Program-made: the position numbers and the translations under genes
From: Eledone cirrhosa
Taxonomy: Eukaryota
NCBI GenBank assembly: GCA_964016885.1
Contig: OZ024742.1
Coordinates: forward strand, 314,030,001-314,094,000
DNA length: 64,000 bases
Direction of reading: 5' to 3'
The notes under the pieces: model-generated
Database searches by the model: none
What the model saw: only the letters and a program-made list of their open reading frames with translations
What the model was told of the DNA's origin: nothing
In this document: piece after piece, positions 1 through 64,000 of the stretch
Layout: every line of letters begins with the position of its first letter
How positions within the stretch are numbered: the first letter of the stretch is position 1

Positions 1-316
1 AAGTTAACCTCGGCGGGATTTGAACTCAGATTATAAAGGCCCGTAACTCTTTGCTGCAAATCATGGCGTCCGACCCTCTACCGATACTGCCAATCCATAA
101 TAATGGTTTCTGATTTAGGTACAATGCCAATCATTTTAAGAGGAGGGGAAAGTCGATTAAATCGACCCCAGTGTATTATTGGTGCTTTATTTTATCGACC
201 TCATAAGGACGAAAGGCAAAGCTAATCTCGGCTGGATTTGAACTCAGAACGTAAAGAGCCTTAACTCAATACCACAAAGTATGTTGTCCGACGCTCTACC
301 GATACAGCCAATCCAA
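1..316 (-). mobile_element. Two tandem copies of tRNA-derived SINE family 1 (first cut by the window edge)
   Basis: Reverse complement has A-box-like TGGCAGTATCGG, B-box GAGTTCAAATCC and the central ...CTTTGCCTTTC.TCCTTA.G.GGTCGATAAAATAAAG.ACCA block. The same unit recurs more than 10 times in the window. Confidence 0.85.
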
Positions 317-590
317 GTGATAATAACCATGATTCTCTTCTTCATCCTACGCTGAACATCATCTTTTTCCAACTCTGACTCTTCTCATTCTGCTCCTCAA
401 TATCAAAAGCTACATTCTGTGAAACAGCTTTGCTCTTATATAATATAGAACGAACAGATATTTTTCTCCTTTATTTCGCGTTCCCTAATAATGTATGGCT
501 GTCACACACTAACGAATTAGTGTATTGTGGGCTTGTTTATGCTAAAGAAACCCCTTGTGGATTACAGTTTCAATTTTATTATACTGACAC

Positions 591-630
591 CATCTATCTA
601 TCCATCTATCTATCTATCTATCTATCTATC
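591..630 (+). repeat. (TATC)n array at the 5' junction of Tx1-A1
   Basis: Direct tetranucleotide repeat that ends exactly where the element 5' UTR begins. Confidence 0.95.
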
Positions 631-850
631 TCTGGGATGGACACACGCGTATAACTTGCTGAGTAAGTTCTGTTTAAATTTCTATAGAAATTCTTGTCTG
701 ATAACTTTAATTTTTGTACCATTTTGTAGAGGGACTGCCAGGTCAAACTTTGATCTGGTCAGTCTCTCAAAATATTCTACGCCTTTAGGCGAAATAGTTA
801 AACAAAAAAAAAAAAAGTTTTTTCTTGTTGAAAAGTCAATATTTTTTTAA

Positions 851-2644
851 ATGGCCGAAGCTTCTTCACCAAAATTCGAAGGAGGAAAGGGGAAGATGAA
901 CTTACAGCTTCCCCCTGCCACTGTCACAGTAGCAGAGGTCAAGAAGAAAGGTCAGCCAGAGGAAGAATTCTCTTCACCTGTTAACCGACAACTTGACGTT
1001 GCCATGGCAACAACCCAAAGAATCAGCAGCAACAGCAACAACAACAACAATGCGACGGACGAAAACAACACCAATAACAATAACAATAACAACAACAACA
1101 AGACCAATAACGGTGACAACAACAACAATGATAACAACAACACCACCAACGACAACAACAACAACACAAACAAACAAAATTTCTCCTTCGCCGAGACGAC
1201 AAGGAAAACCCTCGACTATCTGCCAGTAGATATAACAAAAGCGAAGGAGCTACTGGCGGATGCGAAAAAATATATAGTGTACGGGGAAAATGGTTCATTC
1301 ACAATCCATTCCCCCCCGGAACTAAAAAGCCAGAGACTCCTAAACACGGTCATGTTTAGGACAATCTCGAACAAAAGTAAAAAACCAGCTCAACCATCAC
1401 AGAGCGAGATAGAGCTGGTTTTAAAAGACGTCATGAAGGACATCACCTTCATTCAGAAGGATAGACTCTACGGGAGTCTATCCATTCTCATGAAGGACAG
1501 GGACACAGCAGTGAAACTGTCCATCAAACCAATCACATCCACCGCATACACCTTCTACCCTACGTACATGGGTAGAAGAACACAAAAAATAAAAATCCAC
1601 ACCATCCTGCCGATTATGGACATATGGTGGGTTTTGACAGGTTTTCTGGACCTGGAGGATGACATGCTGGTGTCCATGGGAAAGGCATCGGGTGACGCGT
1701 TCAGTGGAACGAGCCTCGAACTTGTAGTTCAAATGAGGCCCGAAAGGATCGCCCAGATCCCTGAACGCGTCATACTGGATGATCTAACCTTCATCAACAT
1801 TACCGTTGAGGGTAGACGGCCCTCGTGTTACCTCTGCGGAACCAGAGGTCACCTGAGGGCTGTCTGTCCCCAACTTAATAAGAAAACCCCAATCCTGCCT
1901 ACACCACCAACAACTGCACAACCAACACAATCACCACAACTACCACTACAAAAACAATCACCACAGCTCAAACCAAAACAAAACAATGTCCAACCCATCC
2001 CCTCCACTCAAAAAACAAAAACAATTTCCAAAACACCCGTACCGCAAACACAACCCGAAAATATACCCCTCCCCTCCAACGCGGAAGATGACCCTAGTTC
2101 GTCGTCAGACGAGGAGGAGCACTTCCACACAATCAAAAGAAAAAAAAGAAAACACACCTCAGACACACAAATGAAAAAAACCCCTCCCCAAAACATAACA
2201 CTGACACCAACACAAAAGAGCTCACAACAGCAAACAAAAAACACCACACAAAAACAAAAACATGCATACACATACATAAATACAAGAAACAAAAAACTGT
2301 TAAACATTGTGTACAACAACAATCTAATAAAAACACAAGGGCCTAACTTCACCCAGGCAGGGGATTTCCCCCACCTCAAAATGATTAAGGCCCCACAGGA
2401 CACCTATAAAACTTTAAAAAACAATTTTAAAGAGGACGTGGGTCCCCCCTGCGTCGGGCCCATTAACCGCGTCCTCCTAAAAAACTATCCCACCCCCTCC
2501 CCAAACACCCACACAACTCCAAGCTCCCCAACCACACAACACACTGATGCCCCCACACTTCCACAAACCACCACCCCACCCAACAACCCATCCCCCACCC
2601 TAATGGAAATTGTGCAGCCCGATACCCGGGACGCAGAGAGGTAA
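851..2644 (+). CDS. LINE ORF1 protein (Asn-rich N-terminus, probable RRM-like core, one CCHC zinc knuckle, Pro/Thr/Gln-rich tail)
   Basis: 597 aa ATG ORF; CYLCGTRGHLRAVC = CX2CX4HX4C; lies directly upstream of the APE-RT ORF; homologous to the broken ORF1 at 58.7-60.5 kb. Confidence 0.88.
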   Translation: MAEASSPKFEGGKGKMNLQLPPATVTVAEVKKKGQPEEEFSSPVNRQLDVAMATTQRISSNSNNNNNATDENNTNNNNNNNNNKTNNGDNNNNDNNNTTNDNNNNTNKQNFSFAETTRKTLDYLPVDITKAKELLADAKKYIVYGENGSFTIHSPPELKSQRLLNTVMFRTISNKSKKPAQPSQSEIELVLKDVMKDITFIQKDRLYGSLSILMKDRDTAVKLSIKPITSTAYTFYPTYMGRRTQKIKIHTILPIMDIWWVLTGFLDLEDDMLVSMGKASGDAFSGTSLELVVQMRPERIAQIPERVILDDLTFINITVEGRRPSCYLCGTRGHLRAVCPQLNKKTPILPTPPTTAQPTQSPQLPLQKQSPQLKPKQNNVQPIPSTQKTKTISKTPVPQTQPENIPLPSNAEDDPSSSSDEEEHFHTIKRKKRKHTSDTQMKKTPPQNITLTPTQKSSQQQTKNTTQKQKHAYTYINTRNKKLLNIVYNNNLIKTQGPNFTQAGDFPHLKMIKAPQDTYKTLKNNFKEDVGPPCVGPINRVLLKNYPTPSPNTHTTPSSPTTQHTDAPTLPQTTTPPNNPSPTLMEIVQPDTRDAER

Positions 2645-2668
2645 GTGCCTTTTCTCTTCACCACCAAC

Positions 2669-5600
2669 ATGGCTATGCTAAGAGTAGGCTGTTTAAATGC
2701 GCGTGGCCTGGGCTCAACTTGGAAGCAAGCAATGCTTCTAAATGACCTCAGGTCACAACGTATAGATGTGATGGTTATTTGCGAGGCCCGGATCAGCAAC
2801 GTGCGACAGCTGGCCCCCACCTTTGATGACTTTGAGATGCACGCATCTCTCTGTCAGCCCGGAGGTGGGGGTGGAGTTGTCGTTCTGCTGCAAAAACATC
2901 TGGGTCTCGCAACACAGATGGTACATTTGGACCCGGAGGGTCGACTAGTGGTTCTGGACCTTGGCAGTGGTAAAGGCGGAGCGTTTAGGTTGGTAGCCGC
3001 CTACGGCCCTTTCGGGTCAATGCGGCCGGACTTCTTCCATCGTCTGGAGACTTTTCTGGGGACGTCCCGCTCCTTGCTATTAGTGGGGGACTGGAATGGT
3101 ATCCTAGATGCACGCTGGGACTACGTAGGGGCCTGCCCCGATAGAGAGGGGTGTAATAGCCTCAAAGGGTTAATCGGTCGATTTGACCTGGCCGATAGAT
3201 ATCGACTAGATTTTCCGACTGCGCCAACCTGGACTTGGGCAAATCGTAGCGGATCATCTAGGTCGTACCTAGATAGGTTCTTAGTTAGAATTAAGGATAA
3301 GGACTTTTTAAGTTGTCCAAAAATGCGCATGGTTGGCTATTCAGACCACAAATTAGTGACCTGCATGGTCAACCTTGACAGAACTCATAGACAGGGCCCC
3401 GGTTACTGGAAGCTCAACTTGTCCTTGCCGGCAAGTAGAGCCTACAGGAATCGGATTAGTACGTTAGTTAAGGAACGGTTGACTGGAGCGATCGTCAACA
3501 GCAGGTGGTGGGTATCTCTAAAGAGAGAGATTAGAGTAGTCTCGATAGAATTTAGTAAGGTTCTAGCTGCGGATAGGAATAGGAAGGAAAGGGAGCTAAT
3601 AGATAGAGTAGAAGAGGCAATTAGAAGCGGCGACGTGGCCAGAGTGCTAGCGTCGAGAACGGCTTTGAGCCAGTTTTTCGACGCGAAGCACGAAGGCTGC
3701 GTTGTCCGAAGTAAAATACGTGCTCTAGGGAACGAGGGGACCAAAGCTGTTAGCTGGGCCCGCGTGACAGAGGCCAACAGTGGAACTAAATCCACCATCC
3801 GGTCTTTGCGAGACCTGGATGGACGGGCGATTCTTGAGCCTAAGCAGATGTGTGAGGCCTTTCAAAGGCACTTTGCCCGACTGTTCGGGAGGGGCGGGGA
3901 GCCGGTTGGGAACGTGGACTTCGGTCCATACCTCGACGGCCTGCCGCGCCTCTCGGACAGGGAGGCGAAGTCCTGCGAGGAGCCGATTTCGGCCGCTGAG
4001 ATAGAGGACGTGCTGAGCCAATGCGGCAAAAGCAAATCCCCGGGTCTCGATGGTCTTCCTTACGAATTATATCTAGCTATGCCGGACTTGTTCCCCGATC
4101 TCCTCGAGGCGGTCTACTGCAACTGGCAACAGAATGGGAGAATTCCCTGTACTGTGACCAAGGGCGTAGTCACGCTAGTGAGGAAGGACGAGAACAAGGG
4201 GGACGAAATAAGTAACTTCAGGCCCATAACTCTGCTAAATACAGAGTTACAGATTTTGGCCAAGGTGCTAGCAAAGAGGTTGGCGCTTGTCGTGGGCAAC
4301 CTGGTGGGAGATGCGCAGACATGCGCTATCCCGTCCAGGTCCATCCATGACAACCTCCACCTCATGCGATACATCATAGAGAGGGTTGGGAACGAACCCG
4401 GCTTTGGTGGGGCTCTGATCAACTTGGATCAATCTAAGGCGTTCGATAGGGTCGACCATGGTTACCTGGATGCGGTGCTAGCGGCGGCAGGCTTCGGACC
4501 CGTTTTCAGGGGCTGGATCACTGCTATGCACAGCAGCCGCATCTGCTCTAGGGTCAAGGTGAACGGCTACCTCTCGGAGCCGTTCAAAATCGCGCGGTCC
4601 ATCCGACAGGGGTGCCCTCTCTCCTCCCTTCTGTATGTGTTGACTCTCGAGCTACTGCGGAAGTTGGAGTTGTTGCAGGGCATCCCTTTGGAACCGGGAT
4701 TGCGGAAAGCGGTGTCGGCCTACGCCGATGACGTGACAGTAATGGTGTCGACGGCCTCCGAAATCGAGGCGGTCGGCACCTTACTGGAGGAGTACGAAAA
4801 GTTCACAGGGGCTAAGCTGAACCGGGACAAGTCGATCGGTTTGCAACTCGGCACGTGGAGGGGCAGACCGATACCCTCCGATGGCGTCGTCGGACGCTGG
4901 ACGGAGGGCCCGGTGAAGTTGCTCGGGGTCTGGTTCGGACCGGACCTCCAGGTGGAGAAAAACTGGGCGGAGGTTACGAACAGGGTGTTTGCACTGACCC
5001 AGAAGTGGGCCAGTTGCAAACTATCCCTGAAAGGTCGGGCGGAGGTGGCGAACACCTACATAGCGTCCGTCATCTACTACCGCCTGACCGTAGTGCCCTG
5101 CCCAAGGGAAACCCTCACCAAGATGGAGCGCGCGCTCTTCCAATTCCTTTGGAAGAGGCGGGCTCCTATGGTGAGGAGATCCATCTGCTGTCAACACCCT
5201 TCGAAAGGAGGGCTGGGGATGCCGTGGCTAATGATGCGTAAACACGCATTAAGGCTACGGCACCTCTACGTATTCCTCAACGGTCAGCCGGTGTGGGCCC
5301 CGTTTGTGAGGCGAGCCTTCCCACAGCTCGTCTCGCTCACCGAACTGCAATCCTGGGTGAAGCAAAGACCGAGAAAACTGGGCAACTGGCACACTGAGTA
5401 TGCCCAGGCGCTCACGGCTATCTGGCAAGCGGACCCGACTGTCAGTGGAGAATCCACCTCAACATTCTATAGAGGGTTGGTGGCTAGCAGGGGCGACGAC
5501 ACCCTTGGAGAGTCGCTAGGCATGGAGGAGGACGAACTGGCCAGCCTGTTCGGTAGAACTTTCGGCCCGGGACCCATGGACAACTTCCAGAGGTCCCTAG

Positions 5601-6103
5601 CCTGGCAGTGTTACCGGGGGGCTCTGCCCGTTCGAGAAAAGCTCTACAGACACGGGCGCCCGGGCAGGGATCCCGCGAAAAAGATCTGTCCCAGATGCGT
5701 GCGCGACGAGGAAACCGTTGCGCATGCACTGGTACACTGCCCGGGCGTTGCCGATCTGTGGGGCTACGTCGAACGACTGCTGTCGCGTGTGGCGCCGATT
5801 CGATTAACCGCCGAGTCTGTGGTGAACATCAAGCCGCCTCCTCCCTTCAGAAATGAAGCAGAGGCGGTCTTTCTGTGCGTAATAGCCATGATGAAAGAGG
5901 TTGTGTGGTGGACGCGCCTGAAAGGTCTGAGGTCGGGTGACTTTCTCTCCGGCCATCACCTGGTTTACTTCTTCCGATACCACTTCGGAAGAAGAATCAG
6001 GATGGGGAGAGAAGTGCTTGGTCCCAGACAGTTTTATGAAAGGTGGGTGAAAGAAGCGAGAATGGCCCGTGTAAATGGGCCTTCTCTCTACATTGTTCTG
6101 TAG
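2669..6103 (+). CDS. LINE ORF2 protein: apurinic-like endonuclease + reverse transcriptase + C-terminal CCHC
   Basis: APE motifs LNARGL, ICEA, VGDWN, SYLDR, YSDH; RT motifs KSPGLDG, FRPITLLN, LDQSKAFDRVDH, RQGCPLS, YADD, KGGLG; CPRC-EETVAHALVHC. First ATG is at 2669 (the ORF track starts at GTG 2645). Confidence 0.95.
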   Translation: MAMLRVGCLNARGLGSTWKQAMLLNDLRSQRIDVMVICEARISNVRQLAPTFDDFEMHASLCQPGGGGGVVVLLQKHLGLATQMVHLDPEGRLVVLDLGSGKGGAFRLVAAYGPFGSMRPDFFHRLETFLGTSRSLLLVGDWNGILDARWDYVGACPDREGCNSLKGLIGRFDLADRYRLDFPTAPTWTWANRSGSSRSYLDRFLVRIKDKDFLSCPKMRMVGYSDHKLVTCMVNLDRTHRQGPGYWKLNLSLPASRAYRNRISTLVKERLTGAIVNSRWWVSLKREIRVVSIEFSKVLAADRNRKERELIDRVEEAIRSGDVARVLASRTALSQFFDAKHEGCVVRSKIRALGNEGTKAVSWARVTEANSGTKSTIRSLRDLDGRAILEPKQMCEAFQRHFARLFGRGGEPVGNVDFGPYLDGLPRLSDREAKSCEEPISAAEIEDVLSQCGKSKSPGLDGLPYELYLAMPDLFPDLLEAVYCNWQQNGRIPCTVTKGVVTLVRKDENKGDEISNFRPITLLNTELQILAKVLAKRLALVVGNLVGDAQTCAIPSRSIHDNLHLMRYIIERVGNEPGFGGALINLDQSKAFDRVDHGYLDAVLAAAGFGPVFRGWITAMHSSRICSRVKVNGYLSEPFKIARSIRQGCPLSSLLYVLTLELLRKLELLQGIPLEPGLRKAVSAYADDVTVMVSTASEIEAVGTLLEEYEKFTGAKLNRDKSIGLQLGTWRGRPIPSDGVVGRWTEGPVKLLGVWFGPDLQVEKNWAEVTNRVFALTQKWASCKLSLKGRAEVANTYIASVIYYRLTVVPCPRETLTKMERALFQFLWKRRAPMVRRSICCQHPSKGGLGMPWLMMRKHALRLRHLYVFLNGQPVWAPFVRRAFPQLVSLTELQSWVKQRPRKLGNWHTEYAQALTAIWQADPTVSGESTSTFYRGLVASRGDDTLGESLGMEEDELASLFGRTFGPGPMDNFQRSLAWQCYRGALPVREKLYRHGRPGRDPAKKICPRCVRDEETVAHALVHCPGVADLWGYVERLLSRVAPIRLTAESVVNIKPPPPFRNEAEAVFLCVIAMMKEVVWWTRLKGLRSGDFLSGHHLVYFFRYHFGRRIRMGREVLGPRQFYERWVKEARMARVNGPSLYIVL

Positions 6104-6333
6104 GTGAAGAAGTGAAGAGGAAAGGGGGAGCGCCTCCTCTCTGGGCTTCCCCCGCGAAAAGAGTTGCACACTTTTCGGGGGTATGTGCAATCCCCAACAC
6201 GCCCCCTCCCTTTTGAGGACTTTTATTGTTATATTATTATTGTTATTCCTTTTTTCTTTACTCGATTTATGTAAACTCCCCCACTGTGTAAATGTCCCCT
6301 TCTTTTGTGCCCTCGTGGCAAATAAATAGAAAT

Positions 6334-6334
<1 letters not shown>

Positions 6335-6397
<63 letters not shown>

Positions 6398-6440
6398 TAG
6401 CTCCCTTTCCTTCCTATTCCTATCCGCAGCTAGAACCTTA

Positions 6441-6501
<61 letters not shown>

Positions 6502-6534
6502 CATCCATCCATCCATCCATCCATCCATCCATCC

Positions 6535-6592
<58 letters not shown>
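6335..6592 (+). repeat. (TATC)n/(CATC)n array with a 43-bp unique insert, between A1 and A2
   Basis: Visible tandem repeats at 6335-6397 and 6441-6592. Confidence 0.9.
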
Positions 6593-6593
<1 letters not shown>

Positions 6594-7681
6594 CTCACCG
6601 GACAACCGGTGTGGGCCTCGTTTGTGAGACGAACCTTTCCCAGACTCGTCTCACTCACCGAGCTGCAATCCTGGGTCAAGCAAAGACCGAGAAAACTGGG
6701 CGCCTAGCACACTGAGTGTGCCCAGGCGCTCACCGCCCTCTGGCAGGCGGATCCGGTTATCAGTGGAGACTCCACCGCAACATTCTATAGAGGGCTGGTA
6801 CGCAGCAGGTGCGACGACGCCCTCGGAGAAGCCCTAGACATGGAGGAGGACGAACTGGCCAGCCTGTTCGGTAGGACATTCAGCCCGGGACCTATGGACA
6901 ACTTCCAGAAGTCCCTGGCCTGGCAGTGCTACCGAGGGGCTTTACCCGTTCGAGAAAGGCTCTACAGACACGGGCGCCCGGGTAGGGACCCCGCCAAAAA
7001 GATCTGTCCCAGATGCGTGTGCGACGAGGAAACCGTTGCACACGCATTGGTACACTGCTCGGGCGTAGCCGATCTGTGGGGCTATGTCGAACAACTGCTG
7101 TCAAGGGTGGGACCGATCCGGTTGACCACCGAGTCTATTGTAATGATCAAGCCGCCCCCCCCTTCAAAGATGAAGCAGAGGCGGTGTTTCTGTGCGTAAT
7201 AGCCATGGCGAAAGAGGTTGTATGGTGGACGCGTCTGAAAGGACTGAGGTCAGGCACCTTTCTCTCTGGCCAACAACTGGTCCGTTTCTTCCGTTATCAT
7301 TTCGGAAGAAGGATCAGGATGGAGAGAGAGGTGCTGCACCCCAGCCGTTTCTATGAAAGGTGGGTGAAAGTGGCGAGAATGGCCCGTGTGAATGGGCCTT
7401 CACTCTACATCAGACTATAGGTGAGGAAGATGAAAGACCAAGGGAGCACCCCTTCTCTGTGCTCCTGAGGAGAAGGGTTGCACACTTTTTTCGGGGGTGT
7501 GTGCGACCCCCAAGGCGCCTCCTCTCTATTGAGGATTTTGTTAAAAATCTTATTTTTTGTTATATCTTATTTTATTTTTATATTTTGTTATTGCCTCCTC
7601 CTTATTGAGGACGCCTTTTTGTGTAAACTCCCCCTTTGTACTTGTCCCACTTTTGATGCCCTAGTGGCAAATAAAAGAAAC

Positions 7682-7682
<1 letters not shown>
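6593..7682 (+). mobile_element. 5'-truncated Tx1 family A copy A2 (defective ORF2 3' end + 3' UTR)
   Basis: Homologous to A1 from about 5274 onward; premature TAG near 6705 and 1-nt frameshift near 7155; AATAAA at 7670 followed by (TATC)n. Confidence 0.92.
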
Positions 7683-7761
<79 letters not shown>

Positions 7762-7762
<1 letters not shown>

Positions 7763-9886
7763 AGAGTTACAGATTTTGGCCAATGTGCTAGCAAAGAGGT
7801 TGGCGCTTGTCGTGGGCAACCTGGTGGGAGATGCGCAGACATGCGCTATCCCGTCCAGGTCCATCCATGACAACCTCCACCTCATGCGATACATCATAGA
7901 GAGGGTTGGGAACGAACCCGGCTTTGGTGGGGCTCTGATCAACTTGGATCAATCTAAGGCGTTCGATAGGGTCGACCATGGTTACCTGGATGCGGTGCTA
8001 GCGGCGGCAGGCTTCGGACCCGTTTTCAGGGGCTGGATCACTGCTATGCACAGCAGCCGCATCTGCTCTAGGGTCAAGGTGAACGGCTACCTCTCGGAGC
8101 CGTTCAAAATCGCGCGGTCCATCCGACAAGGGTGCCCTCTCTCCTCCCTTCTGTATGTGTTGACTCTCGAACTACTGCGGAAGTTGGAGTTGTTGCAGGG
8201 CATCCCTTTGGAACCGGGATTGCGGAAAGCGGTGTCAGCCTACGCCGATGATGTGACAGTAATGGTGTCGACGGCCTCCGAAATCGAGGCGGTCGGCACC
8301 TTACTGGAGGAGTACGAAAAGTTCACAGGGGCTAAGCTGAACCGGGACAAGTCGATCGGTTTGCAACTCGGCACGTGGAGGGGCAGACCGATGCCCTCTG
8401 ATGGCGTCGTCGGACGCTTGACGGAGGGCCCGGTGAAGTTGCTCGGGGTCTGGTTCGGACCGGACCTCCAGGTGGAGAAAAACTGGGCGGAGGTTACGAA
8501 CAGGGTGTTTGCACTGACCCAGAAGTGGGCCAGTTGCAAACTATCCCTGAAAGGTCGGGCGGAGGTGGCGAACACTTATATAGCGTCCGTCATCTACTAC
8601 CGCCTGACCGTAGTGCCCTGCCCAAGGGAAACCCTCACCAAGATGGAGCGCGCGCTCTTCCAATTCCTTTGGAAGAGGCGGGCTCCTATGGTGAGGAGAT
8701 CCATCTGCTGTCAACACCCTTCGAAAGGAGGGCTGGGGATGCCGTGGCTAATGATGCGTAAACACGCATTAAGGCTACGGCACCTCTACGTATTCCTCAC
8801 CGGACAACCGGTGTGGGCCTCGTTTGTGAGACGAACCTTTCCCAGACTCGTCTCACTCACCGAGCTGCAATCCTGGGTCAAGCAAAGACCGAGAAAACTG
8901 GGCGCCTGGCACACTGAGTGTGCCCAGGCGCTCACCGCCCTCTGGCAGGCGGATCCGGTTATCAGTGGAGACTCCACCGCAACATTCTATAGAGGGCTGG
9001 TACGCAGCAGGTGCGACGACGCCCTCGGAGAAGCCCTAGACATGGAGGAGGACGAACTGGCCAGCCTGTTCGGTAGGACATTCAGCCCGGGACCTATGGA
9101 CAACTTCCAGAAGTCCCTGGCCTGGCAGTGCTACCGAGGGGCTTTACCCGTTCGAGAAAGGCTCTACAGACACGGGCGCCCGGGTAGGGACCCCGCCAAA
9201 AAGATCTGTCCCAGATGCGTGTGCGACGAGGAAACCGTTGCACACGCATTGGTACACTGCTCGGGCGTAGCCGATCTGTGGGGCTATGTCGAACAACTGC
9301 TGTCAGGGGTGGGACCGATCCGGTTGACCACCGAGTCTATTGTAATGATCAAGCCGCCTCCCCCCTTCAAAGATGAAGCAGAAGCGGTGTTTCTGTGCGT
9401 AATAGCCATGGCGAAAGAGGTTGTATGGTGGACGCGTCTGAAAGGACTGAGGTCAGGCACCTTTCTCTCTGGCCAACAACTGGTCCGTTTCTTCCGATAT
9501 CATTTCGGAAGAAGGATCAGGATGGAGAGAGAGGTGCTGCACCCCAGTCGTTTTTAAGAAAGGTGGGTGAAAGTGGCGAGAATGGCCCGTGTGAATGGGC
9601 CTTCTCTTTACATAAGCCTGTAGGTGGAAAAGAGGAAGGAACGAGGGAGCACCCCCTCTCTGTGCTCCTGAGGAAAAGGGTTGCACACTTTTTTCGGGGG
9701 TGTGTGCGACCCCCCAAGGCGCCTCCTCTCTATTGAGGATTTTGTTAAAAATTTTATTTTTTGTTATATCTTATTTTATTTTTATATTTTGTTATTGCCT
9801 CCTCCTTATTGAGGACGCCTTTTTGTGTAAACTCCCCCCTTTGTACTTGTCCCACTTTTGATGCCCTAGTGGCAAATAAAAGAAAC

Positions 9887-9887
<1 letters not shown>
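7762..9887 (+). mobile_element. 5'-truncated Tx1 family A copy A3 (RT to 3' UTR)
   Basis: Starts at the position equivalent to A1 4242; RT motifs QGCPLS and YADD; premature TAA at 9555-9557; flanked by (TATC)n at 7682-7762 and 9888-9962. Confidence 0.93.
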
Positions 9888-9962
<75 letters not shown>

Positions 9963-11093
9963 ATTTTCTTTCAGTCTATTTATCTATCTGTCTGTATGTT
10001 TGTCTGTATTTAACTATGAGTTTCTATTTTTATCTTTCCTTTCTTATTGTCGTTCTCTTGCCTTCGTGCATTGTATCATATCTACGTATATAAAAGCATC
10101 TATTCATTTCATTATGAAATATATAGACTTGAAATATTAAAATGGCTTCTTGCGTTGCCCAGTTAATATATAACCTTTATTTAATACGATACACTTCATT
10201 ATAGAAATAATTTATAGTTTGATCGAAAATATTGAAACAATTGAAACAAAAGATCAAATGAACGCAAAACAAATAAACTACAATTATCGTTTATGTTTCT
10301 GATGAATCTTCCAGTTCTATTGGCAAAAACAAAAGACTAAATACAATTCATAGTGTCGTGTCCTATTTTCAAACTAACTGCGGTCATAAAAATAGATAGA
10401 AAGATTTTTAAGATAGCAATTAATATAATACGTTTTAAGCACTAAACAAAGGTCATATTTTCAGAAATATTACCATCATATGGTTTTTCAAACCAAAAAT
10501 GTTTAATCTGACAATGTCTATACATAAGACATTATATGATTAAAATAATTAGATAGAACAATTTCCATTCCTTATAATATAATTATTTAACTTCTAAATT
10601 TTCTGAACATATCAGTGAATTGTATATATAAAAAGAAGCGATAATAACATTGTGCAAAAATTGTCGTCTTCTCACGCATATTTAGATATAACAGCATGGC
10701 AAAGACGTCTCAAGGGAAATTATAAGAGTGTATGATTTACTCGAGTAATATCCCCATGCTTTTGTCATGTGGGCGAAAAGTCTAAGAATAATATAAGATG
10801 TCTTCGGTAATCCTTTGAGGGCAGATGGTTTAACATTAGATATATCTTGAATGCATAGAAAAAGACCACAGAAAAATAGAAACCCACATGCAAAGCACTC
10901 ATAAAGACACAAAGGTATATATATATATATCCAACAGATCAGGCTTGATCCCTAAGAGAGATCAGCCAAGCTCTTGGATATTACCCAACCATCTTGCTCG
11001 AGGTATTTCCCTGGGTTTCCTGCCGATTGGTTTTGCTCGTAAAATTCTGTCTTTATACGAATATCCGTGTATTTGTGTTCGGATAAAGTGTGC

Positions 11094-11096
<3 letters not shown>

Positions 11097-11177
<81 letters not shown>
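11097..11177. repeat. (CA)n microsatellite (similar tracts near 11.84-12.01, 15.16-15.25, 48.54-48.62 and 51.66-51.73 kb)
   Basis: Direct dinucleotide repeat. Confidence 0.95.
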
Positions 11178-11183
<6 letters not shown>

Positions 11184-11909
11184 TTCACACTAACATATAT
11201 ATTTGTGTGTATGTATGTGCTCGTGTCATTGTCTAATGTTTGCTCACGTGTGAGTCCCTTTTCTCTCCACACACACACATATATATATATATATACATGT
11301 GTGTGTGTGTATGTTTGTGTGTGTGAGTGTGTGAGTGTGTGAGTGTGTGTGTGTATGTGTCTAAATGTGTGTATTTAGTTTTGTTCGTGTATATATATGA
11401 ATAGATAGAATACACACAAACTCTTCTTCTGTCCACATCTTCCTGCCTAGTTTCTCCTTTTTTTTCCTGCTATCATATTAATATATATATATATATATAT
11501 AATTCCTTGGTCACGTTTCGACTAGGTTTGATAGTCTTTATTCTCTCTCGTTCACGATTTCAACGAACTTATATTCATGGAAATCTGGGACTTGACTCTT
11601 TCTTCCTCACTTTTCGTTGCTTTACCATCTTTGTTTGTTTACACTCTCGCTCGTTCTCCTTATTTACGTGTCCCAACGACTTTCTTTAGTCGTTGCTCGC
11701 ACCAACCGGAGGTATATGGTCTTTAAAGTGATGAAATACCAATGATGGTTGGAAGATCACTGATGAAGGACTAACTTTATTCATATATATATATGATTGT
11801 AATTAGGTATACACCACCATGCATACACACGTGCACTCGCGCACACACACACACACACACGCACACAGACGCGCGCGCGCGCGCACGCATACACACACAT
11901 ACACACGCG

Positions 11910-12016
<107 letters not shown>

Positions 12017-12693
12017 TTTGAGTTTCTTGTCTTTTTCTACCTTCTCATCTACCTGTCAGCATCCCTTAATTTAATAGCGTTCTAAGACAAGATTATTCTT
12101 CGGTCGTTTTCAGAAACCATTAGTTATACAGGCATACACTTTACATTGGGTTATAATAAACTGGTTGATGTGACATTTTGTTGCACCTTCATTCTTTATC
12201 TTAGTACATATACATGTACAACCTTTCCTTCTCAGAAAAGATATCAATCTAAATCTATATTTCAGACGTACTGTATTTCTACCGGATCTAAATCTCTTCT
12301 TTACTCTTCACTCGTCAAACATTCCAGCTTTAAACGAAGTAGTATGAAGGCAAAAGTTTCTAGTCTTTTCACATCTTTATTTGATACAAGAACAACATTT
12401 CCTCTTTGAAACAACTAATAGAACAACACAAATAACAATAGAAAAGAAAAAGAAACGAAACAAAAAGAACAAATAAAAGAAAATACAAACGGACAAATAA
12501 ATAAATCATTCTAAACAACGAATATATATATATATGTATGTGTGTGTGTGTGTGCATATGTATATATATATGTATATATATATATACACATGTGCATATG
12601 TAAATATGTGCATATGTATATATGTGCATATGTATATATATGTATATATGTGTGTGTGTGTGTGTATGTCTATATATATATATACATATATAA

Positions 12694-14117
12694 TGTATAA
12701 TAAACAATACAATATAATTACCTCATTACCAGAGGTTTCCCGAATAAGACGAATACGAAAAAAACGTCCCCATTCGTTCGTCGGACAAGGTAATATAAAA
12801 CATAGTGAAATATTTGGAAAGTCTCCTCAAGAAATGCAAAAAAAATATATAAACAAAAGTAATGCAAGAGATTTATAAAATATATAAAAAAAATATAAGG
12901 AAATATAATTAGGTGTGTGTATATGTATGTATATACACTCACAAATGTACATATGTATGTATGTACAAATGCATGTGTATGGTGAACATGTGTGCGTAAG
13001 TACATATGTGGGGGCAAGTATATTTGTATATATGTGACCACAAATACGGATATAATATGAGTTGAAAAAGAAAATGATAATATAGTTGACACGCATCCAG
13101 ATACAGGTATTAGATACACATACGAGTATGAAAGCACGCGTATAAACACACACACACGCCGATCACTTATATGCGGAAGATAAAGAGGGAAGGGAGTGTA
13201 ATAGTTAAAAGAAAGTGTCATTCTCGATATATGTATCAAAGTGAAACAATATATAAGAATGAAAAACATTTTTTAAATGAAAGAGAAAGTAGTCAATTAA
13301 CACTAGAGAAAAGAAAACAAACATAGGTACGCACGTACATACACATATATCTATAAAAAACATATATCTATAAAAAAATATATTTATACACGCAAATACG
13401 TACAGACAAAAGCGCATGCATGCGTACATACATACACACGATGCACGTATATATATATATATATCGCCCCATGTATATCTAATCACACGTACGTACGCGA
13501 CTATATATATATATATATACATATATACACATACACATACACATACACACCCATACATACATATACATATACATATATACACACATACACACATACACAT
13601 TCACGTACATTCACCCGCTTACACATACACGCATAAAAATAAGAGTGTAAAAAAAACATAGATGTAAAAAAACAGATATAAAAACACACATACGCACACA
13701 CATATATATATATACACGCACGCACGCGCACATACGGAGGCGTTCGTGTACATATACAGAACGTATACACACGTAAAGACACTCAGACACATAGATACAG
13801 AGTATAAAGCAGCCTTATGAATAAATGAGTACAAATATAAAATATAAAATCGGCTGCGGAACAACAGAAAATATCTGGAATGGAAAACGCAAGTGACTAG
13901 TGTAATCAGGTAGTAAAGAAAATAGGGAAGTAAAATGTGGAATGTGAAGATATTAGGTAAGTGAATCGAAGAGTAGGGGGGGGGGGGGGGGGGGTTAATA
14001 TTTCACTATGTTTTATACTACCTTGTCCGACGAATGAATGAGGACGTTTTTTTCGTATTCGTCTTATTCGGGAAACCTCTGGTAATCAGGTAATTATATT
14101 GTATTGTTTATTATACA
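12694..14117. repeat. ~120-bp inverted repeat pair (12694-12813 / 13997-14117)
   Basis: ...attaccagaggtttcccgaataagacgaatacgaaaaaaacgtcc... is the reverse complement of ...ggacgtttttttcgtattcgtcttattcgggaaacctctggtaat..., with few mismatches. Confidence 0.85.
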
Positions 14118-14224
14118 TAAAATTTTGCTCTGGTACTTACATAGAGCACTCTTCACTCCTATGACTTTTTCAATTTTCAACGGAAACTTCATTACTTATA
14201 TATATATATATATATATATACATA

Positions 14225-14346
14225 CAGTGGCGGACTGGCCAGGTTGCTAGGTTGGCAAATGGCAAGCGGGCCCCAGACGGCCCACGGTAGCATTACAAGA
14301 GCCCACAGTAGTTTTGCAGGGCCCACTGTAGTATTTTAGGGGCCAA
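14225..14346 (+). mobile_element. Possible hAT-type DNA transposon/MITE end
   Basis: Begins CAGTGGCGGA, a typical hAT terminus, followed by GGGCCC-rich subterminal repeats. The second end was not found. Confidence 0.35.
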
Positions 14347-14563
14347 TACTTTGCTTTAAAAAAATAACTGAAATCTAAGAGAAAGAATAATTTTTTACAA
14401 AAAATAAATAAAACAATTAAGCAAACCATTTGTTCAACCCATTCCCCAGGGAATTACTAGAAATCAAAATATATGATAGTGCAAATAGCTGGAATCAGTT
14501 GTTGTACATTCTATGAAATCTAAAGCTTAGTGCAAACATACATATATAGACACTGACAGCTCT

Positions 14564-14938
14564 CATCCTTGTCCCCGTTCCCGCTGCAACACTTATCCCT
14601 TTATTTGCACCCTCAACACTGTTAAAGGCCCTAACGGGTCTTTCCGTATCCGCCATTCCTTCACCTGCACATCCACCCACGTTGTCTAGGCCCTCCGGTG
14701 TTCCCTTTGCGGGTCTTTATATATCGGACAAACGGGACGCCGTATGGAGGACCGTTTTGCCGATCACTTGAGTGACATACGCCTCGGTTTGGATACTCCT
14801 GTCGCCCGTCATTTCTGTTCTCCTGGTCATTCTTCCATACATGTTTCAGTCCTGGGTGTCCTTTTACATCATTGAACAATCACTGAACAAAGTCTGATTC
14901 ACCGCCTTGGGTCCTATTCTCCTCTTGGACTCAACTAA
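14564..14938 (+). pseudogene. Penelope-like element GIY-YIG endonuclease remnant
   Basis: Manual translation: HPCPRSRCNTYPF...FTCTSTHVV*ALRCSLCGSLYIGQTGRRMEDRFADHLSDIR...PVARHF...EQSLIHRLGSYSPLGLN*. Confidence 0.85.
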
Positions 14939-15150
14939 ACTCCACAATTTCTCTAATACCCCGTCCATTATCACACCCCTAGCTTGCTATCGCTATCTCT
15001 TGATCATTGGCAGCTTCTCTTACAACTAATACATGCCGATATACACCCTTATATTAACATACTTTTGCTCATAGCTTCGTACTTACATGCACACACACTC
15101 TTTTACTCACATATACACACACATTTCTTCTTAGCTTCGAACGGACGTAT

Positions 15151-15256
<106 letters not shown>

Positions 15257-15269
15257 ACGCACGTGCTCA

Positions 15270-15658
15270 AGTATAGCTTTTTTACAAAACGTTTTTTTTC
15301 CATTTCAGGTAGACGCTTGCCATCATCCACTTTTCTAAAAAAACAAATCATACGCAAAACTCGAGCACCAACAGTTTTGCAAGAGATGTCACCATGAATG
15401 GACCTGTTATTTTTATCTATAGACACTTTTTCCAATTCCATCCCGCCCGTCCCCTAAATCTATTTTATTTCTCATTCTTTCTTCTGATGAAGGACTAGCG
15501 TCCGAAACGTTAAGACCCTCTTCCTGCTATATCAAGAGTTAACCTAATATACCTTCCGATTGTGTTGTTATTTCTGTTTACCTTTTACACACATATCTAT
15601 ATATATATATATATAGTAATAATAATAAATGGATTTTAGTCTTCAGATTTATTATTAT

Positions 15659-15711
<53 letters not shown>

Positions 15712-16047
15712 AAAGGTAAACAGAAATAACAACACAATCGGTACAGTATATGGAAGGTATATATTAGGTTAACGCTTGATATAGCAGGAAGAGGGTCTTC
15801 ACGTTTCGGACGCTAGTCCTTTATCAGAAGAAAGAATGAGAAATAAAATAGATTGAGGGGACGGGCGGGATGGAATTGGAAAAAGTGTCTTTAGATAAAA
15901 ATAACAGGTCCATTCATGTTGACATCTCTTGGAAAACTGTCGGTGCTGGCGTTTTGTGTATGATTTGTTTTTTTAGAAAAGTGGATAATGGAGCGCATCT
16001 ACCTGAAATGGAAAAAAAAAACGTTTTGTAAAAAGAGCTATACTTGC
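15270..16047. repeat. Inverted PLE pseudo-LTR pair (15270-15590 / 15708-16047) around (TA)n
   Basis: About 320-bp reverse-complement match that follows the GIY-YIG remnant and contains a hammerhead motif. Confidence 0.85.
15480..15515 (+). ncRNA. Minimal type I hammerhead ribozyme motif
   Basis: tctt CTGATGA a-ggac-tagc-gtcc GAAA cg TT aaga: stem I tctt/aaga, stem II ggac/gtcc, palindromic stem III. The inverted copy near 15800-15830 has core mutations. Confidence 0.8.
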
Positions 16048-16082
16048 GCTATATATATATATATATATAGGAAAATGTTCAA

Positions 16083-16178
16083 GACCCCGACGGCAGAGTT
16101 CAAGCCGTTTTGACGGCTATTTCTGGACTAAATTAGAATTTTTAGCGTGGTAATAAATAGCCGAAATTTTCAAGGGGT
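16083..16178 (-). ncRNA. Hammerhead-like motif, U3-A8 core variant with long stem II (partly decayed)
   Basis: acccc TTGAAAA ...cggctattt...aaatagccg tc (G>A)AAA cggc...gccg TC ggggt. Sister copies at 18.07 and 22.22 kb retain GAAA. Confidence 0.6.
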
Positions 16179-17310
16179 AATTCCTTATATGGGAAGATTG
16201 TAGTTGTCAAAAGGAATGGTCAGAATTTCTTGTAAACACAATTAAATCTTTCATGGCGGTGGGTGGGAGGTGGGTGGCTGAACTTGCCTATAGAACAATG
16301 AGGGAGTGGGTGGAGCCGATCAAGCGTTGAAAGTGAGATCTATACAGCAAATTCTAAGGAATGTGTATGAAATTATGCTATCTATGGAGGAATCTAAGAG
16401 TGGGATGTTATAAAATTAAAAAGTTAGTAAATTGAGATTAAAAAATAAAAAAATAATAAATAAAAATAATAATAATATTAAAAAATTAAATAATAAAAAG
16501 AAAAACTAGAGTCTAAAGCAGCTGCTATATTTTTAGCTGGTATTGCGTTTTCAGCCAATGCTATATAGAATTTACTGGGGTGGGGTACTGAGGCTACAAA
16601 AGCCCGATGGGCTGCCTCAGGGTAGGCTAAATAGGAAAAAGGAAAAGGAAGAGGAGAGAGAGTGGAAGGAAGTGAGAAGGAGAGATAAAGGGAAAAAAGA
16701 AAAGAAGTACATCTACCTATGTATGTTGGGGTTAATCCTATCTTGTTCGGCAAGTGGGGAAAAGAAGGATGTTGCAGCCATTGTCTACCCACTCGGGTCA
16801 TGAGGGGATTTGAGGGCGAGGTAAGTCCTATGCAATCGGTGTTTACATGCAGTTACAAGTTCGTCCTTTATGTTTAGGAGTTGGTCTTTCGTATACAGCA
16901 TTTGTATTGTTTTCTCCGAGCATAAGTTACACGAACTTGTAACTGCATGTAAACACCGATTCCGTAGGATCAATTGATAATTATAAACCTACTTTCAAAA
17001 TCAAAGTTTAAAAGATATGGTGTCGTTCATGGCATTCCTAGAGGTATTAGTAATATTTAGGGTCGACTTGTCAATCTTCTGGCCCTTTGATAACAACCTT
17101 ATTATTCCTATGTGTGTTTAACTGTTGAATTAATTTAACTTGATTATTTTAGCGAACAAATAATATATATATAATGCCAATCATTGTAAGTTTGAATCTG
17201 ACATGCAAAAACATATATATATATTTGAATAAAGTAATCCCAACTCATAGTAGATTCAAATGTCACAGAGAGAAAGATAGAGAGAGAGAGAGAGAGCGAG
17301 CGAGCGAGCG

Positions 17311-17348
<38 letters not shown>

Positions 17349-17756
17349 CGATAGAGAGAGAAAGCGAGAGAGAGAGAGAGAGAGAGAAAGTGGGGCGAAT
17401 GAGGTGCAACGGAAATGAAACATGGATTACAAGTTAAAATGTAGTCTAGATAGATGAGAAACAAAACGAGGATGTAGTTTATAGAACACCCAAATTATTT
17501 CGAAGTCGACCTTATGTAGGAGCAATAACATTAAGAAAGACATGAACAACACCACAACAATTTACTTTTAAAATTTTGAAAGTAGGTTTATAAGTATAAA
17601 TTTTCATAAGACTATCGTAGTTGTCTCTGTGGCAGGTACTAGAAGCAGTGAAGATCCTGGCCTTGGGTTCAATCCTGGTCAAGAGGAACATGTAACCATT
17701 TACAGCTTTTATTTTACAACCAATAGAAAAGAAACTGAGAAGTGAAGCGGAACCCT

Positions 17757-17834
17757 ACTACCGACCAGGATCGAACTTCAGATCAGAATCACCACCGTAT
17801 GTCATTCTTCCAACTAGGCCACCGAGACAGCTAC
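17757..17834 (-). other. tRNA-like Pol III unit (A box TGGCCTAGTTGG, B box GTTCGATCC) preceded by TTTATAA; diverged inverted copy at 17617-17685
   Basis: Box motifs read directly from the sequence; no convincing cloverleaf, so not called a tRNA. Confidence 0.5.
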
Positions 17835-17988
17835 AAAATTAAAATTAAAATTGAGAATTATAAACCTACTTTCAAAATTCAAAGTTAAAAAGATGTGGCG
17901 TCGTTCATGGCTTTCCTAGAGCTATTAGTAATACTTAGGATCGACTTCTGGTCATTATTGAAAGTCTCTGGATTTCGCAAAATACATA

Positions 17989-18119
17989 ATAGGAAAATGT
18001 TCAAGACCCCGACGGCAGAGCTCAAGCCATTTTGACGGCTATTTCGGAAATTTTCGACGGCTATTAAGAAATAGCCGTCGAAACGGCTTGAGCTCTGCCG
18101 TCGGGGTCTTAAACATTTT

Positions 18120-18124
<5 letters not shown>
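17989..18124. repeat. Fold-back palindrome built from the 3' half of a hammerhead
   Basis: Arms of about 57 bp (aggaaaatgttcaagaccccgacggcagagctcaagcc... and its reverse complement) ending in (TA)n. Confidence 0.85.
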
Positions 18125-18164
<40 letters not shown>

Positions 18165-18215
18165 GAATATATATGCAAAAGTTCTATTTAAATTGTTGGG
18201 ATACACCAAGCAAAT

Positions 18216-18980
18216 ATTATTATAACTGATATAAAGCACTCGACAAATATTTGGAGTAGATATACAATATTAATAAATGGAAACTATATTTATAAAACCA
18301 TATTTATTTCATTATATATATTTCAAGGATACCAAGTTAAATCATGGCCTCCAAAAACAACGGTCACCTTTTTGAAAGGGTATGTCAATTATCTATTTGT
18401 AAAACTGTTATATATTGTATTTTGTCTGATGAAGGCATACCATGATTTAACTTGGTATCCTTGAAATATATATAATGAAATAAATATGGTTTTATAAATA
18501 TAATTTCCATTTATTAATATTGTATACGAATATATATATATATATACGTATATATATGTATACATATATATATATATATAATGATATTAAATAAATGGAA
18601 ACTATATTTATAAAACCATATTTATTTTATTATATATATTTCAATATATACAATATATATTGAAATATATATAATAAAATAAATATGGTTTTATAAATAT
18701 ATATTTCAATATATACAATAAAATACAATATATACAATAAAATACAAAGTTTGTTTTATAAATAGAGACATACCCATGGAAATCATACCTTATCGGTTGG
18801 ATATTCTCTGGATAGTGGAAATATATTAGGGAATTTTCAAACTTATTGGTGAATATGCAAATGAATATTTAAATAATTGAAAAACAAATATAAATATAAA
18901 TATAGTTTCCATTTATTTAATATCATTGAATATTTACTCCACTTCTTGTTTAGTGCTCTAAATCAGTCGGACTTCCAACA
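18216..18980. repeat. Scrambled AT-rich inverted/direct repeats, probable PLE pseudo-LTR fragments with a degenerate hammerhead at about 18422-18475
   Basis: 18261-18347 is the reverse complement of 18440-18526; CTGATGA-aggcatacca...tggtatcctt-GAAA; further partial copies up to 18.98 kb. Confidence 0.65.
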
Positions 18981-19006
18981 AATTAAATACCCCTTCTACT
19001 TATATA

Positions 19007-19043
<37 letters not shown>

Positions 19044-19280
19044 TATATATAGATATGTGTGTGTGTGTTTATGTAAAAATGAAACAAAAATAACCACACA
19101 AACGGTACAGTATACGGAAGGAAATAGAGAGAGAGAGAGAGGGGGAGAGAGAGAGAGCATGAACGAGAGTGAGAGTGAGAGAGTGTGAGCGAGAGTGAGA
19201 GTAAGAGAGAGAGAGAGAGTGAGAGAGTGAGTGAGACAGAGAGAACATGTAAAGAATCATTTCAGTAACGTTGTTGCAGT

Positions 19281-19539
19281 ATTATGTATTAATGTACTGG
19301 GTAATTGCTGGCTTTGTGCCAAAAATAGAAACAATTATGTATTAATAGATTGGCAGTATCGCTAGAGAGTCGGACATCATGCTTTGCAGCAAAGAGTTAC
19401 GTCCCTTTACGGTCTGAGTTCAAATCCCGCCGAGGTTAACTCTGCCTTTCATCCTTATGGGGTCGATAAAATAAAGCACCAGTAATACACTGGGATAATT
19501 GCTGGCCTTGTGCCAAATATAGAAACAATTATGTATTAA
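19281..19539 (+). mobile_element. SINE family 1: truncated copy plus near-full copy at one site, with three copies of target ATTATGTATTAA
   Basis: ATTATGTATTAA at 19281, 19334 and 19528 brackets both insertions. Confidence 0.85.
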
Positions 19540-20564
19540 ACGAGGTGAAAACCAAGTCTGATTCTTAGGTCAATAGTGTTCAGTTGTAATACTACAAAAG
19601 ATATTCCTTATTCCTGAGTTTAAATCACTCAACATTCCATCAGTTGTTTTATGTTACGTAGTCACCTGATTATAGCTCGATTATCTCTCTTGGTGCTCAC
19701 ATTACGTTCAATTGAGACATAGAAAGTGGGAAAGAGGAGAAAGTGAGGGAGAGAGAGTGAGAGAGAAAGAGAGAGAGAGAGTGAGAGAATAGGAGACAGT
19801 GAGGGAGGCACAGTGAGAGAGAAAGAGGGAGAGAGAGTGGTGTATATATATATATATATATATTTTTTTTTTGAAAGAGAGAGAGAGAGAGAGAGTGAAA
19901 GAGAGAAAATATGAGCTATCTAGGTGAAACTAGTCGAATTGTAGGCGTGGAAAAGAATATACAAGATAAATGAACACATAAGTAAAAAAGACAAAACAAC
20001 AAACACAAAAACTAGAAATAAACTTTAAAGGTGTTGCTGTTGTTATAAACTAGCTTTTAAGTCAGTGCTGGTCAAGCTAACCTCTCACCAATAACAATCC
20101 ATCCAGACCAATTAGTCTTTCTTAATATACTTAGAACAGCAGTGTTTAATGTGTTTTTCATTTTAAAGGCGGTGGGGTGTAATTTAATACAGATAGTTCA
20201 GCTATTTCTAGCAGCTTATGCCACACGTGCACTCCTTATAATGGTTTCTTATATAGGCACAAGGCCAGCAATTTTTGGGGAGGGCAAAGTCAATTAAATC
20301 GACCTCAGCGCGTGACTGGTACTTTATTTTTCAATGGATATCTGTTCTCTCATTGAATTTCACTGGGACCTCACTGCTTTATTAGTTAACACAAACCACT
20401 TGTATTTCATGTAAAGTGCGTTAATTTTAGGTAACCTTTATATGTGAACCTATAGACGTTAAACCCTGACCTGTCAGATCTCACCATCCGACGGGGAGAT
20501 CTTCCACCCACTTTGGACTGGGTGAGATATATATTCTCTTGTGAAAATGTGTATAGCTTTCATT

Positions 20565-20748
20565 GGTGGATTGGCAGTATCGGTAGAGAGTCGGACACCA
20601 TTCTTTGAAGCATAGAGTTACGTCCCTTTATGATCTGAGTTCAAATCCCGCCGAGGTTAATTTTGCTTTTGATCCTTACGGGGTCGATAAAATAAAGTAC
20701 CAGTAATGTACTGGGTAATTGCTGGCCTTGTGCCTAAAATAGAAACAA
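20565..20748 (+). mobile_element. SINE family 1 copy
   Basis: GGTGGATTGGCAGTATCGG...GAGTTCAAATCC...TAGAAACAATT. Confidence 0.88.
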
Positions 20749-21982
20749 TTATATAAAATCTCCCTATTTTGCCTCATTTCTCCTCGTTTTGTTGCATTTT
20801 AGTTCATGGTACTCCCCGTTTGGATTTTTAGAGGCTGGCAGGTCTAATTATAAGGTGTAGTCAGATTTAACAGTAGTCCTAGTGAAATTCAAGCATATTC
20901 CTATGAACTTGGGTTCTGAATTTTAAACAATGTGAATCTACCAGTGAGATTTGGAGAATTGGGAAAATCTCAATTTAAAATTTAGATTACTCTATGGACT
21001 GGAGTGTAGTTGACTCCATTTAAGAAACATATAGTTCTCTATTTTCCTTGAATTTCCGCCATTTGCGTGCGATAAAGTTTAGGTGTACTAAGAAAGCAAT
21101 TACTGGAGGGAGTCATCTTGGAGATGTTGGAAGGCTTCCCATTGCTGATACACCATAACGAGTCCTGTTTGACACTTTAACAAATCCATCAAATTAGGGT
21201 ATAATTTGCAGGAGATTTGACCTCTATCTCTTGCAGATCAAATAACTACATAGTGGCACTCTTATTAGTGTACAATTTAAAGCGACTAACCTGTATATTT
21301 TATCATGCTGAGAAATGAGAGTTACATAGAAATAAATCGCCCAAAGTTTATGGACTGTAAGAGAATCAATCATTTGTAACAAAGTGCCAAATTATTGTCG
21401 CTGCACCTTCCATACATTTAGTAATACCTCAATGTCTTAATGATAGAGAATCCAGAGCTAATTGCAGGTTTTATGAGAGTCTAAAGCACGTACAGATATT
21501 TATGTGTGATCAGAATCTCGATATAATCAGGTTGAAATTTGAGAAATTGTTTATTGCCGCGAATAATACGCTACACCTGTGAGAAATTGAAACTTGAAGA
21601 ATAAGAGATGACGAATTTTATAACGTACATGAAGATTGTTGATAAACAAAGAACGTAATCAGAAAGATTTTCGCTGAAAGTTTACTTTCTGTCTCCATAT
21701 GTCTCTTTCTCACTGTATCTCTATAAATATAACCACACGTATATATACATACAAGTATGCATACATAAATACACACATACATACAAACATATACAATACA
21801 GGCACACGTACATATTAATATACATATTGGCAGGTGTTTGTGTGTGTGAATGTGTATATGTATGTGTCCGTGGGGTATTACGTGTATTACGTGTATATAC
21901 CTGTACGTGACAGATTTTCATTGACAAGTGATTCACATTTAAGATATCACACTAATAACTCCCCCTCCCTCTCTCTGTATAC

Positions 21983-22062
<80 letters not shown>

Positions 22063-22140
22063 AACGGAGGAAATGTGGTAAGGAACCAGGTGGACCATAA
22101 CGCACCAAAGTACTCAATACTTAGGGTAGTAGAGTGGGTA

Positions 22141-22263
22141 ATAGGAACGAGTAGGACCCCGACGTCTGAGCTCAAGCCGTTTCGACGGCTAATTCTGGAC
22201 TAATAGTAGTCCAGAATTAGCCGTCGAAACGGCTTGAGCTCAGCCGTCGGGGTCCTACTCGTT

Positions 22264-22268
<5 letters not shown>
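22141..22268. repeat. Near-perfect ~128-bp palindrome made of a hammerhead 3' half
   Basis: ataggaacgagtaggaccccgacg...ctggacta-atag-tagtccag...cgtcggggtcctactcgttcctat, followed by (TA)n. Confidence 0.9.
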
Positions 22269-22308
<40 letters not shown>

Positions 22309-22390
22309 CTATGATGATTTCCAGAAGACCAGCCAAAGAGCGGGAACTGTCCATGTGGCTGCCTTTTTTTTATTTCTTCTATATGCTCCT

Positions 22391-22426
<36 letters not shown>

Positions 22427-22454
22427 AGGAGCATGATATATATATATATATATA

Positions 22455-22608
22455 ATTATTTCTACTTTTGGCACAAGGCCAGCAATTATCCCTGTGTATT
22501 ACTGGTACTTTATTTTATCGACCCCGTAAGGATGAAAGGCACAGTTAACCTCAGCGGGATTTGAACTCAGAATGGAAAGGGCCGTAACTCCATCCGTCAA
22601 AGCATGGC
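22455..22608 (-). mobile_element. SINE family 1 copy (5'-truncated)
   Basis: Same central block and 3' end as the other copies. Confidence 0.8.
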
Positions 22609-22634
22609 ATATATAATATTATATATATATATTT

Positions 22635-22726
<92 letters not shown>

Positions 22727-22933
22727 TGAGTGAGAAAAAGAGAAAGAGAAAGAGAGAAAGAGAAAGAGAGAGAGCGGGATTGGAAGATATATAAATGGAC
22801 AAATAAATGGATAGAGAGGTAGACACACCGACATGTTGGAAAAGTGATATAAATGCTGAATACATTTCATTAAATACTAGATATTGCAAATATTGACAGA
22901 TTTTGTATTTGGAAAAAACAATTTCATGCGAAT

Positions 22934-22983
<50 letters not shown>

Positions 22984-23004
22984 ATATATATATATTTTTT
23001 TTTC

Positions 23005-23035
<31 letters not shown>

Positions 23036-23419
23036 CTGTATGTAATATATTGTAAGTAGTAAAATTGGCAATGTTTAAAATGAGTGAGAAATAAGTTGAC
23101 AAACAGAATAATTTCTACATTGGTTGGTGAAGCCATAAGAAACAAAAAAAAAATCATTGTTGATGTTTTTGCGCTTGGGTAAAAGAAAATCGATATTTAA
23201 AAGGTGAAACAACCACACAAATATTCTTTAAATTTCAGACAATCGGAAAACATATTTTAATGTGTGATAGAAAACAAAATTATAAAGAATAAAAAAACTG
23301 CTTTTATTAAGTTCTCTGTATGTCTCTATGTCTACCGCACTTTGTCCATGTATACACATACACGCACATACATACATACATACACTCATACAGGCACATA
23401 CACACACGCACACACATGC

Positions 23420-23479
<60 letters not shown>

Positions 23480-23837
23480 TATATATATAAATATATATAT
23501 ATACGTATATACGTATATGTGCGTAAAACGTGTATATACCTGTGTGTCAGTATGTGAGGGTAAGTATTCGCGTACGACTGTGAGAATTCCCCAGAAATAC
23601 CTGAGTTTATGTATGTATGTATGTATGTATCTATGTATGTATGTATGTATGTATATGTATGTATGTATGTGTGTATGTATGTATGTATGTATGTATGTAT
23701 GTATGTATGTATATGTATGTATGTGTGTATGTATGTGTGTGTATGTATGTGTGTATGTATGTATGTATGTATTATGTATGTACGTATGTATGCATATATC
23801 TATTCATCTATGAATTTGTATACGAATGTATGTCTGG

Positions 23838-23878
<41 letters not shown>

Positions 23879-23899
23879 TCTGCATGTCTCTGTGTGTTT

Positions 23900-23937
<38 letters not shown>

Positions 23938-24479
23938 CGTGTGTGTGTGCCGTGTAGGAGTGTGTATGCGCTTGTGTATGTCTGGATGATATGAGTGACT
24001 TCCAATGCAAATATTTTGAGAAATCTTCAAGTTACATACACTATTCATTTTATAGGCTAGTTGCAGAGAAATCTGTTTTTATTTTCTAAGGTCTGTATAG
24101 AAGGTAGTGTGGTGTGTGTGTGGGTTTAAAGAATGTTAAACCTCTCAATGTTGCAGTGTATGCATTACATTAAACAGTCTAGTTCAGTGAAAGTTATGAG
24201 TACGAAAGTAAGCTTATAATTAACAGTTAATAATAAACATATAAAGAAGACACGTTAGTATGGAAATCATAGTAGATGTCTTCTTCCTTCTCAACTTCAA
24301 ATATGTGTTTCCTACTAAAAGAAGGTAGTAGTAAGAAAGAAAAACATTGTTAGTATCTTAATAGTTTCTCGTTTAAACTCAATGCCAGAAACTAAATCGA
24401 CTGAAGGAGTGATGAAAGTCGAGGTTGACCTTAATGAACACATGTAAGAAGAGGAACTGTGAGTAAAAGCAGATTGCAA

Positions 24480-24731
24480 TTTATCTGCAAATACCGGGGC
24501 TTGTCCGACCGCTTCCTCTTTGTACCGGTCTCCGTTGAGATTTCTGGTATCCTCGTACCGCATACTGCCGAACTCCTCCACAAAATAGGAACGTCAGCAA
24601 TCCGTCTGAGGAGGAAGCTCCGTGAAGTGGGGTGGTTGTTGCATTGTGTGTCGCTGGCTATTGTCCACGGAACAGCTTCAGTAGTTTTGTCCACGGGGCG
24701 CAGCCGAAACACCACCTCACCCTTGGCATAG
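24480..24731 (+). pseudogene. C-terminal fragment of a CRE-clade-like RLE non-LTR retrotransposon
   Basis: KYRGLSDRFLFVPVSVEISG...AELLHKIG...REVGWLLHCVSLAIVHGTASVVL fits the KY..L...F.P..VET.G...WL.QR.SLAI.RGNA pattern at the end of CRE-type RLE domains (recognised from memory). Confidence 0.65.
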
Positions 24732-24989
24732 AGCCCATCACACTCTCCCCTTTCCACTCCCTTTTTTCGTGGCCCAATGTCTTGAAGTTTTCCCTCCTTT
24801 TACTCTTATTTATGGCATTTATAGTCTTTTCCTCTACTTTCCCACACAGCAGATCTGCCCTTCTTTACCCCCCCCTTTCATTACTTAATCTTTTTCTTAT
24901 CTTTCTTCTTCATATTTCCATCACTGTTGATTTATTATATGGCAATTGCTAGTGTCATTGTCTCCCTCGATCACCTTTTATGATAATAA

Positions 24990-25980
24990 TTGTTTCTACA
25001 TTTGGCACAAGGCTAACAATGTTGGGAGGAGGGGAAAGCCGAGTAAATCGACCTCAGTACGTTACTGGTACTTTATTTTATTGAGGCAAAGCTAACCTCG
25101 GCGGGATTTGAACTCAGAACGTAAAGGGTCATAACTAAATACTGCAAAGCATTTTGTCCGACGCTCTACAGATTCTGCCAATTAACTGACCACCATAAAT
25201 GAATGTGAATCCTTATAGATCTTTCTAAGCCCTACAGGTTCATTCTGTCATTACCACAACAGAGGTCCGACGTGTTTTTGATTCCAGATTCGAGCTAGAT
25301 CGATACAGATCCAACCTTGAGCTGATCAATAGCGACAAGCGCGTCACTACTCAATAAACGTAATGAAGACATAATAAATCGTCCTTTTTAGGTGAATTGG
25401 CCGTATCGGTAGAACGTCAGACACAATGCTTTGCAACATAGAGTTATGGCCCTTTATAGTCTGAGTTCAACGCCCGCCGAGGTTAACTTTGCCTTTCATC
25501 CTTACGAGGTCGATAAAATAAAGTACTAGTAATGCACTGGGATAATTGCTGGCCTTGTGCCAAAAGTAGACACAATTCTTAATATTATTGTGGTTTGGCA
25601 GTATCGGTAGAGCGTCAGGTACCATCCTTTGCAGCACAGAGTTCTACATATTCCGTTTTCAATAATTTTCTGAAGTAATGAATCGAGAATCTCGGTGTTT
25701 CGATTTGTGAAAGTTCCGCTTCCAGGAAAGTACCTCCTCATTCTACTGAGTGTTACAATGATATTCATTCATATTATTTGTTTGGTGGATTGGCAGAATC
25801 GGTAGAGCGTCGGATAGAATGATTCGCAACATAGAGTTACTGCCCTTTACGTTCCGAGTTCAAATCCCGCCGAGGTTAACTTTGTCTTTCATCCTGGTGG
25901 GGGTCGATAAATTGAAGCACCAGTAATGCACTGGGGTCGATTTAATCGGCTTTCCCTTCCTTCTGCCTATAATAGAAACA
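24990..25980. mobile_element. Cluster of SINE family 1 copies (24990-25190 minus; 25390-25575, 25590-25648 and 25784-25980 plus)
   Basis: Repeated A/B boxes and central block. Confidence 0.82.
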
Positions 25981-26291
25981 ATTATTTATGTGTGTGTGTT
26001 TGAAATTATGTGCATATCTCTAATTCAATTAGAATGATAACTGAAGTTGAAAATCAAATGTAATGGAAGATGTCTTAGATGTCTATCAGTTCTTGAAGTT
26101 TAATGTATGTATTATAGTGACGTATGATGCCAAAAACTGCGTGTGTTATCTACACACAATGCAGATTTCTCAGACACCCAGAATAGAAAGCGATTAAAAG
26201 TTTAAGAGGAAATTTTGACATTAATTCATGTAATACCTTTTAGTATTTAATTCGAATTCCATTTCAATGATCCAGAACAACTATTAGAATG

Positions 26292-26330
<39 letters not shown>

Positions 26331-26627
26331 GTAGTAGTAGTAGTAGTAGTAGCAGCAGTAGCAGAAGCGGTAAAATCCGTAGCAACAATAATTTCTAAGC
26401 TCAACAACGAAATAAACAAAGCAAAAAGTGATTTAGGGTGACAGTTTTCAATTGGGTGATTCAGTTGAAATCTCAAAACCATACGAGATTAATGGCGTTA
26501 TCTTGCTACAAGGTGTTTTAATATTAGTGGCGCGATTATATATTTCTATTAAACTAAGAAAGAGCATAATAATCATTGTCATTTTTCTCTATCAGTTCCC
26601 CAGTGTCTATCTGCCTGTCTTCTCCCT

Positions 26628-26745
<118 letters not shown>

Positions 26746-26824
26746 TAATGATTTCTTTATTAACCACAGGGGTTTACATAAAGTAGACATTAAGGACAGT
26801 GCAGGACAATGCAGGACGGTACAA

Positions 26825-28752
26825 AGAGTCAATACGTACAAGAGGGACGAGAGGGGACATCCTTGGCGGACCGAGCGCATGATGTTGAACGGTTCCGAAA
26901 GGTGACCGTTCACTCTCACCACAGAGCAGATGTCGCTGTGCATGGCAGCGATCCAGCCTCTGAAGACGGGCCCAAAACCAGCCGCCCTCAGGACTGCCGC
27001 TAGGTAACGATGGTCGACCCTATCGAAAGCTTTCGACTGATTTAAATTGGTCAAGGACCCACCCGTGCCAGGTTCTCTAGCTACCCTCTCTACGATGTAT
27101 CGCATGAGGTGGAGGTTGTCGTGGATGGATCTGTCGGGAATGGCGCATGTCTGCGCCTCTCCCACCAGAGCACCAACGACAAGCGCCAACCTCTTTGCTA
27201 GCACCTTGGCCAAAATCTTGAACTCTGTGTTTAGCAGAGTTATGTGCCTGAAATTATCTATGTTATCCCCCTTGTTCGGATCCTTTCTCAGCAGTGCCTC
27301 CGCTCCTCGACTCACAGAGCTGGGAATTCTCCCGTTCTGTTGCCAGTTGCAGTAGACGTCCGCCAGGAGGCCTCCGAACAAGTCTGGCATCTGTACGTAA
27401 ATTTCATAGGGCAGACCATCCAAACCAGGCGATTTACCTCTTGTGCAGCCAGTCATTGCCTCCCTTACTTCAGCGGCTGTTATCGGCTTTTCACAACACT
27501 CCGCCTCAGTGGCTGAGAGCCGCGGCAGTCCGTCGAGGTAGACACTAAAGTCCATCCCTCGACCCGGCCCACCGCTACCCTCGAACAGCTGAGTGAAGTG
27601 TCGCGGAAAAGCTTCACGCATTTGCCCGGGATCGAGTAGAATGCGCCCGTCGTGGTCCACCAAAGACCGGATAGTGGCTTTGTTGCTACGACGCTCCTCC
27701 GCCACTCGCGCCCATTTAACGGCTTTCGTCCCCTCGTGTCTGAGAGCACGCACCCTAGCTCTGACAACGCAGCCTTCGTGCTTTGCATTGAAGAATTGGT
27801 CAAGGGCCAATTTCGCCGCAAGCACGTCGGTCGCGATGCCTTTACTAAGCGCCTCGTCTAATTTTCTAACTAGTTCTCCCTCTGCTCTATTTTTCTCTAT
27901 TGCTAAAGCCTTACTAAACCTAATGGATTCTATTCTAATCGCTCTTTTCAGAGCAAACCACCACTTGTTGTCTCTGTAGGCCTTGCGCGCTGGTAAGGAC
28001 GCGTTTAGCTTCCAGTAGCCGGGTCCTCGTCTATGAAGCCTATCTAAGTCAAGCACACACATCACGAATTTGTGGTCCGTGTAACTGACTATCTTGAATT
28101 GTGGACAGCCTATGCTACACCTATCTATTTCCTTACAACATACTCTATCTAGATATGATCTGGATGACCCTATGCGATTTGTCCAAGTCCACATTGGCAC
28201 ATTCGGGAAATCCAATCGGTACCTGTCAGACAGTTCAAAACGCCTGAGCAGGTTGGTGAGGCTCTTGCACCCTCCACCCCTATCCGCTAATCCCACACAG
28301 TCCCAGCATGCATCTAAGATTCCGTTCCAGTCGCCCTTTAATACTAAAGAGCGGGACGTTCCAAGAAAGATCTCCAGACGCCGGAAGAAATCAGGCCGCC
28401 TTGCTCCTGTCGGGGCATAGACGGCCACTAGCCTGAAAGCTTGCCCGTCTCCGCTGGTCACGTCCAGCACCACCAACTTACCCTCTGGGTCCAGGAAGAT
28501 GGCCCGTATGGCGAGATCCAAACCTCTCCGAAAAAGCACAGCAACTCCTTCCCCCGATCCAGGACGGCTGGGAGATGCGTACAAATCGTAGCCGCCGAAG
28601 ATGGGTGCCAAGGCCCGTGCTTCGGAGATTCTGGTCTCGCTGATGGCCACTACATCTATGTTTAGTGACCTGAGGTCGTTGAGCAGGTGACCCTGCTTCC
28701 ACGACGACCCCAAGCCACGCGCATTTATGCTGCCTATTCTGAGTGAGGTCAT
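26825..28752 (-). pseudogene. B1 ORF2 (APE + partial RT), truncated before YADD
   Basis: MTSLRIGSINARGL...RQGCPLSSLLYVLTL then jumps to the 3' UTR; also an in-frame 48-nt deletion near 27970. Confidence 0.9.
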
Positions 28753-28787
28753 GTTTAAAATGGAGTGGAAAAGATGGGAAAGACCAC

Positions 28788-30897
28788 TTCCGTACTTTTC
28801 GTAGAGGAAGGATGGTTTTTCCATCCCTTTTCACTTGATCGTCTGGTTGAAGCGTCCCTTCGGCTGGTCGTCGGCTCTTCTATGAGTATGTCCGAATATA
28901 CTCTTCGGTTGAGAATCCCTCCTAGGTCTCTGAAATCACCAACTGCGTTGGGGAATTTCGTTTTAATGTTTGTGTATTTTTTCTGTGCTATTTTTACCAG
29001 TCTTATGTTCGTTGGCGTTTGATTGGTGCTGGTATTATGTAGTCGTGCTGTGAAATGTCTGTGTGTTCAATTATGTAAGTTTCTTGTTGTGTGTATTTAT
29101 TGCCGTGCATTTGTGGGTGGGGTGTGGTTCTGCTATTTTCTGTCGTTGTTGCTGGGTGTGTGTGTTTTATTGTTGTGTTTGCGATGTTGGTGCTTGTGGT
29201 GGTGGTGTTGAAGGTGTTGTTGTTGTTGGCGGTGGGGTTGTCGCCGGTGGTGATGGTGGTGCTAGTGTGGGTGGTGATTGTGTTGGTGGTGTTGCTGCTG
29301 TGAGTCTCTTTGCAGTAGCCTTTACCCTTTTTTCATTTCTTTCCTCCCTTTTCGAAGGCGACGATGCTCTGCTTCTGCGTTTGTGCCTTCTTACGACCTT
29401 TTGCCATCCCTCTCCCACCTCACACTCCATGTCTGATTCTGTGAGGTCGGGGAGGGGTACCAGCTCCACTCTTTCACTTGTTGTTGTTGGTGATGTTTGC
29501 AGTGGAATCTCTGTTGCAGCTGCATTTGGTATTACTGTTGCTGTTGTTAATACTTCCACTGCTGCTGCTGTTCTTGATTTCCGTGGTGTGGGTATGGGTG
29601 CCACGGACCTATCGTTCCTGGTTGCCGCTTGTCTTGTTGCTGATAGCCGTGGAGCCGGTTTCGGATGGAGGGGGGTTTTCTCCTTTCTCAGGGTCTTCTC
29701 GTTGCAGAAGGCCCTGAGGTGAGTCTTCGATCCACAGCGAAAGCATTTCGGGCGTTTGCCCTCAACACTTATGGGCAGTTGAGTGCCGTTATCGAAGTCT
29801 ATCACATCCGGGATAGCTTCGATGCATTCCTGGTTGGTTTGGATTAATATCTCAATGGAGGTGCCGACCCAATCTTCTCTTACTTTTTTCTGTACTTGCA
29901 GTACAGTTGTTTTGTCCTCGATTCCGACGAGGACAGACGCGGCCAGCCAAGAAGGGTCATCCGGGGGGGGGGGGGTCAGTTTGACCCTCACAATTTTTGG
30001 CCCGCAGTAGGAGGGCACCAACACCATTTCCTCGCTACTTAGGGTCACTAAGGATTGAGCCTTTGCCTCCTGGGGTGTGGCAAAATGCACGTCTACGGTG
30101 GCATATTTCTTCCCTCGAGTGATATGCTTTTTCCGCTGCCACACAGACCCTAAGGCTTTTTGTATTTGAGCCTCTGTGGCTCTTTCAACCCTACGGGATT
30201 TTGTGCTTACTGTACGGTACGTGACCGTACAGTGCTGTTGGGTTTCGAAACATTTTTCGGCTGCCTTGCAGATTGCTCGGTGTCCGGTTTTCGTCACCAT
30301 CTTCTTCGCTTCCTGTAATTCCTCATTTGTTATGAGGATGGTTTCCAGGTTCTTTGCGATACCTGCAAACGATATTGGTTTTTCGTTGCTGCTGTTGTTG
30401 TTGTTGTTGTTGTTGTCGTCAGAGCTGCTGTTACTTTTGTTGTTGCTGCAGGTACTACGACTACTGCCGCCGCCGCTGTTGCTGTGGTTGATGTTGTTGC
30501 CGCTGCTGCTGTTGTTGTTGCTGTTGCTGCTAATGCTGTTGTTGTTTATGCTGCTGCTGATGCTGTTTCGGCTGCTACTGTTGTTTTCCCTGTCACTGTT
30601 GCTGCTGCTACTGTTATTACGGCTGCTACTGCTACTATTCATTACGTCAGACGAATGAAATGGGTTTTCGTATTTTCCGCACACCTTTTTCGTAGTTGTC
30701 GTCGTCGTCATCGAGAAATGTTGCACGCTTTGTACGTGATTTTTCTTTACTGGCGTCGCTTGCGAAAGAGAAGGGAGGGAGAGAGACACATTTAGAGAAG
30801 GGAGGGAGAGAGACAATCTTCTCTCTGCTGTAGTAACGATTGAGGAAGAAGACGGAATGAGTGGCAGTGACCTATGAAAATTCTTTTTCGTAGCCAT
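28788..30897 (-). pseudogene. B1 ORF1 (Ser/Asn-rich N-terminus, CCHC knuckle), premature stop at 29167
   Basis: MATKK...CFRCGSKTHLRAFC; collinear with B2 ORF1. Confidence 0.85.
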
Positions 30898-31141
30898 GTT
30901 TTTTTTTGTTTTAAAATAAATATTGGGCACAAAACCCCAATAAGCGGTTATTTAACCCCGAAGGGCCAAATAACGGGCAGAAAGACCCCTCTCACGAGGA
31001 GGAGGGTGTTTTTGTCTACAATTTGGTTAAAGTTTTAAACAATTTACAATTGTTATAGCGGTCAAAATTTACAATACCTTACAGAGCCGAGCCTCCGTCA
31101 ACCATGGCATTCAATAATAATAATAATAATAATAATAATAA

Positions 31142-31237
31142 TTGTTTCTACTTTTGGCACAAGGCCAGCAATTACCCAGTGCATTACTGGTACTTTATTT
31201 TATCAACCCCGTAAGGATGAAAGGCAAAGTTAACCTT
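31142..31237 (-). mobile_element. 5'-truncated SINE family 1 copy embedded in (AAT)n between B1 and B2
   Basis: SINE 3' half with AAT repeats on both sides. Confidence 0.85.
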
Positions 31238-31247
31238 AATAATAATG

Positions 31248-31290
<43 letters not shown>

Positions 31291-31549
31291 TTTCTTTATT
31301 AACCACAAGGGTTTACATAAAGTAGACATTAAGGACAGTGCAGGACAATGCAGGACGGTACAAATGGGCATTTCTGCGTGTAAAAAACAAAAACAGAGGA
31401 TGTAACAAAAATAACAATGAAAATAACAATGAAAAATTCCCCAATAGGGGGGAGACTTCGGAGGGACATTTGTGGAGAAATCCCAGTAAAAAGCCACAAT
31501 GACCCTGACCACCAAGGCAAGTGCCCTCTCCCAGTTTTCCACCTTTAAT

Positions 31550-34500
31550 TTACAGATATATACTCAGAGTAGGCCCATTCACTCGGGCCATTCTTGCTTC
31601 TCTCACCCATCTTTCAACAAAATGCTGGGAAGAGAGCACTTCCCTCTCTACTCTGATTTTCCTTTTCAAATGAAATTTGAAAAAGTCAATCAGAGCATCA
31701 CCGAAGAGGTAAGTGCTCGTCTTCAGCCCTTTCAAACGTGTCCACCATACTATCTCTTTCACCATGGCCACCAGGCAGATAAAAATTGCCTGCCCTTCCC
31801 GGCTAAAGGAGGAGGGCGGGGCAATCCTCACGATGGACTCAGATGATAGCCGGATCCGTCCTAAACGCGACAGCAGGTGTTCGACATAAACCCACAAGTC
31901 AGCAATTTTCGGACACTGGACGAGTGCGTGCAGGACGGTTTCGTCGCCCTGCGCGCATCTCGGACATGCCCGGCTGACGGCACCTCCATGCCTGTAGAGT
32001 TTATCCCGAACTGGCAAGGCTCCTCGGTAGCACTGCCAGGCCAGAGATTTCTGGAAGTTGTCCATAGGCCCCGGCCCGAAAGTTCTTCCGAAGAGATTGG
32101 CTAGTTGATTTTCGTCGACGCCTAGAGTTTCCCCAAGTAGGTCGTCGCTCTTCCCCTCCACTAAACCTCTATAGAACGCCGAGGTGGAGTTTCCACCGAT
32201 CACATTGCCCGATTGGTCGAGGGCTGTGAGCGCCTGAAGACATTCCAGTCTCCAGGCGCTCCCTCTCGGTCTTCGCTTGACCCAGGACTGCAGCTCCGTC
32301 AAGGAAACGAGCTGGGGAAAAACGCGTCTAGCAAACGGCGACCACACCTGATCACTGTCGAGGAAGAGGTGGAGATGTCGTAGCCTGAGCGCGTGCCTGC
32401 GCATCATCAGCCACGGCATGCCCAGCCCTCCACGTAGCGGGTGTTGACAACAGATGGACCGCCTGACCATCGGAGCACGTCCCTTCCACAAAAAGCGAAA
32501 GAGCAAACGCTCCAACGCAGTCAGGCGAGGCTTAGGACAAGGTACGACGGTTAGGCGGTAGCAGATGACAGACGCGATGTACGCGTTAACCACCTCCGCT
32601 CGACCTTTCAGGGATAGCTTCCTCTCCGCCCATTTCTGGGTGAGAGAAGCCACCCTGCTCGTCACCTCGTCCCAGTTTTTGTCCGTCTGGAGGTCCGGAC
32701 CGAACCAGACCCCTAGCAATTTAACCGGTCCGTCCGTCCAGCGCCCGACGACGCTGTTGGACGGCATGGACCTGCCTCTCCAGGTGCCGAGCTGCAGGCC
32801 CACCGACTTTTCCTGGTTGATCATTGCTCCTGTCACCGCTTCGTATTCTCTTAGTGTAGTGCCGATCGCCTCGATGTGTTTGGCGTTCGACACCACTACG
32901 GTGACATCGTCCGCATATGCTGACACGGATCTTCCGCATCCTAGTTCGCGCGGGACTCCCCTCAACGTCTCCAGTTTGTGCAGTAATGGCTCGAGAGTCA
33001 ATACGTACAAGAGGGACGAGAGGGGACATCCTTGGCGGACCGAGCGCATGATGTTGAACGGTTCCGACAGGTGACCGTTGACTCTCACCACAGAGCAGAT
33101 GTCGCTGTGCATGGCAGCGATCCAGCCTCTGAAGACGGACCCAAAGCCAGCCGCCCTCAGGACTGCCGCTAGGTAACGATGGTCGACCCTATCGAAAGCT
33201 TTCGACTGATCTAAATTGATCAAGGACCCACCCGTGCCAGGTTCCCTAGCTACCCTCTCTACGATGTATCGCATGAGGTGGAGGTTGTCGTGGATGGATC
33301 TGTCGGGAATGGCGCATGTCTGCGCCTCTCCCACCAGACCACCAACGACAAGCGCCAACCTCTTTGCTAGCACCTTGGCCAAAATCTTAAACTCTGTGTT
33401 TAGCAGAGTTATGGGCCGGAAATTGTCTATGTTATCCCCCTTGTTCGGATCCTTTCTCAGCAGTGCCACCGCTCTTCGGCTCACAGAACTGGGAATTCTC
33501 CCGTTCTGTTGCCAGTTGCAGTAGACGTCCGCCAAGAGGCCTCCGAACAAGTCTGGCATCTGTACGTAAAGTTCATAGAGCAGACCATCCAAACCAGGCG
33601 ATTTACCCCTTGTGCAGCCAGTCATTGCCTCCCTTACTTCAGCGGCTGTTATCGGCTTTTCGCAACACTTCGCCTCAGTGGCCGAGAGCCGCGGCAGTCC
33701 GTCGAGGTAGACACTAAAGTCCATCCCTCTACCCGGCCCCCCGCTGCCCCCGAACAGCTGAGCGAAGTGTCGCAGAAAAGCTTCACACATTTGCCCGGGA
33801 TCGAGTAGCATGCGCCCGTCGTGGTCCACCAAAGACCGGATCGTGGCTTTGTTGCCACGACGCGCCTCCGCCACTCGGGCCCATTGAACGGCTTTCGTCC
33901 CCTCGTGTCTGAGAGCACGCACCCTAGCTCTGACAACGCAGCCTTCGTGCTTTGCATTGAAGAATTGGTCAAGGGCCAATTTCGCCGCAAGCACTTCGGT
34001 CGCAATGCCTTTGCTAAGCGCCTCGTCTAATTTTTTAACTAGTTCTCCCTCTGCTCTATTTTTCTCTATTGCTAAAGCCTTACTAAACCTAATCGATTCT
34101 ATTCTAATCGCTCTTTTCAGAGCAAACCACCACTTGTTGTTGACGATGGCCCCCGTCAACGCCCGCTTAACTAGTTCGCTAATCCGGTCTCTGTAGGCCT
34201 TGCGCGCTGGTAAGGACGCGTTTAGCTTCCAGTAGCCGGGTCCTCGTCTATGAAGCCTATCTAAGTCAAGCACACAGGTCACGAATTTGTGGTCCGTGTA
34301 GCTGACTATCTTGAATTGTGGACAGCCTATGCTAGACCTATCTATTTCCCTACAAAATACTCTATCTAGATATGATCTGGATGACCCTATGCGGTTTGTC
34401 CAAGTCCACATTGGCACATTCGGGAAATCCAATCGGTACCTGTCAGACAGTTCAAAACGCCTGAGCAGGTTGGTGAGGCTCTTGCACCCTCCACCCCTAT

Positions 34501-34969
34501 CCGCTAATCCCACACAGTCCCAGCGTGCATCTAAGATCCCGTTCCAGTCGCCCACTAACACTAAAGAGCGGGACGTTCCAAGAAAGGTCTCCAGATGCCG
34601 GAAGAAATCAGGCCGCCCTGCTCCTGTCGGGGCATAGACGGCCACTAGCCTGAAAGCTTGCCCGTCTCCGCTGGTCACGTCCAGCACCACCAGCTTACCC
34701 TCTGGGTCCAGGAAGATGGCCTGTATGGCGAGATCCAAACCTCTCCGAAAAAGCACAGCAACTCCTCCACCCGATCCAGAACGGCTGGGAGATGCGTACA
34801 CATCGTAGCCGCCGAAGATCGGTGCGAAGGCCCGTGCTTCGGAGATTCTGGTCTCGCTGATGGCCACTACATCTATGTTTAGTGACCTGAGGTCGTTGAG
34901 CAGGTGACCCTGCTTCCATGACGACCCCAAACCACGCGCATTTATGCTGCCTATTCTGAGTGAGGTCAT
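31550..34969 (-). CDS. LINE ORF2 protein (APE + RT + CCHC), family B, intact
   Basis: 1139 aa; INARGL, ISET, VGDWN, SYLDR, YTDH, LDQSKAFDRVDH, RQGCPLS, YADD, CPRC-DETVLHALVQC; aligns end to end with A1 ORF2. Confidence 0.95.
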   Translation of the reverse strand: MTSLRIGSINARGLGSSWKQGHLLNDLRSLNIDVVAISETRISEARAFAPIFGGYDVYASPSRSGSGGGVAVLFRRGLDLAIQAIFLDPEGKLVVLDVTSGDGQAFRLVAVYAPTGAGRPDFFRHLETFLGTSRSLVLVGDWNGILDARWDCVGLADRGGGCKSLTNLLRRFELSDRYRLDFPNVPMWTWTNRIGSSRSYLDRVFCREIDRSSIGCPQFKIVSYTDHKFVTCVLDLDRLHRRGPGYWKLNASLPARKAYRDRISELVKRALTGAIVNNKWWFALKRAIRIESIRFSKALAIEKNRAEGELVKKLDEALSKGIATEVLAAKLALDQFFNAKHEGCVVRARVRALRHEGTKAVQWARVAEARRGNKATIRSLVDHDGRMLLDPGQMCEAFLRHFAQLFGGSGGPGRGMDFSVYLDGLPRLSATEAKCCEKPITAAEVREAMTGCTRGKSPGLDGLLYELYVQMPDLFGGLLADVYCNWQQNGRIPSSVSRRAVALLRKDPNKGDNIDNFRPITLLNTEFKILAKVLAKRLALVVGGLVGEAQTCAIPDRSIHDNLHLMRYIVERVAREPGTGGSLINLDQSKAFDRVDHRYLAAVLRAAGFGSVFRGWIAAMHSDICSVVRVNGHLSEPFNIMRSVRQGCPLSSLLYVLTLEPLLHKLETLRGVPRELGCGRSVSAYADDVTVVVSNAKHIEAIGTTLREYEAVTGAMINQEKSVGLQLGTWRGRSMPSNSVVGRWTDGPVKLLGVWFGPDLQTDKNWDEVTSRVASLTQKWAERKLSLKGRAEVVNAYIASVICYRLTVVPCPKPRLTALERLLFRFLWKGRAPMVRRSICCQHPLRGGLGMPWLMMRRHALRLRHLHLFLDSDQVWSPFARRVFPQLVSLTELQSWVKRRPRGSAWRLECLQALTALDQSGNVIGGNSTSAFYRGLVEGKSDDLLGETLGVDENQLANLFGRTFGPGPMDNFQKSLAWQCYRGALPVRDKLYRHGGAVSRACPRCAQGDETVLHALVQCPKIADLWVYVEHLLSRLGRIRLSSESIVRIAPPSSFSREGQAIFICLVAMVKEIVWWTRLKGLKTSTYLFGDALIDFFKFHLKRKIRVEREVLSSQHFVERWVREARMARVNGPTLSIYL

Positions 34970-35004
34970 GTTTAAAATAGAGTGGAAAAGATGGGAAAGA
35001 CCAC

Positions 35005-37054
35005 TTACCGTACTTTTGGTAGAGGAGGGATGGTTTTTACATCCCTTTTCACTTGATCGTCTGGTGAAGGGACCGTTGAATCGTCCCTTCGGCTGGTCGT
35101 CGGCTCTTCTAAGAGAATGTCTGAGTATACTCTTCGATTGATGGTTCCTCCTAGGTCCCTGAAATCACCAACTGCGTTGGGGAATTTCGTTTTAATGTTT
35201 GTGTATTGTTTCTGTGCTATTTTTAGCAGTCTTATGTTAGTAGGCGTTTTGATTGGTGCTGGTATTATGTAGTCCTGTTGTGAAATGTCTGTGTGTTCAA
35301 TTATGTAAGTCATTAGTTTCTTGTTGTGTGTATTTATTGCCGTGCATTTGTTTTTCTGGGGGTGGGGTGTGGTTCTACTATTTTCTTGTCGTTGTTGCTG
35401 GGTGTGTGTGTTTTGTTGTTGTGTTTGCGATGTTGGTGCTTGTGGTGGTGGTGTTAAAGGTGTTGTTGGCGGTGGTGATGGTGGTGCTAGTGTGGGTGGT
35501 GATGGTGTTGGTGTTGTTGCTGCTGTGGGTCTCTTTGCAGTAGACTTTACCCTTTTCTCATTTCTTTCCTCCCTTTTCAAAGGCGACGATGCGCTGCTTC
35601 TGCGTTTGTGCCTTCTTACGACCTTTTGCCATCCCTCTCCCACCTCACACTCCATGTCTTATCCTGTGAGGTCGGGGAGGGGTACCAGCTCCACTCTCTG
35701 ACTTGTTGTTGGTGATGTTTGCACTGGATTCTCTGTTGCAGCTGCATTTGGTATTGCTGTTGTTGTTGTTAATATTTCCACTGCTGCTGCTGTTTTTGAT
35801 TTCCGTGGAGTGGGTATGGGTGCCACGGACCTATCGTTCCTGGTTGCCGCTTGTCCTGTTGCTGGTAGCCGTGGAGCCGGATTCGGAAGGAGGGGGGTTT
35901 TCTCCTTTCTCAGGGTCTTCTCGTTGCAGAAGGCCCTGAGGTGAGTCTTCGATCCACAGCGAAAGCATTTCGGGCATTTGCCCTCAACACTTATGGGCAG
36001 TTGAGTGCCGTTATCGAAGTCTATCACATCCGGGATAGCTTCGATGCACTCCTGGTTGGTTTGGATTAGCATCTCAATGGAGGAGCCGACCCAATCTTCT
36101 CTTACTTTTTTCTGTACTTGCAGTACAGTTGTTTTGTCCTCGATTCCGACGAGGACAGACGCGGCCAGCCAAGAAGGGGTCATTCCGGGGGGGGACGTGG
36201 GTCAGTTTGACCCTCACAATTTTTTGCCCGCAGTAGGAGGGCACCAACACCATTTCCTCGCTCCTTAGGGTCACTACTGATTGGGCTTTTGCCTCCTGGG
36301 GTGTGGCAAAAAGTACGTCTACGGTGGCATATTTTTTGCCTCGGGTGATGTGCGTTTTCCGCTGCCACACAGACCCCAAGGCTTTTTGTATTTGGGCCTC
36401 TGTGGCTCTTTCCACCCTACGGGATTTTGTACTTACTGTACGGTACGTGACCGTACAGTGCTCTTGGGTTTCGAAAAATTTTTCCGCTGTCTTGCAGATT
36501 GCTCGGTGTCCGTTCTTTGTCACCATCTTCTTCGCTTCCTCTAATTCCTCATTTGTTATGAGGATTGTTTCCAAGTTTTTCGCAATACCTGCAAATGAGA
36601 TTGGTTTTTCTCTGCTGTTGTTGTTGCCGTCAGAGCTGCTGGTACTTTTGTTGTTGCTGCAGGTACTACGACTACTCCCTCCGCCGCTGTTGCTGTGGTT
36701 GTTGTTGGTGTTGCTGGTGATGCTGTTGCGGCTGCTACTGTTGTTTTCATTGTCACTGTTGCTGTTGTTATTACGGCTGCTACTGCTATTATTCCTGACG
36801 TCAGACGAATGAACTGGGTTTTCGTATTTCCCGCACACCTGTTTCGTCGCTGTCGTCGTCGTCGTGGAGAAACCTTGCACGCTTTGCACGAGACTTTTCT
36901 TTTCTTTCGTCACTTGCGAAAGAGAAGGGAGGGAGAGAGACACATTTAAAGAAGGGAGGGAGAGAGACAATCTTCTCTCTGCTGTAGTGATGATTGAGGA
37001 GGAAGAAGACGGAATGAGTGGGAGTGACGTATGAAATTTCTTTTTTGTAGCCAT
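35005..37054 (-). pseudogene. B2 ORF1, disrupted
   Basis: Three consecutive ORF pieces; +1 frameshift in the G8 run at 36187-36194 and TAA at 35659 (TCA in B1); CFRCGSKTHLRAFC knuckle. Confidence 0.85.
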
Positions 37055-37297
37055 GTTGTTTTTTGTTTAAAATGAAATTTTGGGTACAAAACCCCAATAA
37101 CTGGTTATTTAACCCCGAAGGGCCAAATAACGGACAGAAAGACCCCTCTCACGAGGAGGAGGGTGTCTTTATCAACAATTTGGTTCAAGTTTTAAACAAT
37201 TTACAATTGTTTTAACGGTTAAAAATTACTATACCTTACAGAGCCGAGCCTCCATCAACCATGGCATTCAATAATAATAATAATAATAATAATAATA

Positions 37298-40200
37298 GTA
37301 ATAAGAACTAATGGATGGATAAGCGAGCTGGAACTGGAGGAACTGAGCAGAGAGAATGGCTTGGAGATGGCGGGTGTAGTATGCCAGACAAGCGAGCCAG
37401 TGGGAAATGAAGGTGAAGAGGTCCTGAGAACGGAGGAACCACCCGAAGCAGACAATGATCTGAATACTGAGATAAATAATACCTGGAACAGAGATACGGC
37501 CACTGAGGAGATGAATGCTGACGGGCTAGGACAAGATTCGGTTGACATCCTAAATTTAGTGGTAGATGAATTGAACAATGATAGTGGGAGACCTATGAAC
37601 CTAAGATTTGTAGACAGGAAAAAGTTAAAAGAAACAACAGCTAAGGTAAACAAAGTCATCCCATACCTTGAGGCGAGGAGCCTTCACCAGTGCAACACTA
37701 TCCTCAAAGCAACAGCAAATACGGTGAGGAAACTACTTGGTATAAAAGCGAGAGGAAACAACAGACAAGAAAGAGCAGAGCCGTGGTGGAAGAAGCGACT
37801 GAGTGGGCAAATCGGGGAAATGAGAAATGACATAGGAAAGCTTGAGTCACTACTGAATGGGACACTAAAAAACATAGGCACTAAAAATAGGCTGGAAATA
37901 AAATACAAAACTAGGAGGAAAAAGCTAAATATTATCATAGAGGAACTGAAGCAACGCATTGTAGCAAAGAGTGCAAAAATCAGGCGATACGAGAACAGAG
38001 TCAGTCAGTATAAACAGAACCGCATGTTCGACAACAACCAGAAGATGCTGTTTGGACAGCTTGAGGGGAAAGAAAGAGGCAACGACTTGATCCCTGGGGC
38101 GGAGCAAACTAAAACATTCTGGAGAGGAATATGGGAGCAGGATGTTAGACACAATGCCCAGGCAGGGTGGATTGAAACAGTACAGAGGGAGATCGGTGAG
38201 CAGGCACAACAACAAACTGATTTGAGTATCACAGTTGAAACTCTTAAGGGGCAGGCCAAAAAACTAACCAACTGGAAATCACCAGGCCCAGATGGTGTGC
38301 AGGGGTATTGGATTAAACATTTAACATCCCTCCACCCGAAGCTGACGGCCATGTTCAATGACTGCTTGGTGTCGGGTGAGGTGCCAGAGTGGTTGACAAA
38401 AGGTACCACAGTTCTGATAATGAAAGACCGAATCAAGGGTAATGATGTTACCAACTATAGACCTATCACATGTCTGTCCGTAATGTGGAAACTGTTGACG
38501 AGCATTGTGTCTGAGGAAATCTACCATCACCTCCACACAAACAACTTGTTACCGGACGAACAGAAAGGATGCCGAAAGAAGTCACGTGGTACAAAGGACC
38601 AGTTACTTATTGATAAGATGGTAATGGGGAATTGCAGGAGGAGACACACTGATCTTGCCATGGGATGGATAGACTACAGAAAGGCATTTGACATGGTGCC
38701 TCATTCCTGGATCACCAAAAGCCTGGAGATCTTCAGGGTGGCAGATAACATCAGACAGTTGCTAGGCAGGAGTATGGGGTCCTGGGAGACAGAGTTGACA
38801 TCAACTGGAGTATCCTTGGGAAGCGTGAAGATCAAGAGAGGTATCTTCCAGGGAGATAGCCTGTCCCCTCTGTTGTTTGTCCTTGCCCTGATGCCCTTGA
38901 CCATTATGCTGCGAAAAGTGAGAGCTGGATACAAGTTGGGAAGGGGAGAGCTTACCATCAATCACCTCCTCTTCATGGACGATCTTAAGCTCTTCGGGAA
39001 AAGTGAGAAGGAGTTGGATGTGCTTGTTGACACTGTCCGTATTTTCAGCAGTGATATATGTATGCAGTTTGGTATTGGTAAATGTGGAGTCATTGTGATG
39101 AAGAGGGGTAGGTTGAGCAGAAGTAACGGGATCCAGATACCAACAGGTGAGATGATAAAGGAAATTGACTCTGAGGAAGGATACAAGTATTTGGGCGTTC
39201 TGGAGGCTGATGGCATAAAGAACAAAAAAATGAAGGAATTGTTAAGAACTGAATACATTCGGAGAGTAAGGAGCGTATTGAAGTCACATCTGAACAGCAG
39301 AAATGCCATAAGCGCAGTAAATTCCCGAGCTGTGTCTATTATTAGGTACAGTGCGGGAATTCTGAGATGGAATGTTGCTGAACAAAAAGAAATGGATAGG
39401 AAGACTAGGAAGCTATTGACTATCTACAACATGTTCCACAAGAGGAGTGATGTCGATAGACTCTACCTAAGGAGATCTGAGGGTGGAAGAGGTCTTATCA
39501 GCATAGAGGACTGTGTTCAGATGGAGAAAAACAACCTATACAAATACGTGACCTATAGTAAGGAGCCAATGCTCAGAACTGTACTGAAGGAGGGGACAGT
39601 AGGCCAGGGGATGTCCAAGGAGGAAATAACATCAAGGAGGAAGAGCAGCCTTAAGGGAAAATCCCTTCATAGTACCTTCTTTGAGAAAACTGAATTTAGA
39701 GATCCACAGACATGGAACTGGTTGAGAAGAGGAGACCTCAAAAAGGCTACAGAAGGAATGCTAATGGCTGCGCAGGAGCAGGCCCTCAAAACGAAGTGGT
39801 TGAAGCACGATATCTACAAGGAGGAGGCTAGCCCACTGTGCAGGATCTGTGGAGAGAGAGAGGAGACTGTGGCTCACATTGTGTCCGAGTGTAAACACCT
39901 AGCCCAGACCCACTATAAGGGCTGGAGACACGATGTGATGGGCAGGGTGATCCACTGGCACCTGTGCAAAGTAAACAATTTACCACATTCTGAGAAATGG
40001 TATGAGCATAGGCCAGAGGCGGTGATGGAGAACAATCAGGTGAAGGTGCTGTGGGATTTTAGGATACAGACGGACAAAAAACTGGAACACAATAGACCTG
40101 ACCTGGTGGTTGTGGACAAAGAAAAAAGATCGTGTCTGATTGTGGATGTGGCCTGCCCGTTCGACACGAGAGTGCAAGAGAAGGAGAGGGAGAAAATTAA

Positions 40201-40411
40201 CCGATACCAGGACCTAAAGTGGGAGGTGAAAAGGATTTGGAACTGCCATGAAGTCAAAGTGATCCCGATTGTCATAGGCGCACTGGGGACTATCTCCAAA
40301 GGTTTCCAGGGATGGTTAAAGAAAATCGGCCCCTTCACGCTTTTTGGAACGCTTCAAAAGGCATGCTTGCTTGGAACAGCAAGAACCCTCCGATACGTCC
40401 TGAATATCTGA
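37298..40411 (+). CDS. Reverse transcriptase + CCHC + PD-(D/E)xK restriction-like endonuclease (N-terminus missing)
   Basis: WKSPGPDG, NYRPITCL, IDYRKAFDMVPH, GIFQGDSLSPLLF, FMDDLKL, YKYLG, GGRGL, CRIC-ETVAHIVSEC, RHD, NRPDLV, IVDVACP, EKINRY. The frame is open back to the repeat junction (VIRTNGWISELELEEL). Confidence 0.92.
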   Translation, partial: VIRTNGWISELELEELSRENGLEMAGVVCQTSEPVGNEGEEVLRTEEPPEADNDLNTEINNTWNRDTATEEMNADGLGQDSVDILNLVVDELNNDSGRPMNLRFVDRKKLKETTAKVNKVIPYLEARSLHQCNTILKATANTVRKLLGIKARGNNRQERAEPWWKKRLSGQIGEMRNDIGKLESLLNGTLKNIGTKNRLEIKYKTRRKKLNIIIEELKQRIVAKSAKIRRYENRVSQYKQNRMFDNNQKMLFGQLEGKERGNDLIPGAEQTKTFWRGIWEQDVRHNAQAGWIETVQREIGEQAQQQTDLSITVETLKGQAKKLTNWKSPGPDGVQGYWIKHLTSLHPKLTAMFNDCLVSGEVPEWLTKGTTVLIMKDRIKGNDVTNYRPITCLSVMWKLLTSIVSEEIYHHLHTNNLLPDEQKGCRKKSRGTKDQLLIDKMVMGNCRRRHTDLAMGWIDYRKAFDMVPHSWITKSLEIFRVADNIRQLLGRSMGSWETELTSTGVSLGSVKIKRGIFQGDSLSPLLFVLALMPLTIMLRKVRAGYKLGRGELTINHLLFMDDLKLFGKSEKELDVLVDTVRIFSSDICMQFGIGKCGVIVMKRGRLSRSNGIQIPTGEMIKEIDSEEGYKYLGVLEADGIKNKKMKELLRTEYIRRVRSVLKSHLNSRNAISAVNSRAVSIIRYSAGILRWNVAEQKEMDRKTRKLLTIYNMFHKRSDVDRLYLRRSEGGRGLISIEDCVQMEKNNLYKYVTYSKEPMLRTVLKEGTVGQGMSKEEITSRRKSSLKGKSLHSTFFEKTEFRDPQTWNWLRRGDLKKATEGMLMAAQEQALKTKWLKHDIYKEEASPLCRICGEREETVAHIVSECKHLAQTHYKGWRHDVMGRVIHWHLCKVNNLPHSEKWYEHRPEAVMENNQVKVLWDFRIQTDKKLEHNRPDLVVVDKEKRSCLIVDVACPFDTRVQEKEREKINRYQDLKWEVKRIWNCHEVKVIPIVIGALGTISKGFQGWLKKIGPFTLFGTLQKACLLGTARTLRYVLNI

Positions 40412-40485
40412 GGCTGCAGGTAGTGGCTTGATATTCAATCCAACGGACTTTCCAGTTAACCAACATCAATGACTGAGATTCAAGG
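37298..40485 (+). mobile_element. R4/Dong-like RLE non-LTR retrotransposon, 5'-truncated, in (AAT)n
   Basis: Single RT-CCHC-RLE ORF, short 3' UTR and AAT repeats at both junctions. Dong elements are known to target (TAA)n. Confidence 0.88.
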
Positions 40486-40567
40486 AATAACAACAATAAT
40501 AATAATAATAAGAAGAAGAATAATAATAATAAGAAGAATAAGAAGAATAAGAAGAAGAATAGAAGAA

Positions 40568-40651
40568 GAATATCTGAGGCTGCAGGTAGTGGCTTGATAT
40601 TCATTTCATCAAACTTTCCAGTTAAATAACATCAATGACTGATACTTAAAG
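40568..40651 (+). mobile_element. Second, extremely 5'-truncated R4/Dong-like copy (3' UTR only)
   Basis: Diverged duplicate of 40402-40485 flanked by AAG/AAT/AAC repeats. Confidence 0.85.
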
Positions 40652-41325
40652 AACAACAACAACAATAATAATAATAATAATAATAATAATTGTTTCTACT
40701 TTAGGCACAAGCCCATAATAATAATAATATTTTAAAAGGATTGACGTAACTCTTCCCAAAGGTAAATAAACAATGAAGAGCGCGATGCGATTGTAATAGA
40801 TTTATTGAACGATATTTCGACATTTAGTCTGTCTTTGTCGAGTTCAGAATAAAAAGTGATGAAAATTCAAAGTTATAGAAATTCAAATCCAAAGTATGAA
40901 CGCGGCCAAAGCGTCCGCACGGGGAAAAAAGAAGAAAAGAAAAAAGGAAAAAGAATATTTAATCAAACAGTTTTATGTAAATTCAAATCCAAAATATGAC
41001 TAATAATAAATGGGAACAAAGAATCAGTATTGCATCATATACATATTTAATTATATATAGGTTTGATTAAAATAACAGGCGGTCGGACTGGTGATGTTCC
41101 TTTAAAGTTTTACTGTTGCAAAAACACTATATATATTTCAATAGCCTGGTTACGTAAGATCCTGGCGACGTCATCAGATTCTGATTGCATAATTAGTTAA
41201 TAAATAAAGTAATTACGGCATACACAAAGAAAATATAGAAAAACTATTTGATTCGGAGATGGTCGGCGACATAGATATTATTGTTGCCATCCCAGTTCTA
41301 TCCAGTGGAGAACCACTAAACATAA

Positions 41326-41373
<48 letters not shown>

Positions 41374-41409
41374 CTGTTTTCAAGTCCAGCAGTTGCAAGT
41401 GTGGGAGGG

Positions 41410-41453
41410 ATCGTCCCGATGAGAACCAGTTAAGTCCGAAATGCATCGACGAT
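41410..41453 (+). ncRNA. Minimal hammerhead ribozyme motif (U4C variant)
   Basis: atcgtc CCGATGA gaac-cagttaa-gtcc GAAA tgca TC gacgat; perfect 6-bp stem I and palindromic stem III. Confidence 0.7.
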
Positions 41454-41823
41454 TGTCACCCTTGCTTCTACTGGACACCACCCGAGGGAGCTAACCCCGG
41501 TGTTTTTTGCATAGCTACGGCTTTCTAAATGTTTACCTGTAAACAACCGTGTTTCTTTAGAAATACGAAATTTCTATACATATCTGGATACAGCTATGCC
41601 TGAAGCTAAATCCTAATTATATATATATATATAATATAATAATAATACAAGGACGATTTGTTAAGACTTCACTATGTTTATTGATTGGTGACGCGCGTTT
41701 CGCTATTGATCAGCTCAAAGTTCGATCTGTATCGATCTGGTCCGACTCTAGAATCAAAAGCTCGTTGGACCTCTGTTGTAGTAATGAAAGGTGAACCTAC
41801 AGTAACTTCACGTTACACTCCTT

Positions 41824-41970
<147 letters not shown>

Positions 41971-42027
41971 TATACGTATATATATGTACACACACGCACA
42001 TGCACACACACACACACACACACACAG

Positions 42028-42061
<34 letters not shown>

Positions 42062-42914
42062 TTATATATATATATGTATATATGCCGATAAGAGCACAAT
42101 ATGGTATAGCGGAATGTGTATATTAAGTTTGATACGACGAAGTTTATCTTTAAAATGTTTTTAATGGATTTTTTTTACTGAATATCAACCGTTGTATCCC
42201 AGTGTTTGTATACGTATATACATACTTACATACTTACATGGTGCATATATATCTGTGTATACATGTGTGAATGTGTTTGTATATAAGTGTATTGTCATGT
42301 GTATGAGTTCCGTCTACATATTTTACGAGGGTGTATTTCTATATGCGTTTGTCTACGTTGTTGCTCCCAATTTGTTGTAAAAACATGTGTTATATGGTAT
42401 GCATGTGTAAATGCAAATTTCTCCCATATCAAGATGAATCAGTGTATACAATTGTAAGTCTATCCTATACAGTAAGCTAATATTTTATATGTAAACGAGG
42501 AAACTATCTATGTGACGGACTTTTTTGTATATGCTATGCTAGTATTCTTCACCCTCTCTGTTTGTATCTCTGGCTGATTGTCTGTCCGTCTTTCTCCTAT
42601 CTCTATATACGTTGATGTTTGCATCTCGTAATAAATTTGTATATATATATATATATAAAAATGTATATATATATATCCAAAATTAAATTAAGGGTGTCAT
42701 GTCCGAGACAGGCGCCATATCCACTGTAGAATATCGTCAAAGATTCCAATGAATAAATCCGAGCATTTTATATCAACTAGAAATTGATTGACATATATGA
42801 TTAGCTAAAATAAACACATGAAACAATCACAGGGGATAATTTGTAAACTGTGTAAGCATACACAGCTAGGTAGGTAACTAATTAAAGTTTAACTAGAACT
42901 TCAAATATAGATAC

Positions 42915-42982
<68 letters not shown>

Positions 42983-43077
42983 GGTAGAACACTGGAAGGT
43001 AATATCCGTAGTGGTAGAGCACTCAGTCTATGGGACGAGTTAGGTAGAAGTGGTACACAACAGTTAGTTCACCATAC

Positions 43078-43115
43078 CGAGAACAATTGTTTCACCTTAG
43101 CGGATCTTCAGCTCG
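43078..43115 (-). ncRNA. Minimal hammerhead in the PLE pseudo-LTR (second copy at 45631-45668, plus strand)
   Basis: cgag CTGAAGA tcc-gctaa-ggt GAAA caattg TT ctcg; palindromic stem III as in dimeric PLE hammerheads. Confidence 0.72.
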
Positions 43116-43431
43116 TAATGGACATGGTTATACGGAACAGGAAGGACAACCGTTCGAACGCGCATGTGCAGCAACCGGTCACTTCACACAGGCAATATGA
43201 AAATGCGTGCGAGAGGTGTAAGGGAGATAACTGCGAAAGTCCGAAAAGTTTTTAGTTGATAAGAAAATTATGATGTTGTTGTAATGATTCAATCCGGAGC
43301 TTTGTAGTTATGCAACAGGTGTTTCGAGACGTGTGGACAACGTGTGAAGAATTCATTTCTCGTGTTAAGGCAATCAATATTGCATAATCTCTTTAGAATA
43401 TTTATTCGTTCGTCAATACATAGTCCACACG

Positions 43432-45457
43432 ACGGATTTTCCCTTGCGGAAGATGTCGTCAGACGCTTAAGATGGCGAGCCCTAGCTTTTGACGGCAAAA
43501 TTACAGGCACCAATAACACCTTCAACCTGAAATCGAGAGCCTACCCCCCTAAGATAACTGAACTTGCTCCTTTTGAGACGGACCTTCTTGACTTAGTCGC
43601 TAATATTTCCTTTCGCAAACACCTTAACACCTTTCAAACTAAACTCAGAAATGATATTAAGAAACTTAGGTCTTCTAATAACACCCTCGTTCTTTCCGAC
43701 AAAACTAATAATATTTACGGAGTCGACAACAACACTTTCCGCCACCTGCCCCATAACGCTATTACTTCCAAATATAAGAAAGCTAACCCTATGGCCTACC
43801 ACGACATTAATACAGAAGTCAAAGAACTTGCCGCCACCCTTAAGGTAGATAAGAAGCTACAATCTCTAGCTAAGCGGGAGGCGTTCCTCACCCTGAAAGA
43901 TCACAAGGTAGACTTTACTTCTAACCCCACATGTAGACTAATAAACCCGGCACGCACAGATATGGGACTAGTCAGTAAGGCCATACTTAGAAACATAGTT
44001 AAGACCATTAGGACCAAGACCAACCTGTTCCAGTGGGAGAACAGCGACTCCGTAATTAAGTGGTTTAACTCCTTAAAATCCCAAAAAGCGAAGTTCACAC
44101 AGTTTGACATTGTCAATTTTTACCCGTCGATCTCAGAGACCCTATTAAACAAAGCATTGGACTTCGCTACCACTTACATCACCGTCGATGGTTTAGACAG
44201 GGAAATCATCGCTCACTGCCGGAAAACCCTCCTCTTCAACGACGGAGTAGCCTGGGCAAAGAAGTCTACAACTTCAGACCTATTCGACGTCTCCATGGGA
44301 TCGTTTGACAGTGCTGACGTATGCGACTTGGTTGGCCTATTTATTTTAGACATATTACGTGTTAGATTCCTGGATTTTCACACGGGAATATACCGCGACG
44401 ATGGACTGACCTTATCGAGCCATAAAAGTGGTCACGACCTCGACTGGTTTAAAACAGACTTAGCTTCTACCTTCAATGAGTTAGCACTTAGGATAACAGT
44501 AGCTACCAACCTCTCTAGCGTAGATGTCTTAGACATTAATTTAGACCTTCGCACACCCACCCACAGACCCTTCCATAAGCTGAATGAAAAACTCAACTAC
44601 ATTCACAAGGATTCATGCCACCTCCCACTGTTTTTTTGAAACCTCGTAAATAATATCAGTACTAGAATCTCAAACCTCTCCTCTAATAAGGCTATCTTTG
44701 ACAGGGCGGCACCCTACTATAACACGGCGTTAGCTAACAGCGGCTTCTCGCAACATATCACTTACTCTCCCACTATCAACAACAGCAACAAGAAAAGAAA
44801 GCGTAGCAATAGACCAAGTATCTGGTTCTCTCCTCCCTTCTCACTCAACGTTAAAACCAATGTAGGCAAACAATTTCTAGCCCTCTTAGATAGACTCTTT
44901 CCCATAAGTCATAAATACCGCTCCATCTTTAACCGACATAAAGTAAAACTAGGATACTCCTGCGCTAAGAACATGAAGGCCCACATCACCAGCAGCCCCA
45001 GGAGCAAGGTACTCTTGCCGTAACCCCGAAGCTTGTCCCCTTCAACAGCAATGCAACACACCCGCTGTAATTTATGAAGCTGTGGTCACTTCCAACCGAC
45101 CAAACGAACCACAGGAGGTCAAATCCTATGTGGGCATGGCGGAGGGCCGATTTAAGGAACGTTTCCTGAACCACAGTCGACTTTTAGGTACCCGGACAGA
45201 CGTTCATCCACGAAACTCGTGAGCCACGTATGGTCCCTCAAGGACTCAGGTATAGACTACGCCATTCAATGGAAAGCCATCACTAAGTCCAAGCCATACG
45301 CAAGGGGAAATCCGGCGTGTGGACTATGTATGATGAACGAATAAATATTCTAAAGAGATTATGCAATAGTGATTGCCAAAACACGAGAAATGAATTCTTC
45401 ACACGTTGTCCACACGTCTCGAAACACCTGTTGCATAACTACAAAGCTCCGGATTGA
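43432..45457 (+). pseudogene. PLE RT + GIY-YIG endonuclease, disrupted
   Basis: SDKTNNIY, CRLINP, FDIVNFYPSI, MGSFDSADVCDLVG, YRDDGL; in-frame TGA at 44637; later frameshifts; VIYEAVV...YVGMAEGRFKERFLNH; TRNEFFTRCPHVSKHLL. Confidence 0.88.
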
Positions 45458-45689
45458 ATCATTACAACAACATCATAATTTTCTTATCAACTAAAAACTT
45501 TTCGGACTTTCGCAGTTATCTCCCTTACACCTCTCGCACACATTTTAGTATTGCCTGTGTGAAGTGACCGGTTTCTGCACATGCGCGTTCGAACGGTTGT
45601 CCTTCCTGTTCCGTATAACCATGTCCATTATGAGCTGAAGATCCGCTAAGGTGAAACAATTGTTCTCGTATATATATATATATATATAC

Positions 45690-45823
45690 TAGCGGTCACT
45701 TGTATGAAATTCGCTCGTACAGCGCATTTCCACTCCTACTACAAGCCAAAAATTTGCATGAGCCACGGCTCGTACAGCAACATTACTCATACAATGGGGC
45801 ACTCGAACTGCGAGGTACTACTG
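45690..45823 (-). mobile_element. Possible pogo/Tigger-like transposon end
   Basis: Ends CGAGGTACTACTG-TA (reverse complement CAGTAGTACCTCG), with repeated ctcgtaca subterminal motifs. Confidence 0.4.
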
Positions 45824-46033
45824 TATATATATATACATATATAATCACACACGCACACCCACACCCACACATACACACACATACACACACATATATAACA
45901 TCTGTGATTCACCGATTAATGGTGAATATATTTCTTTAATGGCATATATACAAAGGAGATTAATTATTATTGCAAGGTATCTATTTTCAAGGTTCCCTCT
46001 CTTCCACCCTCTACCTCTTTTCTCCCTCTCTCT

Positions 46034-46122
<89 letters not shown>

Positions 46123-46887
46123 GCATACATATGAATGTGTGTGTAGGTGTGTGTGTGTATGTATGTGTATATGTGTGTATACGTAAATGTATGTGCATGT
46201 GTATGTATATAAGCGGACGAAGCAGAAATATGCTGAACAAAAATATATTGTAGTATTTCAATTTGCCTCCGTTTCTGCCATTTACGGCCGGGCACATTTA
46301 TCATTTCATCGACAAAATACTACGTTTGATGTACCAAACTAAAAGCAAATCTCTTGAAAGTAGTTAACAAATGGTCCAATGATTGGAACCAATAAAAGAC
46401 TAAAAAGAATGCTTTGATGAATTGATATTGGTGTCTGTAAGGGTGCCTTTATAGTAGACATTACATTACTACCGAAATTTGAATGTTCGGACGTTAGATT
46501 TATACATCAGTCAGGTTTTTTTTATTTTCATTTGTAATTAGAATACAATATCTGTGTATTTAGTTTTCACTGTGATGTGCTGTGACTATTGCCGCCATTA
46601 TTACTTGTATACATTTGTTAGAACTTTTGTATATTATAGAAATCTTGTTTACTAATGTTTTCCGATTTAGTTTTGTTTTGCGTTCAGTGGTGTAGTGCAT
46701 TGAAACTGATCCTTGTTGTAAGTACATGGTTATCGGGTGTGATATTGACGTACGGTTATGGGATATATAACGGTTGGAGTCGTATTATTGCCATCTTATA
46801 TATTTGCAGTCAAATTTGTAAAGAACTTTCGTCATTCGTTGCATATTCAAAGGTTTACATATTTGTAGTTTATTATTAATAAGAATA

Positions 46888-47074
46888 ATAGGGCGGTGGA
46901 TTGGCAGTATCGGTAGAGGGTCGGACGCCATGCTTTCCAGCATAGTTACGTCCCTTTACGATCTGAGTTCAAATCCCGCCGAGGTTGACTTTGCCTTTCA
47001 TCCTTACGGGGTTGATAAAATAAAGTACCAGTAATGCACTGGGTATTTGCTGGCCTTGTGCCTAAAGTAAAACA
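46888..47074 (+). mobile_element. Full-length SINE family 1 with a 16-bp TSD
   Basis: ATTATTAATAAGAATA at 46872-46887 and 47075-47090. Further copies at 47120-47330 (+) and 48019-48200 (-). Confidence 0.92.
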
Positions 47075-48541
47075 ATTATTAATAAGAATATCTCTAATCT
47101 TAATCTTTTTGGTGTATATAGATTAGCAGAATCGGTGGACCGTCGGACGGCATGCTTCCTTGTATAGAGTTACGGCCCCTTATGTTCTTAGTTCAAATCC
47201 GTCCGAGGTTAGCGTTGCCTCTCATCGTTACGGGGTCGATAAAATAAAGCACCAGTAATGCACTGGGTTCGATTTAATCGACTTTTCCCTCTCCCAAATT
47301 GTTGGCCTTGTGCCTAAAGTAGAAATAATTATAGGAGTTAGATTTTGGTTTTTAGTAATGTATTCATGTTCAATTTATGAGACTTCTTTCAAAAACTTGT
47401 AAACACTTGATTAATTTTGTAAAACTAAACATCAAAAATTCAAACTTCAGTGATTGCCTAAAATAAAAAGGGAGCAACCGACACCAACATTATTTCATCT
47501 ATTGACGAGACTCTGGAGGACTAGAAACGTTACTGTTTGGTTAGAGAACCTTATTTTTTCCAAATAACGAAGAAACTCATGAAAAATATATATAAAAAAC
47601 AGTGATAAAAAGATAAAACTAGTTCACGCATATACCTGAGCGGGCACATAAAATTATTTCATGGTATCCTATTCTACAAATATTTTACTAAGCCCATGCC
47701 TAAACAAATTTTCACAAGCTGCTCCTACAGAGGACTAATACTTAAGTAAAACCGCAATTTGATATAAAAGTTCGTTTAAATCATATTCATTTGAGGAATC
47801 TTAAATATAAGATGAAACATAAAATCGGTGAAAAAGTAGTAATATCTATTCACAATATTATAACAAATACATTCACTCAACAACATGCATAACATAGTGG
47901 GTAGGTATGGCGCTCACAAACTTAATGACGTGGTTTCGCTTCCAGAAAATAACGATTCGATGTGTTCTTGAAGAAGACGCGTCATTTTACGATCTTCTGG
48001 TTCACATAGCTGAAATAATTGTTTCTACTTTAGGCACAAGGCCAGCAATTACCAGTGCATTACTGGTACTTTATTTTATCGACCCCGTAAGGATGAAAGC
48101 AAAGTAAACCTCGGCGGGATTTGAACTCAGACCGTAAAGGGACGTAACTATGCTGGAAAGCATGGCGTCCGACTTTCTACCGATACTGCCAATCCACCAA
48201 TGAGTACTAGCAGTGGTTGGGTTTAACCCTTCGTCGAACTTATCTCCGCTCACTTACAGTTCTTTTGAAACAAATGAGTACTGGGATAATATGAATAACT
48301 GAAACCAATTTAAGGCGGAACATTTAATGACTGAGATTAGTAAAAAAATCTCTCCCTATCCCTCCCCGCTATCTGCCTCTATCCATTCCCCCCTCTCTCA
48401 CTCTCTCTGTCTCTTTACGTTTCCCGATAAGAAATATTACTTAAGAAATTGTTTTCTCAATATTGGCATTCCAGTATATACAAGTACACACACAAATAAA
48501 CAAACAAGATATTTTACGAGACGGTCATGCATTTTATACAC

Positions 48542-48667
<126 letters not shown>

Positions 48668-49543
48668 ATATATACAACTATATAAGTATATATGCATGTA
48701 TATATATTATATATATGTGTGTGTATATATTATATATATACATACATATATATATATATACACATATATACATACACACATATATATACATACATACATA
48801 CGACATAAGCTTTGTAAGAGATAAGAGAAACAAAATTAGCTCAGTGGGAAATAAAACGAATGCGGAAATGAAGCCGGATCATAGCATTGGAGCACCAAAT
48901 GCCTCCTATAGTAGAGTCCTCAACACCCAAACACCAAGCATAATTTTACTAATCTGATCAGTATGGTTTTCTACTCCTGCAGAGACACCAGAAATAGTTT
49001 GACTACAATGACCATCAACTTCGGATATTCCATACGACCATTTCCTTTTCGTCTTTGGCAACATTATACTCAATAATTATGGTTCCTGCTGGGATATTAA
49101 ACATAAGGAAAAAAGGAAATTATATAAGATATTTGAAGAAGACTACTGTGATTAAGATATTTAGTTTTTAAAAAAACATTTCTAGGCTATTAATAAAGAA
49201 CAGCCGTAGCAACAAAAACAACAACAGCAACAACCACATAAACTAAGAGCAATGAATAGAAGCAGCAGCAATAGAAGCAGCAGCAATAGCAGCAGTTGCT
49301 GTTGCTGCTGTTGCTGCTATAGAAACTTGAGGAACCACATATACAAGAGGAATAACACGGATATATCATCATCATCATTATCATCATTATCGTCGCCGTC
49401 GTCGTCATCATCTTTATTATCGTCCCCCTCCCTCCTCCTCCTCCTCCTCAGTATCATCATCATTATCCTAATCCTCATCACCATCACCCTCATCACCATC
49501 ATCATCCTCATCATCACCATCATCACCACCATAACAAAATAAT

Positions 49544-49729
49544 TGTTTCTACATTTGGCACAAGGCCAGCAATTACCCAGTACATTACTGGTACTTTACT
49601 TTATCGACCCCGTAAGGATGAAAGGCAAAGTTAACCTCGACGGGATTTGAACTCAGACCGTAAAGGGACGTAACTGTGCTGCAAAGCATGGCGTCTGACC
49701 CTCTACCGATACTGCCAATCCACCGCCCT
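49544..49729 (-). mobile_element. Full-length SINE family 1 with a 16-bp TSD
   Basis: ACCATAACAAAATAAT at 49528-49543 and 49730-49745. Confidence 0.92.
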
Positions 49730-50938
49730 ACCATAACAAAATAATACTGATAATAACCATAATATTTATTATTAATATTTATGCGTCTTTTAGGGAGATG
49801 TAAAGAGCTAAACATGGTAATATTTCGTCAAATAGATTATAATATTTAGTTTGATCTATTCACTTTATGAGGTTATATTCCATTAAATTTGTCTATACCT
49901 TTTAACCTCTCTAGTTTGATAAAGTAAACACCAATAATACACTGGAATTCATTCAATCGACTATTCTTCCATCTCAATAAATATTTGTCTTATGGTACCT
50001 AAGTCAGAGATCAATATGATTAAAAAAAAAATTGGATTTAGAATAAGGCAAATTATTTTGTGGTGAGATATTATGAGATCGATTAAATCGATTTGCGTTT
50101 GTTGGTGGAACTAACAGGATCCAATAATAGAGCTTCTACGTCGTGATTTAACCAGCTAGAAAATGCAACCTAATCTCTCTCAAATTACGCCCCACTGTTT
50201 TAAATCAATAAAAGAAACTCAAATCAATATAATCGAAACTTACTCTAATCATCTGAGCATTGGATATGGGAATCAGCATTTTTAGACTCTGAGTTCAAAT
50301 CCCATCGATGTCCTCTTTGCATTTCAACCTTTAGAGGTCGATAACAAGTGCCACCCCAGTGCTGGTGTATCCAGCTTTCTTTCCAGGTGTCACATCTTGG
50401 ATTTGCTGCTGGATCAATAGAGGGAGGACTCTGTGTGTCTATATCCGCACACAACTACGTGCTTACCTAAAACCCTTAGTTAAAGGATGGTATATGCTAC
50501 CAAGTAATACTTGATTGTGAGTGATGGCTGTGGTTTGTTTTACATAATTTCTAAAAGACGGAATCTGCGGCGAAGTAGCAAATTTGTTAGAATGTTGGAT
50601 AGAATGTTTTGCGGTATTCATTCCAGCTTTCTGCGCTATCTGAGTTCAAATACCATCCTTTCAAGGTTGCTAACGTAGTACCAGTCCAGTACTGGAACCG
50701 ACTCTTACTCTATATTCCTACCCGCTTCCTTTCTATCACTCTATTTCCTTCTCTAGAAGTTCATCTCTGGAGAAGGTGTGAGCTCCGCCAGGTTTAAAAT
50801 TTGCAAGACACGCTGTTGTCACTATAGCGCCCCAACGTCTCCACCAAGACTTGCGTATTTATACTACAATAAACGAAGGAATATTTATGCTTGAAATACT
50901 TTTGATGATAGTCTGCTCGATCAATGTTGACCTGAGGT

Positions 50939-50939
<1 letters not shown>

Positions 50940-51021
<82 letters not shown>
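50940..51021. repeat. (AAC)n microsatellite
   Basis: Direct trinucleotide repeat. Confidence 0.95.
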
Positions 51022-51022
<1 letters not shown>

Positions 51023-51654
51023 TCATCAGCAAAACAGGCAATAACTTTATTGACTTCTGAATTTAACATTTGCAAGCAATTTCAAATTAGTTTCCGTCGA
51101 TATTTAAATCGGTCAATGATCAAGCGTATGTTATAGAAAATGTCTGGAAGAAGTCTAACGGAAAGAATCAATTAACGAATATATTCAACCTGATCATTAA
51201 AGCTTTGATCAATCTGTATCGATCATAGAATAGGGAGTATTTCCAATCACATGGTGATCACACAATCCTATTTTGCGGCTTCTTTTATGTAATGGAAATA
51301 CTTGTCAATGTATTCTTTGTATCCCAGTTCACTCATATTTCCTTTAAACCATTGATGCTTCATATTGAGAGATGTTTTGCCCAAATATATTTATATCATG
51401 CCGGAACATTAATGTCTGATATATTCATACACAAATAGCATACCATCTTAACTGATACACAGGATATAACTAAAGACATTTTTTACTTGTTTTCTATAAG
51501 TAAACTATGTTAATTTCATCATATTTTCGCGCGAACTGTTCATATCGATACTCATATAATTGGACACTTTGGTAGATCAAATTCGCGTGCACACGCCTAC
51601 TATATACATCTGTACATCTGTCTGTGTTGAAGTCTTTACATGTATGTGGTGTGC

Positions 51655-51730
<76 letters not shown>

Positions 51731-51832
51731 GGTGTATAAGGGTTTAGATATGCGGGATAGAGTTAGGGGGATATGTGTAAATGAAATAATTATACAATAT
51801 ATATACGTATATATACATGCATGCTTATTTAT

Positions 51833-52458
51833 ACTTCTGGTTTCATAGTTTTATAAATCTTTTACCAATAGAAAGAGAGAGAGAGAGAAAGAGAGAGAGT
51901 CGAGTTCTAACATAGATAAAAGACTTTCTCATAAGGATTTACACATCAACTAGGTAGATATGTATGCATGTCTGCATGCATATGTGTGCAAGTATGGATG
52001 TTAATGTATGTGTGGGTGTGTATTTTTTTAGTTATATTTGTGTACGTGCATATGCTTTGTACCTGTACATGTGTATATGCAGTTATTAGGTGCAGAACTT
52101 TTGGAATGTTTTACATATTTTTACTGTTCCATAATGGATTGTTCTTGTAATTTCCTAACTAGTCGTGTTCTTTCTGTTTCTGTGAAACCCAGCTTCTCAA
52201 GATTTGTACTGAGGCAGTTACTAACATCCCAGTGCCCCAATAATCACAGGTATAAATCTGAAGGCATTTTCAGGGTGGAGTATCTGCAGATTTCTCATTA
52301 GTTCTGCATAGATATTCTCCTTTTCGCTAATCTTTGATATCTGCTGCGCAGCTAACTTCCAATACTGTGCATGCATTCTTTTCCCTGTCATTACATCTGG
52401 TCTGTTATGCCTGCATTTTATTAGGGTTTTGACTGGAACATTCCACCAGTACTCTTTC

Positions 52459-52460
<2 letters not shown>
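51833..52460 (-). mobile_element. 3' fragment of a second RLE (R4-like) non-LTR family next to (CATA)n
   Basis: [20 protein letters not shown]...EKENIYAELMRNLQILHP...FIPVIIGALG; the 5' junction runs into (CATA)n at 52461-52523. Confidence 0.8.
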
Positions 52461-52489
<29 letters not shown>

Positions 52490-53015
52490 TGTATGTATGT
52501 ATGTATGTATGTATGTATGTATGTCAAAGAGCAAAGGAGCTCTTAAGAGTCAATGGCCATCCAAAATCACCGGGAGAGATGACCCCTTAGCCTTTGTCAA
52601 GGCAGAATTCTAGGAGAAGGAAAACTCTGATATAACACCTGCAACCCTGATGGTATCCAATGATGTTGACTTGTTCTTCTTTTTGGTAAATATCATCTTG
52701 GTTCAGAGAGTGGAACTGGCTTTGTGCAGTGCCTTTGCTCACTATAAAAGCTTCACGGTACAGGCATTGCTTTATATCTGGAGATCTCTCTGCACTTGTC
52801 GTCACATGGTACCATGGGCCCAGCACTATGTGTCAATAATTGTCACAAGTGTAGTGTTTGTACCAGAGTTTTCAAGTCGCTGGCTGGACTAAAAGGTCAC
52901 ACTCGTTCAGCGCCTCGGTAGGGGTTCTCCTACATGGATATAAAGTAGTGGCCATACTCGAAAACGAGTTGGCAGCCACCATGTATGTATGTATGTATGT
53001 ATGTATGTATGTATG

Positions 53016-53312
53016 TTCTGGTTTTATAATTTCACAAATTTTTACCAATAGAGAGAAAGTCGGTTTCTAACATAGACACAAGACTCTCTCATTCGAATTT
53101 AAACAACATCAACTAGGTAGATTAAATATGCATGCATGCATGTATAGATATGTATGTTATTGTATGTGTGGATGTGTATGTTTTGAGTTCTATGTGTGGC
53201 ATGTGTATATGCTTTGTATCTGTACATGTGAATATGCAGTTATCAGATGCAAAATTTTGGAATATTTTACATATTTTTACTATTCCATTAATGGATTGTA
53301 CTTCTAATTTCC
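53016..53312 (-). mobile_element. Second copy of the CATA-associated RLE family (ORF end + 3' UTR)
   Basis: Homologous to 51833-52155; (TATG)n on both sides. Confidence 0.8.
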
Positions 53313-53635
53313 TATGTATGTATGTATGTATGTATGTATGTATGTATGTATGTATGTATGTATGTATGTATGTATGTATGTATGTATGTATGTATTTATG
53401 TATCTATGTATGTATGTATGTATGTATGTATGTATGTATGTATGTATGTATGTATGTATGTATGTATATACATGTGCATGTGTGTACATATATGTATATA
53501 TATATGTGTGTATATGCATATATGTACACATGTATATGCATATATGCATATTTGATATATATTTATCCTTATCGAGCCCCCTTTGGATTTTAGTCTTCAC
53601 ATTTGTTATTATTATTATATATATGTATGTATATA

Positions 53636-54530
53636 CGAGGTGGGTCAGAAAAGTTCCAGAACTGATGTCACAAAAGATTTATTTCAAACCCAAACTTCAC
53701 ACTAAGAGTTTTCTCCTTCAAAGTAATCCCCCTGGAGTCTAATGCACTTTTCCATCCTTTTCTGCCACGCTTGCATGCACTCCTGGAAGGATTCTTCCGG
53801 GATCCTCCGCAGTTCCGTCCTCACGGCCTTTTTGAAGTCGTCCACGTCTTCAAAACGGGTCCCCTTCGGGTCGTACTCGAAAATCCATGACTCATCACCG
53901 GTGATGACTGTCCCTACCAAGTCTGGTTCGCTTTCAAGACGCTCGAGGATGTCCTGGCACACTTGCATGCGTCGACCCTTCTGGTCATCGTTCAGCAGTG
54001 TTGGCACCATCTTCGTGCAGACTTTCCGCATGTCCAAATCTTCAGTGAGAATCTTCCAGATGCTGTCCCGATTCATGCCCAGCTCATTTGCCATCAGTCG
54101 AACAGTCAGCCGACGATCGCTACGCACCATCTGCCCGACGCGCTCAACGTTGACCTCAGTCCTGGTTGTTGAGGGCCTTCCGCTCCTTGGGTCACCTTCC
54201 ACGTCCTTGCGTCCTTCTTTAAGCCTCTTGCACCACTCAAAAACACGTGAGCGTGACATCGTCTCATCTCCATACATTTGCTGCAGCGATCCCAGTGCTT
54301 CTGACGGAGTTTTCAAGTTTGTTCGTTGCTCTGTGCTCATTGCTTGACGACCTGAAACAGAGGACACATATATAAAATTATGAAGAAAACAGTTTGATCG
54401 CTGCAGAGAACTAAGATTACAGTTACATACTCCAGGGGATTACTTTGAAGGAGAAAACTCTGAGTGTAAAGTTTGGGTTTGAAATAAATATTTTGTGACA
54501 TCAGTCCTGGAACTTTTCTCACACACCTCG
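53636..54530 (-). mobile_element. Internally deleted mariner DNA transposon with ~100-bp terminal inverted repeats and TA TSD
   Basis: TA-CGAGG...CCTCG-TA; 53636-53738 matches the reverse complement of 54428-54530. Confidence 0.92.
53702..54367 (-). pseudogene. Mariner transposase with an in-frame deletion of most of the DD34D domain
   Basis: HTH region, RSGRP, KMVP, ITGDESWIFEYDP joined directly to KGTRF...QGDYFEG. Confidence 0.9.
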
Positions 54531-54741
54531 TATATATTAACTCCAGGAAAATCCCTTGTTGAGTGTTTTAATCTATTGTAATATTGTATTCGTTCACTAA
54601 TAAACGAACTATACTAATCTTTGGTTATATATATACTGTGTATATATATATAGATAGATATAGATATATCTGCATATATATATATATATATATATAGTGA
54701 CGAAATATAAGTCAATTGCATGAACTGATAATCCTTTATTT

Positions 54742-54799
54742 ACTGCTATATATATATTTCGATGATAGCCATTGAATGGCTATGACCTCATCAGGCAGT
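54742..54799 (-). ncRNA. Well-formed type I hammerhead ribozyme motif
   Basis: actgc CTGATGA ggtc-atagccat-tca-atggctat-catc GAAA tatatata TA gcagt, followed by AATAAA. Confidence 0.8.
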
Positions 54800-55052
54800 T
54801 AGTCAGTTCTTAGATATGCCAGCTCTGTGTTTATAGTGTTGATGGTATCAGAGCCTTGGGACATATGTATATATCTGCATATATATCTTCATATAATATA
54901 TATATACATGCAGATATATACATACATATATACATACATATATAATATATATATATATTAGAAAGTGAGGTTTTTTTTACAAAATGAAAAATAACCGAGG
55001 TGTCCTACACGAGTGAAAGTATAAAGAAAAAAATGATGAAATCGAAAATGAA

Positions 55053-55090
55053 ACTTTACCGGTTTCGCAGTTCTTCTGCTTTTCAAAAGT
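55053..55090 (-). ncRNA. Minimal hammerhead motif, U3-A8 variant
   Basis: actt TTGAAAA gcag-aagaa-ctgc GAAA ccgg TA aagt. Confidence 0.7.
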
Positions 55091-55123
55091 AGAGTTGAGC
55101 TGGAGGGTCTGTGGTTTTTCTCA

Positions 55124-55172
<49 letters not shown>

Positions 55173-55656
55173 TATATATATATGCAGATATATCTATATC
55201 TATCTATATATATATATACATATATGTAAACACACACACAGACGTACACACAGACACATACCCCTTCTCCACATACCCCCCACACTCATACCCCTTCCTC
55301 GCATACCCCCACACACACTCGGATATATATATATACATATATAAACACACACACATATGTAATTACATGCATGTTCATGATAAATATGTTAGCACATTCT
55401 TTCCCGAACACCATCCATTACTAGTCTACCTTATATAAACAAACCAATGCTTTCATTACTCTAACGTTATGCACATTCTTAATAGTTCCTTGCTGATCAA
55501 AGTCATCTACACACATATGTATAAACACATATATATTCACAAATACATGCATACACATGCATACACATTCTCACTTCCTGCTCATCCCTTTTATTTTCCA
55601 GTATTTTCCTCATGAAATACTTAATATCTAGTGTATGTATATTCTTCTGGTTTTTA

Positions 55657-55781
<125 letters not shown>

Positions 55782-55925
55782 GTGTGTGTGGGTGTGTGTA
55801 TGTATGTATATATGTATATATATAATATATATATATATATATATTTACACTTTTACTCTTTTACATATTCCAGCCATCCGGCTGAGGCCATGCTGGGGCA
55901 CCGCATGGAGAGAGAAAGAGATAGA

Positions 55926-55984
<59 letters not shown>

Positions 55985-55990
<6 letters not shown>

Positions 55991-56610
55991 TTTCTAACAT
56001 AGAAACAAGACTCTTTGATTGGAATTTAGACAACAAAATGCATATGTATGTTTGTATGCACTTGTGTGTGTGTACATGTATGGTTGTTATTGTATGTGTG
56101 GATCTGTAAGTTTTGAGATATATGTGTACACGTGCATATGACTCCGTATCTATGCAGTTATTACGTGCAGAATTTCTGAAATGTTTTACATATATTTTTA
56201 GTTCCATTAATGGACTGCACTTTCAATATCCTACCTAGCCGTGACTCAGTAATCACAGGTACAAATCTAAGGGTATAATCAGAGTGAAACATCTGCAGAA
56301 TTCTCATTAGTTCAGTATTGATTGGCAGTATCAGTAGAGGGTCGGACACCATGCTTTGCTGCATAGAGTTACGGCCCTTTATGATCTGAGTTCAATTCCC
56401 GCCGAGGTTAACTTTGCCTTTCATCCTTAGGGGGTCGATAAAATAAAGTACCAGTAATGCACTAGGATAATTACTGTCCTTGTGACAAAAGTAGAAACAA
56501 TGTTTAACATTATATACTGGGCAGCTAATTTCCACCGCTGCGTATTCTTTCTTTTCTCTGTCCCATATTATTATGTCTGGTCAGTTATGTTTACATTTTA
56601 TTGAAACTTT
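55985..56610 (-). mobile_element. Third, more decayed copy of the CATA-associated RLE family, interrupted by a SINE family 1 copy (56316-56500, +)
   Basis: KVSIKCKHN*PDIIIWDREKKEYAAVEISCP and ELMRILQMFH...FVPVI; shares the 3' UTR. Confidence 0.72.
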
Positions 56611-56905
56611 GGGTGATATTCTTCACTGAAAACATTCATGGTGGTCAGGCTGGTGCACCTTTATTATAGATCTGCTCGAGCGGAGGTGTCCCGAGATAAA
56701 CAACAACAATAACAACAACACTACCTCATGCATAATCGACACCCGAAGCTATAACAGAAACATCGCCCCTCATACAACACATACTATACATAATTACCAC
56801 ATCCACGCAGCACCTACTTTATTCAGACACATTCCAACAAAATGACTCAACTAACATTGTGCATAGTTTACACAAAATAGCGTAGAGACACTAAAGTCAC
56901 ACCAG

Positions 56906-56937
<32 letters not shown>

Positions 56938-56971
56938 TTAAATAGATGTTAGCATAGAACCACAGTTATCT

Positions 56972-57233
56972 TTGGTCTGTCTTAAGCCAGAAGGCTCCTT
57001 AGGCCGGTGTTTATCCCGGTTTCGTAGCGTGAAGCGACTAATAGTACAAGACTCCCCCTCCTGGACAGGACGCCAGTCCATCACAGGGTTAAACCGCCAG
57101 CTATTGCTGGTTCTCATTTTCAGTTGAGTATACTGGAGCAACGCGAAATGAAGTGTTTTGCCCAAGAACACAACACACCACCCAACCCAGGAATCGAACC
57201 CATGATATTATGATCGTAAGTCCAACACCCTTA
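56972..57233 (-). mobile_element. tRNA-derived SINE family 2
   Basis: B box GGTTCGATTCC, then TCTTGGGCAAAACACTTCA and CCTGTGATGGACTGGCGTCCTGTCCAGG, which resemble conserved central SINE domains (CORE/V type; assignment unverified). Confidence 0.7.
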
Positions 57234-58429
57234 CGACAATGCCGAACCGTACTCCACAGTGCATTTGGGGGTGCAATAGAATACTTCAGAATCCACCTCG
57301 TCATCGGTGTCATCGTTGTTGTCACTACTAGCATAATCAGCATTATCGATGGAACTTGCATAATTCTTATAGATTTTAATATTAGACGAAAGCTTTATCT
57401 CAGATGTAAGAATAGATTGAATTTGATATCTCAGAATTAAATATATTGAAAGGAAAAAAGACTACATGTCTCTTGCGTAGTAAAGAAGAAAAACAAGACA
57501 TGAGGTACAAGGCTAGAGTATCGTTATTAGAGACATAAGAACGTAAAAGAAAATAATAAATATGAATCCCACCCCCCCTCTCTCTCTCTCTCTAACTTCC
57601 TATCTCTCTCTCTAACTCTCGATCTAAATATACAACTAACTGACATTTGTTCACCTTCAGAATTTAAGAAAAAAAAACAAATAGCTTAATTTTCTTTTAT
57701 CTTTGGACTAAAAATGGTTTTGATTCAATCAATTTTATTATAACATTAATACCAAGGGGGTACTACAGGAGAGCTGGTCTCAATATGTACATAGATTTAT
57801 TTGTATAGTAACAAAGCCTTACATTTGTTCAGTTGGGAATAAATAAGATTGCATATGTTTGTTCTGTTTCCATATGTAATTTACATAAGAAGTAATTGAA
57901 CTGGGGGAATGATTCTAATCCTGACAATCTCACATCTTTATCAAAAGCACACGTATGTTGGGATTCCCACTGAAGCATACAACTGCATATTTACAAGAGA
58001 AAGAGAAATAAGACTCTGTGATTCCCATGTCGTATGTCAAAAGTTTGTACTATGATGGTGGAAAAAGCCAAATGGAAACAGACGGGAAGCGAAGTCATAC
58101 GACAAATTTGTACGCTCTGACTTTGTTACCCATCAATCTCTTCGTATCTATATTGATTTTCTACATATTTTATTTTTATTCCTGTATTTCCAGATTTAGG
58201 TTTAGAAAGGTGAACACGGTAAAATAATTTCGATTAGTTTTTATGGAGTGCCAGGATAAGTATGTGGATGGATATTTTGTGATTGCATTTGATTAACGTT
58301 ATATAAGCTAAAAGTCTTACTAAGCATATGTATGCAATTCTCTAGTTTATTCAGTTACCTATTCGCTGTTTTATTGATTATATGAAGCTACCTAGCAACG
58401 TTTTAGATGTCATTTTCGTTTTCCCTTTG

Positions 58430-58486
<57 letters not shown>

Positions 58487-58737
58487 CTTACCTATCTATC
58501 TATTCGTCTATCTATCTATCTATCTCGCGTAGTACAGACGCGTACAACATCGGCTCCTGCCTTTTTGAATTTTTACCTATTGACAGTAAGTGTTTGTTTC
58601 TTTATTGTGTTGTGTTCGTGTCTTTTGACCACCCGGCTAGGTCTGTAGACGGGTGGTCATCGTATTTTTACCCTTTTTGGTTGTAAAAACTACTCCTAAA
58701 AATGTTTTGCTGACTCACATGGTAAAAAATTGACGCC

Positions 58738-60549
58738 ATGTCGGTAGCACGTGTGAACGAAAACGCCGCGCTCACTAAGGAAGAAGAGAGAAAGAAGCAA
58801 GCGGTACAAAGCGCTTTGCTTTCCCGCGTCAACGTTTTAAAAGACATTGTAAAAGGCGATATGCCGGACAAACAAGTAAATACGGGTGCAAACCCAATTA
58901 ATTACAACGAAAACACTAACAATGACAAAACCAACACACCAAATGAGAAAGACAACAACAAGAAAAATGAAAATAACTCAAACTACGAGGAACAACGAGA
59001 AACAAATCAACTCAAACACCAACATCGTAAACAAAATATCTTTAGCACAGACTGCTAAAAAAAATCAGTCACCTATGTGCTTGAGGATATAACAAATGCT
59101 AAATAAATGCTTGAAGAAGCAAAAAAATATGTATCTTTTGGCGAAAATGGATCTTTTTCCATCAATTCGCCCCCAGAACTAAAAAAACAGACGGAATTAC
59201 GAACTGTTGTATTCCGTACAATTGCCAACAAAACAAGAAAACCAGCACAACCATCTCAAGCTGAAATTCAGATGGTCCGAAAAGAGGGTATGAAAGATAT
59301 AATTTTCATACAAAAGGATAAACTCTATGGGAGTTTATCCATATTGATGAAAGACGAATTGGCGGCGAAAGAATATTCTGTGTCGCCAATTCGTTCCACG
59401 CATTACACCTTTTTTCCAACCTACATGGGTAAAAAAACTCCAAAGAATTTGGATAAGCACCATCACCCCAAACATAAACTACTGGTGGTTACTAACCGGT
59501 TTCGTCAACTTGGACGAGGACAACCTTATATCAATAGGGAAGGCATCCGGCGACGCGTTCAGTGGAACGAGCATTGAAGTTCTGACCCAAATAAGGCCAG
59601 AACGTATCGCCCAACTCCCTGAACGTGTCATGCTGGATGACCGTACCCACCTCAACATTATTGTGGAGGGTAGGTGTCCCTCCTGTAACCTCTGTGGCGA
59701 CAGAGGTCACCTGAGGGCTGCCTGTCCCCAGCTCACACCGAAAAAACCATTGCTACCAACACCCAACAAAAACATAAAAAACAACCAACATCACCACCAC
59801 CCCAACAACAACAACAAAAACAACCACAACAACAACAAAAAAAACCAACACCACCACCACCACAACAACAACAAACACGTGAAAAAATAACACAGAACAC
59901 TGTCCCACCCAACCCCTCCCCACCCAAAACAAATACAAAAACACACACACCGCAAACACTACCAGAAAACATACCCCTCTCACCCAACAAGGAAGACGAA
60001 CCCCTTTCGTCGCAAGACGAAAAAGATCCCTTCAAAATAGTAAAAAGAGAGAAGAGGAGGCGCACCACAGACACACTTATTAACATAAGCCCTCCCCAAG
60101 AGAAAACAAACTATATACACCCCCCTCCCCTTCACACAACACTAACTGCTACGCAAAAAAAGACTTTACAATATACATACATGAACACAAACAACAAAGA
60201 ACTAATGAACACAATTTCGTCAAACCCTTCGGTCCAAACTGAAGGGCCTAACTTTCTAACTGCTGTGGGACTACCTCATTTAAAAATGGTTAAAGTCCCA
60301 ATGAACTTATTCAAAACATTGAAAATAAATTTCATGGAGGACGTACCCCCACCCCCCTGCCATAAGCCAATCAACCGCGTCCTCCTAAAAAATTTCCCCA
60401 CCCCCACCCAGACACCCACTCAACTACAAACACCCCAACCCCACAACACACTGATGCCCCTACACTTCCACAAACTACCACCCCACCCAACAACCCACCC
60501 CACCCTCATGGAAATTGAGCGGCCCAATCCCCGGGCCGCAGAGAGGTAA
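58738..60549 (+). pseudogene. A4 ORF1, frameshifted
   Basis: Pieces match A1 ORF1: GENGSFSINSPPELK, QKDKLYGSLSILMKD, CNLCGDRGHLRAAC, PTLMEI...AER*. Confidence 0.88.
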
Positions 60550-60573
60550 GTGCCTTTTCTCCTTACCACCAAC

Positions 60574-63500
60574 ATGGCTGTGTTGAGAGTAGGGTGTCTA
60601 AATGCGCGTGGCCTGGGCTCACCTTGGAAGCAAGCAATGCTTCTAAATGACCTCAGGTCACAATCTATAAATGTGATGGTTATCTGCGAATCCCGGATCA
60701 GCAGCGTGCGACAGCTGGCTCCCACCTTTGATGACTTTGAGATGCACGCATCGCTCTGTCAGCCCGGACGTGGGGGTGGGGTTGTCGTTCTGCTGCAAAA
60801 ACATATGGGCCTTGCAACACAGATAGTTCACTTGGACCCAGGGGGTCGACTGGTGGTGCTGGATCTTGACAGTGGTGAAGGTGGAGCCTTTAGGCTGGTA
60901 GCCGGATATGCCCCTTTTGGGACAGAGCGGCCCGACTTCTTCCAAAGTCTGGAGTCTCTTCTAGGGACGTCCCGTTCCCTGCTTTTAGTGGGGGACTGGA
61001 ATGGTATCCTGGATGCACGTTGGGACTATGCAGGGGCATGTCCCAATAGAGAGGGGTGTAACAGCCTCAAGGAGTTACTCGGCCGATTTGACCTGGCCGA
61101 TAGATTTCGACTAGATTTTCCGACTGTGCCAACCTGGTCTTGGACAAATCGCGGCGGTCAATCTAGATCGTACCTAGATAGGTTCTTAGTTAGAAATAAG
61201 GACAGGAACTTTTTAAGTTGTCCAGAAATGCTCATGGTTGGCTATTCAGACCACAAGTTAGTGACCTGCATGGTCAACCTTGATAGAACGCATAGACAGG
61301 GTCCCGGTTACTGGAAGTTCAACTTGTCCTTACCGGCAAGTAAAGATTACAGGGACCGGATTAGTACGTTAGTTAAGGAGCGGTTGACTGGAGCGATCGT
61401 CAACAGCAGGTGGTGGGTATCTCTAAAGAGAGAGATTAGATTAGTCTCGATAGAATTTAGTAAGGTTTGGGCAGCGGATAGGAATAGGAAGGAAAGGGAG
61501 CTGATAGATAGAGTAGAAGAGGCACTTAGAAGCGGCGACGTGGCCAGAGTGCTAGCGTGGAGAACGGCTTTGAGCCAGTTTTTCGACGCGAAGCACGAAG
61601 GCTGCGTTGTCCGAAGTAAAATACGTGCTCTAGGAAACGAGCAGACCAAAGCTGTTAGCTGGGCTCGCGTGACAGAAGCCAAGAGTGGAATTAAATCCAC
61701 CATCCGTCTTTGCGAGACCAGGATGGACGGGCGATCCTTGAACCTAAGCAGATGTGTGAGGCCTTTCAAAGGCACTTTGCCCAATTGTTCGGAAGGGGCG
61801 GGGAGCCGGTTGGGGAAGAGGACTTCGGTCAAACCTCGACGGCCTGCCGCGTCTTTCGGACGAGGAGGTGAAGTCCTGCGAGGAGCCGATTCCAGCCGCT
61901 GAGATAGAGGACGTGCTGAGCCAATGCGGCAAACGCAAATCCCCGGGTCTCGATGGTCTTCCATACGAACTATATCTAGCTATGCCGGACTTGTTCCCCG
62001 ATCTCCTCGAGGCGGTCTACTGCAACTGCCAACATAACGGGAGAATTCCCTGTTCTGTGACCAAGGGCGTAGTCACGCTAGTGAGGAAGGACGAGAACAA
62101 GGGGGACGAAATAAGTAACTTCAGGCCCATAACTCTGCTAAATACAGAGTTACAGATTTTGGCCAAGGTTTAGCAAAGAGGTTGGCTCTTGTCGTGGGCA
62201 ACCTGGTGGAAGATGCGCAGACATGTGCTATCCTGTCCAGATCCATCCACGACAACCTCCACATCATGCGATACATCATAGAGAAGGTTGGGAACGAACC
62301 CGGCTTTAGTGGGGCCCTAATCAACTTGGATCAATCTAAGGCGTTCAATAGGGTCGATCATGGTTACGGTGCTAGCGGCGGCAGGCTTCGGACCCGTTTT
62401 CAGGGGCTGGATCACTGCTATGCACAGCAGCCGCATCTGCTCTAGAGTCAAGGTGAACGGCTACCTCTCGGAGCCGTTCGAAATCTCGCGGTCCATCCGA
62501 CAAGGGTGCCCTCTCTCCTCCCTTCTGTATGTATTGACTCTCGAGCCACTACTGCGGAAGCTGGAGTTGTTGCAGGGCATCCATTTGGAACCGCGATTGC
62601 GGAAAGCGGTGTCGGGCTACGCCGATGACGTGACAGTTCTGGTGTCGACGGCCTCAGAAATCGGGGCGATCGGCACCTTACTGGAGGAGTACGAAAGGTT
62701 TACAGGGGCTAAGCTGAACCGGGACAAGTCGATCGGTTTGCAACTCGGCACGTGGAGGGAAAACCGATGCCCTCCGATGGCGTCGTCGGACGGTGGGCCC
62801 GGTGAAGTTTCTCGGGGTCTGGTTCGGACCAGACCTCCAGGTGGAGAAGAACTGGGGTGAGGTTACTAACAGGGTGTTTGCACTGACCCAGAAGTGGGCC
62901 AGTTGCAAATTATCCCTGAATCGGGTGGAGGTGGCGAACACCTATATAGCGTCCGTCATCTACTACGCCTGACCGTTGTGCCTTGCCCAAGGGAAACCCT
63001 GGCCAGGATGGAGGGCGCACTCTTCCAGTTCCTTTGGAAGAAGCGGGCTCCTTTGGTTAGAAAATCCATCTGCTGTCAACACCCTTGGAAAGGAGGGCTG
63101 GGGATGCTGTGGCTAATGATGCGTAAACACGCATTAAGGCTACAGCACCTCCACGTATTCCTCACCGGTCAACCGGTGTGGGCCCCGTTTGTGAGACGAA
63201 CCTTTCCAAGACTCGTCTCACTCACCGAACTGCAATCCTGGGTCAAGCAAAGACCAAGAAAACTGGGCGCCTGGGACACTGAGTGTGCCCAGGCGCTCAC
63301 GGCCTTCTGGCAGGCGGACCCGGTTATCAGTGGAGACTCTATCGCGACATTCTATAGAGGGCTGGTACGCAGCAAGTGCGACGACGCCCTCAGAGAAGCC
63401 CTAGACATGGAGGAAGACGAACTGGCCATCCTGTTCGGTAGGACATTCAGCCCGGGACCTATGGACAACTTCCAGAAGTCCCTGGCTTGGAAGTGCTACT

Positions 63501-63976
63501 GAGGGGCTCTACCCGTTCGAGAAAAGCTCTACAGACACGGGCGTCCGGGTAGGGACCCCGCCAAAAAGATCTGTCCCAGATGCGTGTGCGACGAGGGAAC
63601 CGTTGCACACGCATTGGTACACTGCTCGGTCGTAGCCGATCTGTGGGGCTATGTCGAACGAATACTGTCACGGGTGGGACCGATCCGGTTTACCACCGAA
63701 GCCATTGTAATGATTAAGCCGCCTCCCCCCTTCAAAAATGAAGGAGAGGCGGTGTTTCTGTGCGTGAAAGAGGTTGTATGGTGGATGCGTCTGAAAGGAC
63801 TGAGGTCAGGCACCTTTCTCTCTGGCCAACAACTGATCCGTTTCTTCCGATATCATTTCGGAAGAAGGATCAGGATGGAGAGGGAGGTGCTCCACCCCAG
63901 TCGTTTTTATGAAAGGTGGGTGAAAGTGGCGAGAATGGCCCGTGTGAATGGGCCTTCTCTCTACATCAGCCTGTAG
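60574..63976 (+). pseudogene. A4 ORF2, frameshifted
   Basis: APE, RT (YADD) and CCHC motifs spread over several frames. Confidence 0.9.
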
Positions 63977-64000
63977 GTGGAAAAGATGAAGGAACGAGGG

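Follow-up and report, generated by a model that had tools for sequence, protein, structure and literature searches.

The window, i.e., the whole stretch of 64,000 nt analyzed here (G000:C3:314030001-314094000, within a 3.0-Gb genome), carries members of a real and well-supported set of microsatellite-targeting retroelements, whereas an ecological partitioning of the repeats among them is unproven. The initial annotation had proposed that the simple repeats are insertion targets, specific in motif and strand for each family, and had itself named the 5' flanks genome-wide as the place where this idea could fail. Indeed, these flanks came out enriched: at truncated 5' junctions the motif exceeds background 190- to 760-fold in Tx1-A, Tx1-B, the Dong-like family and the CATA family C1, and 12-fold in the Penelope-like element (PLE). 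Targeting is strong, yet about half of the Tx1 and CATA-family junctions lie outside any clear tract.

Self-comparison, ORF lists and Pfam revealed Tx1-A in four copies and Tx1-B in two within the window. The Dong-like family is represented by a long and a short piece, a second RLE family (C1) by three fragments and the PLE by a single element. About 14 SINE pieces are present as well. The features are as follows.

632..6334, plus strand: full-length Tx1-A, an L1/Tx1-type two-ORF LINE, TATC at both ends
851-2644, plus strand: Tx1-A ORF1; its sequence shows a gag-like zinc knuckle, CX2CX4HX4C, while Pfam gives no match
2645-6103, plus strand: Tx1-A ORF2 with APE, RT and zinc finger
6594..7681, plus strand: 5'-truncated Tx1-A within the same TATC tract as the copy at 632..6334
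7763..9887, plus strand: young 5'-truncated Tx1-A, flanked by TATC on both sides; identity with dispersed copies about 99.4%
15265..16049, no strand assigned: palindromic PLE-like piece around TA tracts, a candidate PLE read by eye
16070-16130, 17982-18132 and 22141-22268: similar small inverted candidate PLE pieces
26750..31112, minus strand: Tx1-B lacking 1.6 kb internally, flanked by ATT on both sides
31133..31236, minus strand: SINE fragment with ATT tail between both Tx1-B copies
31289..37269, minus strand: full-length Tx1-B, ATT at both ends; ORF2 at 31550-35164 is an open frame of 1204 aa
37270..37304, no strand assigned: AAT/ATT tract common to Tx1-B and the Dong-like element, which stand back to back
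37305..40490, plus strand: Dong/R4-like single-ORF RLE element, slightly 5'-truncated, AAT at both ends
40568..40650, plus strand: short second Dong-like 3' piece, AAT at the 3' end, AAG-rich 5' flank
42981..45668, plus strand: PLE flanked by TA on both sides, with an inverted 5' repeat and motifs of the Hydra clade
51800..52459, minus strand: 3' fragment of C1 (CATA-targeting RLE) with a decayed 3' tail and a 5' junction in CATA
52525..52980, plus strand: element X, a non-coding retroelement of 607 bp, here 5'-truncated, in (TATG)n, the complement of the CATA tracts
53017..53312, minus strand: short 3' fragment of C1, CATA at both ends
55987..56322, minus strand: old C1 fragment without CATA that adjoins a SINE and terminates in (TC)n/(GA)n
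58526..64000, plus strand: Tx1-A-type copy belonging to a different subfamily, with TATC at the 5' junction, continuing beyond the window

Target motifs at the element ends

For each family, the genome-wide sample consisted of the top-scoring copies and not of a random draw (for the Dong-like family, the best 150 of 45,964 candidates from a protein search). Copy ends were placed against natural copies, four PLE ends manually, and the adjacent 30 bp were classed in element sense, a junction being assigned to a motif if at least 12 bp of this flank were covered by it. A 5' end was left uncounted where the copy ran past the available sequence; four copies with internal breaks (L219, L268, L272, L275) received no 5' call, and three duplicates as well as two entries that repeated window copies were removed. 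The background was taken from twenty 10-kb stretches at round coordinates (200 kb; 26,600 windows of 30 bases), where TATC occupies 0.11% of windows, ATT 0.11%, AAT 0.12%, CATA 0.30% and TA 6.7%. The same 200 kb hold 238 TA, 28 CA/TG, 14 TC/GA, 11 AAT/ATT, 11 CATA/TATG and 6 TATC/GATA tracts.

Within the window, the claim of the initial annotation that all visible Tx1-A junctions abut TATC and all Tx1-B junctions abut ATT in element sense was borne out (7/7 and 4/4). For the Dong-like copies AAT was found at three of four junctions, the exception being the AAG-rich 5' flank at 40568-40650. The proposed link of the second RLE family to CATA turned out weaker than claimed (3/6 junctions), and that of PLE pieces to TA applies to both ends of the main element, while the (CA)n tract at 15155-15254 lies 10 bp from the start of a small candidate PLE-like piece. 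The statement that (GA)n tracts hold no LINE had to be abandoned, as the tract at 55908-55986 adjoins the C1 copy at 55987-56322 and is an expanded piece of C1's own 3' UTR.

The Tx1 ORF2 contains an N-terminal Exo_endo_phos domain, RVT_1 and a C-terminal zf-RVT (Pfam). Truncated Tx1-A copies have TATC at 20 of 41 5' junctions (25/41 under a relaxed 7-bp rule), TA at three, GATA at one and no tract at 17, and five of six full-length 5' ends adjoin TATC. The 88 3' ends adjoin TATC in 45 cases, TA in 10, other repeats in seven and none in 26, and their first bases are TATCT (76), TATAT (8), TACCT (2), TATCA (1) or AAATA (1). An insertion splits the tract and duplicates a few units of it; of about 37 Tx1-A copies in which both ends are present, at least 9 show target-site duplications of 8-25 bp in imperfect tracts, and these duplications begin at or adjacent to TATCT and include non-repeat bases. 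Moreover, three copies (L017, L262, L079) have pure TA on both sides without a TATC tail. The duplications together with these TATC-free copies led us to conclude that Tx1-A does not bring its array, and the TATC around it is a pre-existing target and not a tail. None of the six random TATC tracts in the 200-kb sample clearly touched a Tx1 end. Several Tx1 subfamilies, 72-85% identical to the references, use TATC, and Tx1-A leaks into TA and TC. A separate Tx1 family specific for TC or CA was sought at nine loci, where no readable 5' junction with TC or CA was found (TATC or TATC-like at three, non-repeat at two); given these flanks, such a family was set aside as leakage, on a small sample.

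The best solved relative of the Tx1-B ORF2 is human L1 ORF2p (E 4e-53). ATT was found at 9 of 19 truncated 5' junctions of Tx1-B (none at 10; 11/19 under the relaxed 7-bp rule), the selection by short frames having mostly yielded long frameshifted copies, and at 10/10 full-length 5' ends and 70/77 3' ends. In one copy (L228) the 5' flank is non-repeat although the ATT tail is long, as would fit a tail made by the element or a deletion after insertion, so that Tx1-B may still add a short templated tail. The ORF2 products of Tx1-A and Tx1-B are 68% identical and go with different motifs, their endonuclease domains can be aligned over the whole length, and swaps of ORF1 within Tx1-B leave the target the same. 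Genome-wide plus-strand counts of the 3'-end motif common to Tx1, with a 16-bp tract no more than 12 bases behind it, are 5256 for ATT, 3658 for TATC, 299 for TA, 167 for TC, 18 for AAT and 1 each for CA and CATA, against 0-1 in reversed-pattern controls; minus-strand counts, which overlaps inflate, were left unused. This bias is not due to availability, since TA tracts outnumber TATC tracts 238 to 6 in the 200-kb sample.

The Dong-like ORF (1062 aa open in the window copy, 1141 aa in many copies) encodes RT, CCHC and an endonuclease with the motif RPD..D, and its best solved relatives are R2 proteins. AAT is present at 23 of 26 truncated 5' junctions (TATG at one, none at two) and at 48 of 50 3' ends. 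The latter carry an element-specific lead-in, CAATAAC (42/50 start with CAA), and a short templated tail may therefore exist in this family too. Among random AAT/ATT tracts, at least 5 of 11 touch an end of Tx1-B, the Dong-like element or a SINE (200 kb, read by eye).

PLE copies adjoin TA at 24 of 29 truncated 5' ends and 24 of 30 3' ends. Genomic copies contain DKTNN, LRWR, CSCRKPEAC, VIY..YVG, CGLC and CPH, with a C-terminal GIY-YIG domain without CCHH, and show RWR where the Hydra clade has RWK; searches of Pfam and PDB gave no match for the PLE. A hammerhead-like core (CTGAnGA..GAAA, 11-nt spacer) lies near 45640 in the PLE, where Rfam found no match; the Rfam scan of the entire window gave zero matches at gathering scores.

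C1 encodes RT and a C-terminal PD..D endonuclease and is 32% identical to the Dong-like ORF; an APE endonuclease was sought in the 882-aa stretch scanned, without a match. Among the best 150 matches no intact copy was found, the longest frame being 903 aa. Truncated C1 copies have CATA at 17 of 29 5' junctions (TA 1, GACA 1, none 10), and CATA follows 16 of 25 3' ends. In a younger subfamily (about 96% between copies) CATA was seen at 5/13 truncated and 6/7 full-length 5' ends and at 15/20 3' ends; several of its tract-less junctions adjoin SINE DNA. Pooled over the C family, truncated 5' ends give CATA at 22/42, no tract at 18/42 and AAT at none. A second CATA-associated RLE family, C2, occurs elsewhere in the genome. 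Element X, overlooked by the initial annotation, is TATG-tailed at a fixed end and varies at its 5' end; TATG adjoins 17 and TA three of 24 truncated junctions. This arrangement places X on the opposite strand, and a CATA orientation for X was dropped. No linked coding ORF was found upstream at the 33 ends of X examined. X may resemble the 5' UTRs of RTE elements.

Sharing of tracts between opposite strands

Among Tx1-A, Tx1-B, the Dong-like family and the C family, no junction carries the motif of another one of them, the strays being TA, one GATA, two TATG and minor repeats. The repeats are partitioned by strand and not by tract. All 40 pairs of Tx1-B and Dong-like pieces that lie at most 120 bp apart are in opposite orientation, and in nearly every pair an AAT/ATT tract stands between the two (a few pairs are duplicated segments). 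Likewise, the CATA tracts at 52460-52524 and 52981-53016 are common to C1 and the opposite-strand X, and among 30 loci of X, C-family pieces are opposite to it in 13 and alike in 2. The assertion of the initial annotation that no family is seen in another's repeat holds strand-wise and breaks down for the tracts shared by Tx1-B with the Dong-like element and by C1 with X. An exclusive division of the repeats, as it had also been proposed, is contradicted by this sharing, by the common use of TATC by Tx1 subfamilies and of CATA by C1 and C2, and by the leakage of Tx1-A. Identity between copies is about 99% for Tx1-A and the Dong-like family, 97-99% for Tx1-B, about 96% for the best C copies and 90-94% for PLE.

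Relation to known microsatellite-targeting elements

Since homologue searches returned almost no named proteins, the clade labels used here rest on architecture. Several elements of this kind have been described. Kibi in (TC)n, Koshi in (TTC)n, the APE-type Waldo in ACAY and Mino in AC, and Dong are reported as microsatellite-targeting (PMC3812793), Togen in (TG)n and some HERO families of the RLE type target microsatellites, with a safe-harbour idea put forward (PMC4640811), and crocodilian Tx1 families target (TTCC)n/(TTTC)n (PMC4494074). In most insects, molluscs and cnidarians, TAA is the target of Dong (PMC7998251), almost all families of Hydra-clade PLE insert in TA (PMC8557442), and Dong-R4, L1-Tx1 and Penelope families are listed as recently active in Octopus vulgaris, in an article where no target analysis was found (PMC13282606).

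Like Kibi, Koshi and the crocodilian Tx1 families, to which they may be related, Tx1-A and Tx1-B are L1/Tx1-type two-ORF APE elements in a specific microsatellite; they differ in their TATC and ATT targets, the invertebrate host and the thousands of copies. A target preference has been accepted where more than 20% of flanks are of one type (PMC4494074), and both families lie above this value (20/41 and 9/19 at truncated 5' junctions, 45/88 and 70/77 at 3' ends). The AAT family agrees with Dong in its single ORF, RT, CCHC, PD..D and (TAA)n, without any difference. The R4/Dong clade is further described with a Myb/SANT-like domain at the N-terminus and a 5' HDV-like ribozyme (PMC7998251, PMC3774820). 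The Dong-like copy of the window lacks its 5' end, which bears on the null result of Rfam for such a ribozyme. The PLE resembles the Hydra clade in DKT, CxCX5C, GIY-YIG without CCHH, CxxC, CxH, the inverted 5' copy and (TA)n, and differs in RWR. C1 and C2 share the architecture of Dong, but sit in CATA and on a separate branch with elements in four-base repeats; like Togen and HERO as described, they are non-Dong RLE elements on microsatellites. The ACAY target of Waldo includes ACAT, the same repeat as CATA, but Waldo is an insect APE element, and the CATA-RLE is convergent with Waldo and not a member of it.

The initial annotation knew of no TATC- or CATA-specific families. Of its five pairings, Dong in TAA and Hydra-type PLE in TA are published. 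For the others, the literature yielded neither a Tx1 element that targets TATC or ATT nor an RLE lineage, such as the CATA families, in four-base repeats; entries for them may exist in Repbase and Dfam, in the O. vulgaris library or in supplements. The TATC, ATT and CATA pairings look like new targets of known kinds.

A metagenome scan with the C1 alignment gave 463 loci, of which 80 were kept and 34 longer ones examined. The eight closest relatives of C1 (39-52% identical) have CATA at both ends in two cases (L398 and L399), CTTA at both ends in one, CTTA at the 5' end in two and no tract in three; many more distant relatives have AAT flanks. In FastTree, C1, C2, an Argonauta protein and the elements flanked by four-base repeats form a branch of nine rows with support 100, from which the AAT-flanked rows stand apart, and a quick IQ-TREE run with other homologues likewise placed C1 apart from the Dong-like ORF. 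Both trees were midpoint-rooted, and the named relatives in the RLE trees were limited to uncharacterised proteins from Bombyx, Coccinella and Argonauta. One family has its closest named relative in a protein of Argonauta hians (63% identity), from which the host is probably an octopod. Relatives of the CATA family from other samples are likewise found in four-base repeats, so that the preferences are probably inherited at the level of the lineage and not won by competition in this genome.

Mechanism, alternative explanations and significance

By enzyme class, Tx1-A and Tx1-B (APE) go with TATC and ATT, the Dong-like element and C1 (RLE) with AAT and CATA, the PLE (GIY-YIG) with TA, and the non-coding X with TATG. 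We hold with good confidence that these six families each insert into one motif in a fixed orientation, with a machinery of the lineage that likely nicks one strand and a preference that is probably inherited. According to the standard model of target-primed reverse transcription, the strand complementary to the sense motif would be nicked and would prime the cDNA. A nick on one strand would fix the orientation, and since the orientation would be fixed by the nicked strand, one tract may be open to two unrelated families from opposite strands. An insertion would leave tract on both sides, where later copies could stack head to tail or back to back. The site might be picked by the endonuclease alone or by short pairing with the 3' end of the RNA, the mechanism of microsatellite targeting being described as poorly understood (PMC3812793, PMC8557442). 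Following the published reasoning, such sites might benefit the elements as safe harbours.

That the repeats are only element-made tails, with those at 5' ends representing tails of earlier copies or later expansions and no targeting involved, appears extremely improbable. Stacked copies are common, some 5' tracts are the 3' flanks of upstream copies, and the CAATAAC lead-in of the Dong-like family is element-specific; however, the target-site duplications hold the motif together with unique bases, many truncated copies have a motif tract at the 5' end and unrelated DNA farther upstream, and stacking on tails would still need a choice of motif. As the sole source of the repeats, element-made tails were rejected for Tx1-A and not fully for Tx1-B and the Dong-like family. 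A possible, though rather unlikely, explanation is that the repeat tail of the RNA pairs with the nicked repeat, the endonucleases being fairly unspecific, so that a change of tail would be a change of target. The 3' end of each family passes directly into its motif in a fixed phase (85 of 88 Tx1-A 3' junctions begin with TAT), and the non-coding X and the SINE obey the same rule of motif and strand without an enzyme. Tx1-A copies that lie in pure TA, or at TACCT or AAATA, have no extra TATC, however, which would restrict a pairing tail to a few bases at most, or to one that is not copied, and the endonuclease is reported to set the target mainly (PMC4494074).

We regard it as very unlikely that competition drove the co-resident families to different motifs and strands, with insertions expanding the arrays they need. 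The table of families by motif is indeed near-diagonal, Tx1-A and Tx1-B differ in motif at 68% ORF2 identity, Tx1 3' ends avoid CATA (1) and AAT in sense (18), and at least 5 of the 11 random AAT/ATT tracts touch an end of Tx1-B, the Dong-like element or a SINE. Against competition, TATC is common to several Tx1 subfamilies and CATA to C1 and C2, tracts are shared across strands, none of the six random TATC tracts clearly touches a Tx1 end, and the families are not all contemporaries (identities 90-99%). The pairings of Dong with TAA and Hydra with TA are conserved beyond this genome, and CATA is seen again in the metagenome elements L398 and L399. Furthermore, in 1.7 Mb of DNA of the same genome, the only recurrent ends before CA, TC, AAC or GTT were search-selected Tx1 3' ends, the TC run of C1 and repeats of Tx1 ORF1, and before TG or GA there were none. 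The long terminal repeat elements of Drosophila share the idea of distinct integration niches for co-resident elements; there, niches are set by tissue, time and chromatin, and whether competition caused them is stated to be unknown (PMC12159745). The widest version of the scenario, in which competition across three endonuclease classes led to separate motifs and strands, partners seed targets for each other in self-feeding two-strand stacks that contribute to the unusual AAT and CATA load of this genome, and the CATA families are an undescribed ancient RLE lineage of four-base repeats, seems distinctly doubtful to us.

A better knowledge of the probably inherited, strand-specific targeting favored here is of interest, since the genome offers matched natural contrasts in thousands of young copies: a Tx1 pair that is 68% identical and uses TATC vs ATT, two RLE branches on three- vs four-base repeats, and unrelated elements on opposite strands. 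These contrasts make the question of endonuclease vs RNA tail testable by domain swaps. Moreover, annotation and marker design are affected, because many AAT and CATA tracts in this genome are element junctions.

Composite make-up of the Tx1 families

Two unrelated 5' UTR/ORF1 halves were found in Tx1-B, the LINE family of (ATT)n, fused to the same ORF2 at a single point (loci L182 and L184-L190 outside the window versus window 31289-37269), and both versions have ATT at their start. The target of Tx1-B goes with ORF2 and the 3' end, not with ORF1. The subfamilies of Tx1-A, the family of (TATC)n, are mosaics: window 632-6334 and locus L071 share about 85% identity in the 5' half, are near-identical in mid-ORF2 and fall to about 82% in the last kilobase.

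Relatives of the RLE family C1

A second CATA-tailed RLE family, C2, was recognized alongside C1, the (CATA)n family of the window:

L393:600-3990, L377 and L388: C2

Identity of C2 is 53% with C1 and 63% with a protein from Argonauta hians, and CATA is present at 11 of 12 C2 3' ends. Relatives of C1 in metagenome loci (L396, L397, L400) are located in (CTTA)n, also a four-base repeat, which in L396 lies on both sides.

Other inverted-repeat pieces in the window

12693-12814 and 13997-14118: inverted/palindromic repeats adjoining TA-rich DNA
16972-17069 and 17502-17948: inverted/palindromic repeats adjoining TA-rich DNA
18261-18526: inverted/palindromic repeat adjoining TA-rich DNA
53636-54530: element of Tc1/mariner type that has inverted repeats, gives HTH hits and carries TA at its ends

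Neighbours of Tx1-B

Near-identical junctions of Tx1-B with the Dong-like element at several places (contig C18 of the genome under study, G000; L035-L038; L179-L180) are probably the product of a segmental duplication, and make the neighbour counts for this pair slightly too high. Both elements are often inserted at the tails of an abundant SINE:

46896-47084 and about 13 other pieces in the window: SINE

At its terminus the SINE looks like the Tx1-B 3' end, with ATT after it; Tx1-B may be its carrier.

Follow-up and report, generated by a model that had tools for sequence, protein, structure and literature searches.

Several APE-type LINEs of the Tx1 clade insert into microsatellites, and related families use different repeat units: in teleosts, Kibi is described on (TC)n and Koshi on (TTC)n, and in crocodilians (TTCC)n and (TTTC)n are the targets of Tx1 families (PMC4494074, PMC3812793). 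A change of target between sister families is thus already known in this clade, and a 2013 review describes microsatellite choice by APE-type LINEs as not well understood (PMC3812793). Repeat- or site-specific APE endonucleases are also found in TRAS1, SART1 and R1Bm of the R1 clade, for which the hairpin, the Tyr98/Asp130 region and annealing of the RNA to the target are reported to influence site choice (PMC2868851, PMC1919474, PMC7265360). Human L1 cuts at T|A, weakly preferring TTTT|A, and primes through pairing of its poly(A) tail (PMC8565326, PMC1950540).

We analysed a window of 64,000 nucleotides of the cephalopod Eledone cirrhosa, in which family A lies in (TATC)n and family B in (ATT)n. 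Both targets contain a TpA step, whereas the Kibi and Koshi repeats are pyrimidine-only and their hosts are teleosts; flanked by TATC and ATT rather than by (TC)n or (TTC)n, neither A nor B belongs with Kibi or Koshi by target. On balance, we lean towards a choice of target in two steps, an endonuclease nick and RNA-primer pairing, as a reading of the sequence and of these precedents.

A and B are L1/Tx1-group non-LTR retrotransposons, with an N-terminal APE endonuclease (EN), a central reverse transcriptase (RT) and a C-terminal CCHC motif. The Pfam domains PF03372, PF00078 and PF13966 match ORF2 of the reference copies A1 and B2, the A1 match to PF13966 falling below the curated cut-off. Human L1 ORF2p was the best solved relative in a profile search with the whole ORF2 (E = 5.5e-208; 697 bits versus 208 for R2), and Foldseek with a model of the A1 EN placed L1 EN at ranks 1–12 and TRAS1 EN, from the other clade, at rank 40 (TM 0.83 versus 0.69). 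Elements of the Tx1 clade have a separate ORF1 with a CCHC zinc knuckle, and CX2CX4HX4C is present in ORF1 of A1, B1 and B2. The Tx1 label reflects this anatomy rather than an RT phylogeny with Tx1L, Keno, Kibi and Koshi; the homologue search returned entries that were unnamed or ‘pol-like’, with no named Tx1 reference among them. Dong/R4 elements have a restriction-like endonuclease at the C terminus and lack an APE domain; A and B carry an APE domain and therefore fall outside that group. The features of family A in the window are as follows.

592..631, + strand: (TATC)n tract on the 5′ side of A1
632..6334, + strand: A1, full-length element with both ORFs open
851..2644, + strand: A1 ORF1, 597 amino acids, CCHC knuckle at residue 326
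2669..6103, + strand: A1 ORF2, 1,144 amino acids: APE endonuclease, RT (YADD at 685), C-terminal CCHC
3011..3013, + strand: A1 EN codon 115 (Phe), candidate specificity residue, aligned with L1 Asn118
3233..3265, + strand: A1 EN hairpin loop, residues 189–199 (L1 Thr192–Ser202)
6335..6593, + strand: (TATC)n tract separating A1 from A2
6389..6443, − strand: 55-nt exact inverted copy of A1 3553–3607, within the TATC tract
6594..7681, + strand: A2, 5′-truncated, nearer to A4 than to A1, flanked on both sides by TATC
7763..9887, + strand: A3, 5′-truncated mosaic, flanked on both sides by TATC
9888..9993, + strand: (TATC)n tract on the 3′ side of A3
58430..58525, + strand: (TATC)n tract on the 5′ side of A4
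58526..64000, + strand: A4, second A subfamily with a different 5′ UTR, frameshifted, running off the window; EN from 60574

All four A copies in the window have (TATC)n directly 5′ (starts 632, 6594, 7763 and 58526); they represent two independent loci, and A2 and A3 are 5′-truncated. Eight of the nine TATC array stretches in the window adjoin an A copy, the exception being at 21984. The 3′ end of A1 consists of a hairpin (TGCC-CTCGT-GGCA) and then AATAAA, without poly(A); published SART1 insertions, by contrast, carry poly(A), which A and B lack (PMC7265360). A3 is A1-like up to A1 position 5276 and A2-like beyond it. The features of family B are as follows.

26703..26749, − strand: (ATT)n tract on the 3′ side of B1
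26750..31112, − strand: B1, 94.6% identical to B2, with internal deletions of 48 bp and 1,630 bp
31113..31142, − strand: (ATT)n tract on the 5′ side of B1
31143..31236, − strand: SINE, 5′-truncated, with a B-like 3′ hairpin loop (CTTGT), between two ATT tracts
31237..31288, − strand: (ATT)n tract on the 3′ side of B2
31289..37269, − strand: B2, full-length element with ORF1 in three pieces
31550..34969, − strand: B2 ORF2, 1,139 amino acids, open frame
34373..34405, − strand: B2 EN hairpin loop, residues 189–199
34625..34627, − strand: B2 EN codon 115 (Thr)
37270..37304, − strand: (ATT)n tract on the 5′ side of B2, common to a head-to-head Dong/R4-like element

Both B copies in the window (starts 37269 and 31112) have (ATT)n directly 5′ and also at the 3′ end, and B2 ends in a hairpin (AACC-CTTGT-GGTT) and then AATAAA. 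Because perfect TATC and ATT arrays of at least 12 bp fill only 0.78% and 0.38% of the window, chance falls far short of explaining two independent loci per family. The Dong-like neighbour that shares the 5′ tract of B2 differs from it in having a C-terminal PD..D..K motif, which we take to be a restriction-like nuclease, no APE domain and the opposite insertion orientation. Dong/R4 elements are described on (TAA)n, the same duplex repeat as that of family B (PMC3812793).

Public RAD reads extend the family B pattern genome-wide. The 5′ tip runs into ATT in about 97% of read depth (97.5% and 97.2% at 37272–78 in two runs; a figure for depth rather than locus count), and ATT continues at the eighteenth base past the tip in 90% and 89%. 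Read contigs with 7 nt less at the B 5′ end likewise pass straight into ATT, in the context of two different flanks; the 5′ ATT is therefore not merely a fixed part of B. A single contig connects B at 37204 to sequence other than ATT. Depth in contigs drops across ATT much faster than in reads (X6, about 72%, 52% and 32% of the tip value), as expected given that contigs break in repeats. Loose ends at 37180 and 37221–37226, which had low agreement and lay at AATT sites, were set aside as likely library chimeras. Reads matching the A body reveal a large, diverse family in all four runs, and the 24 listed of about 3,800 A-body loose ends were mostly related-family sequence; two wastewater runs with a word share of 0.05 were left out of the analysis. 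Target-specific Tx1 families have been defined by a target at more than 20% of flanks (PMC4494074). Family B exceeds this share, and for family A the corresponding value is TATC at four of four copies, from two independent loci, within the window. The initial annotation had assigned the families different targets: for B this is now supported genome-wide, and for A it stands on the four window copies, two of them 5′-truncated. A search for related loci confirmed none of 98 pattern matches in metagenome contigs and none of 39 in genome contigs.

The coordinates first given for ORF2 of A1 and B2 were right, as were all the loop strings quoted, and the two proteins align end to end, with 770 of 1,145 columns identical (67%) and 18 identical blocks of 10–16 amino acids. 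By domain, identity is 144/236 (61%) in the EN, 148/234 in the linker, 230/301 in the RT, 132/190 after the RT and 116/184 at the C terminus; ORF1 of A1 and B1 is 27% identical over 208 columns. To call this pair ‘closely related’ was an overstatement, given fixed differences at 64 of 242 residues of the EN and an overall dS of about 1.1. Nor is the pair ‘intact’. B2 ORF1 is broken twice (pieces 36074–37066, 35659–36201 and 35005–35658) and B2 ORF2 has PGLDGLLYE where A1, B1 and P0001 have PGLDGLPYE; the frames of A1 are open but lack one proline codon at 4651 that is present in A4 and B.

The distance from A to B is about twice that from B to its nearest database relatives, and this factor of about two recurs domain by domain. 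Neither dN/dS (0.18 in the EN versus 0.21 overall) nor the A-only/B-only EN changes against four outgroups (21/17, 16/14, 18/14 and 18/15) showed EN-specific acceleration or positive selection, a weak test with dS near saturation. Given the 64 fixed differences and the lack of acceleration, the suggestion that a few residues achieved the retargeting cannot be read from the sequence. Derivation of A from B is not supported by the EN tree, which does not order A, B and four relatives. Structure models of both ENs, which had been proposed as a check, were built with AlphaFold (pLDDT 92.7 and 92.5) and have the same secondary structure; they do not separate A from B.

The EN hairpin of A and B corresponds, in the 2v0s and L1 alignments, to the loop that was grafted in L1, and its 11 residues match the length of the hairpin in human L1 ORF2p. 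It is nearly unchanged, as initially noted: A1 and B2, with different targets, differ at 2 of 11 positions, fewer than the 4 of 11 between A1 and A4, which share a target. The single consistent change is Ser or Gly194 in A versus Ile194 in B, aligned with L1 Pro197 at the minor-groove tip, and this position is variable among relatives (D, S, I, N and V). The hairpin was rejected as the main target switch, its variation within A exceeding that between A1 and B2.

By analogy with other APE endonucleases, in which it is a base-reading position, residue 115 is the most likely candidate for a specificity residue. It lies in the loop YGPF (A) versus YAPT (B), one of those flagged in the initial annotation. 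Phe occupies it in A1 and A4, as well as in a third, A-like variant from the contigs (YSPFGAE, loose end at 3023), and Thr in B1, B2 and all four nearest relatives. It aligns with L1 Asn118, and most distant homologues also have Asn. In the crystal of L1 EN with DNA, Asn118 makes a major-groove base contact (PMC8565326), and R1Bm Tyr98, mutation of which alters the preference for the +2 base, takes the place of the Asn of L1 and APE1 (PMC1919474). Residue 115 tracks the target, but it is 1 of 64 fixed differences, and between two lineages any fixed difference does so. Thr115 in the relatives does not indicate ancestry, given the EN tree and the greater distance of A in every domain. Further fixed differences align with L1 Arg155, Pro197 and the loop near Lys70; where L1 has Asn118 and Arg155, A and B have Phe/Thr and Tyr/Cys.

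In the two-step reading, the endonuclease is predicted to nick first, at the TpA of a short core common to both repeats. The nicked strand would be GAT|AG in A and AAT|AA in B (common core, RAT|AR). The nick phase for A is assigned by analogy, its 3′ junctions being compatible with an A|G cut too, and with that cut the shared core would vanish. If both targets share RAT|AR, a near-unchanged minor-groove hairpin is unsurprising. The preference of each lineage would be tuned outside the hairpin, foremost at residue 115, with residue 152, the 61–66 loop and the hairpin tip at 194 as putative helpers by homology. Transcripts would run beyond AATAAA into the downstream repeat, so that the RNA ends in UAUC or AUU units, and priming would be efficient only from nicks whose free 3′ end pairs with this tail. 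Each insertion regenerates the repeat, and copies consequently stack head to tail, as they do here. The alternative first posed, residues or tail pairing, would then be a false either-or; both probably act.

Two further observations suggest that RNA-primer pairing also selects sites. The left junction of the inverted 55-nt piece of A1 is a 9-nt (TATC)n/GATA match, the single longest run among the 5,703 positions of A1, although the piece could instead be a DNA-templated repair insertion. The SINE with the hairpin loop of B, a putative partner by hairpin and tail, precedes ATTAT in 13 of 15 copies; three independent copies in unique DNA have target duplications of 13–16 bp that start T|ATTAT, and, if the nick is at the duplication start, the +2 base varies (C, A and C). 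Of the 15 SINE ends, just two fall within long ATT arrays, in contrast to mostly 18 nt of ATT in B reads, a difference that the two-step model does not fully explain. In published systems, L1 carrying a grafted loop continues to integrate at T-tracts (PMC1950540), and the accuracy of SART1 rises from 36% to 76% with a target-like AGG tail (PMC7265360).

It is possible, though we consider it unlikely, that the endonuclease acts alone, with many small changes on its DNA-binding face leading A-EN to nick (GATA)n and B-EN to nick (AAT)n, and with the 3′ repeat as no more than duplicated target. An EN swap retargets SART1 to TRAS1 sites (PMC7265360), PMC4494074 holds that target choice is set mainly by the endonuclease, and the fixed differences aligned with Asn118, Arg155, Pro197 and the Lys70 loop would fit. 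However, EN-specific acceleration is missing from both dN/dS and the balanced outgroup counts, the inverted piece begins at a repeat match, and nicking in vitro is reported to be looser than integration in L1 and R1Bm (PMC1950540, PMC1919474).

A hairpin that differs less between A1 and B2 than within A, an EN without acceleration and an inverted piece primed at its 9-nt match, together with the conserved ATTAT on the primer side of the putative SINE nick, would suit the RNA tail alone, an idea we regard as quite doubtful. Both ENs would nick loosely at TpA, and a copy once inserted in TATC would have acquired a UAUC read-through tail that keeps its lineage in TATC, the target being inherited through RNA. 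Such an element would be a natural RNA-guided LINE, retargeted by swapping a few tail bases. Frequent switching to whatever repeat a stray copy enters would be expected, but TATC is retained in both A subfamilies, whose 5′ UTRs differ, and ATT in about 97% of B tip reads, in a genome where AT, AC, AG and TATG repeats abound. Residue 115 also departed lineage-specifically from the Asn of L1 and of most distant homologues.

Very improbable is a lack of targeting, in which case the repeats would belong to the elements themselves, as tails or 5′ ends, and clusters would arise by template jumping, by tandem duplication or through survival where DNA is rich in repeats: the A1–A3 stack, the A3 mosaic switch at the A2 5′ end and the adjacency of B1 and B2 do reduce six copies to fewer events, and passive accumulation is mentioned for Drosophila Waldo-A and Waldo-B (PMC3812793), but A1 and A4, 52 kb apart and with different 5′ UTRs, both begin after TATC, the TATC junctions of the truncated A2 and A3 differ in position, and B tips of several sequence variants, as well as shorter-5′-end contigs, run into ATT.

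Among the titles and starts of abstracts that a literature search listed, none described a Tx1 element targeting TATC or ATT; Fig. 3 of PMC4494074 may already record these targets. As a natural test pair, A and B are less sharp than first held, differing at a quarter of EN positions in a clade with published target changes; they remain a fair test system, with colinear proteins, in which B2 needs a working ORF1 from another copy. They add new members to a known kind of targeting rather than reveal a new principle, and they offer a candidate residue that can be tested. With near-equal-length proteins, targets predicted to be one base apart beside a shared nick core and one named residue, a clean 2 × 2 swap would be possible, and the division between endonuclease read-out and RNA-primer pairing matters for engineering site-specific insertion.

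In the window, which is microsatellite-rich animal DNA and, from its composition, likely comes from an octopus, (TATC)n directly precedes the 5′ start of all four family A copies (A1–A4, starting at 632, 6594, 7763 and 58526, + strand), and both family B copies (B2, 31289..37269, and B1, 26750..31112, − strand) have (ATT)n directly before their start and at their end. These placements support the initial annotation, which had assigned the two families different targets, TATC and ATT. A2 and A3 are truncated at differing points, yet each starts right after (TATC)n; TATC and ATT arrays occupy 0.78% and 0.38% of the window. A1–A3 form a single stack, so the copies are not all independent, but A1 and A4, which lie 52 kb apart and have different 5′ UTRs, are independent insertions.

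Some arrangements are more complex. The TATC array at 21983–22062 is the only one in the window without an adjoining A element. A3 (7763–9887) is a mosaic that follows A1 as far as A1 position 5276, with 10 differences, and becomes A2-like beyond it; the switch falls exactly at the truncated 5′ end of A2, and a short A4-like patch lies close to the ORF2 end. Template switching, conversion or an assembly effect may account for this. Compared with B2, B1 lacks 1,630 bp of ORF2 and 3′ UTR (26825/31364–32994) and another 48 bp of ORF2, but its terminal 75 bp and its ATT tail are retained.

Beyond the window, we aligned two RAD read runs (X13 and X14) and two contig sets to the B2 5′ tip plus 18 repeat bases. 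In X13, raw-read depth was 586 within the tip and then 572, 555 and 528 over the repeat; in X14 it was 515, then 501, 483 and 460. Several B copies contribute to these reads, as the reads hold several linked variants. Contig depth drops faster across the ATT repeat, as expected because contigs break there. Contigs with a 7-nt-shorter B 5′ end have a direct ATT junction in two different flanks, and one contig joins B at 37204 to non-ATT sequence. Contigs that hold 0.73–0.79 of the words of A1 carry the same species label as the RAD runs, which may therefore come from the same or a close species.

The ORF2 proteins of A1 (2669–6103, +) and B2 (31550–34969, −) align end to end, with 770 of 1,145 columns identical (61% in the endonuclease (EN), 76% in the reverse transcriptase (RT)). 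Both have APE, RT and zf-RVT domain matches, the catalytic residues N10, E39, D141, N143, D202, D226 and H227, and YADD. By their anatomy, A and B are probably Tx1 elements. The description of the pair as intact holds only for A1 and for the ORF2 frame of B2, because B2 ORF1 is split into three pieces (A1 ORF1 is open, 597 amino acids) and B2 ORF2 has Leu where A1, B1 and the comparison protein P0001 keep proline. 'Closely related' goes too far: 64 of 242 EN residues are fixed differences and dS is approximately 1.1 overall. The nearest database relatives of B are 72–85% identical to it over aligned parts, and A is about twice as distant in every domain (A-only/B-only sites: EN 42/18, linker 35/16, RT 31/19, after RT 69/20). 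Distant outgroups reveal no excess EN change on the A lineage, and dN/dS is flat from domain to domain. A and B are sister lineages that separated long ago.

A splice-donor-like G|GTAAGTG overlaps the ORF1 stop in A1 (2640–2647), B2 (35009–35001) and A4, and AG|GT occurs at or shortly past the ORF2 end in A1 (6103), B2 (about 31544) and A4; the corresponding joint is absent among the 15 joints listed for reads on the A body.

Among solved structures, L1 ORF2p is the best relative, and the EN model has the fold of L1 EN. EN hairpin 189–199 aligns with L1 Thr192–Ser202 at equal position and length. It was said to be almost unchanged, and A1 and B2 indeed differ at just 2 positions; same-target A1 and A4 differ at 4, so the hairpin, apart from tip residue 194 (the L1 Pro197 position), does not follow the target, and we rejected it as the main determinant. 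TRAS1 Asp130 and the TRAS1 hairpin are covered by PMC2868851. The residues named as contacting bases in the L1 EN–DNA crystal are Pro197 and His198, through the minor groove, and Asn118, through the major groove; Arg155 binds phosphates +2 and +3 (PMC8565326). Where L1 has Arg155, A has Tyr and B has Cys. Mutation of R1Bm Tyr98 shifts the +2 preference, and L1 and APE1 have Asn there (PMC1919474), which we take to be L1 Asn118 of the YAPN motif. At the equivalent residue 115, Phe occurs in A1, in A4 and in one further A-like variant from the contigs; B1, B2 and all four nearest relatives have Thr, and most of the distant homologues have Asn. With two lineages compared, residue 115 is a candidate for target specificity and not a proof. 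A large set of ORF2 homologues on long contigs (P0002–P0044, 35–40% identity) mostly has YAPN or YASN at 112–115.

We somewhat favour a two-step choice between TATC and ATT, in which the EN would nick the target strand at a predicted site, with residue 115 possibly contributing, and a transcript reading through into the repeat would pair by its tail with the nicked end. Both steps have precedents: EN swaps retargeted SART1, whose accuracy was better with a target-like tail (PMC7265360), and loop-grafted L1 still integrated at T-tracts (PMC1950540). That the EN alone determines the target, as the swaps might suggest, seems unlikely; determination by the RNA tail alone is less likely still. An absence of targeting is highly improbable.

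The strand predicted to be nicked reads GATAG in the A target and AATAA in the B target; if TpA is cut in both, as by L1, the targets first differ at +2 and −3. For A this phase is predicted, an A|G cut being also compatible with the 3′ junctions. In both families the 3′ end runs from a hairpin (4-bp stem, 5-nt loop) through AATAAA and AGAAA into the repeat, with no poly(A). A SINE with the loop sequence of B has ATTAT next at 13 of the 15 ends found; only 2 of 15 lie within long arrays, and three independent copies in unique DNA have 13–16 bp duplications starting T|ATTAT. B-type enzymes may mobilise this SINE, in which case about six bases would suffice for insertion. At 19290–19527, two SINE copies are successive insertions at one ATTATGTATTAA site. 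Within the 3′ tract of A1, 55 nt repeat A1 3553–3607 exactly in inverted orientation, beginning at the one 9-nt GATA run that A1 has. This would be the expected trace of a TATC 3′ end priming on RNA by pairing, although DNA-templated repair could instead have produced it.

A 5′-truncated Dong/R4-like RT element (37305–40486, +; CCHC and a C-terminal RPD..D..K motif) lies head-to-head with B2 on a common AAT tract, with AAT/AAG at its end; a single repeat appears to serve two unrelated nucleases, in opposite orientations. A duplicated Dong-like 3′ end and an approximately 25-nt SINE 3′ tip (40568–40730) both lie within AAT tracts. Other features are:
15265–16049, large inverted repeat that matches itself at 87% over 809 columns and is probably of the MITE-like or foldback type
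17982–18132 and 22141–22268, smaller palindromes
43308–44639, 443-amino-acid ORF with RT-like motifs and no Pfam match, inside a possibly Penelope-like element (43074–45671)
43074–43448 and 45299–45671, 375-bp inverted repeats flanking that ORF

An Octopus vulgaris repeat annotation counts 13 L1-Tx1 and 5 Dong-R4 families as recently active, and its main text does not use the word 'target' (PMC13282606). Neither TATC nor ATT came up as a Tx1 target in the titles and abstract openings covered, although Repbase, the 2004 primary paper or the supplements of PMC4494074 may list them. Like Kibi, Koshi and the crocodilian Tx1 families, which are related elements on differing microsatellites (PMC4494074 and PMC3812793), A and B are related elements on different microsatellites; what they add is a read-based test for B, a candidate specificity residue, the duplications at SINE sites and the inverted A1 fragment.
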